Source: Stegostoma tigrinum (Eukaryota). Taken from it: a stretch of 64,000 bases of DNA. The stretch spans positions 13,803,342 through 13,867,341 of the forward strand of contig NC_081391.1 in NCBI RefSeq assembly GCF_030684315.1. Reading direction: 5' to 3'. The notes beneath the pieces are model-generated. The model saw only the letters and a program-made list of their open reading frames with translations, made no database searches and had not been told where the DNA came from. Shown here in pieces: positions 1 to 64,000 of the stretch. Position 1 is the stretch's first letter, and every line of letters starts with the position of its first letter. The translations under genes and the position numbers were made by a program.

Positions 1-152
1 CAACACCATTAGTGAACATTGTAAGGTGTCAACAATTTTCAGCTGATTGAATCATTAGTTTGCTTTAGACTAAACCAGTCCTCCAGTTCTGAGCATGAGA
101 AATGGGGTCAATGATGTGTTTAATGGGCTTTAACTTTTGTTCTCCCTTCCAG

Positions 153-2564
153 ATGTCCTACTTTGACCGGGATGATGTTGCCCTCGCCCATGTCTCCCGG
201 TTCTTCAAAGATCAGTCCCAAGAGAAGCAGGAACATGCAGAGAAGCTGCTGAAATTCCAGAATCAGCGTGGAGGCAGAGTCCTCCTCCAGGATGTGAAGG
301 TTGGAGTTTTTGGTGGGGGGTTGTGTGGCAGTGTGCAGGAATGGCAGCTCATGGTGTTTTCTGTCATTAGTGACAGGATTTTCACGTGGTAAAGGGTGTG
401 TAGGTTAGAGTTGGAGAACTTAGGCAGTGGGGAGGAGATGTGAGAAATGGCTGCTTGTGGTGAGGTTTCATGTCCTGAAAGAAAGTGAAAACTGTTCTTG
501 TTTGGCTCCCCTCCTTTTGACTAAAAGGGAAGATCCTCGAAACAAGCCTCTTGGCTCCCCTCCACCTGCTGCTTCTCCACACCGCGCCCCCCCCCCCCCC
601 ACCCCACCCCACCCCACCCCATGCTGACCCAACAAACACCAAACCACATTCATCCCATTTACTGCACTTGGTCTCCAGCCCCCATGGCATTGGTAGTTGT
701 CTAGAAGCTGCTTCAATATTGCAGCAGTAGATGCCTCCCCCACTGCCCCACCCACCCATATTATTTTTCCACTACCCTCTCGGCAAAGGATTCCTCTAAC
801 CTGCTTACTCCTCACATCAGTGCCCTCTGGTCTTAATGTCTCTTTCTCCCCACCCCCTCATAGCAGACACTCCCCATCTACTATCAAGACTCCACACTAA
901 TCAAATGCCATCACAGAAACATCTCAACTGACTTCACTCTGGGGATTGGAGTGAGAAATCTAATCTCTCCTTTTAATGGATTTTTCAGTCTTGGGGCAAC
1001 ATCCTAGTGACCCCTTCCAGTGCCATTGTGGCTCTGGTCACCACACTGTATTCCACGTTTGCATGGCCAATGCTGCAAAGTTTGTGACAAGACTGGAGTC
1101 CCTGGACTGCACCCCAGGAAATGGGGACAGGCATTGTGGAAGCCAACTTCCCCATCCTGTCTACACTTATGGATCCTTGAAATATCTTTAGTCTTGTGCT
1201 CTTGGTTCCTTTATTGTCAACATATTGCTGTCCCTTCAATGAATTAAATAGTAGTGCTGATTTTCATCATTCAGGTCAGTCCTATATGAAGCAATAGGCC
1301 CAGGTTGAAGTCCCACTTGTGCTTATGCTCCAAGCCTAGGGACAGTACCACTGCATAACAAGCCCCGGGCTCAAGTTGTGAATATCCTCCTTGGGATGCC
1401 ATCAGATGGGCACTGACAATTCTGTGCAAGCATAACTCTTATCCCCACTATGACCTGGTCATGAATTGACTCTCCTTTCGGAAGAAGCAAATAGGGCTAG
1501 GTGAAAGGAATTCTTAAATAACTAATCTGGGCTTCAGGGATGGCAGTGGTTAGCACAACTGCATCAGTGCTTGGGGCACAAGCTTAATTCTGGCCTCTGG
1601 TGACTGACTGGAATTTACATGTTCACCACATCTCTACATAGGTTTCCTCCCACAGTCCAATGATGTGCAGGTTAGGATAGGCCATGAAAAATGCAGGATT
1701 ACATGGCTAGGTCTAGGACCAGGTTGGATGCTCTTCAGACGGTCATGAGTGGGCAGAATGGCCTGTTGCATGCTGCAGGGATTTTTGTTTCTGAGGCTTA
1801 ACTGTCCTTCTGTCCATCCTTAGAAGCCAGAGAGGGATGAGTGGGTAACAGTCTGCAGACAATGCAGGTTGCCCTGGATCTGGAGAAGAATGTGAACCAG
1901 AGTTTGCTGGATCTACACCAACTCTCCACAGCCCAGACTGACCCTCATGTAAGCTTCACCACTTCATTCTCATCACTGCGAGACCCTCAGGGTAACACTT
2001 CATTGGTTGGTCTGTGTGGATTGGAAATTCACAGGTGTGCACTGATCACTTCGGGTCCATGCTGCTGAGCAGTTGTTACATGGTGATCAGTAATGAAGTG
2101 AAATGGGAGTTTGGAAGGCAATCCATTGGGAGTGATGAAGTGATATTGGCCATTGAATTCCCATTCTCACTTGGGAGCATTACAGTGGGATGATCATTGT
2201 CCATCACCATCCAACTCAGCTCCACTTCACAAACAGCAAGATGGAGCAGCTGAAATCCTATTGTCATCACCGACACAGATTTTCCAGGTGTTAGCTAAAT
2301 TTTCAGGGCTGTCTGGAACTAGTATGGTAAAGCCTGTTTTTCAGTGGGAATTCTGAAATTGTCTTGGATAGTGTTAATGCACCCAGTTGTCATATTCCTC
2401 TGTTGCAGCTGTGTGACTTCCTGGAGACTCACTATTTGGATGAGGAGGTGGAGATCATCAAGCAACTCGGGGACTACATCACCAACCTGAAGCGCCTGGG
2501 AGCCCCTGAGAATGGGATGGGAGAGTACCTGTTTGACAGGCTCTCCCTGGAGGACAGCAGTTAG
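153..2564 (+). pseudogene. Ferritin subunit gene copy 1 (exons 2-4; exon 1 outside window), 1-bp frameshift in exon 3
   Basis: Exon 2 153-299 ([49 protein letters not shown]), exon 3 1824-1948 (125 nt vs 126 in other copies; GAGTGGGT instead of GAGTGGGGT), exon 4 2409-2564 ([14 protein letters not shown]...LSLEDSS*). Canonical AG/GT junctions, AATAAA near 2690-2699. The deletion is in a G run and could be a sequencing error. Confidence 0.8.
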
Positions 2565-3627
2565 TGTGGCCTGGAGTACTGTCTGCTTGGTCTGAATGCA
2601 TTCCCCACTTCACCCTGGACAACCTGTCTCCTTCCAAGGAGAAGGGACTTGTGTAGCAAAGAATGTAATAGCTGTACCAGCTAAATGGAAATAAATAAAA
2701 TTATGTATTGATCTTGCTTATTGTCCATCATTCAGAGCTCTGAATACTTTGGGTGATAGCTCTTGCTTGAAGCCAGTTCTCTTCTGTAATTTGATTGGTC
2801 CAATTTCTAATTGGACTGGGCAACCCTTCACGGAATCGCTCACTATCCCCACATTAGAATGTAACTAGATGGAGTGTTTTTTTGGTTATTCCTGTGGAAA
2901 TTGAAGGTGCTTCTCCTCCAAATAGGATAAGGTTGGGATTTGTCAATTGTGGCATTGGCTTTCTTCTAGAGGACAATTAGTGCGCTTCTGGATATGGTGG
3001 GTTCAACTGTAGCTCAAAGCAATTGTCTTCCTCTGGTGCCAGGAAGCTCCCACACCGTCCAAAGAGACTTCTCTACCCAGCCTGATAGAATTTGGGATAG
3101 TGGTGTTCAATTGCACATTTCCCTTGAAATCTCTTCCCCGCCTCAGCCATCCTGCGTACTCAATTATTGCCTGAATGATGACAGCAACAAAAAGTGAAAA
3201 CAGCCCTTTATCTACTGACCCAGCTGCCTGATCACCAAGGTCTAAAGGAAGAGGCCCAGCAGGCTCTGATTTCAATCCAGCTGGCGGAAGCAGCAGAGCT
3301 GTGAAACAATCTCGATGGCCTGGTATATCTCTTTTTTTTTTTCCCCATTGGGCCCTACCCTGACCAAAACACACTATATTCTCAGTATTGTTACTTTTTG
3401 GTTTCACCATCCCAAACTGTGGCTGGAGCTCCTTCTCTTCCGCCTCTTCCCCGCTTCTCTTTCCCCCCGCCCGCAACCCAACCTCTTCTTTCTTTTCTTT
3501 CCACGTGCCCCCAGCAGCCTTAACCTTCACCACAGCCCCTTCCCCTGGGAGTCAGCTCAAGACATTCACCTGAACTGGACTGGATTATCATGTAGAGCCT
3601 CATTGCCGCTTACAGCAGGATAACAGG

Positions 3628-3945
3628 GACCTGGGAATAACACAGCAATGCACCTGGTTAAATGCTGCTGTTTGATTGGCTCTTGTTGCTAAAGCCAGCA
3701 TTGAGCGCACTAAGCTGCTCCCTTGGTGAACATTATTCCTGATGCAGGTTGATTGGGTGAAATCACATTGAAGGAGCAAAGTGGCTCGGAGAGGAGACAT
3801 GGAGATGCTGACTTTCCTTTACGGCTGCTTCTTTTATCTTTCAAGGTGTCAGAGATCATGGGTTCGTGAGGGGGCTATCAGAGACATCCTGAGGATTGTT
3901 CCAGGGAGTTTTGTAGCGAGTGCACACTGCAGCCTTCATAGAGGT
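3628..3945. repeat. Conserved spacer block Y (also ~20908-21245, ~30285-30615, ~47076-47412, ~55757-56075; diverged forms near 11720, 38280, 63900)
   Basis: Shared GGTTAAATGCTGCC/TATTTGATTGGCTCTTG...GCATTGAGCGCACT...GAGTGCACACTGCAGCC. The 3' half resembles the same old LINE family. Confidence 0.6.
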
Positions 3946-4059
3946 TGGCGGGGGGGGAGGGGTTGCTGCAGAGTCAAAAGGCACTCAACATATTTGTTCC
4001 ACCACATAAAGCAATTTATTTTCGGTGAAAAAGTCTGGGCTACAGTAACCCTCAAGTGC

Positions 4060-4300
4060 AGGAAGGGACCATTAGGCCCATTAAATCTGCATCAACCTTC
4101 TGAACAGCATCCTCTTTAGACCCAACCCCTTTGCCTTAAATCCACATTTCCCACGGCTAATCGACCTAGTCTGCAGGCCCCTGCTCACGATCGACAATCT
4201 GCAAATCATTGGGCTGTGTGAGGAAACTCAAGCACCTGGAGGTAATCCACGCAGGCCATCACCCATGGGTAGAATCGAACCTGGGTCCCTGGCACTGAGC
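4060..4300 (-). mobile_element. tRNA-derived SINE relic (homologues near 21340-21610, 30710-30960, 47510-47735, 56170-56435)
   Basis: GAATCGAACCTGGGTCCCTGGCACTGAG is the reverse complement of a B-box region (GGTTCGATTC) typical of fish/shark SINE heads. Confidence 0.6.
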
Positions 4301-4644
4301 CGCCAAAGCATTCTAAAGTACCAAAGGAAAGGAATACACTGCGGCAAACTACATCATGGGAATAGACTCTGCAGCCCAGCCCGAACTTGCAGACCAGGTT
4401 TTCATAAACTGTGTAGTGCCATTTGCCTACATTTGGCCCATCTTTCTCTAAACCGTTCCTTTCCATGTAAATCTCCAAATGTCACTTAAATGTTGTAATT
4501 CTATCCACCTCTACCACTTCCTCTAGCAGCTCGTTCCACACACGCACCACACTATGTGTGAAAATGTTGTCACTCACACCCCTTTTAAATCTTGCCCCTC
4601 TCCCCTCAAACCAATGCCCTCTAGTTTTGGACCCCCCCTACCCT

Positions 4645-5030
4645 GTCCCAGCATGCTTTTTATATACAGTCAATCTTGAGTGTGCCAATGGCAAGGCTAC
4701 ATTTAGTGCTCAGCAACTCTTACACTTCAGGAGGTGGTAATGAGCTGCGTATTACAGTCCACCTGGTGTCGGAGAGACCGGAATGATGCTGCTGCTGTTG
4801 CTGAGGAGGGGCTTCTGGGATTTTCATTCACAAACAGGGATATTGTTCCAAGTCAGGATGGTGACAGAGTTACATGGAGCTGCTTGAGTGTCGTTGGTGC
4901 TGCCTCCAGCGAGAACATTGTAAACTATTCCAGCACTACTCCCAATTTCAGCCTTATTGAGGGTGGGCAGGTTTTGGAAACTCAGGAGTTGAGTACTTCC
5001 TGACAGAATTCCCAGCATCTGAATTCCCAG
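4645..5030 (-). mobile_element. Ancient LINE 3'-end relic, conserved upstream block X (also ~12810, ~21985, ~31278, ~38913, ~56776)
   Basis: Near-identical ~230-bp core upstream of 6 of 7 promoters. Motifs GGTGGTGATGAGCTG, TTCCAAGTCAGGATGGTG and CAGAATTCCCAGC resemble, from memory, the 3' end of a shark L2/CR1-like LINE; needs a Dfam check. Confidence 0.5.
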
Positions 5031-5589
5031 TTTCTGAGCTGTACCATCTACAGAACGCAATGTAAACAGGACCAGAAATTGCTCACTTGGAAACATGCTG
5101 GGGTTAATCGCTAGTTCTACTTCAACCAACGAAAAACGAAACTGGGAGACAGAAATGTTCAACGTGCGATACATTTCTAGCAGCAACTGAGACATAGAGG
5201 CCTGAGGCCTACTGTGTAGAAGAGGCACTCAGCACATTTAGCGTTTTGCTTTTCAAACTGGGCCTTCAAGGTCAAGGTCAGGGAGATCACATCAGATGCA
5301 GATTGGATCCACAAAGTACATCAGTTGCCTGTTTTAGATGATCCAAAAGCACATTATTTCTGTTGCTGCACAGAAATAGGAAAATGTTCAGATCAACCAA
5401 ATCGAGCCAGTTTTCAAAGGGCTCCAACACCAACGTTCAAAAATTATGACGACTAATCCCTCAGAATAGCAATCCGACAGAATTCTGCAAATCTGTGATG
5501 AGTGTGTCTTAACGCACAACCTCAGATACAGACGTGAAGTTTTAGAGTATATTTTATTCTCATTTTCAGGGAGATGTCCTTCCAGAATT

Positions 5590-5800
5590 TGCACTTGTGC
5601 GGGAGGTCAAAGGTCATTTCAGCAATTTCATCATCAACCAGTTGTCAATTCTGATTGGTTTTTTGACCCGATTCCCATCCTGCACTGATTGGATGTGGCA
5701 GCTGATCAAGTGATTAACAAGAGTGTTTGGCCATCACTGATGATCTCATTTCCTGCTTCATAAAATGAGTGTTGGCTCCTGGAGTATAAATAGAGTCCCA
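5590..5800 (+). promoter_or_regulatory. Proximal promoter of copy 2: DR1, inverted CCAAT boxes, E-box, TATA
   Basis: AGGTCAAAGGTCA 5604-5616; CTGATTGG twice; CAGCTG; TATAAATA 5785-5792, 94 nt before the ATG. The block recurs upstream of every exon 1. Confidence 0.75.
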
Positions 5801-5878
5801 GGGCAGGGATGTTTATTGTTGCTTTTAACTTTGTCATTTTTGTGGTGAGGAAAATAAAGCAAGCTTTTCCTTTATAAG

Positions 5879-8800
5879 ATGGCCTCCCAGATCAGTCAGA
5901 ACTATCACCAGGATTGTGAAGCTGCTGTCAACAAGCAGATCAATGTGGAGCTCACTGCCTCCTATCTCTATCAGTCTTTGGTGAGTGGTGTCTCTGTTGG
6001 GTGAAACATACTTCTGTTCTGTTGAAGTAACCTCTTCCCCTTGGATGTAATTAAGTTGTCTATCTTCTAGACTGAGTTTTGTGGCTCCTACCTCTTTCTC
6101 AATGCAGGATGAGTGTGATGTTACTGTAACAATAGTTTGGTGTCTAATGTTACTCTAACTTGGGTCCCAGTTGGTTGTCAGTGAGATGTGGAGGGTGGAG
6201 TGTTCTTGTAGTTACTTGCCTGTCCCATGATGGTGCTGTGACTGGTGGTAATTATCGCTTCCTGTGACTGTTTGTTTGAAACTTGAGGGAACAAAATTAA
6301 AAATGAATTGGGACTCACCATTGTGGGAACGGAAGCACCATCGGCTAGTCACTGCTCTTCTTTTCCTCCTTGTATCCTTGCTTGTATTTGAATTTTGTGG
6401 TGATCCCAACTTAACATCTCAAATAATCTTGATTTCCTATTGCAATCAGCTTAGAATAGGCTTGTTCTAGCCCTGCAGAGCTGGGCTGAGAAGTGGCAAA
6501 TGGAGTTTAATGCAGACAAGTGTGAGGTGATGCACTTTGGTAGGAGTAACCAGCAGGCAAAGCACGAGGCTAATGGTAAGATTCTTAGTAATGTAGATGA
6601 GGAGAGAGATCTCGGTGTCCACGTAAACAGGTCCTTGAAAGTTGCCATCCAGGTTGACAGGGCGGTTAAGAAGGCAGTGTTTTCTCTTTGATTAATAGAG
6701 GCATTGAGTTCTGGAACCAAGAGGTTATGGTGAAGCTGTACCAAACTCTGGTGTGGCTGCACTTGTAGTATTGTATACAGTTCTGGTCACTGCATTATAA
6801 GGATGTGGAAGCTTTGGCAAGAGTGCAGAGGAGGTTTACTAGGATGTTGCCTGGTATCGAGGGAAGCTCTTATGAGGAAAGACTGAGGGACTTGAGGCTG
6901 TCTTCATTGGTGAGAAGGTTGAGAGTTGACTTAATTGAAACATATAATATTCTGAGGGTTGGAAAGGGAAATCCTCTTTCTGCGGACGGTGAGCATGAGG
7001 GGGCATAGCTGTAAATTGAGGGATGATAGATATAGGACAGATGTCTGAGGTAGTTTCTTTACTCAGTAGTAAGGGAATGGAATGCTTTGCCTGTGACGGT
7101 AGTAGATTTGCCAACTTTAGGTACATTTAAGTCGTCATTGGACAAGCATATGGACGTACAGGGAATAGTCTAGGTTAGATGGGCTTGAGATCAGTATGAC
7201 AAGTTGACACAACATCTAGGGCCTGTACTGTGCTGTTATGTTCTAGTTTCAGATTAAACTGGGTGAGGTTGTGACTGGTATCTGATCAAGCAGATCTCCA
7301 TTTGAGATCTACTTTGCTTTTTTTCATACTCATGAGGTGGGTGTGGGCTGTCTGTATATCAGTGTTGGAGCTTTTCCAAGGCATGGCACTGCCGTGGGGC
7401 TGAGAATGTGCGGAGGGTACTGACCCAGTGAATATGGAAAAAATAGCTTATTCCTGTTGTATTTGGCCTGACTCTAAACTAACTAGCCCCTCTTTCCCCA
7501 GGTGGTTGGGTGCCTGTGCCCTTCCAAGGGGTAGAATGTGTTTAGAAGGTGTTAGAAGTAACCTTAGTGAGTGTTGCCGGGTGCTCTCTGGGCTTGTGCT
7601 TGTCAGCAGGAAGTCCTCTCATGATGAGGATCAAGTCCCTGTCAGCCCCACTTTGGGAGGTGGCAACAGCTTTCATTGAGCCAGCAGTTCAGTTTTAATC
7701 GCTGACCCATGTTCCTAACACAACTTGGAAGCATGTCCCAAGAGTAAAATCTCCACTATTCTACATCTTCTAACTGCCCATTTAAATGGGCAATGATAAA
7801 TTGTGCTTGTGTTTGCATTTGACAATTAAAGCAACTTTTTTCAGCAGGATTCCCAAGAATGTGTGTCTTAGTAGCTGCTTCCAATAGCAGACCTGGTAAA
7901 CCTGAATACATTGAATTGTGAACATCCTGGTTTAGAAATCTACAGGACTTTGCCTGTTGGATTAAGTCAACAGTAGCATTTCCACGTTACTGTTTTAATA
8001 AGTGATGTTGTCTAGAGAGTAGGTGATCTGCAGGTCACTGTCATATTTGTCATGTGATCAGTTTGTTTTGTCAATCAGTGTTTCATGTGTAATGGTACAA
8101 GTTGCTAGCAGTCTCAGTACAGCTGTTTTAGATGCAGCAGTAAACTGTATCTAGAACAATCCAAAGACTGTCCCGAGGCAGGCTTTCCTTGGCAGATTCT
8201 TGGTGCCCATGTCCTTCATTCATCCCTTCCCCCTCACCCCAGCCACCCCACTACTGCAGCCCTTGTCAAACTAATAGATACAGTGCATCCAATTGCATTG
8301 ATCCTGACTAAGCAGAAAATGTGCTCCTTCCTAGCTGTTAGTTGCAGTGTCTGGGATCTGTTTTCTGGCCTTTGCCAAAGGAGCAATAGCGTGCCCTGCA
8401 GCTGTTCTATTGGTGCACATCCTGCATTCCAGCTTCTGGCATTTCTTGAAACCCTATTCAATCAGTAATTTATCCCATTTCTGGTGGAGGTTAATCAGTA
8501 AAAACATCAATTCACACTTGTTCTCACCCAATGCTGTGCCAGACCCACTGAGCAATTTGCCAGGAGTTTCAAACCAAAATAAAACACATGGTGTTTACAG
8601 CTTACCTGGAGGAAGCTGGGATTGTTTTGATTTTTCCAATTCAACAGGAACTGCTCAAAACTGGGTTCTGAATTGTTAATGCATCAGGTACTTAACAGCT
8701 TATTGTCAGTCTGATTTTTAGAATGCTCAAGTAGCCCTGGAGCTCTGAACTAAAATTGGCCCGTGACTTGTTAATGGGCTTTACCTTGATCTCCCTTCCA

Positions 8801-11065
8801 GATGTCCTACTTTGACCGGGATGATGTTGCCCTCCCCCATGTCTCCCGCTTCTTCAAACATCAGTCCCAGGAGAAGCGGGAACATGCAGAGAAGCTGCTG
8901 AACTTCCAGAATCAGCGTGGAGGCCGGGTCCTCCTCCAGGATGTGAAGGTTGGAGTTGGGTGGGGTGGGGGTTGGGATGGTAATGGCTGCTCTTGTGGTG
9001 TGGTTTCAAGTCAGTGACAAGGTTTTCATTTGAGTCAAAACTTTGTTCGGCCTGTTTGATCTCCTTTTTGAAGCCAGTGTAGAAAGAAGCCCTTTGGCCC
9101 ACCATGTCTTTGCTGACCCCACAAACACTAAAGCACATTAATCCCATTTACCTTCCCTTGGTCCACAGGCCACTGTCCTGGCACTATATACTTGTCCAGC
9201 TGGACCTTAAACTGATCTGGAGTAGCTGACTCCACCACCATCCAACCCTTTATGTGGTTCATCTCATATTTCTAACCTCCCCCTCGGAGGAGGGTGAAGA
9301 GAACGTTTCCTCCAATCCCCTCTAACCTGCTTACTCCACAAACCTGGTTTCTCTCTGGTCTTGCTGTCTGCTATGGGGAAGACATTCCATCAACTGGCCA
9401 CTCTCTATTCTTCAATAGTTACATCAGGTCACTCCCTCAGCCGTTCCTGCTCCACAGAAAATCCCAGCCGATCTAACCTCCAATCAATGGATCTTGGGCA
9501 ACAGCCTGGGCAACCTCACCAGCTTCCCCCTGCAGTGCCATCCTGTCCTTGTGACTGGTGAGGCCCAAGAGGGAATAATGTGGTGACTAGAAGAACAAAC
9601 TGTGACAAGACTGGCCCCCTTCCTGTTCCACCACACCCAACTAATAGAGGTTGCTTGCCCTCTGTCACTGTTACACCCTGTTGACCTTGTCTGAACTTTG
9701 AGGGATCTATGGTTGTGGGCCTTTCTTCACTGTTAGCAGCACAACACACTTTGCAAACACCTCGCTGTCCCTTGGATGAATTAAATAGCCGTGATGTTTC
9801 TGATCATCCTGCTCAGGCATGTATGAAGCCACCAGCACAAGTGGTACTTGAACCTTGGCCTTGTCAGCCAGAGACAGGGGCACTACCACTGTACCATGAC
9901 AGCATTTAGGATTCACTTGTGAATATCCTCGCAATTCCATCAGATGGACCCTGATGCAAATCTTGTCATTATCCCCCACAATGACCTGTTATTCAACTTC
10001 CTCCTTCAGATCAAGGACCGACAGGCAAGGTGAAAGCAATTCTGAAGGAACTGTGCTCCAGGGCTGCCTCAGGGGCTAGCAGTGTTCTCAGTGCTAGGGA
10101 CACAGGTCTGGATCTGGCCTCTGGTGAGGGACTGGTGTTTACATGTCCTCCCCATGTCTGCATTGGTGTCCTCATAGGATAAGGGGATTGGCCATCTGAA
10201 ATGCAGGGTTACAGGAATAGGGTGGGAGAATGACGAGTTGGGATCCTCTTCAGAGCAGTTACAGACTGATCCACGTTGTAAAGATTCTGAAGCTTAACTG
10301 TCCAACTTTCCTTCCTCCAGAAGCCAGAGAGGGATGAGTGGGGTAACAGCCTGCAGGCAATGCAGGTTGCCCTGGATCTGGAGAAGAATGTGAACCAGAG
10401 TTTGTTGGATCTACACCAAGTCGCCACAGCCCAGACTGACCCTCATGTAAGCTTCACCTCCTCATTGACTTCACTGCTAGGCCCTCAGGGCAACACGTTC
10501 ATTGGTTGGTCTTTTGTGGATTAGAAATTCAGTTAGACTTTGTTTTTGTGCAGATGACATGGATCACTTCAGATCCATAGTGATTACAAAATCATTGCTG
10601 AGCAGTTGAGTCCAAGTGTGTATTTTAACTTGTAAACCTGTGGGGAGGACTGAGGGGATATTGGTCACTGAATTCTCATTCAGGACCACTGCAGTGGAAT
10701 GACTTTTATCCGTCACAAGTTAACTCTGCTCCAGTAAATAAACAGCAAGATGAAACTGCTAAAAAGCAGTTGTCCTCTTTGCACAATTTCTCCAGGCGTT
10801 GGCTCGAGACATCCCTGACCATCTCCCTCCATATGCATGTTTTTAGTGGGAATTCTGAAGTTGTCTTGGATAGTGTTAATGTACCAAGTGTCATATTCCT
10901 CTGTTGCAGCTGTGTGACTTCCTGGAGACCCACTATTTGGATGAGGAGGTGAGGATCATCAAGCAACTCGGGGACTACATCACCAACCTGAAGCGCCTGG
11001 GAGCCCCTGAGAATGGGATGGGAGAGTACCTGTTTGACAGGCTCTCCCTGGAGGACAGCAGTTAG
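5879..11065 (+). CDS. Ferritin subunit gene copy 2 (type A), intact, 176 aa, H/M-like scaffold with L-type K62/E141
   Basis: Exons 5879-5980, 8802-8948, 10321-10446, 10910-11065, all GT-AG and phase 0. Joined frame is open: [47 protein letters not shown].../[26 protein letters not shown].../[19 protein letters not shown]...; ferritin motifs EHAEKL, QNQRGGR, DPHLCDFLE. TATA 5785, AATAAA 11193. Confidence 0.93.
6473..7246 (+). mobile_element. 5'-truncated CR1 LINE in intron 1 of copy 2
   Basis: Broken ORF2 C-terminus ([36 protein letters not shown]) followed by CR1-type 3' end TGTACTGTGCTGTTATGTTCTA. Confidence 0.92.
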
Positions 11066-13610
11066 TGTGGCCTGGAGTACTGTCTGCTTGGTCTGAATGC
11101 ATTCCCCACTTCACCCTGGCCAATCTGTCTCCTTCCAGGGAGAAGGGGCTTGTAGCAACGAACGTAATGGCTGTACCAGCCGAATGGAAATGAATAAAAT
11201 GATCTCTTGATCTCAGTTCCTGTGCATCATTTTGAGCCCATTGATACCTCTCTTTGGTCAAGCAAGCTTTCTTGCCTTACTTCACCACTGCTTTTCCCCA
11301 ACCCCCATGGACAGACTGCAGGCCAATGGGAGCCAGTTGGGGTTCAAATGGGGCCTGTGACCGACCCTTACTACAGCCATCAACTGGTGGCCCTGCTGAC
11401 CAGTTCACTTTGTCACTGAAGTCTGCTGCTCCTCCCAGGGGACCTTGGGTTTTCTGAACTTGCTTGGTTCAACTGCATAGATTTGTTTTTTCCCCGGAAG
11501 GAATCCAAAATTCCTTCAAGTGGCTTCCCCAGTTTGTTGCTTTCTTTCCTTGGCCCAGGGCTCAGGCCCTCCCCATAACTGGAAGTCCACCAGCCCTGAG
11601 CTGGGCAACTTCAGCCCAAACATTCTCAACAGTCACATTCCAGAGAATCATCTCCAGATTCTCTGGGGCTACTTGATTGATAGTGGATGCTCCTGATACC
11701 ATAAATACAAGGATTGGTGACCTGGGGCTTGGATGATAGCCCATGGTTCAAAATACTCCCATTTGGTTTATGCTTGCAGCTACAACAGGCCTCTGACTGA
11801 AGGGTTTGTACAAAAAGCTGCTGCCTTGTTTCTTGGAACCTTTCCATGGGCTGATTGAGGTTTTTTTGACCCAGTGAGGGAGCAGGGATTTCTGGGGAAG
11901 GTGGGGACTGTCTCCTTTAGTCAAGATGCCTGGACATGCTGACTTTGCCTTACAGCTGTTTCCTTGATCATTCAAGGTGTCTGATCATGGGTTAGGGAGG
12001 GGGTGATCAGAGACAGCCCAGAGATTGTCTTGTTTTGGCACGAGTGCACACTGTAGCCTTCAGAAGAGTGTGGGTCATTAAGGTACTGAATATATTTGTT
12101 CCATCACAAAAATCCTTGTTGTTTGGCCCAGTCTCTATCCTTGGTGATAGAACCCCTGCTCTCTGGCAAGAGGCCATTTGACCCAGGTAGCATCAACCTT
12201 CTGACCAGCATCCTGCTCAGTCCCACCCCAGTCCTTCAACCCTGTGTCTTCCCCATGGCTAATCCAGCTTGCCCCTTGTCAAAATCTCCAACTTAGCATT
12301 GCCTATCCACTTGACCAGCAAATAGTTCAGATGGTGGGTGGGAAACCAAACAGACACTGTAAATGTACAAACTCCCCAGGGTGCCCTAAGGCTGTAATAA
12401 ATCCCATGTCGCTGTGAGGTAAGTGCTTGTTACTGAGCCACTGTCTCACCCTAAAGTACCGAACAAAGGAATATGCTGTTGCATTCTGTCAGAGTCCTAC
12501 AGCAGAGATACAGGTTGTTTGGCTCAAACCGTCCAGGCCGAGCAGTGTTCCAAATCTGAACTAGTTGTGTTTGCCCCATATCCCTCAACCAGTCCTTTCC
12601 CTGGAAATCACCAAATGTCTTTTAACAACTGCAATTGCACCCACTTCTCCTGCTTCATGTAGCAGCTCATTCTTGACAAACCATTTTCTGTGGGAAAAGC
12701 TCTTCTTCAGCTTCTTTCTCTTTCCCCCACCCCCCCCCCCCCCCGACCAACCCCACATGCCTGTGTGTGAAAACATTACCCCTCCCTCCTGTAGTTTTGG
12801 ACTCCCCTACCCTGTCCCAGCATGCTTACTGTATGCAGTCAATCTTGAGTGTGCCAATGGCAAGGCCACATTTAGTGCTCAGCAAGTGTTACACTTCAGG
12901 AGGTGGTGATGAGCTGGTCATTACAGTCCACCTGGTGTAGGAGAGACCGGAATGATGCTGCTGAGGAGGGGCTTCTGGGATTTTCATTCACAAACAGGAA
13001 TATTTTCCCAAGTCAGGATGGTGACAGACTTACATGGAGCTCCATTGCGTGTTGTTGGTGCTGCCTCCAGCCAGAACATTGAAAACTGTTCCAGCATTAC
13101 TCACTCCTAACTTCAGTCTTATTGATGGTGGGCCGGCTTTGGAAAGTTACAAGTTGAGTAATTACCAACAGAATTCCCTGCCTCTGACTTCCCAATTTTT
13201 GAGTTGTTCACTCTACAGAATGCAATGAAAACTGTAACAGATACTGTCACCTTGGAAACATGCTGGCGTTAAGCGCTGATTCAACTTCAACAATGTAAAA
13301 CCAAACATGGAGACAGAAATGTTCAACGTGCGATACGTTTCTAGCAGCAGCTGAGACACAGAACCCTGAGGCCTACTGTGTATAAGAGGCACTCAGCACA
13401 TTTAGCGCACATTTCGCACACATTTTTGCATCTTGCTTTTTCCAAGTGGGCTTCATGCGACCCTAAGTCACGCTGATCACAGCAGATTCAGAATGGATCT
13501 ACAAAGGACATCGGTTGCTTGTATCAGACAATCCAAAAGCACGTTATTCTGTCACTGCACAGAAATAGGAAAATGTTCATATCAACCAAATCAGGGCATT
13601 TTACAAGGAT

Positions 13611-15061
13611 GAGGATAGCAAAGGTCATTCCCCTGTTCAGAGGATAGCAAATGTGGTTCCCCTGTGCAAGAAGGGGAGTAGAGACAAACCTGGTAATTGT
13701 AGACCAGTCAGCCTTACCTCAGTTGTTGGTAAAGTGTTGAAAAAGGTTACAAGGGATAGGATTTATAATTATCTCGAAAAGAATAAATTGGTTAGGGATA
13801 GTCAGCACGGTTTTGCGAAGGGAAGGTCGTGCCTCACAAACCTTATTGAATTCTTTCAGAAGGTGATCAAACAGGTATTTGAGAGTAAACCGGTTGATGT
13901 GGTGCATATGGATTTCAGCAAGTCGTTCGATAAGGTTCGCCACAGTAGGCTATTGTACAAAATGCGGAGGAATGGAATTGTGGGAGATATAGCAGTTTGG
14001 ATCGGAAATTGGCTTGCTGAAAGAAGACAGAGGGTGGTAGTTGATGGAAAATGTTCATCCTGGAGACCAGTTACTAGTGGTGTACTGCAAGGGTCGGTGT
14101 TGGGTCCACTGCATTTTTATAAATGACCTGGATGAGTTTGTAGAAGGATGGGTTAGTAAATTTGCAGACGACACTAAGGTCAGTGGAGTTGTGGATAGTG
14201 ACGAAGGCAGCTGTAGGTCGCAGAGAGACATAGATAAGCTGCAGAGCTGGGCTGAGAAGTGGCAAATGGAATTTAATGCAGACAGGTGTGAGGTGATGCA
14301 CTTTTGTAGGAGTAACTGGAAGGCAAAGTACAGGGCTAATGGTAAGATTCTTGGTGGTGTAGATGAGCAGAGAGATCTCGGTGTCCATGTACACAGATCC
14401 TTGAAAGTTGCCACCCAGGTTGACAGGGTGGTTGAGAAGGCATACAATGTTTTGGCTTTTACTAATAGAAGGATTGAGTTCCAGAACCAAGAGGTTATGG
14501 CGAAGCTGTACAAAACTCTGGTTAGGCCGCACTTGGAGTATTGTGTACAGTTCTGGTCACCCCATTATAAGAAGGATGTAGAAGCTTTGGAAAGGGTGCA
14601 GAGGAGATTTACTAGGATGTTGCCTGGTATGGAGGGAAGGTCTTACGAGGAAATGCTGAGGGACTTGAGGCTGTTTTCATTCAAGAGAAGAAGGCTGAGA
14701 GGTGACTTAATTGAAACATATAAAATAATTCGAGGGTTGGATAAGGAGAGCCTTTTTCCTCGGATGGTGACAGCGAGCACGAGGGGGCATTGCTTTAAAT
14801 TGAGGTGTGAATGATATAGGACAGATTTCAGAGGCAGTTTCTCTACTCAGAGTAGTGAGGGAATGGAACGCTTTGCCTGCAACGGTAGTAGATTCACCAA
14901 CTTGAGGTACATTTCAGTCGTCATTGGACGAGCATATGGACGTACATGGAATAGTGTTGGTTAGATGGGCTCCATATCGGTATGACTGGTTGGCACAACA
15001 TCGAGGGCAGAAGGGCCTGTACTGTGCTGTAATGTTCTATGTTTTATGTTCTATATTCTAT
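13611..15061 (+). mobile_element. 5'-truncated CR1 LINE upstream of copy 3
   Basis: ORFs 13653-14126 and 14041-14814 give RT motifs RPVSLTSVVGK, QHGF, DFSKSFDKV, GVLQGSVLGP, FADD; 10-bp deletion frameshift; (TTCTATG)-like tail. Confidence 0.95.
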
Positions 15062-15229
15062 GGCTCCAACACCAACGTTCTAAAGTTATGACGACTATTC
15101 CCTCAGATTAACAATCCGACGAAATTGTGCAAATCTGTGATGACTGAGTCTTAACGCACAACCTCAGATACACAAGTGAAGGTTTAGAGTATATTTTATT
15201 GTCATTTTCTGGCAAATACATTTACAGAA

Positions 15230-15440
15230 TGTGCACTTGTACAGGAGGTCAAAGGTCATTCAGCAATTCCATCATCGACCAGTTGTCAACTGTGATTCGT
15301 TTCTGGATCCAGTTCCCATCCTGCACTGATTGGACGTGGCAGCTGATCAACTGATCATCAAGAGTGATTGGCCATCACTGATGATGTCATTTCCTGCTTC
15401 ATAAAAAGAGGGTCTGCCCCTGGGGTATAAATAGAGTCCC
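15230..15440 (+). promoter_or_regulatory. Proximal promoter of copy 3
   Basis: Perfect DR1 15246-15258, GATTGG boxes, TGATGTCA, TATAAATA 15426. Confidence 0.7.
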
Positions 15441-16289
15441 ACGGGAATGATGTTGATTGTTCTTCCTAATTTTGTTATTTTGGTGGTGAGGAGAATAAAA
15501 GAAATTTATTGTCACAAGATGGCCTCCCAGATCAGTCAGAACTATCACCAGGATTGTGAAGCTGCTGTCAACAAGCAGATTAATGTGGAGCTCACTGCCT
15601 CCTATCTCTATCAGTCTTTGGTGAGTGCTGTCTCTCGGGGTTAAACATATAAATCTGTTCTGTTGAAGTAAATTCTTTGCCTGGCCTCTAGTGAAGCTGA
15701 CAATCTAGTAGATTGAGGTTTTGTGGCTCCTACCTAAATATCAGTTCAGGATAGAGGTGGTGTTACTATCACGATGGTGTAGGATACTGATGTATGTTAA
15801 CTCAGGTCCCAGTTGGCCTTCAGTGGTATCTGGAGGGTAAAAGCCTCTTGCTTTTTTTTTCTTTCTGACACAAGTTTCCTGACTTCATTTGCCTGATCTC
15901 TGTGGTGGTCCTAAACAAACATGCTGATTTTTTTTAACACTGACTATAACAATAACTTCCCTGTTGCAGTGGCCCTTGTTAGTCTGAACAAACCTGAGGC
16001 TAGTCTGTGACTGGTATCTATTTTATGTGGATCTCCTTCATTGAGGCTGACTTGGCTTTACTTGTATTTATTCAAGAGGTGGGTGTGGCCTATCCCGTTC
16101 CTACTGAGAGTGGATCTGCCGTGTGTGAGAAATGTTGGATCCCCTCTCTGCCCCTTCTCCACCCCACCCCATGCTGGGGCTGCGGGAATGTGCTGAGGCT
16201 ATTAGCCCAGTGACATTGAAGAAATGGAGGTTGTTCCCATATCATTTAGCTTGACCTAAAACAAAATGTCCCCTCTATCCCGGTGGTGA

Positions 16290-16600
16290 TGTGACTGTGC
16301 CCTTCCAAGGAGTAGAATGTGCTTGGAAGGTATGTGTTGAAGTAACCTTGGTGAGTGCTGCAGGGGACCTGGTAGGTAATGGACCCTGAAAGGAGGTGGT
16401 GAATGCAGTCCCCATGAAGTGGGCTGCCCTGTCCTGGATGGTGTCTGCTTCTTGCATGTTGTAGCTCCCCTTCTACAGACACACGGGGAATATTCATCTC
16501 TCTCTGGGCTTGTGCCTATTGGAAGGAAGTTGTCTTGTAAGGAGGACTAAGTCCCTATAAGCCTCACTTGGGAGGTGGGACCGCTTTAATGGTGAGCCAG
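16290..16600 (-). mobile_element. Old LINE RT relic in intron 1 (homologues in the other introns 1)
   Basis: Minus-strand DTIQDRAAHFMG / DTIQDRAAHLMG (also 50651-50902) resembles the LINE RT C-terminal LDxIQxKAARLI motif. Confidence 0.5.
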
Positions 16601-18649
16601 TTGTTGGGGTTTAATCACTGTGTCCCAACTCTATTGGCACATGCTTCCCAAGGATAAAATCCCGACTATCTTCTGCCACAACTTGTAACTACCCACTGAA
16701 ACCACAGATATTTGCTTGCCTGACTGTGGTTTTTGGATTTGAGGATTAAAGTAACTTTACAGGAGTCCTTCCCCAGAATGTAATTCTTAGCTGATGCTTC
16801 CAATAGCGAGCATTAGCTCTTAAACCCTTGCATCGAATTGTGAACATGACAGTTTAGATATGAGTCACATGGGCTGAAAACCTACAGGATTTTTTGCCTG
16901 TTTGGGTAAAGTCAGGGCAAGTGTTTTTCCAGGTTACTGTTTTCACTAGTGACGTTATCTACAGGCCACTAATAGTTGACATTTGATCATTTGTTTTGCA
17001 ATTTGTTTCAGTCATGTGACTTGGTGCAAGTTTCTGACAGCCTGAGTTTGCACTATTTAGGCAGAGCAATAACCCACTGCTGCAACGATCCAAAGGCTGT
17101 TACTGGGCAGGCTTTCCTCGGCATTATCTTAGTGCCAAACTCCATACTGGAGACAGCACACCTTTGTAGAGTTCATGTGTACACTTACATCCCAATCTCA
17201 TTGATCCTGGGTTTGCAGAAAACATGCTCCCTACTAGTCGTTGACTACAGCAGGGTTTCAACATCTTTTTTCCAGTTTTCCCCAAAGGCAAAACATAGTG
17301 CCTTGCGTCTTGTAGTTGAGAACTGGAATGGGGAGTGAGCCAGTGATGTCTGATGTAATTTTAACTTGATCTTCCAGATGTCCTACTTTGACCAGGACGA
17401 TGTTGCCCTCGCCCATTTCTCCCGGTTCTTCAAAGATCAGTCCCAGGAGAAGCGGGAACATGCAGAAAAGCTGCTGTAATTCCAGAATCAGCGTGGAGGC
17501 CGAGTCCTCCTCCAGGATGTGAAGGTTGGGGTTGGGTGGTGGGGGAAGTGCAGGGGGGAATGGCTGCTCTTGCGGTGTCATCTCCAGTGACAAGATTTTC
17601 AGATCCTGAGCGAGTGTGAGAAGTTCTTTTGCTTGGCTTCCCTGTTTGCTCTCCTCCATCTCCAGTGTTTCAGCATTTATGCAAGCCCTCTGGTCCACCA
17701 GGCCTATGCTGATGCAGCAAAGACCGAACTGTACTCACCCTGTACTTGGTCCAGGCCCGACTATACCCTAGTGTTTAGCACTCGCCCAGCTAGTCCTTTA
17801 AACAGTGCTGCAGTAGCCGTTTCCAGCACTTTGTTCTTCCGTTCCCCAACACACCCACCAAATTTCCTCCAATCCCCTCTATCCTGCTTCCTCAAACCTG
17901 TGCCCTCTGGTCTGAGTGTCTGCCATGGGGAAGACATTTTCCCCATCTACTGTCCAGACTTCCTTGTCTTCCATCAAACAACCACCTCAGCCTCACCTGC
18001 TCAAAGGAAACCCCCCAGCCCATCCAATCTCTCTCCTCAATGGATTTTCTGTCTTGGCGAAACAACCTGGGGACCCTCGCCAGCACCCCCTGCAGTAGCA
18101 TCCTGTCCTTCTGACCAGTGAGGCCAACGATAGAATGCAGCAGAGACCGGAAGAACAATTTTCATAAAATGTGTTCAAAGGACTTGTCCCTGTGCTGTTC
18201 CTCACAACCCTGCCCCAAACTAACATGTTACTTGGCCTATGTCCCCTTTCACACACAGTTTGCCTTGTGTGAGCATTGAGGGATCGATGATCCTGTGTTT
18301 ATTGTAAGCACATTACTGCCCCCCACAATGAATTCAAGTCATGATGGTTCTGACCATGCTGCTCGGGCATGTATGAGGCCACAAGCACAAGTGAGACTTG
18401 AACCTCAGACTTGTCAACCGGAGCTTGGGACACTACCGCTACTTCCCCCACAGCCCTTGGGATTCACTCCTGAATATCCTTTTTAAGACTCCAGCAGATG
18501 GACACTGGTGCAAATGACTAATCTGGTACATTTTTATTCCCTGTGGTACAAGGATACGTTCCTGAGCTTCCGGCTTCAGGTCAAGGATAAATGGGGCAAG
18601 GTGAAAGGAGTCACCAAGTAGCTAATGTTTTCTTTACCTGGGCTTCAGG

Positions 18650-18890
18650 GATGGCACAGTGGCTCAGTGGTTGGCACTGTTGACTCAGTGCCAGGGGCAC
18701 CAGTTTGGTTCTGGCCTGTGACGAGAATTTAAACGTTATCCCAAAGCATGGCTTCCCCACACAGTAGAAAAGAGGATTGGCAACTTGAAATGCAGGTTAC
18801 ATGAACAGGGTGGGAATGGGACCAGATGGGATGCTCTTCAGCAGTTATGGTCTCAATGGGGTGAATGGCCAGCTCCCATGCTGCAGGGAT
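18650..18890 (+). mobile_element. tRNA-derived SINE relic at the 3' end of intron 2 (homologues near 1540, 10065, 28390, 36615, 44730, 53357, 62175)
   Basis: GGCACAGTGGCTCAGTGGTTGGCACTG (A-box-like head), degenerate B box, and CR1-like tail AATGGGGTGAATGGCC...GCTGCAGGGATTCT just before the exon 3 acceptor. Confidence 0.65.
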
Positions 18891-21342
18891 TCTGTTTCTA
18901 AAGCTTACCTGTCCTTCTCTCCATCCCCAGAAGCCAGAGAGGGATGAGTGGGGTAACAATCTGCAGGCAATGCAGGTTGCCCTGGATCTGGAGAAGAATG
19001 TGAACCAGAGTTTGCTGGATCTCCACCAACTCGCCACAGCACAGACTGACCCTCATGTAAGCTTCACCTCCTCATTCACATCACTGCTAGACTCTCAGGG
19101 TAATGTTTCATTGGTTGGTCTGTGTGGATTGGAAATTCACTAATGTAACACTTTCCATCCATTACTTTCCTGAACTATTGTAACATTGATCACTTGGGAT
19201 CATACTGATTACAATGAGGTATAAGGGGAATTTGATCTATAATCTAGTGGAAGTGCTGAAATGACGTTGGCCACTGAGTTCTTCGTTAGTATCATTGCAG
19301 TGGAATGATCATTGTCCATCACAATCCAACTCAGCTCCATTTCACAAACAGCAAGATGGAGCAGCTGACATGTTGTCCTCACTGGCATAAATTCTCCAGG
19401 TGTTAGCTCGCTTTTCAGGGCTGTCCAGAGCTAGTCATGGCTAAGTCTGTCTTGCAGAGGGAATTCTGAAATTGTCTTGGATAGTGTTAATGTACCAAGT
19501 GTCATATTCCTCTTGCAGCTGTGTGACTTCCTGGAGACTCACTATTTGGATGAGGAGGTGGAGATCATCAAGCAACTCGGGGACTACATCACCAACCTGA
19601 AGCGCCTGGGAGCCCCTGAGAATGGGATGGGAGAGTACCTGTTTGACAGGCTCTCCCTGGAGGACAGCAGTTAGTGTGGCCTGGAGTACTGTCTGCTTGG
19701 TCTGAATGCATTCCCCACTTCACCCCATGCAATCTGGCTCCTTCCAGGGAAAAGGGGCTTGTAGCAAAGCATGTAATAGCTGTACCAGCTGAATGGGAAT
19801 GAATGAAATGTATTGATGTTGCTTCTTGTCCATCATTGAGACCCTTGATATTAAAGAGCTTTTGAGAGCTTCAAGCCTGTAATTTTGGCAAATGAAATTA
19901 TTAATTTGACAAAATATTTCCCTGGTCTTCCCTCCAACACCACCGCAGCATCAGTCTCGGAATTCCTGTGGAACTTCCTCTAAGTTATGAATCGAAGTTA
20001 TTCCCCCAGCCAGAACTTGAGGTTGGGGCCTGCGGGGTGTAAAATCAGTTTGTACTATTATCTCACACGCAGGTATGATGAATACAGGTGCAGCTAAAAT
20101 TTTCATTGCTCTCAAAAGAGAAAACACCCCTGCTTGGCCGAAAGAAAGACTTGACACCCACTTTCACTGAAACAGGGCTGTTGGATGCTTTATGTTCATG
20201 TCTAGTTTGGTTAGCAACAGCTCCCCTGTCAACCTCCACCAACCGAGACTGATTGCTAAAGTCCACACAAATCACAAGTTGATGCCAATGTCAATTCTGT
20301 GCCAGCTGGCTCAGCTTGCCGCAACAAGAGCTTAAGGGAAGAGACCCAGCAGCGTCCCCCCTCTAGCCTTGTGGAGGAACCAGCAATGCTGGGAGCAATA
20401 AACTTAAACTTAGCAATGGGGATCTGACACACCTGGTCTATTCTATTGAAATCAATGTTATTACTTTCTCCGCACAGTGCATCCTAGATTCACTGAGACC
20501 CAGTTGAGGTTCAAGCCAAGACCAGCCCTGTGGCCTCCTGACCCCCACCACCAACTGCCTGGCTCAGGACAGCCATCAGCAGTTGCTCACAATGACCAGT
20601 TCATTTGTTCCTTCGCCTGAGGAACATGCGCTGCTCTCCCAGGCGATATGGATTAAATCCCCATTGTAGCTCGACAAGAAAGCTCACACGGGGGGAACCA
20701 TTTCCCAGGAGTAATCCAAAGCTGTCCTAATGTGGTTTTGCTCCATTTACTTCCTTGCTCTCTGCCAGGTCTTGGTCAGAAACCCCACCACGCCTAGTAA
20801 TAAACTTTAGGCCTGCCAGCCCAGAGATGGGAATATTCAGCACAAGTCTGCTTGAAAAAATTCACCTGAACTGGATGCACTTAATGCGACCGACAGCAGG
20901 ATAACAGTGACCTGGGAATGACACAGCAACGCTCCTGGTTAAATGCTGCCATTTGATTGGCTCTTGCTGCTGAAGCCTGCATTGAGCGCACTCAGCTGCT
21001 CCCTTGTTCCTCTGAGATTCCCCCACGGGGAGGGTTACTCCTGATGCAGGTTGATTTCACCCGATCACATTGAAGGAGCAGTGTGACTCAGGGAGGAGAC
21101 CTGCAGATGCTGACTTTCCTGAATGGCTGCTTCCTTTATCTTTCGAGGTGTCAGAGATCGTGGTTTAGGGAGGGGGCTATCAGAGACATCCTGGGGAATG
21201 TTTCAGGGAGTTTTGTAGCGAGTGCACACTGCAGCCTTCACTGAGGGTGTGGGTCTTTAAGGCACAGAATGTATTTGTTCCACCACGTAGAGTTTTATTT
21301 TAAACCATCTTGAGTCTTGCGTGTAGAATCCCTGCAGTGCGG

Positions 21343-21422
21343 GAAGAGGTTGTTCAGCCCATTTAGTCTGCACTGATCCTCTGAAGAGGTTGTTCAGCCC
21401 ATTTAGTCTGCACTGATCCTCT
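21343..21422. repeat. Exact 40-bp tandem duplication
   Basis: GAAGAGGTTGTTCAGCCCATTTAGTCTGCACTGATCCTCT x2; single-copy at the homologous sites near 30718 and 47511. Confidence 0.9.
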
Positions 21423-22421
21423 GAACAGCATCTTGTTCAGACACACCCTGCCTTCTTACGCCATCTTTCCCACGGCCACTCCAAAATAAACTGCATGTCT
21501 TTGGACTGTGGGAGGAGGCCCACACAGGCACGGGGAGGATGTGCAGCCTCCACACGTGACTGGAATTGACCCCAGGTCCCTGGCACTATGAGGCAGTAAT
21601 GCTGACCATTAAAATACCCTGCCATCCAAAAGTTACAAAAAACAGGAACACTCTGTTGCACAGAATTAGAGTGAATGACTCATTTCTTACGGAAACAGAC
21701 CCTTCGGTCCTACCCGTCCATGCTGACGAGGTTTCCCAACCTGACATAGTCCCACTTGCCTGCCTTTGGCCCATATCCTTCTAAACCATTCCTTTCCATG
21801 TAAATCTCCAAATGTCACTTAAATGTTGTAATTCTAACTACATCCACCACTGTCTCTGACAGCTCGTTCTAAACATACACACCACCTTCTGTATGAAAAT
21901 GTTGCCCCTCATGTCCCCATCAAATCTTACCCCTCTCCCCTCAAACCGATGCCCTCTAATTTTGGACGCCCCCCCCACCCCGACCCTGTCCCAGCATGCT
22001 TTTTATATACAGTCAATCTTGAGTGTGCCAACGGCAAGGCTACATTTAGTGCTCAGCAACTGTTACACTTCAGGAGGTGGTGATGAGCTGCTTATTACAG
22101 TCCACCTGGTGTAGGAGAGACCGGAATGATGCTGCTGCTGTTGCTGAGGAGGGGCTTCTGGGATCTTCACTCACAAACACTGATATTATTCCAAGTCAGG
22201 ATGGTGACGGATTTACTTGGAGCTGCTTCAGTGTCACTGGGGCGGCATTGAGCTGGAAAATTGCAAGCTTCTCCAGCATTATTCCCAACTTCAGTCTTAT
22301 CGATGGTGGACAGACTCTGAAAAGTCTGAAGTAGAGTTATTCACAACAGAATTCCCAGACTCTGACTTGGTCTCAAAGCCATGAGCACATGAATTAGGAC
22401 TGACCTCTGCCCATGGTTTCT

Positions 22422-23845
22422 TAGAAAATAGAACCTAGAACAGTGCAGCACAGTTCACGCCCTTCAGCCCACGATGTTGTTTCGAACTTTTATCCTAAAC
22501 CCAAGGCCTATCTCACCTCCACTACCTTATACTATCATCCATATGCTTATCTAATAGCCGCTTAATTGCCCCTAACGAGGCCGACTCCACGACACTCTCT
22601 GGCAATGCATTCCACGCCCCAGCCACTCTCTGAGTAAAGAACCTGCCTCTGACATCCACCCTATATCTACCTCCACTCACTTCAAAACTATGCCCCCTCA
22701 TAATAGCTAACTCCATCCTAGGAAAAAGTCCCTGGCTGTCTAATCTGCCTATACTTATGATCATTTTGTACACCTCTATAAAGTCACCTCTCATCCTTTG
22801 TTCTGAAGAGAAAAGCCCTCGTTCTCTAAACGTTTCTTCGTAAGATCTTCCCTCCATTCCAAGCAACATCCTGGTAAATCTCCTCTGCACCTTTTCTAAC
22901 ACTTCCACATCTTTCCTGGAATGAGGTGACCAGAACTGGTCACAATACTCTAGATGTGGCCAAACCAGGCTTTTGTATAGCTGGAGCATAACTTCACAGC
23001 TCTTGAACTCAATCCCTCTATGAATGAAAGCTAACACACCACATGCCTTCTTAACAACTCTATCCACCTGACTGGCAGCTTTCAGGGAACTGTGGACATG
23101 AACCCCGAGATCCATCTGCTCCTCCACACTGCCAAGAATCTTTCCGTTAACCCTGTGTTCTGCTTTCAAATTTGTCCTTCCAAAATGAATCACTTCACGC
23201 TTTTCAGGGTTAAACTCCATCTGCCACTTCTCAGCCCCACTCAATACCCGACCAATGTCCTTTTGTAACCTAGAACAGCCCTCCACACTATCCACAAGTC
23301 AAATCACCTTCGTATCTTCCAAAAACTTACTAATCCGCCATTCCACTCCTACATCCAAATCATTTAACAAAATCATAAATAAAAGAGGACCCCGAACAGA
23401 CCCTTGAGGTACACCACTCGTAACTGAGCGCCATGTTGAATATTTTCAGTCAACTGTCACCCATGTCTTCTATGGGTCAGCCAATTCTGAATCCAATCTG
23501 CCACATTTCCCCCGTCGCATGCCTCCTGACTTTCTGCATGAGCCTGCCATGGGGAACCTTATCAAAAGCCTTACTTCAATACATGTATCCCACATTCACT
23601 GATCTACCTTCATCCACATGTTTGGTCATCCCTTCAAAGAATTCAATCAGATTTGTGAGGCATGATGTACGCCTCACAAATCCACACTGGCCGTCACAAA
23701 TCATACTGTGCCTGTGCAAGTGATAATTAATTCTGTTTCTTAGAGCCCTTCCCATTAATTTGCCCACCACTGGCATAAGACTAGCTGGCCTGTAATTTCC
23801 AGGGTTACCCCATTCCCTTTTTTGAACACATGAATAATATTCAAA
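22422..23845 (-). mobile_element. CR1 LINE fragment upstream of copy 4
   Basis: Minus-strand ORFs 22522-23295 and 23576-23857 ([43 protein letters not shown]). Confidence 0.93.
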
Positions 23846-24599
23846 CTTGTCATTCAAAGCTAAAAGATAGCACTAGATTGCATCCTGCTTTTTGAAGCAG
23901 ATATTGAGTGAAAGTAACTTGCTTCCACCAATCTGTACATCAGTGCTGTGATCATACTCGAACGTTCATTGGGGATCCTCAATTCCCAAAGCCTCACAGA
24001 CCACCAGTCCATGGGAGAGGCTGCTCCATTCAACGCAGTTTCTGAGCCATACATTCTACAGAATGTAATGTAAACAGGACCAGCAACTCTCCACTTGGAA
24101 ACATGCTGGACTTAAGCTCTCGATTTACTTCATTCAATTAAAAACCAAACTTTGCGAAAGAAAGTTTGCATGTGCTATACATTTCCAGCAGCAATGTAGA
24201 CAGGGAGGTGTGAGGTCTACTATGCAGGAGAGGCACTCAGCACATTTAGCACCTTGCTTTTCAAACTGCACTTCATGAACCCAACGTCAAGGAGATCACA
24301 GCAGATTCAGAATGGATCCACAAAGGAATGAGCTTCCTGTATGAGGTAACCCAAAAGCACATTGTTTCTGTCGCTGCACAGCAATAAGAAAATGTTTACT
24401 GTTAACAAAATCTGGCCATTTTTCAATGGGCACCAACGCTGTTATTCAACAAGTACAAAGACTAATCCCTCAGAGTAACAAACTGACAGAATTCTGCCAA
24501 TCTGTGATCAGTGTGTCTTAAGATATAATCTCAGACACAATCGTGAACTTTTAGAGTATATTTTATTGTCATTTTCACATAGAAATATTTCCAGGATTT

Positions 24600-24805
24600 G
24601 CACTTGTGCAGGAGGTCAAAGGTCATTCAGCAATTCCATCATCGACCCGTTGTCAATTCTGATCGTTTTCTGGATCCAATTCCCATCCTGCACTGATTGG
24701 ATGTGGCAGCTGATCAATTGATGAACGAGAGTGATCGACCATCACTGATGATGTCATTTCCTGCTCAAGAAAATAAAGGGCTGCTGCTCGAGTAAAAAAA
24801 AGTCC
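24600..24805 (+). promoter_or_regulatory. Degenerate proximal promoter of copy 4
   Basis: Perfect DR1 24613-24625 and CTGATTGG retained; TATA mutated to TAAAAAAAA. Confidence 0.55.
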
Positions 24806-24896
24806 CAAGAGAGTGTGATGTTTATGGTGTAGTTGGTTATCTTTCCAAGTTTGTTATTTGATTTTGGAGGAAAAGGAAAGCTATTTTCTTCATAAA

Positions 24897-27800
24897 ATGG
24901 CCTCCCAGATCAGTCAGAACTATCACCAGGATTGTGAAGCTGCTGTCAACAAGCAGATTAATGTGGAGCTCACTGCCTCCTATCTCTATCAGTCTTTGGT
25001 GAGTTTTGTCTCGATGGAGTTAAAATTAAATCTATTCTGCAAAAATGAGCTGATCCTCTTGTTTCTAATTAACTTCATAGTCTTGTAGATTTGAGGTGTT
25101 TCAGTTTGCACCTTTAAAAATCATTTTGGGATAAATGTAGTGCCCTTTGGTAACAATGGATTTTGATATTGATGTGCAGTATCTAATTCACCAGCTGGGA
25201 TTGAGTGATAGATGGAGGGCAAATTGTTCTGTCAATTATTTTACAATTTACTGCCAGGCCTTTGCCTGGTGGTAACTGTCATTTTCCTCCCCAGAATTGA
25301 CCAAACTTTACTAAAATTAGATGTAATGGTGTTGGGAGTTGTATGCACCCCTTGGCTAGTCATCCTGTAACATTTTAATATACCTTGATCACACTTACTT
25401 TGTGCTCTGATCCTAAATACACATCATGCCAGTTTCCATTCTGTGATGGAGAATGATGGCAGTGACTGGCTTCTCTGAGCATATGCATGTGTAACTTGCA
25501 TTGAGGAGGCCTCAGATGTGGACTAGTTGGCTTTCTGCATTCTCAGTTCATGAATGGACTGTTAGTGGTCAGGAAGTCACTTGTTGTCCATTCCTCCAAT
25601 AGATCAATGCTCTCCTGTGAGTGCATGCACAGGGTGTCTGGAATAACCTGAGGTCTTCACTTCACCAAAAAAGGTGAAGAATTGGAGTTTCAAATTCCCA
25701 CGGTATGGGAAATGGTGCCTTTCTCCAGGGAGCACTGTGCCTATGGCCTCTCAAAATGGCAGGCTATAATGGTTTGGAAATGTTGAAGCAGCTTTTGAAG
25801 GCTGCTAGGTACCTGGTAGATAGTGGACACTAGGAGTGCATTCACTCACTCCCTTCAATGAGGTGGGCTGCTCTGTCCTGCATAGTGTCTGCTTTGTGCA
25901 TGTTGCAGCTCCACTTCTTGGGGGGAAAAAGGGAGAATATTCATCCCTCGTGGGGCTTATCACTGAGAAGCATTCTCTTCCCACACTTTCAGGATGAAAT
26001 CCCTGTACCCTTCCCTTTAGCAGGTGGGAACAGCTATCACCAATAAGCCTGTTGGGTCTTAACTGTCAGTGGTGTCCCATATCAATTGGGCAGCATGTGC
26101 CCAAACAACCCACTATTGTACATCTGTAAGATGCAGCTACCCAAGTAAAGTCAGAGAAAGTTGCATAACTGTTTTTCGACAAAAGAAACTTCTCAGCCTG
26201 ATCAGTAGGAACTAGATAACCTGCTCTAACAAGGTGTAGAGCTGGATGAACACAGCAGGCCAAGCAGCATCGGGGGAGCAGGGAAGCTGATGTTTTGGGC
26301 CTGGACCCTTGAGAAATGGGGAGGGGAAGAGGTCCCTGAAATAGCAAGGGGTGGGGAGGTGGATGGATGAGGGATCAAGAAACAGGTGGTGAGGAGACTC
26401 CGGTCTGAGGTGAGGATGGAGCCAATAAAGTCAAGTGAGTTGGGTAGGCCTGTCCAGGGAGGTGGGGATGGGGTTTGAGGTGGCGGGGGAGGTGGGGTGG
26501 GGTGGTGTGGGGAAGTAGGTGGGAGGAAGGATGGACAAGTTAGGGAGGTGGGGACTAGCTGAGCTGTGACTGGGGGAAGGGAGATCTTTCAGCTTAAGTC
26601 CTCACTGATACCATTGGGCTGCAGGGTTCCCAAGCAGAATACAAGGTGCTGTTCCTGCAACCTTTGGGTGGCATTGGAGGCCCAGAATGAACATCAACTG
26701 TCCCCTCCTGCTCCTCTGGAGGGGAAGTAGTTTGTGACTGGGAGGTGCAGCTGCTGATCACGAGCCCAGCATAGGCACTCCACAAAGTGGTGTCAAGCCT
26801 CTGCTCGGCTTTCCTGATGTAGAGGAGGCCACGTTAGGAACAGTGGGTACAGTATATCTCACTGCAGATGTGTAGGTCCACTTCTTCTTGATGTGGAAGG
26901 TCTTGGGGCCTGGGATGAGGGGAGGTGTAGCACAATCTGTGTGGCAGGAAAAAAGCCCTGGCTAGTGGAATGGACAAGGGAATCAGTGGTCTCTCCAGAA
27001 GGCAGCTATGGTTGGGGAGGTAAAAAAATGTCTTTGTCAGATCGTAGATGGTATAAGTGCCAGAGGATGCTGCACTGGATCCTGTCATTGAGGTGGTACT
27101 GAAGGATGAGAGGATTCTGTTTTGGTTGTGTGCGGGATAAGATGCAAGACCGGTTGTGTTTTTCTTCCACTAAAGGGAAGTTACGCTCCCTCGGAAAACG
27201 AGGACATCTGGGATGCCCAGGAGTAGAATGCCTCCCCTCAGGGCTGGAGGTGAAGGAATTGGATTAGGGGAAGGCGTTTTCCTTCCACAGGAAGGTGGGT
27301 GAGGTGTAATCTTGGTAGCTGTAGGAGTCAGTAGGTTTGAAATAGATCAAAGATTGATCGACAAACTTAAGGTTGAGGTAGAAGGTTCTAATGAATTAGA
27401 GGAACCGTTCAAGCTCCTTGTGGGATGTAATGGAGGAAGATGTGGAGTTTATGGCCCATCTCCCTGTAGAAGGATTGTTCCACATATCCTAACAGAAGCA
27501 GGCACAGCCTGGGCCCATGCAGGTACCTATGGCCACCCCCTTCCTCTGTAGGAGGTGGGAGGAATTGAAGGAGAAGTTAGGGGTGAGGATGAGTTGGCTA
27601 GTGGAAAAGCTTGTTGGTGAATGGGGACCAGTCAGACCTGCAGGATGAGAGAAGCAGAGGGCCTTCGGCTGTCTCCACGGGGAATGGATGAGGTTGGAGG
27701 CTGTGGGTGGGAGGTCATCTGCAGTGAGGTTGTAGATGGACGAGGAGATGGTTTGGTGGTCAGGGGTGGAGTCATGATCAAGGGCGGGGTGGTAGGAGGT

Positions 27801-29464
27801 ATCGGCTGCTCTTCCACACAAGTATATGTGGCACTCCAGCTCCTGGCGTTTCCTTAAACCCTGTTCAGTCACGAACTTCATCCAATTCTGATGGTGCTTA
27901 GAGTGGAAATGCTCTTCTCTCTACAGACAAGAACAGGCCTGGGCACCTCAGGTTTTTGTCAAGGAATTTTAAAAAGTGTTTGCCTGGTTACCAGGAGGAG
28001 GCGAGGGTTGTTTTTGATGATCCTTGAACTGGAGCCACTGGCTCATTGGACAATGGTTCTCATCCACCTTGATGTATTCAAAAAATTCATGTTTATTGAC
28101 TTCTCAATTTGATTGAAGGCTAAACCAGTCATGTCTGGCACCAATTGTATGATGCTTAATGGATATAACTTGTTTTCTCCCAGATGTCCTACTTTGACCG
28201 GGATGATGTTGCCCTCCCCCATGTCTCCCAGTTCTTCCAAGATCAGTCCCAGGAGAAGCAGGAACATGCAGAGAAGCTGCTGAAATTCCAGAATCGGCAT
28301 GGAGGCAGTCCTCCTCCAGGATGTGAAGGTTGGTGTTGGGTTTTTGGGGTGGGGGGAGTTGGGTGGTAGAGAGTGGCTGCTCCTCAGGGATGGCACAGTG
28401 ACTCAGTGTTTCCCATGCATGCCTCAGTGCCAGGGATCCAAGTTTGGTTCTTGGTTCTAGGCTCCAGTGAATGACTGGAGTTGACTTGTTCTTGCCATGT
28501 CCACATTGGCTTCACGGTTCAATGACGTGTGGGTTAGAAGGATTGCCATTTAAAATGCAGGGTTACAGGAATAAGAAGGGACTTGTAGCGACGAATGTAG
28601 TGGCTGTACCTGCCGATTGGGGATGAATAAAATGATGTCGTGACCTTGGTTATTGTCACCATGACTCAAATAGCCTGTTCCCATGCTGCAGAGATTGTGA
28701 AGCTTACCTGTCCTCTCTCCATCCCCAGAAGCCAGAGAGGGATGAGTGGGGTAACAGTCTGCAGGCAATGCAGGTCGCCCTGGATCTGGAGAAGAATGTG
28801 AACCAGAGTTGGCTGGATATGCACCGAGTTGCCACAGCCCAGACTGACCCTCATGTAAGCCTTCCCACCACCTCCTCATTCTGATCACTGCTAGGCCCTC
28901 AGGGCAACACCTCATTGGTCTTTTGTAGATTAAAATTCACTCGGATACTTGGATCACAATATCATATCTGAACAGTATGTTCATTTAATCAACATTAAAG
29001 CAGCTCAGCTATGAGCTGAAATGGGAATTTGGATTCACTACCAGGAGTGATGTTGGCCAATGAATTCACTTTCAGGGCCACTTGCATTAGAATGATCATC
29101 GTCTGTCACAGTTCAGCTCAGCTCCATTTCACAAACAAGAAGGTGCATCTGGAACGTTACTGTCCTCACTGGCGCAACATCTCCTAGATGTCAGTGGCTT
29201 TTCCAGCTGTCGAAAGCTAGTTATGTTGGGGTCTGTTTCGCAGTGGGAATTCTGAAATTTTCCTAGATCATGCAAATGTACCAAGTTGCCATAATTCCTC
29301 TGTTGCAGCTGTGTGACTTCCTGGAGACTCTCTATTTGGATGAGGAGGTGGAGATCATCAAGCACCTTGGGGACTACATCACCAACCTGAAGCGCCTGGG
29401 AGCCCCTGAGAATGGGATGGGAGAGTACCTGTTTGACAGGCGCTCCCTGGAGGACAGCAGTTAG
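24897..29464 (+). pseudogene. Ferritin copy 4 (type C), frameshifted
   Basis: Exons 24897-24998, 28184-28328 (145 nt; 2-bp deletion GGCAGAGTC>GGCAGTC), 28729-28854, 29309-29464. TATA replaced by TAAAAAAAA near 24793. Penelope-like insertion in intron 1; intron 2 shortened to ~400 bp. Confidence 0.9.
26226..27885 (-). mobile_element. Degenerate Penelope-like (RT + GIY-YIG) retroelement in intron 1 of copy 4
   Basis: Minus-strand remnants NFSFNSSHLLQRKGVAIGTCMGP (PLE RT GxAMG motif), endonuclease-region remnant near 26780-26850, and pLTR-like end near 26230-26315. Confidence 0.8.
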
Positions 29465-32329
29465 TGTGGCCTGGAGTAGTGTCTGCTTGGTCTGAATGCA
29501 TTCCCCACTTCACCCTGGACAACCTGTCTCCTTCCAGGGAGAAGGGGCTTGTAGCAAAGAATGTAATGGCTGTACCAGCTGAATGCAAATGAATAAAATG
29601 ATGTGTTTATCTTGGTTCTTGTCCATCATTCAGACAGCTGGATGCTGTCGGCTTTCACCAATAGGCCTATGGGAAGAGATATCAGGCTCTGCTTTCTACC
29701 CAGGTGCAGGAAACAGCTCAGTTGGGACTGAGATGAGTTCAACCTGACTCGTATCCTCCCAATGGGCCCTGACATGACCAGCATATTCTGTTTTTCATTT
29801 GCTGCCTTTTTCTCATGTGGATACAGCCTAAAGTTACTGGGAGCGAGTGAAGGTTCAAACCAAGGCCAGTACTGGTGGGCTGTGACCTACCCTGCCTTGT
29901 TACAGCCTACTGTAGTTGATTGCACTGAACGGTTCATTCCTCTTTTCATGGGAGTTAAATATGCTGCTACCCTGAAGGGACCTTGGCGTAATTACCCTTA
30001 GCCTCGAGTCAATTCTCCTAGGAGCATTCTGAAGCTGGCCTAATGTGGCTTTTGTCAGTTTACTTTCTCTGACCTGTTCCAACACCTTCATTCCTTTTCT
30101 CACCCCTCCCACCACCCCACTCCGAGCAATAAACTTCCACCCTGCCAGTCTACAGCTGGGAAAATTCAGCCCCAACATTGACAGCACCCATATTCCATGG
30201 AGTTCGCTCTGGAAATTATCCTGAACTGTTACATGCTCATGTATGAGCTCAATACCACTTCGAGCAGCATCACTGGGTCTTTGGGAGTAACACAGCAACA
30301 CTCATGGTTCAATGCTGCCATTTGATTGGCTCTTACTGCTAAAAGCAGCATTGAGCGCACTAAGCTGCTCCCTTAGTTCCTCTGAGCTTCCCACACGCTG
30401 AGGGTTACTCCTGATGCAGGTAGATTTCACCCGATCACATTGAGGGAGCAGTGTGACTGGGAGAGGCGACCGTGAGATGCTGACTTTGCTGTACAGCTGC
30501 TTCCTTTACCTTTTCGAGGTGTCAGAGAGATGATGGGTTGAGGAGGGGGTTATCGGAGACAGCCTGAGGATTGTTTCAGGGAGTTTTGTAGCGAGTGCAC
30601 GCTGCAGCCTTCACTGAAGGTGTGGGTCGTTCAGGCACTGAATGTATTTGTTCCACTACATAAAGTGTTTTATTTCAAACAATCCTGAGTCTTGGCTGTA
30701 GAATTCCCGCAGTGCGGGAAGAGGTTGTTCAGCCCCTTTAGTCTGCACTGATCCTCTGAACAGCATCTTGTTCAGACACACCCTGTCTTCTTGCCCCCAT
30801 CTTTCTACCCCACAGCCGTTCCAAAATAAACTGCATATCTCTGGACTGTGGGAGGGAAGGAACCCCCACAGACACGGGGAGGATGTGCAGCCTCCTGAGA
30901 GTTGCCCATGACTGGAATTACATGTGGGTCCCGGGCACTATGCAGCAGTAGTGCTCGTCATTAAGAAACCATGCCACCTAAAGTAACAAAAACAGGAGCA
31001 CCCTGTTGCATATGATGAGAGTCGCAAACACATTCATTACAGAAATAGACCCCATTGCCCCTGCTGATGAGGTTTCCACGTTTGGCCCATTTCCCTTTAA
31101 TGCCATTCCTTTCCATGTAAATCAGCAGATGGCTTTCAAAAGTTCTAATTATGCCACTTCCTCTAACAGTGTATTTCATATACAGATCACCCTCTGTGAG
31201 GATAGAGTTGGCCTTCTGGTTCCCTTTCACATCTTTCCCCTCAAACCCATGTCTTCTAGTTTTGGACTCCCCTACCATGTCCCAGCATGCTTTTTACATA
31301 CCGTCAACGTTGAGTGTGCCAGTGGCAAGGCTACATTTAGTGCTCAGCAACTGTTACACTTCAGGAGGTGGTGATGAGCTGCTTATTACAGTCCACCTGG
31401 TGTCGGAGAGACCGGAATGATGCTGCTGAGGAGGGGCTTCTGGGATTTTCAGTCACAAGCAGGGGTATTGTTCCAAGTCAGGATGGTGACGGACTTACAT
31501 GGAGCTGCTTGAGCAATGTTGGGGCTGCATGGAGTCAGCAAATTGTAAAGTATTCATTAACACTTCCTAACTGTGGTTTTGAAGATGATGGACAGGCTTT
31601 GCAAAATCAGCAGTTGAGTTATTCACAACAGAATTCCTCGCATCTGACTTGCTCTTAAACCCATGATGATTCACAAGGTGTGATCTCAGACCATGGTTTA
31701 TGTATAATATTCATACTTGTAAGTTAATCTAATAGGACGAGACTGCAACCTGGTATTTGAAGCAGATATTGAGACAAAGTAACTTGCTTCCACCAGTCTG
31801 TACATCAGTGCTGTGATCATACCCTAACATCTTCAATTCCCAAAGCCTCACAGGCCACCAGTCCATGGGAGGCTGCTCCATTCAACACAATCAAGGTTGC
31901 CTGTGCTACACATTTCCAGCAGCAATTTAGACAGGGAGGCCTAAGGCCTACTGTGTAGAAGGAGACACTCAGCACATTTAACGATTGCCTTTCAAACTGG
32001 GCTTCATGAGACCCAATGTCAAGGAGATCACAGCAGGTTCAGAATGGATCCACAAAGTACATCAGTTACACGTACGAGATGACCCAAAAGCACATTCATT
32101 CTGTTGATGCACAGCAGTAGGAAAATGTTTAATGTCAACAAAATCTAGCCATTTTGCAATGGACTCCAACACTGTCATTCGAAACATATGAAGACAAATC
32201 CCTCAGAGTAACAAACTGACAGAATTCAGCAAATCTGCGATGAGCGTGTCTTAATAGTTAACCTCAGATACTCAAGTGAAGTTGTAGAGTATATTTTATT
32301 GTCATTTTTAGGTTGATATACTTACCGAA

Positions 32330-32540
32330 TTTGTACTTGTGCAGGAGGTCAAAGGTTAAGCAGCAATTCTATCATCGACCAGTTGTCAATTCTGATCGAT
32401 TTCTGGATTCAATTCCCATCCTGCACTGATTGGATGTGGCAGCTGATCAAGTGATTAACAAGAGTGTTTGGCCATCACTGATGATCTCATTTCCTGCTTC
32501 ATAAAATGAGTGTTGGCTCCTGGAGTATAAATAGAGTCCC
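32330..32540 (+). promoter_or_regulatory. Proximal promoter of copy 5
   Basis: AGGTCAAAGGTTA 32346-32358, CTGATTGG, TATAAATA 32526. Confidence 0.7.
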
Positions 32541-32619
32541 ACGGCAGGGATGTTTACTGTTGCTCTTAGCTTTGTCATTTTGGTGGTGAGGAAAATAAAG
32601 CAAGCTTTTCCTTTATAAG

Positions 32620-35600
32620 ATGGCCTCCCAGATCAGTCAGAACTATCACCAGGATTGTGAAGCTGCTGTCAACAAGCAGATTAATGTGGAGCTCACTGCC
32701 TCCTATCTCTATCAGTCTTTGGTGAGTGGTGTCTTTGTGGGGTGAAACATACTTCTGTTCTGTTGAAGTGAACTCTTCCCCTTGGATGTAATTAAGTTGT
32801 CTATCTTATAGACTGAGTTTTTGTGGCTCCTACCTCTTTCTCAATGCAGGATGAGTGTGATGTTACTGTAACAATAGTTTGGTGTCTAATGTTACTCTAA
32901 CTTGGGTCCCAGTTGGTTGTCAGTGAGATGTGGAGGGTGGAGTGTTCTTGTAGTTACTTGCCTGTCCCATGATGGTGCTGTGACTGGTGGTAATTATCGC
33001 TTCCTGTGGCTGTTTGAAACTTGAGGGAACAAAATTAAAAATGAATTGGGACTAACTGGTGTGGGAATGGAAGCACCATCAGCTAGTCACTGCTTTTCTT
33101 TTCCCTCCTGTATCCTTGTTTGTATTTGAATTTTGTCGGGATCTGAAGTAAACCTGCCAATTGATAATGAGAATCTTGGTTTCCTATTGCAATCAGCTTA
33201 GAATAGGCTTGTTCTAGCCCTGCAGAGCTGGGCCAAGAGGTGGCAAATGGAGTTTAATGCAGACAAGTGAAGTGATGCTCTTTGGTAGGAGTAACCGGAA
33301 GGCAAAGTACAGGGCTAATGGTAAGATTCTTGGTGGTGTAGTTGAGCAGAGAGATCTTGGTGTCCACGTACACAGATCCTTGAAAGTTGTCACCCAGGTT
33401 GACAGGGCTGTTAAGGCAGTGTTTTGGCTTTTATTAATAGAGGGATTGAATTCTAGAACCAAGAGGTTATGGTGAAGCTGTACAAAACTCTGGTGTGGCA
33501 GCACTTGGAGTATTGTGTACAGTTCTGGTTGCTGCATTATAAGGATGTGGAAGCTTTGGATAGGGTGCAGAGGAGATCTACTAGGATGTTGCCTGGTATG
33601 GAGGGAAGGCCTTATGAGGAAAGGCTGAGGTACTTGAGGCTGTTTTCATTGGAGAGAAGAAGGTTGAGAGGTGACTCAATTGAAAGATATAAAATAATCA
33701 GAGGGGTAGATAGGGAGAGCCTTTTCTGTGGATGGTGATGGCGAGCATGAGGGGGCATAGCTTTAAATTGAGGGGTGATAGATATAGGACAGATGTCAGA
33801 GTTAGTTTCTTTACTTGGTAGCAAGGGAATGGAATGCTTTGCCTGCGACAGTAGTAGATTTGCCAATTTTAGGTACACTTAAGTCGTCATTTGACTTTAG
33901 CATATGGACTTACATGGAATAGTGTAGGTTAGATGGGCTTGATCGGTATGACAAGTTGGTGCAACATGAAGGGCCTGTACTGTGCTGTTATGTTTGAAGT
34001 TCAGATCAAACTGGGTGAGGTTGTGACTGGTATCTGATTAAGCAGATCTACTTTGCTTTTTTTCATACTGATGGGGTGGGTGTGGGCTGTCTGTATGTCA
34101 AGTGTTGGAGCTTTTCAAAGGCACAGCACTGCCATGGGGCTGAGAATGTGCTGAGGGTACTGACCCAGTGACTATGGAAAGAAGCTTATCCCTGTTGTGT
34201 TTGGCCTGACTCTAAACTAACTGGCCCCTTTTTCCCCAGGTGGTGGAGTGCCTGTGCCCTTCCAAGGGGTAGAATGTGTTTCGAAGGTGTTAGAAGTAAC
34301 CTTAGTGAGTGTTGCAGGGTGCTGTCTGGGCTCGTGCCTGTCAGCAGGAAGTCCTGTCATGATGAGGATCAAGTCCCTGTCAGCCCCACTTTGGGAGGTG
34401 GGAACAGCTTTCATTGAGCCAGCAGTTGGGTTTCAATTGCTGACCCATTGTCCTAACACACCTTGTAAGCATGTGCCAGGAATGAAATCCCTACCATTCT
34501 ACATCTTCCAAGTGCCCATTTAAATGACAATGATAAATTGTGCTTGGGTGTTTGCATTTGAGAATTGAAGCAACTTTTTTCAGCAGGATTCGTAAGAATG
34601 TGATTCTAAATGGCTGCTTCCAATAGCAGACCTGTTAAACCTGAATATGTTGAATTGTGAACATCCTAGTTTAGAAATCTACAGGACTTTGCCTGTTGGA
34701 TTAAGTCAACAGTGGTTTTTCCAGGTTATTGTTTTAATGAGTGCTCTCCTCTGGAGAGTAGTTGATCTGCAGGTCACTGTCATATTTGTGATGTGATCAG
34801 TTTGTTTCTTTCATGGGTAATGGTACAAGTTCCCAACAGTCTGAGTCAGTACAGCTGTTTTAGATGCAACAATCCAAAGGCTGTCCCTTGGCAGGCTTTC
34901 CTTTGGACTTTTCTGGCCTTTGTCAAAGGAGCAATACAGTGCCCTGCAGCTGTTCTATTGGTGTACATCCTGCACTCCAGCTCCTGGCATTTCTTGAAAC
35001 CCTATTCAATCACTAATTTATCCCGTTTCTGGTGGAGGTTAATCAGTAAAAACATCAATTCACATTTGTTCTCACCAAATGCTGTGCTAGACCCCCTTGA
35101 GCAATTTACCAGGAGTTTCAAACCAAAATAAAACACATGGTATTTACAGCTTATCTAGAGGAAGCTGGGATTGTTTTGATTTTTTTCCGATTCAACAGCA
35201 ACTGTTCAAAACTGGGTTCTGAATTGTTAATGCATCAGGTACTGAACAGCTTACTGTCAGTTTGACTTTTTTAGAATGCTCAAGTAGCCCTATAGTTCTG
35301 AACTGAAATTGGACCATGACTTGTTAATGGGCTTTACCTTGTTCTCCCTTCAAGATGTCCTACTTTGACCGGGACGATGTTGCCCTTCCCCATTTTTCCC
35401 GGTTCTTCAAACATCAGTCCCAGGAGAAGCAGGAACAAGCAGAGAAGCTGCTGAAATTCCAGAATCAGCGTGGAGGCAGAGTCCTCCTGCAGGATGTGAA
35501 GGTTGGAGTTGGGTGGGCTGGGGGATGGGATGGGATGGTCATGGCTGCTCTTGTGGTGTGGTTTCTTGTCAGTGACAAGGTTTTCATTTGAGTCAAAACT

Positions 35601-37624
35601 TTGTTCAGCCTGTTTGATCTCCTTTTTGAAGCCAGTGTAGAAAGAAGCCCTTTGGCCCACCATGTCTATACTGACCCCACAAACACTAAACCACATTAAT
35701 CCCATTTACCTGCCCTTGGTCCACAGGCCACTGTCCTGGCACTAAGTACATGTCCAGCAAGGCCTTAAACTGATCTGGAGTAGCTGTCTGTCTCCACCAC
35801 CATCCAAACCTTTATGTGGTTCGTCTCATATTTCTAACTCCCCTCGGAGTGGGTGAGGAGGGTGAAGAGAGTTTCCTCCAATCCCCTCTAACCTGCTTAC
35901 TCCACAAACCTGTATTCTCTCTGGTCTTGCTGTCTGCCATGGGGAAGACATTCCATCAACTGGCCACTCTCTCCAATAATTACATCAGGTCACTCCCTCA
36001 GCCTTTCCTGCTCCACAGAAAATCCCAGCCTTTCTAACTTCCAATCAATGGCTCTTGGGCAACCTCACCAGCATCCCCCTGCAGTGCCATCCTGTCCTTG
36101 TGACTGTTGAGGCCCAAGAGGGAATAATGTGGTGACCAGAAAAACAAACTGTGAAGACTGGTCCCCTTCCTGTTCCACCCCACCAAACTAATAGAGGTTG
36201 CTTGCCCTCTGTCACTGTTACACCCTGTTGACCTTGTCTGAACTTTGAGGGATCTATGGTTGTGGGCCTTTCTTAACTGTTAGCAGCACAACACACTTTG
36301 CAAACACCTCGCTGTCCCTTGGATGAATTAAATAGCCGTGATGTTTCTGATCATCCTGCTCAGGCATGTATGAAGCCACCAGCACAAGTGGTACTTGAAC
36401 CTTGGCCTTGTCAGCCAGAGACAGGGGCACTAACACTGTACCATGACAGCATTTAGGCTTCACTTGTGAATATCCTCGCAATTCCATCAGATGGACCCTG
36501 ATGCAAATCTTGTCATTATCCCCCACAATGACCTGTTATTCAACTTCCTCCTTCAGATCAAGGACCGACAGGCAAGGTGAAAGCAATTCTGAAGGAACTG
36601 TTCTTCAGCTGTGCTCCAGGGCTGCCTCAGGGGCGAGCAGTGTTCTCAGTGCTAGGGACACAGGTTTTGATCTGGCCTCTGGTGAGGGGCTGGTGTTTAC
36701 ATGTCCTCCGCTTGTCTGCGTTGGTGTCGGCATAGTATAAGAGGATTGGCCATCTGAAACGCAGGGTGACAGGAATAGGGTGGGAGAAGGACGGGTTGGG
36801 TTCCTCTTCAGAGTAGTTACAGACTGATACACATTGTAGAGATTCTGAAGCTTAACTGTCCTTCTTTCCCTCCTCCAGAAGCCAGAGAGGGATGAGTGGG
36901 GTAACAGCCTGCAGGCAATGCAGGTTGCCCTGGATCTGGAGAAGAATGTGAACCAGAGTTTGCTGGATCTACACCAAGTCGCCACTGCCCAGACTGACCC
37001 TCATGTAAGCTTCACCTCCTCATTGACTTCACTGCTAGGCCCTCAGGGCAACACCTTCATTGGTTGGTCTTTTGTGGATTAGAAATTCAGTTAGACTTTG
37101 TTTTTGTGCAGATGACATGGATCACTTCAGATCCATAGTGATTACAAAATCATTGCTGAGCAGTTGAGTCCAAGTCTGTATTTTAACTTGTAAACCTGTG
37201 GGGAGGACTGAGGGGATATTGGTCACTGAATTCTCATTCAGGACCACTGCAGTGGAATGACTTTTATCCATCACAAGTCAACTCTGCTCCAGTAAATAAA
37301 CAGCAAGATGAAGCTGCTAAAAAGCAGTTGTCCTCATTGCACAATTTCTCCAGGCATTGGCTCTAGTCATCCCTGACAATCTCCCTCGATATGCACGTTT
37401 TTCAGTGGGGATTCTGAAGTTGTCTTGGATAGTGTTAATGTACCAAGTGTAATGTTCCTCTGTTGCAGCTGTGTGACTTCCTGGAGACTCACTATTTGGA
37501 TGAGGAGGTGGAGATCATCAAGCACCTTGGGGACTACATCACCAACCTGAAAAGCCTGGGAGCCCCTGAGAATGGGATGGGAGAGTACCTGTTTGACAGG
37601 CTCTCCCTGGAGGACAGCAGTTAG
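32620..37624 (+). CDS. Ferritin subunit gene copy 5 (type A), intact, 176 aa, additional H65Q
   Basis: Exons 32620-32721, 35355-35501, 36879-37004, 37469-37624; open frame, GT-AG junctions, TATA 32526, AATAAA 37751. Exon 2 reads [13 protein letters not shown]. Confidence 0.92.
33220..33995 (+). mobile_element. 5'-truncated CR1 LINE in intron 1 of copy 5 (same insertion as copy 2)
   Basis: ORFs 33257-33475 and 33469-33738 match CR1 ORF2; same flanks as 6473-7246. Confidence 0.92.
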
Positions 37625-39690
37625 TGTGGCCTGGAGTACTGTCTGCTTGTCTGAATGCATTCCCCACTTCACCCTGGCCAATCTGTCTCCTTCCAGGGAG
37701 AAAGGACTTGGAGCAAAGAATGTAATGGCTGTACCAGCTGAATGGAGATGAATAAAATGATCTCTTGATCTCAGTTACTGTGCATCATTTTGAACCCATT
37801 GAGGCCTCTCTTTGGTCAAGCAAGCTTTCTTGCCTTAGTTCACCACTGCTTTTCCCCAACCCCCGTGGACAGACTCCAGGCCTATGGGAGCCAGTTCGAG
37901 TTCAAATGGGGCCTGTGACCTACCCTTAGTACAGCCATCAACTGGTGGCCCTGCTGACCAGTTCACTTTGTCACTGAAGTCTGCTGCTCCTCCCAGGGGC
38001 CCTTGGGTTTTTCTAAACTATCTTGGTTCAACTGCATAGATTTGTCTTTCCCCAGAAGGAATCCAAAATTCCTTCAAGTGGCTTCCTCAGTTTTTTGCTT
38101 TCTTTCCTTCGCCCCAGGCTCAGTCCCTCCCCATAACTGGAAGTCCACCAGCCCTGAGCTGGGGAAATTCAGCCCAAACATTCTGAACAGTCACATTCCA
38201 GAGAATCATCTCCAGTTTCTCTGGGGCTACTTGATTGATAGTGGATGCTCTTGATACCATAAATACAACGATTGGTGACCTGGGGCTTGGATGATAGCCC
38301 ACGGTTCAAAATACTCACATTTGGTTTAAGCTTGCAGCTACAACTGGCCTCTGACTGTTGAAGGGTTTGTACAAAAAGCTGCTGCCTTGGTTCTTGGAAC
38401 CTTTCCATGGGCTGATGAAATTTTTTTTGACCCAGTGAGGGAGCAGGGATTTCTGGCAAAGGTGGGGACTGTCTCCTTCAGTCAAGATGCCTGGACATGC
38501 TGACTTTCCTGTACAACTGTTTCCTTGATCATTCAAGGTGTCAGATCATGGGTTAGGGAGGGGGTGACCAGAGACAGCCCAGAGATTGTTGTGAGTTTTC
38601 GCGCAAGTGCACACTGTAGCCTTTAGCCAGAGTGTGGGTCATTAAGGTGCTGAATATATTTGTTTTGTTTGCCCCATATCCCTCAACCATGCCTTTCCCT
38701 GGAAATCACCAAGTGTCTTTTAACAACGGTAATTGCACCCACTTCTCCTGCTTCGTATAACAGCTCATTCTTTACATAAACCATTTTCTGTGGGAAAAGC
38801 TCTTCCACCACCACACCCACCCACCCCCCCCCCCCCCCCCCCACCCCCCAACCCCACATGCCTGTGTGTGAAAACATTACCCCTACCACCTCTAGTTTTG
38901 GACTCCCCTACCATGTCCCAGCATGCTTTATATATACAGTCGATCTTGAGTGTGTCAATGGCAAGGCTACATTTAGTGCTCAGCAACTGTTACACTCCAG
39001 AAGGTGGTGATGAGCTGGTCATTACAGTCCATCTGGTGTAGGAGAGACTGGAATGATGATGCTGCTGAGGAGGGGCTTCTGGGATTTTCATTCACAAACA
39101 GGGATATTTTCCCAAGTCAGGATGGTGACAGACTTACATGGAGCTCCATTGCATGTTGTTGGTGCTGCCTCCAGCCAGAACATTGAAAACTGTTCCAGCA
39201 TTACTCACTCCTAACTTCAGTCTTATTGATGGTGGACCGGCTTTGGAATGTTACAAGTTGCGTAATCACAACAGAATTCCCTGCCTCTGACTTCCCAATT
39301 TTTGAGTTGTTCACTCTACAGAATGCAATGAAAACTGTAACAGATACTGTCACCTTGGAAACATGCTGGCGTTAAGCGCTGATTCAACTTCAACAATGAA
39401 AAACCAAACATGGAGACAGAAATGTTCAACGTGCGATACGTTTCTAGCAGCAGCTGAGACACAGAACCCTGAGGCCTACTGTGTGTAAGAGGCACTCAGC
39501 ACATTTAGCATCTTGCTTTTTCCAAGTGGGCTTCATGCGACCCTAAGTCACGCTGATCACAGCAGATTCAGAATGGATCTACAAAGGACATCGGTTGCCT
39601 GTATCAGACGATCCAAAAGCACGTTATTCTGTTGCTGCACAGAAATAGGAAAATGTTCATATCAACCAAATCAGGGCATTTTACAAAGAT

Positions 39691-41149
39691 GAGGATTGCA
39701 AATGTCATTCCCCTGTTCAGAGGATAGCAAATGTGGTTCCCCTGTGCAAGAAGGGGAGTAGAGACAACCCTGGTAATTGTAGACCAGTCAGCCTTATCTC
39801 AGTTGTTGGGAAAGTGTTGAAAAAGTTTATAAGGGATAGGATTTATAATTATCTAGAAAAGAATAAATTGGTTAGGGATAGTCAGCACGGTTTTGTGAAG
39901 GGAAGGTCGTGCCTCACAAACCTTATTGAGTTCTTTCAGAAGGTGAGCAAACAGGTATTTGAGAGTAAACCGGTTGATGTGGTGCATATGGATTTCAGCA
40001 AGTCGTTCGATAAGGTTCGCCACAGTCGGCTATTGTACAAAATGCGGAGGAATGGAATTGTGGGAGATATAGCAGTTTGGATCGGAAATTGGCTTGCTGA
40101 AAGAAGACAGAGGGTGGTAGTTGATGGGAAATGTTCATCCTGGAGACCAGTTACTAGTGGTGTACTGCAAGGGTCGGTGTTGGGTCCACTGCTGTTTGTC
40201 ATTTTTATAAATGACCTGGATGAGTTTGTAGAAGGATGGGTTAGTAAATTTGCAGATGACACTAAGGTCAGTGGAGTTGTGGACAGTGACGAAGGATGCT
40301 GTAGGTCGCAGAGAGACATAGATAAGCTGCAGAGCTGGGCTGAGAAGTGGCAAATGGAGTTTAATGCAGACAGGTGTGAGGTGATGCACTTTTGTAGGAG
40401 TAACTGGAAGGCAAAGTACAGGGCTAATGGTAAGATTCTTGGTGGTGTGGATGAGCAGAGAGATCTCGGTGTCCATGTACACAGATCCTTGAAAGTTGCC
40501 ACCCAGGTTGACAGGGTGGTTTAGAAGGCATACAATGTTTTGGCTTTTATTAATAGAGGGATTGAGTTCCAGAACCAAGAGGTTATGGCGAAGCTGTACA
40601 AAACTCTGGTTAGGCCGCACTTGGAGTATTGTGTACAGTTCTGGTCACCCCATTATAAGAAGGATGTAGAAGCTTTGGAAAGGGTGCAGAGGAGATTTAC
40701 TAGGATGTTGCCTGGTATGGAGGGAAGGTCTTACGAGGAAATGCTGAGGGACTTGAGGCTGTTTTCATTCGAGAGAAGAAGGCTGAGAGGTGACTTAATT
40801 GAAACATATAAAATATTTAGATGGTTGGATAAGGAGAGCCTTTTTCCTCGGATGGTGACAGCGAGCACGAGGGGGCATTGCTTTAAATTGAGGTGTGAAC
40901 GATATAGGACAGATTTCAGAGGTAGTTTCTCTACTCAGAGTAGTGAGGGAATGGAACGCTTTGCCTGCAACGGTAGTAGATTCACCAACTTGAGGTACAT
41001 TTCAGTCGTCATTGGACGAGCATATGGACGTACATGGAATAGTGTAGGTTAGATGGGCTCCATATCGGTATGACTGGTCGGCACAACATCGAGGGCCGAA
41101 GGGCCTGTACTGTGCTGTAATGTTCTATGTTTTATGTTCTATATTCTAT
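39691..41149 (+). mobile_element. 5'-truncated CR1 LINE upstream of copy 6 (same insertion as copy 3)
   Basis: ORFs 39733-40524 and 40540-41052 with RT motifs incl. FADD; internal TAG; identical junctions to 13611-15061. Confidence 0.95.
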
Positions 41150-41319
41150 GGCTCCAACACCAACGTTCAAAAGTTATGACGACTATTCCCTCAGATTAAC
41201 AATCCGACGAAATTGTGCAAATCTGTGATGACTGAGTCTTAACGCACAACCTCAGATACACAAGTGAAGGTTTAGAGTATATTTTATTGTCATTTTCTGG
41301 CAAATACATTTACAGAATG

Positions 41320-41525
41320 TGCACTTGTACAGGAGGTCAAAGCTCATTCAGCAATTCCATCATCGACCAGTTGTCAACCGTGATTCGTTTCTGGATCCAA
41401 TTCCCATCCTGCACTGATTGGACGTGGCAGCTGATCAATTGATTAACAAGAGTGATTGGCCATCACTGATGTCATTTCCTGCTTCATAAAAAGAGGGTCT
41501 GCCCCTGGGGTATAAATAGAGTCCC
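41320..41525 (+). promoter_or_regulatory. Proximal promoter of copy 6
   Basis: AGGTCAAAGCTCA 41334-41346, GATTGG boxes, TATAAATA 41511. Confidence 0.65.
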
Positions 41526-41603
41526 ACGGGAATGATGTTGATTGTTCTTCCTAATTTTGTTATTTTGGTGGTGAGGAAAATAAAAGAAATTTATTGTCAC
41601 AAG

Positions 41604-44600
41604 ATAGTTCTGACTGATCTGGGAGGCCATCACCAGGATTGTGAAGCTGCTGTCAACAAGCAGATTAATGTGGAGCTCACTGCCTCCTATCTCTATCAGT
41701 CTTTGGTGAGTGCTGTCTCTCGGGGTTAAACATATAAATCTGTTCTGTTGAAGTAAATTCTTTGCCTGGCCTCTAGTGAAGCTGACAATCTAGTAGATTG
41801 AGGTTTTGTGGCTCCTACCTAAATATCAGTTCAGGATAGAGGTGGTGTTACTATCACGATGGTGTAGGATACTGATGTATGTTAACTCAGGTCCCAGTTG
41901 GCCTTCAGTGGTATCTGGAGGGTAAAAGCCTCTTGCTTTTGTTTTCTTTCTGACACAAGTTTCCTGACTTCATTTGCCTGATCTCTGTGGTGGTCCTAAA
42001 CAAACATGCTGATTTTTTTTAACACTGACAATAACAATAACTTCCCTGTTGCAGTGGCCCTTGTTAGTCTGAACAAACCTGAGGCTAGTCTGTGACTGGT
42101 ATCTATTTTATGTGGATCTCCTTCATTGAGGCGGACTTGGCTTTACTTGTATTTATTCAAGAGGTGGGTGTGGCCTATCCCGTCCCTACTGAGAGTGGAT
42201 CTGCTGTGTGTGAGAAATGTTGGATCCCCTCTCCACCCCACCCCACCCCACACTGGGGCTGCAGGAATGTGCTGAGGCGATTAGCCCAGTGACATTGAAG
42301 AAATGGAGGTTGTTCCCATATCATTTAGCTTGACCTAAAACAAAATGTCCCCTCTATCCTGGTGGTGATGTGACTGTGCCCTTCCAAGGAGTAGAATGTG
42401 CTTGGAAGGTCTGTGTTGAAGTAACCTTGGTGAGTGCTGCAGGGGACCTGGTAGGTCATGGACCCTGAAAGGAGGTGGTGAATGCAGTCCCCATGAAGTG
42501 GGCTGCCCTGTCCTGGATGGTGTCTGCTTCTTGCATGTTGTAGCTCCCCTTCTACAGACACATGGGGAATATTCATCTCCCTCTGGGCTTGTGCCTATTG
42601 GAAGGAAGTTGTCTTGTAATGAGGACTAAGTCCCTATAAGCCTCACTTGGGAGGTGGGACCGCTTTATTGGTGAGCCAGTTGTTGGGGTTTAATCACTGT
42701 GTCCCACCTCTACTGGCACATGCTTCCCAAGGATAAAATCCCGACTATCTTCTGCCACAACTTGTAACTACCCACTGAAACCACAGATATTTGCTTGCCT
42801 GAGTGTGGTTTTTGGATTTGAGGATTCAAGTAACTTTTCAGGAGTCCTTCACCAGAATGCAACTCTTAGCTGATGCTTCCAATAGCGAGCATTAGCTCTT
42901 AAACCCTTGCATCGAATTGTGAACGTGACAGTTTAGATATGAGTCACATGGGCTGAAAACCGACAAGATTTTTTGCCTGTTTGGGTAAAGTCAGGGGAAG
43001 TGTTTTTCCAGGTTACTGTTTTCACTCGTGACGTTATCTACAGGCCACTAATAGTTGACATTTGATCATTTGTTTTGCAATTTGTTTCAGTCATGTGACT
43101 TGGTGCAAGCTTTTGACAGCCTGAGTTTGCACTATTTAGGCAGAGCAATAACCCACTGCTGCAACGATCCAAAGGCTGTTACTGGGCAGGCTTTCCTCGG
43201 CATTATCTTAGTGCCAAACTCCAAACTGGAGACAGCACACCTTTGTAGAGTTCATGTGTACACTTACATCCCAATCTCATTGATCCTGGGTTTGCAGAAA
43301 ACATGCTCCCTACTAGTCGTTGACTACAGCAGGGTTTCAACATCTTTTTTTCCAGTTTTCCCCAAAGGCAAAACATAGTACCTTGCGTCTTGTAGTTGAG
43401 AACTGGAATGGGGAGTGAGCCAGTGATGTCTGATGTAATTTTAACTTGATCTTCCAGATGTCCTACTTTGACCGGGATGATGTTGCCCTCGCCCATGTCT
43501 CCCGGTTCTTCAAAGATCAGTCCCAGGAGAAGCGGGAACATGTAGAAAAGCTGCTGAAATTCCAGAATCAGCGTGGAGGCCGAGTCCTCCTCCAGGATGT
43601 GAAGGTTGGGGTTGGGTGGTGGGGGAGTGCAGGGGGGAATGGCTGCTCTTGCGGTGTCATCTCCAGTGACAAGATTTTCAGATCCTGAGCGAGTGTGAGA
43701 AGTTCTTTTGCTTGGCTTCCCTGTTTGCTCTCCTCCATCTCCAGTGTTTCAGCATTTATGCAAGCCCTCTGGTCCACCAGGCCTATGCTGACCCAGCAAA
43801 GACCGAACTGTACTCACCCTGTTCTTGGTCCAGGCCCTACTATACCCTAGTGTTTAGCACTCGCCCAGCTAGTCCTTTAAACAGTGCTGCAGTAGCCGTT
43901 TCCAGCACTTTGTTCTTCCGTTCCCCAACACACCCACCAAATTTCCTCCAATCCCCTCTATCCTTCTTCCTCAAACCTGTGCCCTCTGGTCTTAGTGTCT
44001 GCCATGGGGAAGACATTTTCCCCATCTACTGTCCAGACTTCCTTGTCTTCCATCAAACAACCACCTCAGCCTCACCTGCTCAAAGAAAATCCCCCAGCCC
44101 ATCCAATCTCTCTCCTCAATGGATTTTCTGTCGTGGGGAAACAACCTGGGGACCCTCACCAGCACCCCCTGCAGTACCATCCTGTCCTTCTGACTAGTGA
44201 GGACAACGATAGAATGCAGCAGAGGCCGGAAGAAGAATTTTCATAAAATGTGTTCAAAGGACTTGTTCCTGTGCTGTTCCTCACAACCCTGCCCCAAACT
44301 AACACATGTTACTTGGCCTATGTCCCCTTTCACACACAGTTTGCCTTGTGTGAGCATTGAGGGATCGATGATCCTGTGTTTATTGTAAGCACATTACTGC
44401 CCCCCACAATGAATTCAAGTCATGATGGTTCTGACCATGCTGCTCGGGCATGTATGAGGCCACAAGCACAAGTGAGACTTGAACCTCAGCCTTGTCAACC
44501 GAAGCTTGGGACACGACCGCTACTTCCCCCACAGCCCTTGGGATTCACTCCTGAATATCCTTTTTAAGACTCCAGCAGATGGACACTGGTGCAAATGACT

Positions 44601-45757
44601 AATCTGGTACATATTTATTCCCTGTGGTACAAGGATACGTTCCTGAGCTTCCGGCTTCAGGTCAAGGATAAATGGGGCAAGGTGAAAGGAGTCACCAAGT
44701 AGCTAATGTTTTCTTTATCTGGACTTCAGGGATGGCACAGTGGCTCAGTGGTTGGCACTGTTGACTCAGTGCCAGGGGCACCAGTTTGGTTCTGGCCTGT
44801 GACAAGAATTTAAACGTTATCCCAAAGCATGGCTTCCCCACACAGTAGAAAAGAGGATTGGCAACTTGAAATGCAGGTTACACGAACAGGGTGGGAATGG
44901 GACCAGATGGGATGCTCTTCAGCAGTTATGGTCTCAATGGGGTGAATGGCCAGCTCCCATGCTGCAGGGATTCTGTTTCTGAAGCTTACCTGTCCTTCTC
45001 TCCATCCCCAGAAGCCAGAGAGGGATGAGTGGGCTAACAGTCTGCAGGCAATGCAGGTTGCCCTGAATCTGGAGAAGAATGTGAACCAGAGTTTGCTGGA
45101 TCTACACCAACTCGCCACAGCCCAGACTGACCCTCATGTAAGCTTCACCTCCTCATTCACATCACTGCTAGACCCTCAGGGTAACATTTCATTGGTTGGT
45201 CTGTGTGGATTGGAAATTCACTGATGTAACACTTTCCATCCATTACTTTCCTGAACTATTGTAACATTGTAATCAGTATGATCCCAAGTGATCAATGAGG
45301 TATAAGGGGAATTTGATCTATAATCTAGTGGAAGTGCTGAAATGACGTTGGCCACTGAGTTCTTCATTAGTATCATTGCAGTGGAATGATCATTGTCCAT
45401 CACAATCCAACTCAGCTCCATTTCACAAACAGCAAGATGGAGCAGCTGACATGTTGTCCTCACTGGCACAAATTCTCCAGGTGTTAGCTCGCTTTTCAGG
45501 GCTGTCCAGAGCTAGTCATGGCTAAGTCTGTCTTGCAGAGGGAATTCTGAAATTGTCTTGGATAGTATAAATGTACCAAGTGTCATATTCCTCTGTTGCA
45601 GCTGTGTGACTTCCTGGAGACTCACTATTTGGATGAGGAGGTGGAGATCATCAAGCAACTCGGGGACTACATCACCAACCTGAAGCGCCTGGGAGCCCCT
45701 GAGAATGGGATGGGAGAGTACCTGTTTGACAGGCTCTCCCTGGAGGACAGCAGTTAG
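41604..45757 (+). pseudogene. Ferritin copy 6 (type B), start codon destroyed by micro-inversion; otherwise open
   Basis: Exon 1 41604-41705 begins ATAGTTCTGACTGATCTGGGAGGCCAT, the exact reverse complement of the normal ATGGCCTCCCAGATCAGTCAGAACTAT. Exons 43458-43604, 45012-45137 and 45602-45757 are intact. In-frame upstream ATGs at 41532/41535 could rescue translation. Confidence 0.75.
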
Positions 45758-47956
45758 TGTGGCCTGGAGTACTGTCTGCTTGTTCTGAATGCATTCCCCA
45801 CTTCACCCTGGGCAATCTGGCTCCATCCAGGGAGAAGGGACTTGTAGCAAACAATGTAATGGCTGTACCAGCTGAATGGGAATGAATAAAATGTATTGAT
45901 GTTGCTTATTGTCCATCATTGAGACCCTTGATATTAAAGAGCTTTTGAGAGCTTCAAGCCTGTAATTTTGGCTAATGAAATTATCAATAATTTGACAAAA
46001 TATTTCCCTGGTCTTCTCTCCAACACACCCCCGCCTCAGTCTCGGAAATCCCGAGGAACTTCCTCTGTTATGAATCAAAGTTATTCCTCCAGCCAGAGCA
46101 TGAGGTTGGGGCCTGTGGGGTGTAAAATCACTTTGTACTATTATCTCACACCCAGGAATGATGAATACACGTGCAGCTAAAATTTTGTATTGTTTTCAAA
46201 AGAGAAAACACGCCTGCATGTGCAAAAGAAAGACTTGACACCCACTTTCAGAGAAACAGGGCTGTTGAATGCTTATTTTCATGTCTAGCTTGCATAGCAA
46301 TAGCTTCCCTGTCAACCTCCACCAACCTAGACTGATGCTAAAGTCAACTGAAATCACAAGTTGATGCCAACATAAATTATGTGCCGGCTGGCTCAGCTTG
46401 CCTCAACAAGAGCTTAAGGGAAGAGATCCATCAGCGACCCCTCTCTAGCCTTGTGGAGGAGCCAGCAATGCTGGGAGCAATAATATTAAACTTAGCAACT
46501 GGGGTCTGCCACACCTGGTCTATTCTACTCGAATCATTTTTATGACTTTGTGCTGAGAGTGCATCCTAGAACTTGAGGTTGGGGCCTGTGGGCAGGAAAA
46601 TCACTTTTTGCGATTATCTCACAGCACGTACAATGAATACACATGCAGTTAAGATTCTCGGTGAGCCAGTTGAGGTTCAAGCCAAGACCAGCCGTGTGCC
46701 CTGCTGACCACCGCCACCAACTGCCTGCCTCAGGACAGCCATCAGCAGTTGCTCACAGTGACCAGTTCATTTGTTCCTTCGCCTGAGGAATATGTGCTGC
46801 TCTCCCCGGGGATGTGGATTAAATACCCATTGTAGCTCGACAAGAGAATTCACACGGGGGGAACCGTTTGCCATGAGTAATCCAAAGCTGTCCTAATGTG
46901 GCTTTGCTCCATTTACTTTCTTGCTCTCTGCCAAGTCTTGGTCAAAAACCCCACCACGCCTAGTAATAAACTTCAGGCCGGCCAGCCCAGAGCTGGGAAT
47001 ATTCAGCACAAGTCTGCTTGAAAAAATTCACCTGAGCTGGATGCACTTAATGGCACCTACAGCAGGATAATAGTGACCTGGGAATAACACAGCAACGCTC
47101 CTGGTTAAATGCTGCCATTTGATTGGCTCTTGCTGCTAAAGCCAGCATTGAGCGCACTAAGCTGCTCCCTTGGTTCCTCTGAGCTTCCCCCACGGGGAGG
47201 GTTACTCCTGATGCAGGTTGATTTCACCCGATCACATTGAAGGAGCAGTGTGACTCAGGGAGGAGAACTGGAGATGCTGACTTTCCTGAATGGCTGCTTC
47301 CTTTATCTTTCGAGGTGTCAGAGATCGTGGTTTAGGGTGGGGGCTGTCAGAGACATCCTGGGGAATGTTTCAGGGAGTTTTGCAGCGAGTGCACACTGCA
47401 GCCTTCACTGAGGTGTGGGTCTTTAAGGCACTGAATGTATTTGTTCCACCACATAAAGTGTTTTATTTTAAACAATCTTGAGTCTTGGCTGTAGAATCCC
47501 TGTCGTGCAGGAAGAGGTTTTTCAGCTCATTTCGTCTGCACTGATCCTCTGAACAGCATCTTGTTCAGACACACCCTGCCTTCTTACGCCATCTTTCCCA
47601 TGGCCAGTCCAAAATAAACTGCATGTCTTTGGACTGTGGGAGGAGGTCCACACAGGCACGGGGAGGATGTGCAGCCTCTACACGTGACTGGAATTGACCC
47701 CAGGTCCCTGGCACGAGGGTTCAGTAATGCTAACCATTAAAATACCCTGTTTGCATACAATTAGAGTTAATGACTCATTCCATATGCAAACAGACCCTTC
47801 GGCTACTCCAGCATTATTCCTAACTTCAGTCTTATCGATGGTGGACAGACTCTGAAAAGTCTGATGTAGAGTTATTCACAACAGAATTCCCAGACTCTGA
47901 CTTGGTCTCAAAGCCATGAGCTCATTAATTGGGATTGACCTTTGCCCATGGTTTCT

Positions 47957-49155
47957 TAGAAAATAGAACCTAGAACAGTACAGCACAGTTCAGGCCCTTC
48001 AGCCCACGATGATGTGCCGAACGTTTATCCTAAACCCAAGGCCTGTCTCACCTCCACTACTTTATGCTATCATCCATATGCTTATCTAATAGCCGCTTAA
48101 ATGCCCCTAACGAGGCCGACTCCACTACACTCTCCGGAAATGCAATCCATGCCCCGGCCACTCTCTGAGTAAAGAACCTACCTCTGACATCTCCTCTGTA
48201 TCTACCTCCACTCACTTCAAAACTATGCCCCCTCATAATAGCTAACTCCATCCTAGGAAAAAGTCTCTGGCTGTCTAATCTGCCTATACTTATGATCATT
48301 TTGTACACCTCTATCAAGTCACCTCTCATCCTTTGTTCTGAAGAGAAAAGCCCTCGTTCTCTCAACCTTTCCTCGTAAGACCTTCCCTCCATTCCAAGCA
48401 ACATCCTGGTAAATCTCCTCTGCACCTTTTCTAACGCTTCCACATCTTTGCTGGAATGAGGTGACCAGAACTGGACACAATACTCCAGATGTGGCCGAAC
48501 CAGGCTTTTGTCTAGCAGGAGCATAACTTCACAGCTCTTGAACTCAATCCCTCTATGAATGAAAGCTAACACACCACATGCCTTCTTAACAACTCTATCC
48601 ACCTGGCTGGCAGCTTTCAGGGAACTGTGGACATGAACCCCGAGATCCATCTGCTCCTCCACACTGCCAAGAATCTTTCCATTAACCCTGTATTCTGCTT
48701 TCAAATTTGTCCTTCCAAAATGAATCATTTACCAAAATCATAAATAGAAGAGGACCCCGAACAGACCCTTGAGGTACACCACTCATAACTGAGCACCATG
48801 TTGAATATTTTCAGTCAACTGTCACCCATGTCTTCCATGGGTCAGCCAATTCTGAATCCAATCTGCCTCATTTCCCCCGTCGCATGCCTCCTGACTTTCT
48901 GCCCGAGCCTGCCATGGGCAACCTGATCAAACGCCTTACTTCAATCCATGTATCCCACATTCACTGATCTACCTTCATTCACATGTTTGGTCATCACTTC
49001 AAAGAATTCAATCAGATTTGTGAGGCATGATGTGATCATTAATTCTGTTTCTTAGAGTCCTTCCCATTAATTTGCCAACCACTGGCATAAGACTAGCTGG
49101 CCTGTAATTTCCAGGGTTACCCCGATTCCCTTTTTTGAACACATGAATAATATTC
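47957..49155 (-). mobile_element. CR1 LINE fragment upstream of copy 7 (same insertion as copy 4, internal deletions)
   Basis: ORF 48057-48728; same flanks as 22422-23845. Confidence 0.93.
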
Positions 49156-49909
49156 ACATTTGTCCTTCAAAGCAAAAAGATAGCACTAGACTGCAACCTG
49201 CTATTTGAAGCAGATATTGAGTAAAAGTAACTTGCTTCCACCAGTCTGTACATCAGTGCTGTGATCATACTCGAACGTTCATTGGGGATCCTCAATTCCC
49301 AAAGCCTCACAGGCCACCAGTGCATGGGAGGCTGCTCCATTCAACGCAGTTGCTGAGCCATACATTCTACAGAATGTAATGTAAACAGGACCAGAAACTC
49401 TCCACTTGGAAACATGCTGGACTTAAGCTCTCGATCTACTTCAAACAATTAAAAATCAAACTTTGCGATAGAAAGTTTGCATGTGCTATACATTTCCAGC
49501 AGCAATGTAGACAGGGAGGTGTGAGGTCTACTATGCAGGAGAGGCACTCAGCACATTTAGCACCTTGCTTTTCAAACTGCACTTCATGAACCCAACGTCA
49601 AGGAGATCACAGCAGATTCAGAATGGATCCACAAAGGAATGAGCTTCCTGTATGAGGTAACCCAAAAGCACATTGTTTCTGTCGCTGCACAGCAATAAGA
49701 AAATGTTTATTGTTAACAAAATCTGGCCATTTTTCAATGGGCTCCAACGCTGTTATTCAACAAGTACAAAGACTAATCCCTCAGAGTAACAAACTGACAG
49801 AATTCTGCCAATCTGTGATCAGTGTGTCTTAAGATATAATCTCAGACACAATTGTGAACTTCTAGAGTATATTTTATTGTCATTTTCACAGAGAAATATT
49901 TCCAGAATT

Positions 49910-50112
49910 TGCACTTGTGCAGGAGGTCAAAGGTCATTCAGCAATTCCATCATCGACCAGTTGTCAATTCTGATCGTTTTCTGGATCCAATTCCCATCCT
50001 GCACTGATTGGACGTGGCAGCTGATCAATTGATTAACAAGAGTGATTGGCCATCACTGATGATGTCATTTCCTGCTTCATAAAATGAGAGTCTGCTCCTG
50101 GAGTATAAGTCA
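49910..50112 (+). promoter_or_regulatory. Proximal promoter of copy 7
   Basis: Perfect DR1 49924-49936, GATTGG boxes, weakened TATAAG at 50104. Confidence 0.55.
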
Positions 50113-50591
50113 TGCCCCAAGGACGTTATGTTTTTTTGTCTAGTTGATGTTGGTTCTAAATTGGTCACTTATGTCGTGAATAGAGTAAAACAAACTCCTC
50201 ATCACAAGATGGCCTCCCTGATTAGTCAGAACTATCACCAGGATTGTGAAGCTGCTGTCAACAAGCAGATTCATGTGGAGCTCACTGCCTCCTATCTCTA
50301 TCAGTCTTTGGTGAGTGTTGTCCCTAGGGGGTTAAAACTTGATCTATGTAGTTGCAGTAAATGGTTTCTCTTGAATTTAAATAACTGGACTCTCTCTGGT
50401 CGACTGAGTTTTGTGGTCCTTTCCTAAATATTAATTCAGGATAAGGGCAATGTTACTATACCAATGGGGTTTGATAATGATGTATTCTGAAGCTGGGTCC
50501 CAGTTGGCATTTGGAGATATGTGGAGGTTTAAGTGTCCCTGGAGATATTTGCCAGTTTTGATTGGCAGTAGATGTCATTCCCTCTAAGATT

Positions 50592-50726
50592 ACACAGCAG
50601 GCTGAGCAGGAAGGCTGATGTTTTGGGGCTTAACCCTTCTGAAGGTGTGTCTAGGCCCAAAACATCAGCTTTCCTGCTCCTTTGCTTGGCCTGATGTGTT
50701 CATTCAGCTCTACATCATTGTATCTC
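50592..50726. mobile_element. Palindromic Penelope pLTR-derived mini-element in intron 1 of copy 7
   Basis: GAGCAGGAAGGCTGATGTTTTGGGGC (from 50604) is an inverted repeat of GGCCCAAAACATCAGCTTTCCTGCTC (to 50679); the arms match the element end at 26240-26310. Confidence 0.7.
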
Positions 50727-53356
50727 AAGGGGTAGAGTGTGTTTGGAAGTTGTGTTGAAGTAACCTTGGTGAGTGCTGCAGGGGACCTGGTAGATAATGG
50801 ACCCTGAAAGGAGGTGGTGAATGCAGTCCCCATCAAGTGGGCTGCTCTGTCCTGGATGGTGTCTGCTTCTTGCAAGTGGCAGCTCCACCTCCACAGACAC
50901 ATGGAGAAGCTTCATCACACTCAGCTTTTTTCTCTTAGAAAGAAGATGCCTCATGACAGATGGATGAAGCCTGTGTAAACTCCATTTGGGAGGTGGGTAC
51001 AGCTTTCATTGGTGAGCTAGTTGATGGGTGTTAATTCCTGACCAGGGTCCCAATTCCCTTGGGGAACATGTGTGCCAATTCTAAAATCCTTCCTATTCTC
51101 TCCTGCCACAGCTTGTCCCTACCCCAATTAAACAGCCAAGAAATTTTGTTTGACTGCTTCTGCTTCAAGAAAGTAACTTCCCACCAGGTTTCCTCAACAA
51201 CAAAACCCTTAGCTCCTGTTTCAAATATCAGAAGAATCGCCCTTCATAAACCTCAAGGCATTGGATTGTGAATATCTCGGTTCGGAAGTGAGTCACATAT
51301 GGGTGGACAAACAACAGAACGCTGCCTGCTGGAATAAGCCAAACTCTGGTGTCCAGCTTTGTGTTAACTAGTGATGTTAGATCAGCCATTATCTGGAGGT
51401 ACATGTCGCATTGGCCTGCTCCCTCTCTCCCTCTCCCCCCCCGTGTGCTCTTGTGGTCATGTGACCCTTGTTTTCTCCCCCCCGACCCCTTCTGGATGTG
51501 AGTGCACTAATTTTAGTGTGCTATAAACTATAGCTGCAACAATCCAGAGGCTGTTACTGGGTAGGTTTTCCTTTGCACTCTCTTGTTGTCGCTTTCTCTC
51601 ATTCGCCTCTACTATATCTTGTAGTAATAAAATATACCGTACACTATCTCCCTGGTTTTGAGGCCGCAGAAACCTTGCTTCCTCCTGGTTATATTGTTAC
51701 AGCAGTGTCTAACATGCATTTCCATGCCAGCCCCAAAGGAGCAATAGTGTTGCAGCTCCGCTACTCAACTATAGCCTGCACTCCAGCTCCTGGTGCTTGT
51801 TTCAGCTGTTTTTTAGGCTCTAAATTTGTCCAATTCAAATGAAGGTTAGTGAGTGAAAACATGGCTGGATGCAAGAAGAGCTATAATGCTGTGCCAGACA
51901 GCCTGAGCAATTCACTGTTTTAAGCCAAACTTTTGCCAGTTTCCAATAGGAAATTGGGATTGTTGTGTTAGTTCCCAGTTGAAGGATCTGCTGGCCAGCT
52001 GGATATCAGCGGATTCTCAACCATGTTCACATACCAGGCAGTTAACAGCTAACTGAGCAGTTAGCTTGCTGCAGAAGGCTGAACTAGAATTTGGAGTCAG
52101 TGCTGTGTTCAATGGGCTTTAACATGTTCTCTCCCTTCCAGATGACCTACTTTGACTGGGATGATGTGGCCCTCCCCCACTTCTCCCAGTTCTTCAAAGA
52201 TCAGTCCCAGGTGAAGCAGGAACCTGCAGAGAAGCTGCTGAAATTCCAGAATCAGCGTGGAGGCAGAGGCTGAGTCCTCCTCCAGGATGTGAAGGTTGGA
52301 GTTGTGTGGGAGGGTTGCAGCTGTGGGGAAGAGAATGGCAGCTCTTGTGGTGCTGCTTCCTGTTGGGATGTAAAAATCCTCTTTTGGCCTGGCTTCCCTG
52401 TTTGATTTCTTTTGAAGGCAGTTTCTAAACTAGCCCTATTGTCCACCATGTCTATGCTGCCCACAAACCTCAAACTACATTAACACAATTTCCTTGCACT
52501 TAGTCCACAGCCTACTATCTTCTGGCATGAAGAAGTTGTTGAGATTAGGCTTCAATGTTGCTGGAGTAACTTCCTCCACTGACCCCTCAGGTCATGCATC
52601 CCATACCTCTCCCACCCTCCATTTATCCTCCAATCTCCTCAAACCTGTGCCATCTGGTCTTCATGTCTGCCACAGGGACTGTCTATTGTCCATGCTCCCT
52701 GATCTTCCACACTTCCATGAGATAACCATCCCAGTCTATCCAACCTCCCTCTCATCATTGTTTTTTTTGTCAGTTTTCTTCCCCCATCTTGGGCCAACAT
52801 CCTGATGACCCTCACCTGTACCCCCTCCAGTGTCACCCTGTCCTTCTGATTGTGGTTCTGGTCACCACACTACATTCCTTCTTTGGTCTGGCCAATGCTG
52901 CCATGTTTATGGCAAGACTCATCCTTTTTACTGATCCCCAACTCCTGGAGACCAGCATCATGTCAGCCCCTTCCCCACTCTGTCTACCTTTGCTGAACCT
53001 TGAGGGATGGCCTTGGGCATTTGTTGCTTGTCCCTTTTACTGTAAGCACATTGCTGCTCCCTTCAATGAATTAAACAGCAGTGATGTCTGATCATCCTGC
53101 TCAGACATGTATGAAGCCACTGGCACAGGTGAGACATAGATGCCTGGCCTGCAAGGTCCAGATTGGTACTCTACCTCAAGAGCCCTTGAGACTAAGGTGT
53201 GAATGTCCTGATCTAAATGACAAATGGGCACTGGTGCAAACAGTTTAACTTTGTGTGAAATAAATCCCTGTCCCCACAATGACTTCATGCTTCAGATCAA
53301 GGATAAATGGAGCAAAGTGAAGTCACCTACAAGTCATCAATGTGGGTTTTAGGGGT

Positions 53357-53597
53357 GGCACAGTTGCTCAGTGGTTAGCACTGCTGCCTCAGTGCCAGGG
53401 ACACAGGTTTAGCTCTGGCCTCTGGTGACTGGTGCTGACAAGATCAGTTTCTTCCTACAGTCCAAATATGGGCAGGCTGGGTGAAGTAGCTGTGGGGGAA
53501 ATGCAGGGCTATGGGATCAGGTAAATCTGAGATCTGCTTCAGAAGGTTGATTGCAGACTCAATGGGCTGAATGGCCTGCTCCCATGCTGCAGGGAGT
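53357..53597 (+). mobile_element. tRNA-derived SINE relic in intron 2 of copy 7
   Basis: GGCACAGTTGCTCAGTGGTTAGCACTGCTGCCTCAGTGCCAGGGAC head and GACTCAATGGGCTGAATGGCCTGCT tail. Confidence 0.65.
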
Positions 53598-56500
53598 CTG
53601 ATTCTGAGGCTTAACTGTACTTCTTTTCCCCCCTCCAGAAGCCAGAGAGGGATGAGTAGGGTAACAGCCTGCAGGCAATGCAAGTTCTCCTGGATCTGGA
53701 GAAGAACGTGAACCAGAGTTTGTTGGATCTACACCAACTCGCCACAGCCCAGACTGACCCTCATGTAAGCTTCACCTCTTCATTCTCACCACTGCCATGC
53801 CTCCTCAACTTCATTGGTTGATCTTTGTGGAGTGGAAAGTCACAGACGTAACTCTGTCCAGATGCTACATTGTCATCATAATTATGTTATTAAGGTACAA
53901 TGTTACAATTGCTCAACACCAAACTGAAATAGGAATTTGGCTGACAGTCTAGTGGGAATGCTGATGTGATTTTTGGCTGCTGAATTGGGGATTGTTGCAC
54001 TATACAATACAACTTGGAGCTCTTTAAGAAGGTGAGATGGATCAGCTGAAATGTTGTCGTCACTGGCATCAATTCTCCACCTGGTAGCTAGATTTTCAGG
54101 GCTGTCTAGAGCAATTTATGGCTAAGGGTTTTTCAGTGGGAATTATGAAGTTGTCTTGGACAGTGTTAATGCACTCAGTTGTCGTCTTCCTCTGTTGCAG
54201 CTGTGACTTCCTGGAGACTCTCTATTTGGATGAGGAGGTGGAGATCATCAAGCAACTGGGTGACTACATCACCAACCTGAAGCACCTGGGAGCCCCTGAG
54301 AATGGGATCGGAGAGTACCTGTTTGACAGGCTCTCCCTGGAGGACAGCAGTTAGTGTGGCCTGGAGCACTGTCTACTTGGTCTGAATGCATGCCCCACTT
54401 CACCCTGGCCAACCTGTCTCCTTCCAAGGAGAAGGGACTTGTAGCAAAGAATGTAATAGCTGTAGCAGCCGAATGGGAATGAATAAAATGATGTGTTGAT
54501 CTTGCTTATTGTCCATCATTCAGAGAACTGGGTGGTGTCTCTCGAGAGCTTGAAGCCTGTAATCTTTCTGTAGTTTGATTGGCTGGTCCAATTACAATTG
54601 GACATGAGACTAATTCACTGGGTCTTTTGACAATTTCCCCACCTCACTGGTCAGGGATAATGAGATGGAGTGCCTCCTTTGTGTGAAACAAGATATTCCC
54701 CTCCCACCAGAATTTGAGGTTGTGGTTTGATGCTGTTGGCCGAGAAAACGTTTTCGACAATGACTAGCATACTGTTGGATGTGGTGTGCACAATTGTAGT
54801 TAACAGAACGTGGAATTCCTTTTGCAAAAGCAACTTCCCACACCTTTTATCAAAAGCTGGGACCAGGCCCCAACATTCTGAAAATTAGGGAAATTTTAAC
54901 TTGTACATGGATAAGGCATGGAAAAATTAACGTTAAATACCTTTCCTCATCAGCCTCCCTGAACAGTACCTTACACTCCAAGTGACAGAAATCACAATTT
55001 GACGACAAAACTAACTAATCTGCTGGCTGGATCAGCTCAGCCGAAGGAGGTGAGATATCGGGATGTGTTTCCTTGCCAGGGGCAGGAACCAGCTCATTGG
55101 GAGAGGATACCACTTCAGCTGGTCTGCTATTCATTGTGACTCGGGCCCTAACATGACGTGACGAGTATATTCTATTCTCAGTTCTCAGCATTGTTGTCTC
55201 CTTTGTTTCTGTTACTTTTTTCTTTACACCCCCCTCCCCCACAACCATGTGTGCAGCCCAACAGCGTTGGGTGCTGGTAAAGGGTCAAACCAGGACCAGC
55301 AGTCAAGGTGGTGGGGGGTGGGGTGCCACGTGCCACTCTCTAAAACCCATTCACCCTTCCCTTGTTACACGTCTCCACCAGTTGGCAATGCTCACCAGTT
55401 GATTCCTCCTTCAGTCTGAGTTACCACACGGTGACACTTCAGGGGATTTTATATCCACTTCAGCTCCAAAAGGAGTCAATGCCCATGGTTGCTGGGGGCA
55501 GTATGCGCAGAAGCAATCCCAATTTGTCCGAATGTGGCTCCCTTATTCCACTTTCTTTCCCTATCCTTGCACTTACTCTACCGCTTCATCCAAGGAAAAA
55601 TTTTCAAGCCTACCACCCCCAAGACCTGGGAAAGTGCAGCCCAAATTTTCACAGCAGCCTCTATCAGACAGTCAGCTCACATTCACCTGAGCTGTATGGG
55701 CGTATAATGCCTGCTCTTGATGCCACCCACAGTGGCAGTGTCTTGAGCATAGCATAGCACAGCAGCGCTCCTGGTTAAATGTTGCCATTTGATTGGCTCT
55801 TGCTGCTAAAGCCTGCATTGAGCGCACTAAGCTGCTCCTTTGGTTCCTCTGAGCTTCCCCCACGGTGAGCGTTACTCCTGATGCAGGTTAATTGGGTGAA
55901 ATCACATTGAAGGAGCAGTGTGACTCGGAGAGGAGACCTGGAGATGCTGATTTTCCTGTCCCCCTGCTTCCCTTATCTTTCGAGGGGTCAGAGATCCTGG
56001 GTTAGGGAGGGGGCTATCAGAGACATCCTGAGGATTGTTCCAGGGAGTTTTGTAGCGAGTGCACACTGCAGCCTGCATGAGGGTGTGGGTCTTTAAGGCA
56101 CTGAGCGTGTTTGTTCCTCCACAGAGAGCAGTTTAATTGCAGCAAATTGAAGTCTTGGCTGGAGAATCCCAATAGTGCAGCAAGAGGATATTAGGCCCAT
56201 TAAATCTGCATCGACCCACTGAACCACATCCTGCTCAGACCCAACCCATTTGCTTAACCCCACGGACAATCGAATTACCTTGGATGCGCATTGTCACTAT
56301 GGGGCTATTTAGTATTACCAACCCACCTACCCTGCAAATCATTGGGCTGTGTGAAGAAACTCAAGCACCTGGAGGAAATCCACGCAGGCCATCAGCCAGG
56401 GGTAGAATCGAACCTGGGTCCCTGGCACTGAGGCGCCAAAACATTCTAAAGTACCAAAGGGAAGGAATGCACTGTGGCAAACTACGTCATGGGAATAGAC

Positions 56501-57719
56501 TCTGCAGCCCAGCCCGAACTTGCAGACCAGGTTTTCATAAACTGTGTAGTGCCATTTGCCTACATTTGGCCCATCTTTCTCTAAACCGTTCCTTTCCATG
56601 TAAATCTCCAAATGTCACTTAAATGTTGTAATTCTATCCACCTCGACCACTTCCTCTGGCAGCTCGTTCCATGCACGTACCACCCTCTGTGTGAAAATGT
56701 TGTCCCTCACACCCCTTTTAAATCCTTCCCCCTCTCCCATCAAACCGGTGCCCTCTAGTTTTGGACCCCCCTACCCTGTCCCAGCATGCTTTTTATATAC
56801 AGTCAATCTTGAGTGTGCCAATGGCAAGGCTACATTTAGTGCTCAGCAACTGTTCCACTTCAGGAGGTGGTGATGAGCTGGTTATTACAGTCCACCTGGT
56901 GTCGGCGAGACCGGAATGATGCTGCTGCTGCTGCTGAGGAGGGGCTTCTGGGATTTTCGTTCACAAACAGGGATAGTGTTCCAAGTCAGGATGGTGACAG
57001 ATTTACATGGAGCTGCTTGAGTGTCGTCGGAGCTGCCTCAAGCGACAACATTGTAAACTATTCCAGCACTACTCCCAACTTCAGCCTTATTGACGGTGGA
57101 CAGGTTTTGGAAACTCAGGAGTTGAGTACTTCCTGACAGAATTCCCAGCATCTGAATTCCCAGTTTCTGAGCTGTACCATCTACAGAACGCAATGTAAAC
57201 AGGACCAGAAATTGCTCACTTGGAAACCTGCTGGGGTTAATCGCTAGTTCTACTTCAAACAATGAAAAACGAAACTGGGAGACAGAAATGTTCAACGTGC
57301 GATACATTTCTAGCAGCAACTGAGACATAGAGGCCTGAGGCCTACTGTGTAGAAGAGGCACTCAGCACATTTAGCGTTTTGCTTTTCAAACTGGGCCTTC
57401 AAGGTCAAGGTCAGGGAGATCACATGAGATGCAGATTGGATCCACAAAGTACATCAGTTGCCTGTTTTAGATGATCCAAAAGCACATTATTTCTGTTGCG
57501 GCACAGAAATAGGAAAATGTTCAGATCAACCAAATCGAGCCATTTTTCAAAGAGCTCCAACACCAATGTTCAAAAATTATGACGACTAATCCCTCAGAAT
57601 AACAATCCGACAGAATTCTGCAAATCTGTGTTGAGTGTGTCTTAACGCACAACTTCAGATACAGACGTGAAGTTTTAGAGCATACTTTATTCTCATTTTC
57701 AGGGAGATGTCCTCCCAGA

Positions 57720-57930
57720 ATTTGCACTTGTTCAGGAGGTCAAAGATCATTTCAGCAATTTCATCATCAACCACTCATCAATTCTGATTGGTTTTTTGAC
57801 CCGATTCCCATCCTGCACTGATTGGATGTGGCAGCTGATCAATTGATTAACAAGAGTGATTGGCCATCACTGATGATCTCATTTCCTGCTTCATAAAATG
57901 AGTGTTGGCTCCTCGGGTATAAATAGAGTC
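57720..57930 (+). promoter_or_regulatory. Proximal promoter of copy 8
   Basis: AGGTCAAAGATCA 57737-57749, three GATTGG, TATAAATA 57918. Confidence 0.7.
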
Positions 57931-58011
57931 CCAGGGCAGGGATGTTTATTGTTGTTCTTAACTTTGTTATTTTTGTGGTGTGGAAACTAAAGCAAGCTTT
58001 TCCTTTACAAG

Positions 58012-61000
58012 ATGGCATCCCAGATCAGTCAGAACTATCACCAGGATTGTGAAGCTGCTGTCAACAAGCAGATTAATGTGGAGCTCACTGCCTCCTATCT
58101 CTATCAGTCTTTGGTGAGTGCTGTCTCTGTTGGGTGAAACATACTTCTGTTCTGTTGAAGTGAACTCTACCCCTTGGATGTAATTAAGTTGTCTATCTTA
58201 TAGACTGAGTTTTGTGGCTCCTACCTATTTCTCAATGCAGGATGAGTGTGATGTTACTGTAACAATAGTTTGGTGTCCAATGTTACTCTAACTTGGGTCC
58301 CAGTTGGTTGTCAGTGAGATGTGGAGTGTTCTTGTAGTTACTTGCCTGTCCCATGATGGTGCTGTGACTGGTGGTAATTATAGCTTCCTGTGGCTGTTTG
58401 AAACTTGAGGGAACTAATTTAAAAATGAATTGGGACTAACCATTGTGGGAATGGAAGCACCATCAGCTAGTCACTGCTCTTCTTTTCCTTCTTGTATCCT
58501 TGCTTGTATTTGAATTTTGTGGTGATCCCAACTTAACATCTCAAATAATCTTGAGAATCTTGATTTCCTATTGCAATCAGCTTAGAATAGGCTTGTTCTA
58601 GCCCTACAGAGCTGGGCTGAGAGGTGGCAAATGGAGTTTAATGCAGACAAGTGTGAGGTGATGCACTTTGGTAGGAGTAACCGGAAGGCAAAGCACGAGG
58701 CTAATGGTAAGATTCTTAGTAATGTAGATGAGCAGAGAGATCTCGGTGTCCACGTAAACAGGTCCTTGAAAGTTGCCATCCAGGTTGACAGGGCGGTTAA
58801 GAAGGCAGTGTTTTCTCTTTGATTAATAGAGGCATTGAGTTCTGGAACCAAGAGGTTATGGTGAAGCTGTACCAAACTCTGGTGTGGCTGCACTTGTAGT
58901 ATTGTATACAGTTCTGGTCACTGCATTATAAGGATGTGGAAGCTTTGGCAAGAGTGCAGAGGAGGTTTACTAGGATGTTGCCTGGTATCGAGGGAAGCTC
59001 TTATGAGGGAAGACTGAGGGACTTGAGGCTGTCTTCATTGGTGAGAAGGTTGAGAGTTGACTTAATTGAAACATATAATATTCTGAGGGTTGGAAAGGGA
59101 AATCCTCTTTCTGCGGACGGTGAGCATGAGGGGGCATAGCTGTAAATTGAGGGATGATAGATATAGGACAGATGTCTGAGGTAGTTTCTTTACTCAGTAG
59201 TAAGGGAATGGAATGCTTTGCCTGTGACGGTAGTAGATTTGCCAACTTTAGGTACATTTAAGTCGTCATTGGACAAGCATATGGACGTACAGGGAATAGT
59301 CTAGGTTAGATGGGCTTGAGATCAGTATGACAAGTTGACACAACATCTAGGGCCTGTACTGTGCTGTTATGTTCTAGTTTCAGATTAAACTGGGTGAGGT
59401 TGTGACTGGTATCTGATCAAGCAGATCTCCATTTGAGATCTACTTTGCTTTTTTTCATACTCATGAGGTGGGTGTGGGCTGTCTGTATATGAAGTGTTGG
59501 AGCTTTTCCAAGGCACGGCACTGCCGTGGGGCTGAGAATGTGCGGAGGGTACTGACCCAGTGAATATGCAAAAAATAGCTTATTCCTGTTGTATTTGGCC
59601 TGACTCTAACTAGCCCCTCTTTCCCCAGGTGGTTGGGTGCCTGTGCCCTTCCAAGGGGTAGAATGTGTTTAGAAGGTGTTAGAAGTAACCTTAGTGAGTG
59701 TTGCCGGGTGCTCTCTGGGCTTGTGCTTGTCAGCAGGAAGTCCTGTCATGATGAGGATCAAGTCCCTGTCAGCCCCACTTTGGGAGGTGGCAACAGCTTT
59801 CATTGAGCCACCAGTTCAGTTTTAATCGCTGACCCATGTTCCTAACACAACTTGGAAGCATGTCCCAAGAGTAAAATCTCCACTATTCTACATCTTCTAA
59901 CTGCCCATTTAAATGGGCAATGATAAATTGTGCTTGTGTTTGCATTTGACAATTAAAGCAACTTTTTTCAGCAGGATTCCCAAGAATGTGTGTCTTAGTA
60001 GCTGCTTGCAATAGCAGACCTGGTAAACCTGAATACATTGAATTGTGAACATCCTGGTTTAGAAATCTACAGGACTTTGCCTGTTGGATTAAGTCAACAG
60101 TAGCATTTCCAGGTTACTGTTTTAATAAGTGATGTTGTCTAGAGAGTAGGTGATCTGCAGGTCACTGTCATATTTGTCATGTGATCAGTTTGTTTTGTCA
60201 ATCATTGTTTCATGTGTAATGGTACAAGTTGCTAGCAGTCTCAGTACAGCTGTTTTAGATGCAGCAGTAAACTGTATCTAGAACAATCCAAAGACTGTCC
60301 CGAGGCAGGCTTTCCTTGGCAGATTCTTGGTGCCCATGTCCTTCATTCATCCCTTCCCCCTCACCCCAGCCACCCCACTACTGCAGCCCTTGTCAAACTA
60401 ATACAGTGCATCCAATTGCATTGATCCTGACTAAGCAGAAAATGTGCTCCTTCCTAGCTGTTAGTTGCAGTGTCTGGGATCTGTTTTCTGGCCTTTGCCA
60501 AAGGAGCAATAGCGTGCCCTGCAGCTGTTCTATTGGTGCACATCCTGCATTCCAGCTTCTGGCATTTCTTGAAACCCTATTCAAACAGTAATTTATCCCA
60601 TTTCTGGTGGAGGTTAATCAGTAAAAACATCAATTCACACTTGTTCTCACCAAATGCTGTGCCAGACCCACTGAGCAATTTGCCAGGAGTTTCAAACCAA
60701 AATAAAACACATGGTGTTTACAGCTTACCTGGAGGAAGCTGGGATTGTTTTGATTTTTCCAATTCAACAGGAACTGCTCAAAACTGGGTTCTGAATTGTT
60801 AATGCATCAGGTACTTAACAGCTTATTGTCAGTTTGATTTTGAGAATGCTCAAGTAGCCCTGGAGCTCTGAACTAAAATTGGCCCGTGACTTGTTAATGG
60901 GCTTTACCTTGATCTCCCTTCCAGATGTCCTACTTTGACCGGGATGATGTTGCCCTCCCCCATGTCTCCCGCTTCTTCAAACATCAGTCCCAGGAGAAGC

Positions 61001-63173
61001 GGGAACATGCAGAGAAGCTGCTGAAATTCCAGAATCAGCGTGGAGGCCGGGTCCTCCTCCAGGATGTGAAGGTTGGAGTTGGGTGGGGTGGGGGTTGGGA
61101 TGGTAATGGCTGCTCTTGTGGTGTGGTTTCAAGTCAGTGACAAGGTTTTCATTTGAGTCAAATCTTTGTTCGGCCTGTTTGATCTCCTTTTTGAAGCCAG
61201 TGTAGAAAGAAGCCCTTTGGCCCACCATGTCTTTGCTGACCCCACAAACACTAAAGCACTTTAATCCCATTTCCCTTCCCTTGGTCCACAGGCCACTGTC
61301 CTGGCACTATGTACTTGTCCAGCTGGACCTTAAACTGATCTGGAGTAGCTGACTCCACCACCATCCAACCCTTTATGTGGTTCATCTCATATTTCTAACC
61401 TCCCCCTCGGAGGAGGGTGAAGAGAACGTTTCCTCCAATCCCCTCTAACCTGCTTACTCCACAAACCTGGTTTCTCTCTGGTCTTGGTGTCTGCCATGGG
61501 GAAGGCATTCCATCAACTGGCCACTCTCTATTCTTCAATAGTTACATCAGGTCACTCCCTCAGCCGTTCCTGCTCCACAGAAAATCCCAGCCTATCTAAC
61601 CTCCAATCAATGGATCTTGGGCAACAGCCTGGGCAGCCTCACCAGCTTCCCCCTGCAGTGCCATCCTGTCCTTGTGACTGGTGAGGCCAAAGAGGGAATA
61701 ATGTGGTGACTAGAAGAACAAACTGTGACAAGACTGGCCCCCTTCCTGTTCCACCACACCCAACTAATAGAGGTTGCTTGCCCTCTGTCACTGTTACACC
61801 CTGTTGACCTTGTCTGAACTTTGAGGGATCTATGGTTGTGGGCCTTTCTTAACTGTTAGCAGCACAACACACTTTGCAAACACCTCGCTGTCCCTTGGAT
61901 GAATTAAATAGCCGTGATGTTTCTGATCATCCTGCTCAGGCATGTATGAAGCCACCAGCACAAGTGGTACTTGAACCTTGGCCTTGTCAGCCAGAGACAG
62001 GGGCACTACCACTGTACCATGACAGCATTTAGGATTCACTTGTGAATATCCTCGCAATTCCATCAGATGGACCCTGATGCAAATCTTGTCATTATCCCCC
62101 ACAATGACCTGTTATTCACCTTCCTCCTTCAGATCAAGGACCGACAGGCAAGGTGAAAGCAATTCGAAGGAACTGTGCTCCAGGGCTGCCTCAGGGGCTA
62201 GCAGTGTTCTCAGTGCTAGGGACACAGGTTTTGATCTGGCCTCTGGTGAGGGACTGGTGTTTACATGTCCTCCCCATGTCTGCGTTGGTGTCCTCATAGT
62301 ATAAGAGGATTGGCCATCTGAAATGCAGGGGTACAGGAATAGAGGGGGAGTGGGATGAGCTGGGATGCATTTCAGAGCAGTTCTGCACTGATCGATGTTG
62401 TAGAGATTCTGAAGCTTCACTTTCCTTCTTTCCATCCTCAGAAGCCAGAGAGGGATGAGTGGGGTAACAGCCTGCAGGCGATGCAGGTTGCCCTGGATCT
62501 GGAGAAGAATGTGAACCAGAGTTTGCTGGATCTTCACCAACTTGCCACAGCCCAGACTGACCCTCATGTAAGCTTCACCACTTCATTCTCTTCACTGCTG
62601 GTCACTCAGGGCAACACCTTCAATGGTTGGTCTTTTGTGGATTAGAAGTTGCCTGCTGTCTCAGACAAGTGCCATTTGGATCTCTTCAGATCCGTACCAA
62701 TGCTTATAATCTGATCAGCTCAGCAATCAAGTAAAATGGGAATTTGGATTATAATCTAGTAGGAGTGATGAAGTGATATTGGCCACTGAATGCTCATCCA
62801 GGATTATTGCAGTGGAATGATCACTATCCATCATAATCCAACACAGCATCACTTAACAAACTGCAAGAGCAGTTGAAATACATGGTCCTCACTGGCATAG
62901 TCTCCAGGTGTTAGGTTTTCAGGGTAGTCTAGAGCTCATATGGCTGAGTGTTTTGCAGTAGGAAATCTGAGGTTGTCTTGGATAGCATTAATGTAGCAAG
63001 TTGTCATATTCTTGCAGCTGTGTGACTTCCTGGAGACTCACTATTTGGATGAGGAGGTGGAGATCATCAAGCAACTCGGGGACTACATCACCAACCTGAA
63101 GCGCCTGGGAGCCCCTGAGAATGGGATGGGAGAGTACCTGTTTGACAGGCTCTCCCTGGAGGACAGCAGTTAG
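58012..63173 (+). CDS. Ferritin subunit gene copy 8 (type A 5' part), intact, 176 aa
   Basis: Exons 58012-58113, 60925-61071, 62442-62567, 63018-63173; open frame, GT-AG junctions, TATA 57918, AATAAA 63302. Confidence 0.93.
58603..59376 (+). mobile_element. 5'-truncated CR1 LINE in intron 1 of copy 8
   Basis: Near-identical to 6473-7246 (ORFs 58631-58822, 58936-59139). Confidence 0.92.
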
Positions 63174-64000
63174 TGTGGCCTGGAGTACTGTCTGCTTGGC
63201 CTGAATGCATTCCCCACTTCACCCTGGGCAATCTGTCTCCTTTCAGGGGGAAGGAATTTTGTAGCAAAGAATGTAATGGCTGTACCAGCTGAATGTAAAT
63301 GAATAAAATGATATATTGATATTGGTTTTTGTCCATCATTTTGAGACCATTGATACCTTTCTTTGGTCAATCAAGCTTTCCTACTGAAGTTCACCGCCCC
63401 CCCCCCCCCCCCCCCCCACACTGTGGACAGACTCTAGGCCTATGGGAGCCAGTTCAGGTTCAAATCGGGGCCTGTGACCTACCCTTGCAATAGCCATTGA
63501 CAGTTGGCCCCACTGACCAGTTCGCATTTAAGTTTTGTCAGTTGTCTGCTGCTCCTCCCAGGGCACCTTGGGGTTTTCTAAATAACTGTCTTGGTTTAAC
63601 TGCATTGCTCTCTTTTCCCAGAAGCAATTCAAAGTTTGTCTTCCAAGTGGCTTCATCAGTTTTTTTGCTGTCTTTCCTTCACCCATGGGCTCAGCAACTT
63701 TCTCTTCCAACGGCTTCTCTTCTCGACCCCACCCTGCCTGCCCCCACCACCTAAATAACTGGAAGTCTGCCAGCCCTGAGCTGGGGAAATTCGGCCCAAA
63801 CTTTCACAACAGTCACATTCCAGGGAATCGGCTCCAGATTCTCTGGGGCTACCTGATTGATAGTGGATGGTCTTGATCCCATAAAGACAAGGATTGGTGA
63901 CCTGGGGCTTGGATGATAGCCCACGGTTTAAAAATACTCCCATTTGGTTTATGCTTGCAGCTACAACTGGCTTCTTACTGTTCAAGGGTTTGTATGAAAA

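Follow-up and report, generated by a model that had tools for sequence, protein, structure and literature searches.

A 170-unit ferritin array in the carpet shark Stegostoma tigrinum encodes a Lys62 subunit predicted to lack ferroxidase activity

Introduction

The published ferritin clusters of sharks consist of hundreds of tandem intron-containing genes in few clusters on one chromosome; they are old and common to sharks, and the array described here resembles them in all these respects. Sahm et al. (bioRxiv 10.1101/2024.09.09.611499) give 155 'FTL' and 179 'FTH1' copies, expressed in the ovary, and Yang et al. 2026 (PMC13214024) give 59 copies of 'FTH1b'; the ferritin expansion itself is already published (Sahm 2024; Yang 2026). 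It has so far been read as added iron-handling or anti-ferroptosis capacity tied to longevity. The passages of the two reports considered here contain no analysis of ferroxidase residues or of the IRE and distinguish no separate Lys62 subfamily, and the word 'ferroxidase' does not occur in the text and supplements of Yang et al. (PMC13214024). The label 'FTL' of Sahm et al. does not by name establish a match with the Lys62 class. In the literature covered, we found no description of a catalytically altered shark ferritin subfamily.

Outside sharks, the coelacanth and tetrapod light chain (FTL), especially the amphibian 'light chain, oocyte isoform', shares Lys62, Glu141 and Leu173 with the array at 59–66% identity. 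The Xenopus tropicalis chain P0450 also keeps E27 and H65, so that the combination E27/K62/H65/E141 is not unique to the array. The array differs from FTL in having no IRE, no E57 or E60, a late Glu141 and 170 copies; mammalian FTL carries a 5' IRE. FTHL17 of mammals, a germline-expressed protein, is similar to the array in being multi-copy and in combining Glu62Lys with retention of the other ligands, but it is an X-linked, intronless H-like gene, whereas the shark genes have three introns. The M chains of fish and frog are the closest solved structures (69–71% identity, TM 0.93–0.94), but keep Glu62 and Gln141.

We propose, with a probability of roughly 0.6, that the 170-unit array encodes an IRE-less Lys62 subunit, predicted not to be a ferroxidase, that would be a bulk product of the ovary co-assembling with Glu62 subunits. 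On this reading iron oxidation may be lacking in many of the additional ferritin genes known from sharks, and ferritin copy counts could not be taken as ferroxidase dose, since the larger array of this genome is predicted to be non-oxidising and unresponsive to cell iron.

The window and the array

The window, a 64-kb stretch of DNA, holds eight four-exon ferritin genes, all on the + strand, of which copies 2, 5 and 8 are intact (176 amino acids, GT–AG introns). Exon sizes of 102, 147, 126 and 156 bases and three GT–AG introns reproduce the four-exon organization of vertebrate cytosolic ferritins. Copy 1 (153–2564) is represented by exons 2–4 (153–299, 1824–1948 and 2409–2564), of which exon 3 has lost one base; the first exon falls outside, about 2.1 kb upstream of the window start. 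Copy 2 (5879–11065; exons 5879–5980, 8802–8948, 10321–10446 and 10910–11065) is an intact Lys62/Glu141 gene. Copy 3 (15519–19674; exons 15519–15620, 17378–17524, 18931–19056 and 19519–19674) has a stop codon in exon 2, and copy 4 (24897–29464; exons 24897–24998, 28184–28328, 28729–28854 and 29309–29464) a two-base deletion in the same exon. The intact frame of copy 5 (32620–37624; exons 32620–32721, 35355–35501, 36879–37004 and 37469–37624) carries a His65Gln variant. In copy 6 (41604–45757; exons 41604–41705, 43458–43604, 45012–45137 and 45602–45757) the start codon has been lost through inversion of the first 28 bases of exon 1, and copy 7 (50209–54354) is a pseudogene with a six-base, stop-containing insertion in exon 2, a stop in exon 3 and a shifted exon-4 acceptor. 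Exon 2 of the intact copy 8 (58012–63173; exons 58012–58113, 60925–61071, 62442–62567 and 63018–63173) is 100% identical to the database protein P0010, labelled 'middle subunit-like'. A scan of the window for tRNA, tmRNA and Rfam families found none.

In all eight copies exon 2 encodes QSQ(E/V)K(Q/R)E(H/Q/P) and exon 4 encodes LDEEV, where a preliminary description had placed these motifs, and numbering against the human H and frog M chains of the PDB confirms that the changes fall on residues 62 and 141 (shark number equals H-chain number minus 3).

The array (G000:C50:12,987,143–14,403,990) comprises 170 units over 1.42 Mb, about twenty times the minimum of eight copies first claimed. Four exons are present in 164 of the 170 units; 94 are strictly intact and another 18 are intact except for a GC donor. 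The other 58 are broken, as expected from a partly neutral array. The array turns over through gain and loss of units (birth and death), with duplication of whole blocks.

Lys62 is present in 169 of 169 exon 2 copies (145 matched by pattern and 24 read by eye), a fixation that is not due to chance, and none of the 167 exon 4s has a Gln codon at 141. Across 85 distinct intact coding sequences pN/pS is 0.26, and alleles number 109 non-synonymous and 73 synonymous on 416 and 112 sites, respectively (ratio 0.40). The array genes are under purifying selection. The earlier view of an amplified subunit with Glu62Lys is borne out by the unit count and the Lys62 tally, and this pN/pS marks the subunit as selected.

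A second stretch, 127 kb upstream, matches the entire window at 99.96% identity, and part of the copy count may for this reason be assembly duplication. This near-perfect twin of 64 kb or more and the broken third of the units would suit an amplification that is neutral or in decay, or a number of units that mis-assembly has exaggerated. Such an explanation is very improbable in view of the low pN/pS, the splicing reported below, the diversity of intact coding sequences (85 distinct ones), the clusters of 45, 76 and 19 members found in other carpet sharks and persistence across shark orders; as regards function, neutral amplification is largely refuted. A pure pseudogene array is rejected.

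The ferroxidase centre and protein structure

Residue counts in this section refer to the 112 copies that are intact or differ only by a GC donor. An AlphaFold model built from an alignment (pLDDT 90) has five helices, the four-helix bundle with its short E helix, and superimposes on frog M and human H ferritin from the PDB with TM scores of 0.93–0.95. The complete H-chain ferroxidase centre (E27, E62, H65, E107 and Q141) is absent, with K62 and E141 in its place, and K62 likewise sets the copies apart from the intact M-chain centre. Retention of E27 (112/112) and H65 (108/112) was correctly anticipated; the mammalian-L-type loss of these two residues is not seen in the array, and some amphibian L chains keep both too. 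Y34 is also retained, E61 is present in 107 copies and E64 in all 112, and the channel residues H118, C130, D131 and E134 are invariant (112/112), as is E107. Both members of a putative Lys62–Glu107 salt bridge are thus fixed (169/169 exon 2s and 112/112 copies).

In the L chain, the inner acidic nucleation set is E57, E60, E61 and E64. Position 57 is indeed D or H (64 and 48 of the 112 copies), but position 60, given as Q in the preliminary description, is Q in 102 copies and R in 10. Half of this acidic set, E57 and E60, is therefore gone; because these positions are not Glu, light-chain-type nucleation is argued against and the suggested role in mineral nucleation finds no support.

Substitution of Lys for the iron ligand Glu62 is predicted to abolish ferroxidase activity by analogy with human H and FTHL17: E62K with H65G inactivates the human H chain (PMC6929972), and Glu62Lys alone is reported to be enough to abolish the activity of FTHL17 (PMC7760355). 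Judged from the residues, the subunit may retain some metal binding or oxidise iron slowly, because E27, Y34, E61, H65 and E107 remain and a further carboxylate comes from Glu141. The same retained residues, with Gln141Glu supplying an extra ligand, would suit a ferroxidase that has stayed active by remodelling its centre, with Glu141 or Glu61 standing in for the lost bridging Glu62. We regard this as improbable: Lys62 coexists with Gln141 in most sharks, so that no replacement was available during most of the history of the clade; in other sharks position 65 has drifted from H to R, C or Y, and position 27 from E to D; and FTHL17 is inactive despite keeping its other ligands.

Regulation and transcription

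No IRE was found in the window or in the last 150 bases upstream of 167 array start codons. A TATA box at 5785–5792, 94 bases 5' of the start codon of copy 2, implies a short leader without an IRE. The array thus lacks the 5' IRE of both the M chain and mammalian FTL. Genome-wide there are two IREs, one in FTH1 on C20 and one in an M-type gene at C50:21.61 Mb that is separate from the Lys62 array and from a second, IRE-less array with intact Glu62 and a complete ferroxidase centre on the same chromosome (C50), 5.6 Mb from the first. The Lys62 array is the larger of the two; exact matches to the Glu62-type motif number 129 and include FTH1 and the IRE-bearing M-type gene. Human FTH1 adjoins the bestrophin gene BEST1; in this genome FTH1 is on C20, and the Lys62 genes lie outside the H clade.

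The region upstream of copy 8 (57712–58011, + strand), with an inverted CCAAT motif, an E-box-like hexamer and a TATA box, is kept array-wide and in part resembles the promoters of the Glu62 array. When a Lys62 promoter profile was applied to Glu62-array upstream regions, eight of 15 scored above all 300 shuffles (control genes, 0/4), with three of the eight matches spanning the TATA stretch only and the shuffles being single-base.

The array yields spliced transcripts. Joints at all three introns occur in contigs of run X7, although no run is on record as RNA; these joints are not assignable to one copy and carry no information on level or tissue. The intron-covering run X8 contained none, run X1 just two exon-4 pieces, and run X9 nothing further. 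In the Greenland shark, the ferritin cluster is expressed specifically in the ovary, with subtypes not resolved (Sahm et al., bioRxiv 10.1101/2024.09.09.611499); some copies of that species are transcribed in fin and blood (PMC13214024). By analogy with that shark, the ovary is the likely site of bulk production of the array subunit. The demand for bulk protein suggested earlier fits both the missing IRE and this published expression.

We suggest that, with no detectable IRE, the array genes would escape iron-dependent translational control, and that Lys62 subunits synthesized in bulk in the ovary may combine with active Glu62 subunits into stable mixed iron-storage cages, as the mammalian light chain does. 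Alternatively, the product might be an iron-independent germline protein like FTHL17, forming cages that do not store iron but serve structure or regulation, or keep protein or other metals in reserve. FTHL17 likewise carries Glu62Lys; it is expressed in the germline, occurs in six copies in mouse and plays no part in iron storage (PMC7760355, PMC5312872), and the shark subunit, without an IRE and without two inner acidic residues, occupies its own array 5.6 Mb away from the Glu62 array. We nevertheless consider this rather unlikely, as the iron-entry channel residues and E27, E64 and E107 are invariant (112/112), three introns are retained under strong constraint, and an IRE-less Glu62 array of active type, with a related promoter, lies on the same chromosome.

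Age and origin of Lys62

The Lys62 clade ranges across sharks from Heptranchias (sevengill) to Stegostoma (carpet shark). The description of the subunit as lineage-specific is therefore not supported, and a species-specific origin is rejected. Of 20 shark Lys62 rows, 15, the basal members among them, have Gln141, and Glu141 occurs only in the five carpet-shark rows. Judged from these rows, Glu141 is a later gain confined to carpet sharks, and its reading as an inherited light-chain state is not supported. Lys62 would have come first, in early sharks, with Glu141 added afterwards. DEWG, TDPH, RLG and GEYLFDRL, put forward as light-chain marks, all occur in this genome's Glu62 array as well, and the frog M chain has DEWG, RLG and GEYLF; an L-specific reading of these motifs is rejected.

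The preliminary description left open whether the subunit is a 'proto-light chain' or convergent, and phylogeny does not decide. All-column best trees join the shark Lys62 clade with light chains (support 84/65; 58/68 in a second tree). With columns 62 and 141 removed it joins the Glu62 array instead (87/86; mixture model 85), and only 8% of bootstrap trees then group Lys62 with light chains. Both groupings are compatible with the AU tests (p = 0.36, 0.41 and 0.47, the last without the trait columns). The first trees sampled light chains poorly and were tilted to convergence; the best tree was a different one once light chains of amphibians, reptiles and coelacanth had been included. Omitted rows comprise 22 of 76 in one early tree and a probably chimeric alligator model in later ones, and placental FTHL17 was not among the sequences.

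We favour, as somewhat the better supported account, an origin of Lys62 in early sharks from an IRE-less Glu62 lineage, independent of the coelacanth and tetrapod light chain, because of the shared promoter remnants and IRE loss. The Lys62 clade also shares C9, K22, Q23, S94 and N109 with the Glu62 array. The question bears on how the division of labour between H and L chains arose: either one substitution was recruited three times (light chain, FTHL17 and sharks), with a germ-cell link each time, or the light chain predates bony vertebrates.

The second possibility, a true shark FTL orthologue descended with the coelacanth and tetrapod light chains from a single Lys62 origin in the jawed-vertebrate ancestor, is appreciably less probable, perhaps half as credible as convergence. 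It accords with the all-column trees and with the AU test even without the trait columns, with Ser at H52 and a non-Glu residue at H98 in both groups, and with the E27/K62/H65/E141 chain of X. tropicalis and two coelacanth Lys62/Glu141 genes with E27. Its support in the trees is weak and disappears once columns 62 and 141 are dropped, the five residues listed above tie the clade to the Glu62 array, and basal shark members have Gln141. It would also require two IRE losses in sharks and loss of the gene from chimaera, rays and ray-finned fish; the matches listed for these groups include no Lys62 protein. A bolder form of this idea, which we hold to be doubtful, is that a Lys62 light chain as old as jawed vertebrates originally provisioned eggs; sharks would have released it from regulation by iron and multiplied it beyond 100 copies, and coelacanth and amphibians would have kept single 'oocyte' chains, the source of the mammalian storage chain.

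Genomic position also bears on common descent. The FTL synteny set is BAX, GYS1 and RUVBL2. Stop-to-stop reading frames in 100 kb of each flank of the array gave repeats and microsatellites, with no neighbour gene recognized among the frames listed. RUVBL2, a neighbour of human FTL, is on the same chromosome as the array (C50:18.55 Mb, 4.1 Mb away), as are all M-type and array genes. A putative Bcl-2-family gene lies at 26.43 Mb on C50, and glycogen synthase genes are on C20 and C33.

Organization of the Lys62 array

The window contains eight ferritin genes of four exons each, arranged head-to-tail on the plus strand with a spacing of about 8–9.5 kb. Copies 2, 5 and 8 are intact and copies 1, 3, 4, 6 and 7 are broken; in copy 6 an in-place inversion of the opening 28 bases of exon 1 (window 41603–41630) removes the start codon. 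Across exon 2, copy 8 matches exactly a zebra shark (Stegostoma tigrinum) database protein labelled 'ferritin, middle subunit-like' (P0010). With residues numbered as in the human H chain on the basis of PDB matches, Lys62 and Glu141 are found in all eight copies, in agreement with the preliminary description. An interspersed repeat of about 800 bases, resembling a LINE fragment, lies in intron 1 or between genes in both orientations (window 6473–7250, 14239–15044, 22422–23828, 33220–33994, 40327–41132, 47957–48727 and 58604–59380) and is very abundant in all runs compared.

The initial estimate of at least eight copies, continuing past both ends of the window, holds. Counted by exons over C50 12.90–14.50 Mb (C50 being the chromosome that carries the window), the array occupies C50:12,987,143–14,403,990 on a single strand and comprises 170 units, 164 of them with four exons and 94 strictly intact, the last representing 85 different coding sequences and 72 different proteins. 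A further 18 units depart from the intact form only by a GC splice donor at exon 2 or exon 3. Lys62 is present in all 169 exon 2s (145 by pattern and 24 read by eye), and none of 167 exon 4s has a Gln codon at 141, although two lack one codon of the Glu pair. The pN/pS ratio among distinct intact copies is 0.26. Across the 112 intact or GC-donor copies E27, K62, E64, E107, H118, C130, D131, E134 and E141 are invariant, with D or H at position 57 and Q or R at position 60; since 90 of the 176 columns are invariant in this set, invariance of one site within the species is not special by itself. The array is real, larger than first noticed, old and under selection.

A twin of the window lies 127,013 bases upstream (C50:13,676,329–13,740,314) with 99.96% identity (10 mismatches, two gaps) and reflects either a block duplicated in the very recent past or a duplication introduced by the assembly. 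Block duplication is the mode by which the array grows. A CA/GT microsatellite of about 10 kb lies immediately left of the first unit (C50:about 12,973,900–12,983,900; loci L008–L009).

Other ferritin genes and iron regulation

A genome search with the Glu62 motif gave 129 matches, one on contig C20; the others among those listed (129 minus 29) fall at C50 20.0–21.6 Mb and on contig C216. These regions hold a second tandem array in mixed orientations (C50:19.99–21.55 Mb and C216; loci L158–L160, L171–L178 and L180), with a complete ferroxidase centre and more than 120 exact motif matches. The match on C20 belongs to a gene that faces a bestrophin gene and clusters with H chains; this gene is FTH1. 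An Rfam search for iron-responsive elements (IREs), in which 82 candidates were scored and whose count is a lower bound, located two genomic sites, one belonging to FTH1 and the other to a single M-type gene with a complete centre on the minus strand (L162:7262–9459, C50:21.607–21.609 Mb). No IRE was detected in the window, upstream of 167 Lys62-array start codons or at the sampled Glu62-array loci. From the IRE and motif searches, C50 thus has a single housekeeping gene under iron control together with two arrays that lack IREs; the ferroxidase centre is intact in one array and altered in the other.

Nearby are a divergent Glu62 ferritin gene with a different start to exon 1 (C50:21,591,660–21,601,910, plus strand; L161–L162) and a 'lower subunit-like' ferritin (C50:21,659,128–21,670,214; L167–L169) that clusters with a chimaera protein and has its centre dismantled differently (K27, L62, N65, Q107 and N141). 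RUVBL2, a neighbour of FTL in humans, is at C50:18.55 Mb; no glycogen synthase gene was found on C50.

Distribution and origin

Lys62 proteins occur in Heptranchias, Heterodontus, Scyliorhinus, Mustelus, Cetorhinus, Carcharodon, Chiloscyllium, Hemiscyllium and Rhincodon and form a single clade (100/99) in a tree whose rows are top matches or members of their clusters. No ray or chimaera Lys62 protein was among the matches listed, which is weak evidence. Glu141 had been read as a light-chain state, but 15 of the 20 shark Lys62 rows have Gln141 and Lys172; Glu141 with Arg172 is confined to five carpet-shark rows, so that both of these resemblances to the mammalian light chain are late and convergent. 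His65 is replaced by R, C or Y in other sharks, as expected for a dead site. The retention of E27 and H65 beside Lys62 and Glu141, noted at the outset, is borne out within the array (112 and 108 of 112 copies, respectively) but is not unique, a light chain of Xenopus tropicalis having the same combination. Three public database entries assigned to Salmonella enterica and Aeromonas veronii (P0397, P0400 and P0036) are ferritins of shark or fish type, probably through contamination.

We favour convergence of Lys62 with the light chain (probability about 0.6). With few light chains in the tree, the Lys62 clade grouped with the Glu62 array (86/85; AU p = 0.36 for Lys62 with light chains). Coelacanth, amphibian and reptile light chains, all with Lys62 and Glu141, were then added, and the clade weakly joined the light chains (84/65); in a later all-column tree support for this grouping was 58/68, and it appeared in 60% of bootstrap trees, the grouping with the Glu62 array appearing in 38% (AU p = 0.41). 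Such trees lend some credit to shared ancestry of Lys62, which we consider possible at rather less than even odds. However, when columns 62 and 141 were dropped the clade returned to the Glu62 array (87/86), the light-chain grouping falling to 8% (AU p = 0.47), and a mixture model behaved in the same way (65 and 85). Independently of the trees, the lack of IREs in both arrays and a partial likeness of their promoters hint at a shark origin of Lys62 from the IRE-less lineage, convergent with the light chain: a profile built on Lys62 promoters scored 1.9–12.4 bits in eight of 15 Glu62-array upstream regions (three of these matches covering the TATA stretch alone), compared with a best of −0.3 in 300 shuffles and none of four control genes.

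Two Lys62/Glu141 ferritins are present in the coelacanth, and in tetrapods the Glu62 M-type genes are separate (P0483, P0492, P0450 and other tree rows), which suggests that L and M are paralogues, against the usual view of them as simple orthologues. Lee et al. (2014; PMC4117605) take the M chain of teleosts and the L chain of tetrapods as orthologous.

Ferritin expansion in sharks is already known. For the Greenland shark, Sahm et al. (bioRxiv 10.1101/2024.09.09.611499) count 155 copies of FTL and 179 of FTH1; the clusters show synteny with the white shark, and their expression is specific to the ovary. Yang et al. (2026; PMC13214024) report 59 FTH1b copies, some expressed in fin and blood, with more copies in sharks in general; the word 'ferroxidase' is absent from the text passages and supplements seen of the latter. 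Among the papers covered by our searches, none was found to describe a shark subfamily with Lys62, nor to report the division of the expansion into two IRE-less arrays, one intact and one disarmed.

Function and expression

The predicted fold of the Lys62 subunit is that of an ordinary ferritin. The di-iron site has Glu62 among its ligands, and a Lys62–Glu107 salt bridge stabilizes light chains; both partners are invariant in the 112 copies, where the bridge may also form. The iron-entry residues are retained and two of the four inner acidic residues are gone. According to reviews, Glu62Lys alone abolishes activity of the mammalian germline ferritin FTHL17 (PMC7760355) and E62K together with H65G inactivates human H (PMC6929972); FTHL17 has neither a ferroxidase nor a storage role (PMC5312872). 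The Lys62 subunit most likely works like a light chain, although it differs from FTL on several tests of membership. Most likely it would be made on a developmental schedule, free of iron control, and would mix with active Glu62 subunits to give many stable cages in oocytes; we infer the catalytic loss, the mixing and the tissue.

Some Lys62 copies are spliced. Contigs from run X7 cover Lys62 exons and show GT–AG joints across all three introns, these joints not being assignable to a copy, level or tissue; joints are present at low depth in run X11, and run X8 covers the introns with no spliced joints. None of the runs is recorded as RNA. The IRE-bearing M-type gene is spliced in X7 and X11. 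Some X7 contigs (window 58112–63017) link exons 1–3, 1–4 and 2–4, reflecting exon skipping or chimeric assembly among paralogues.
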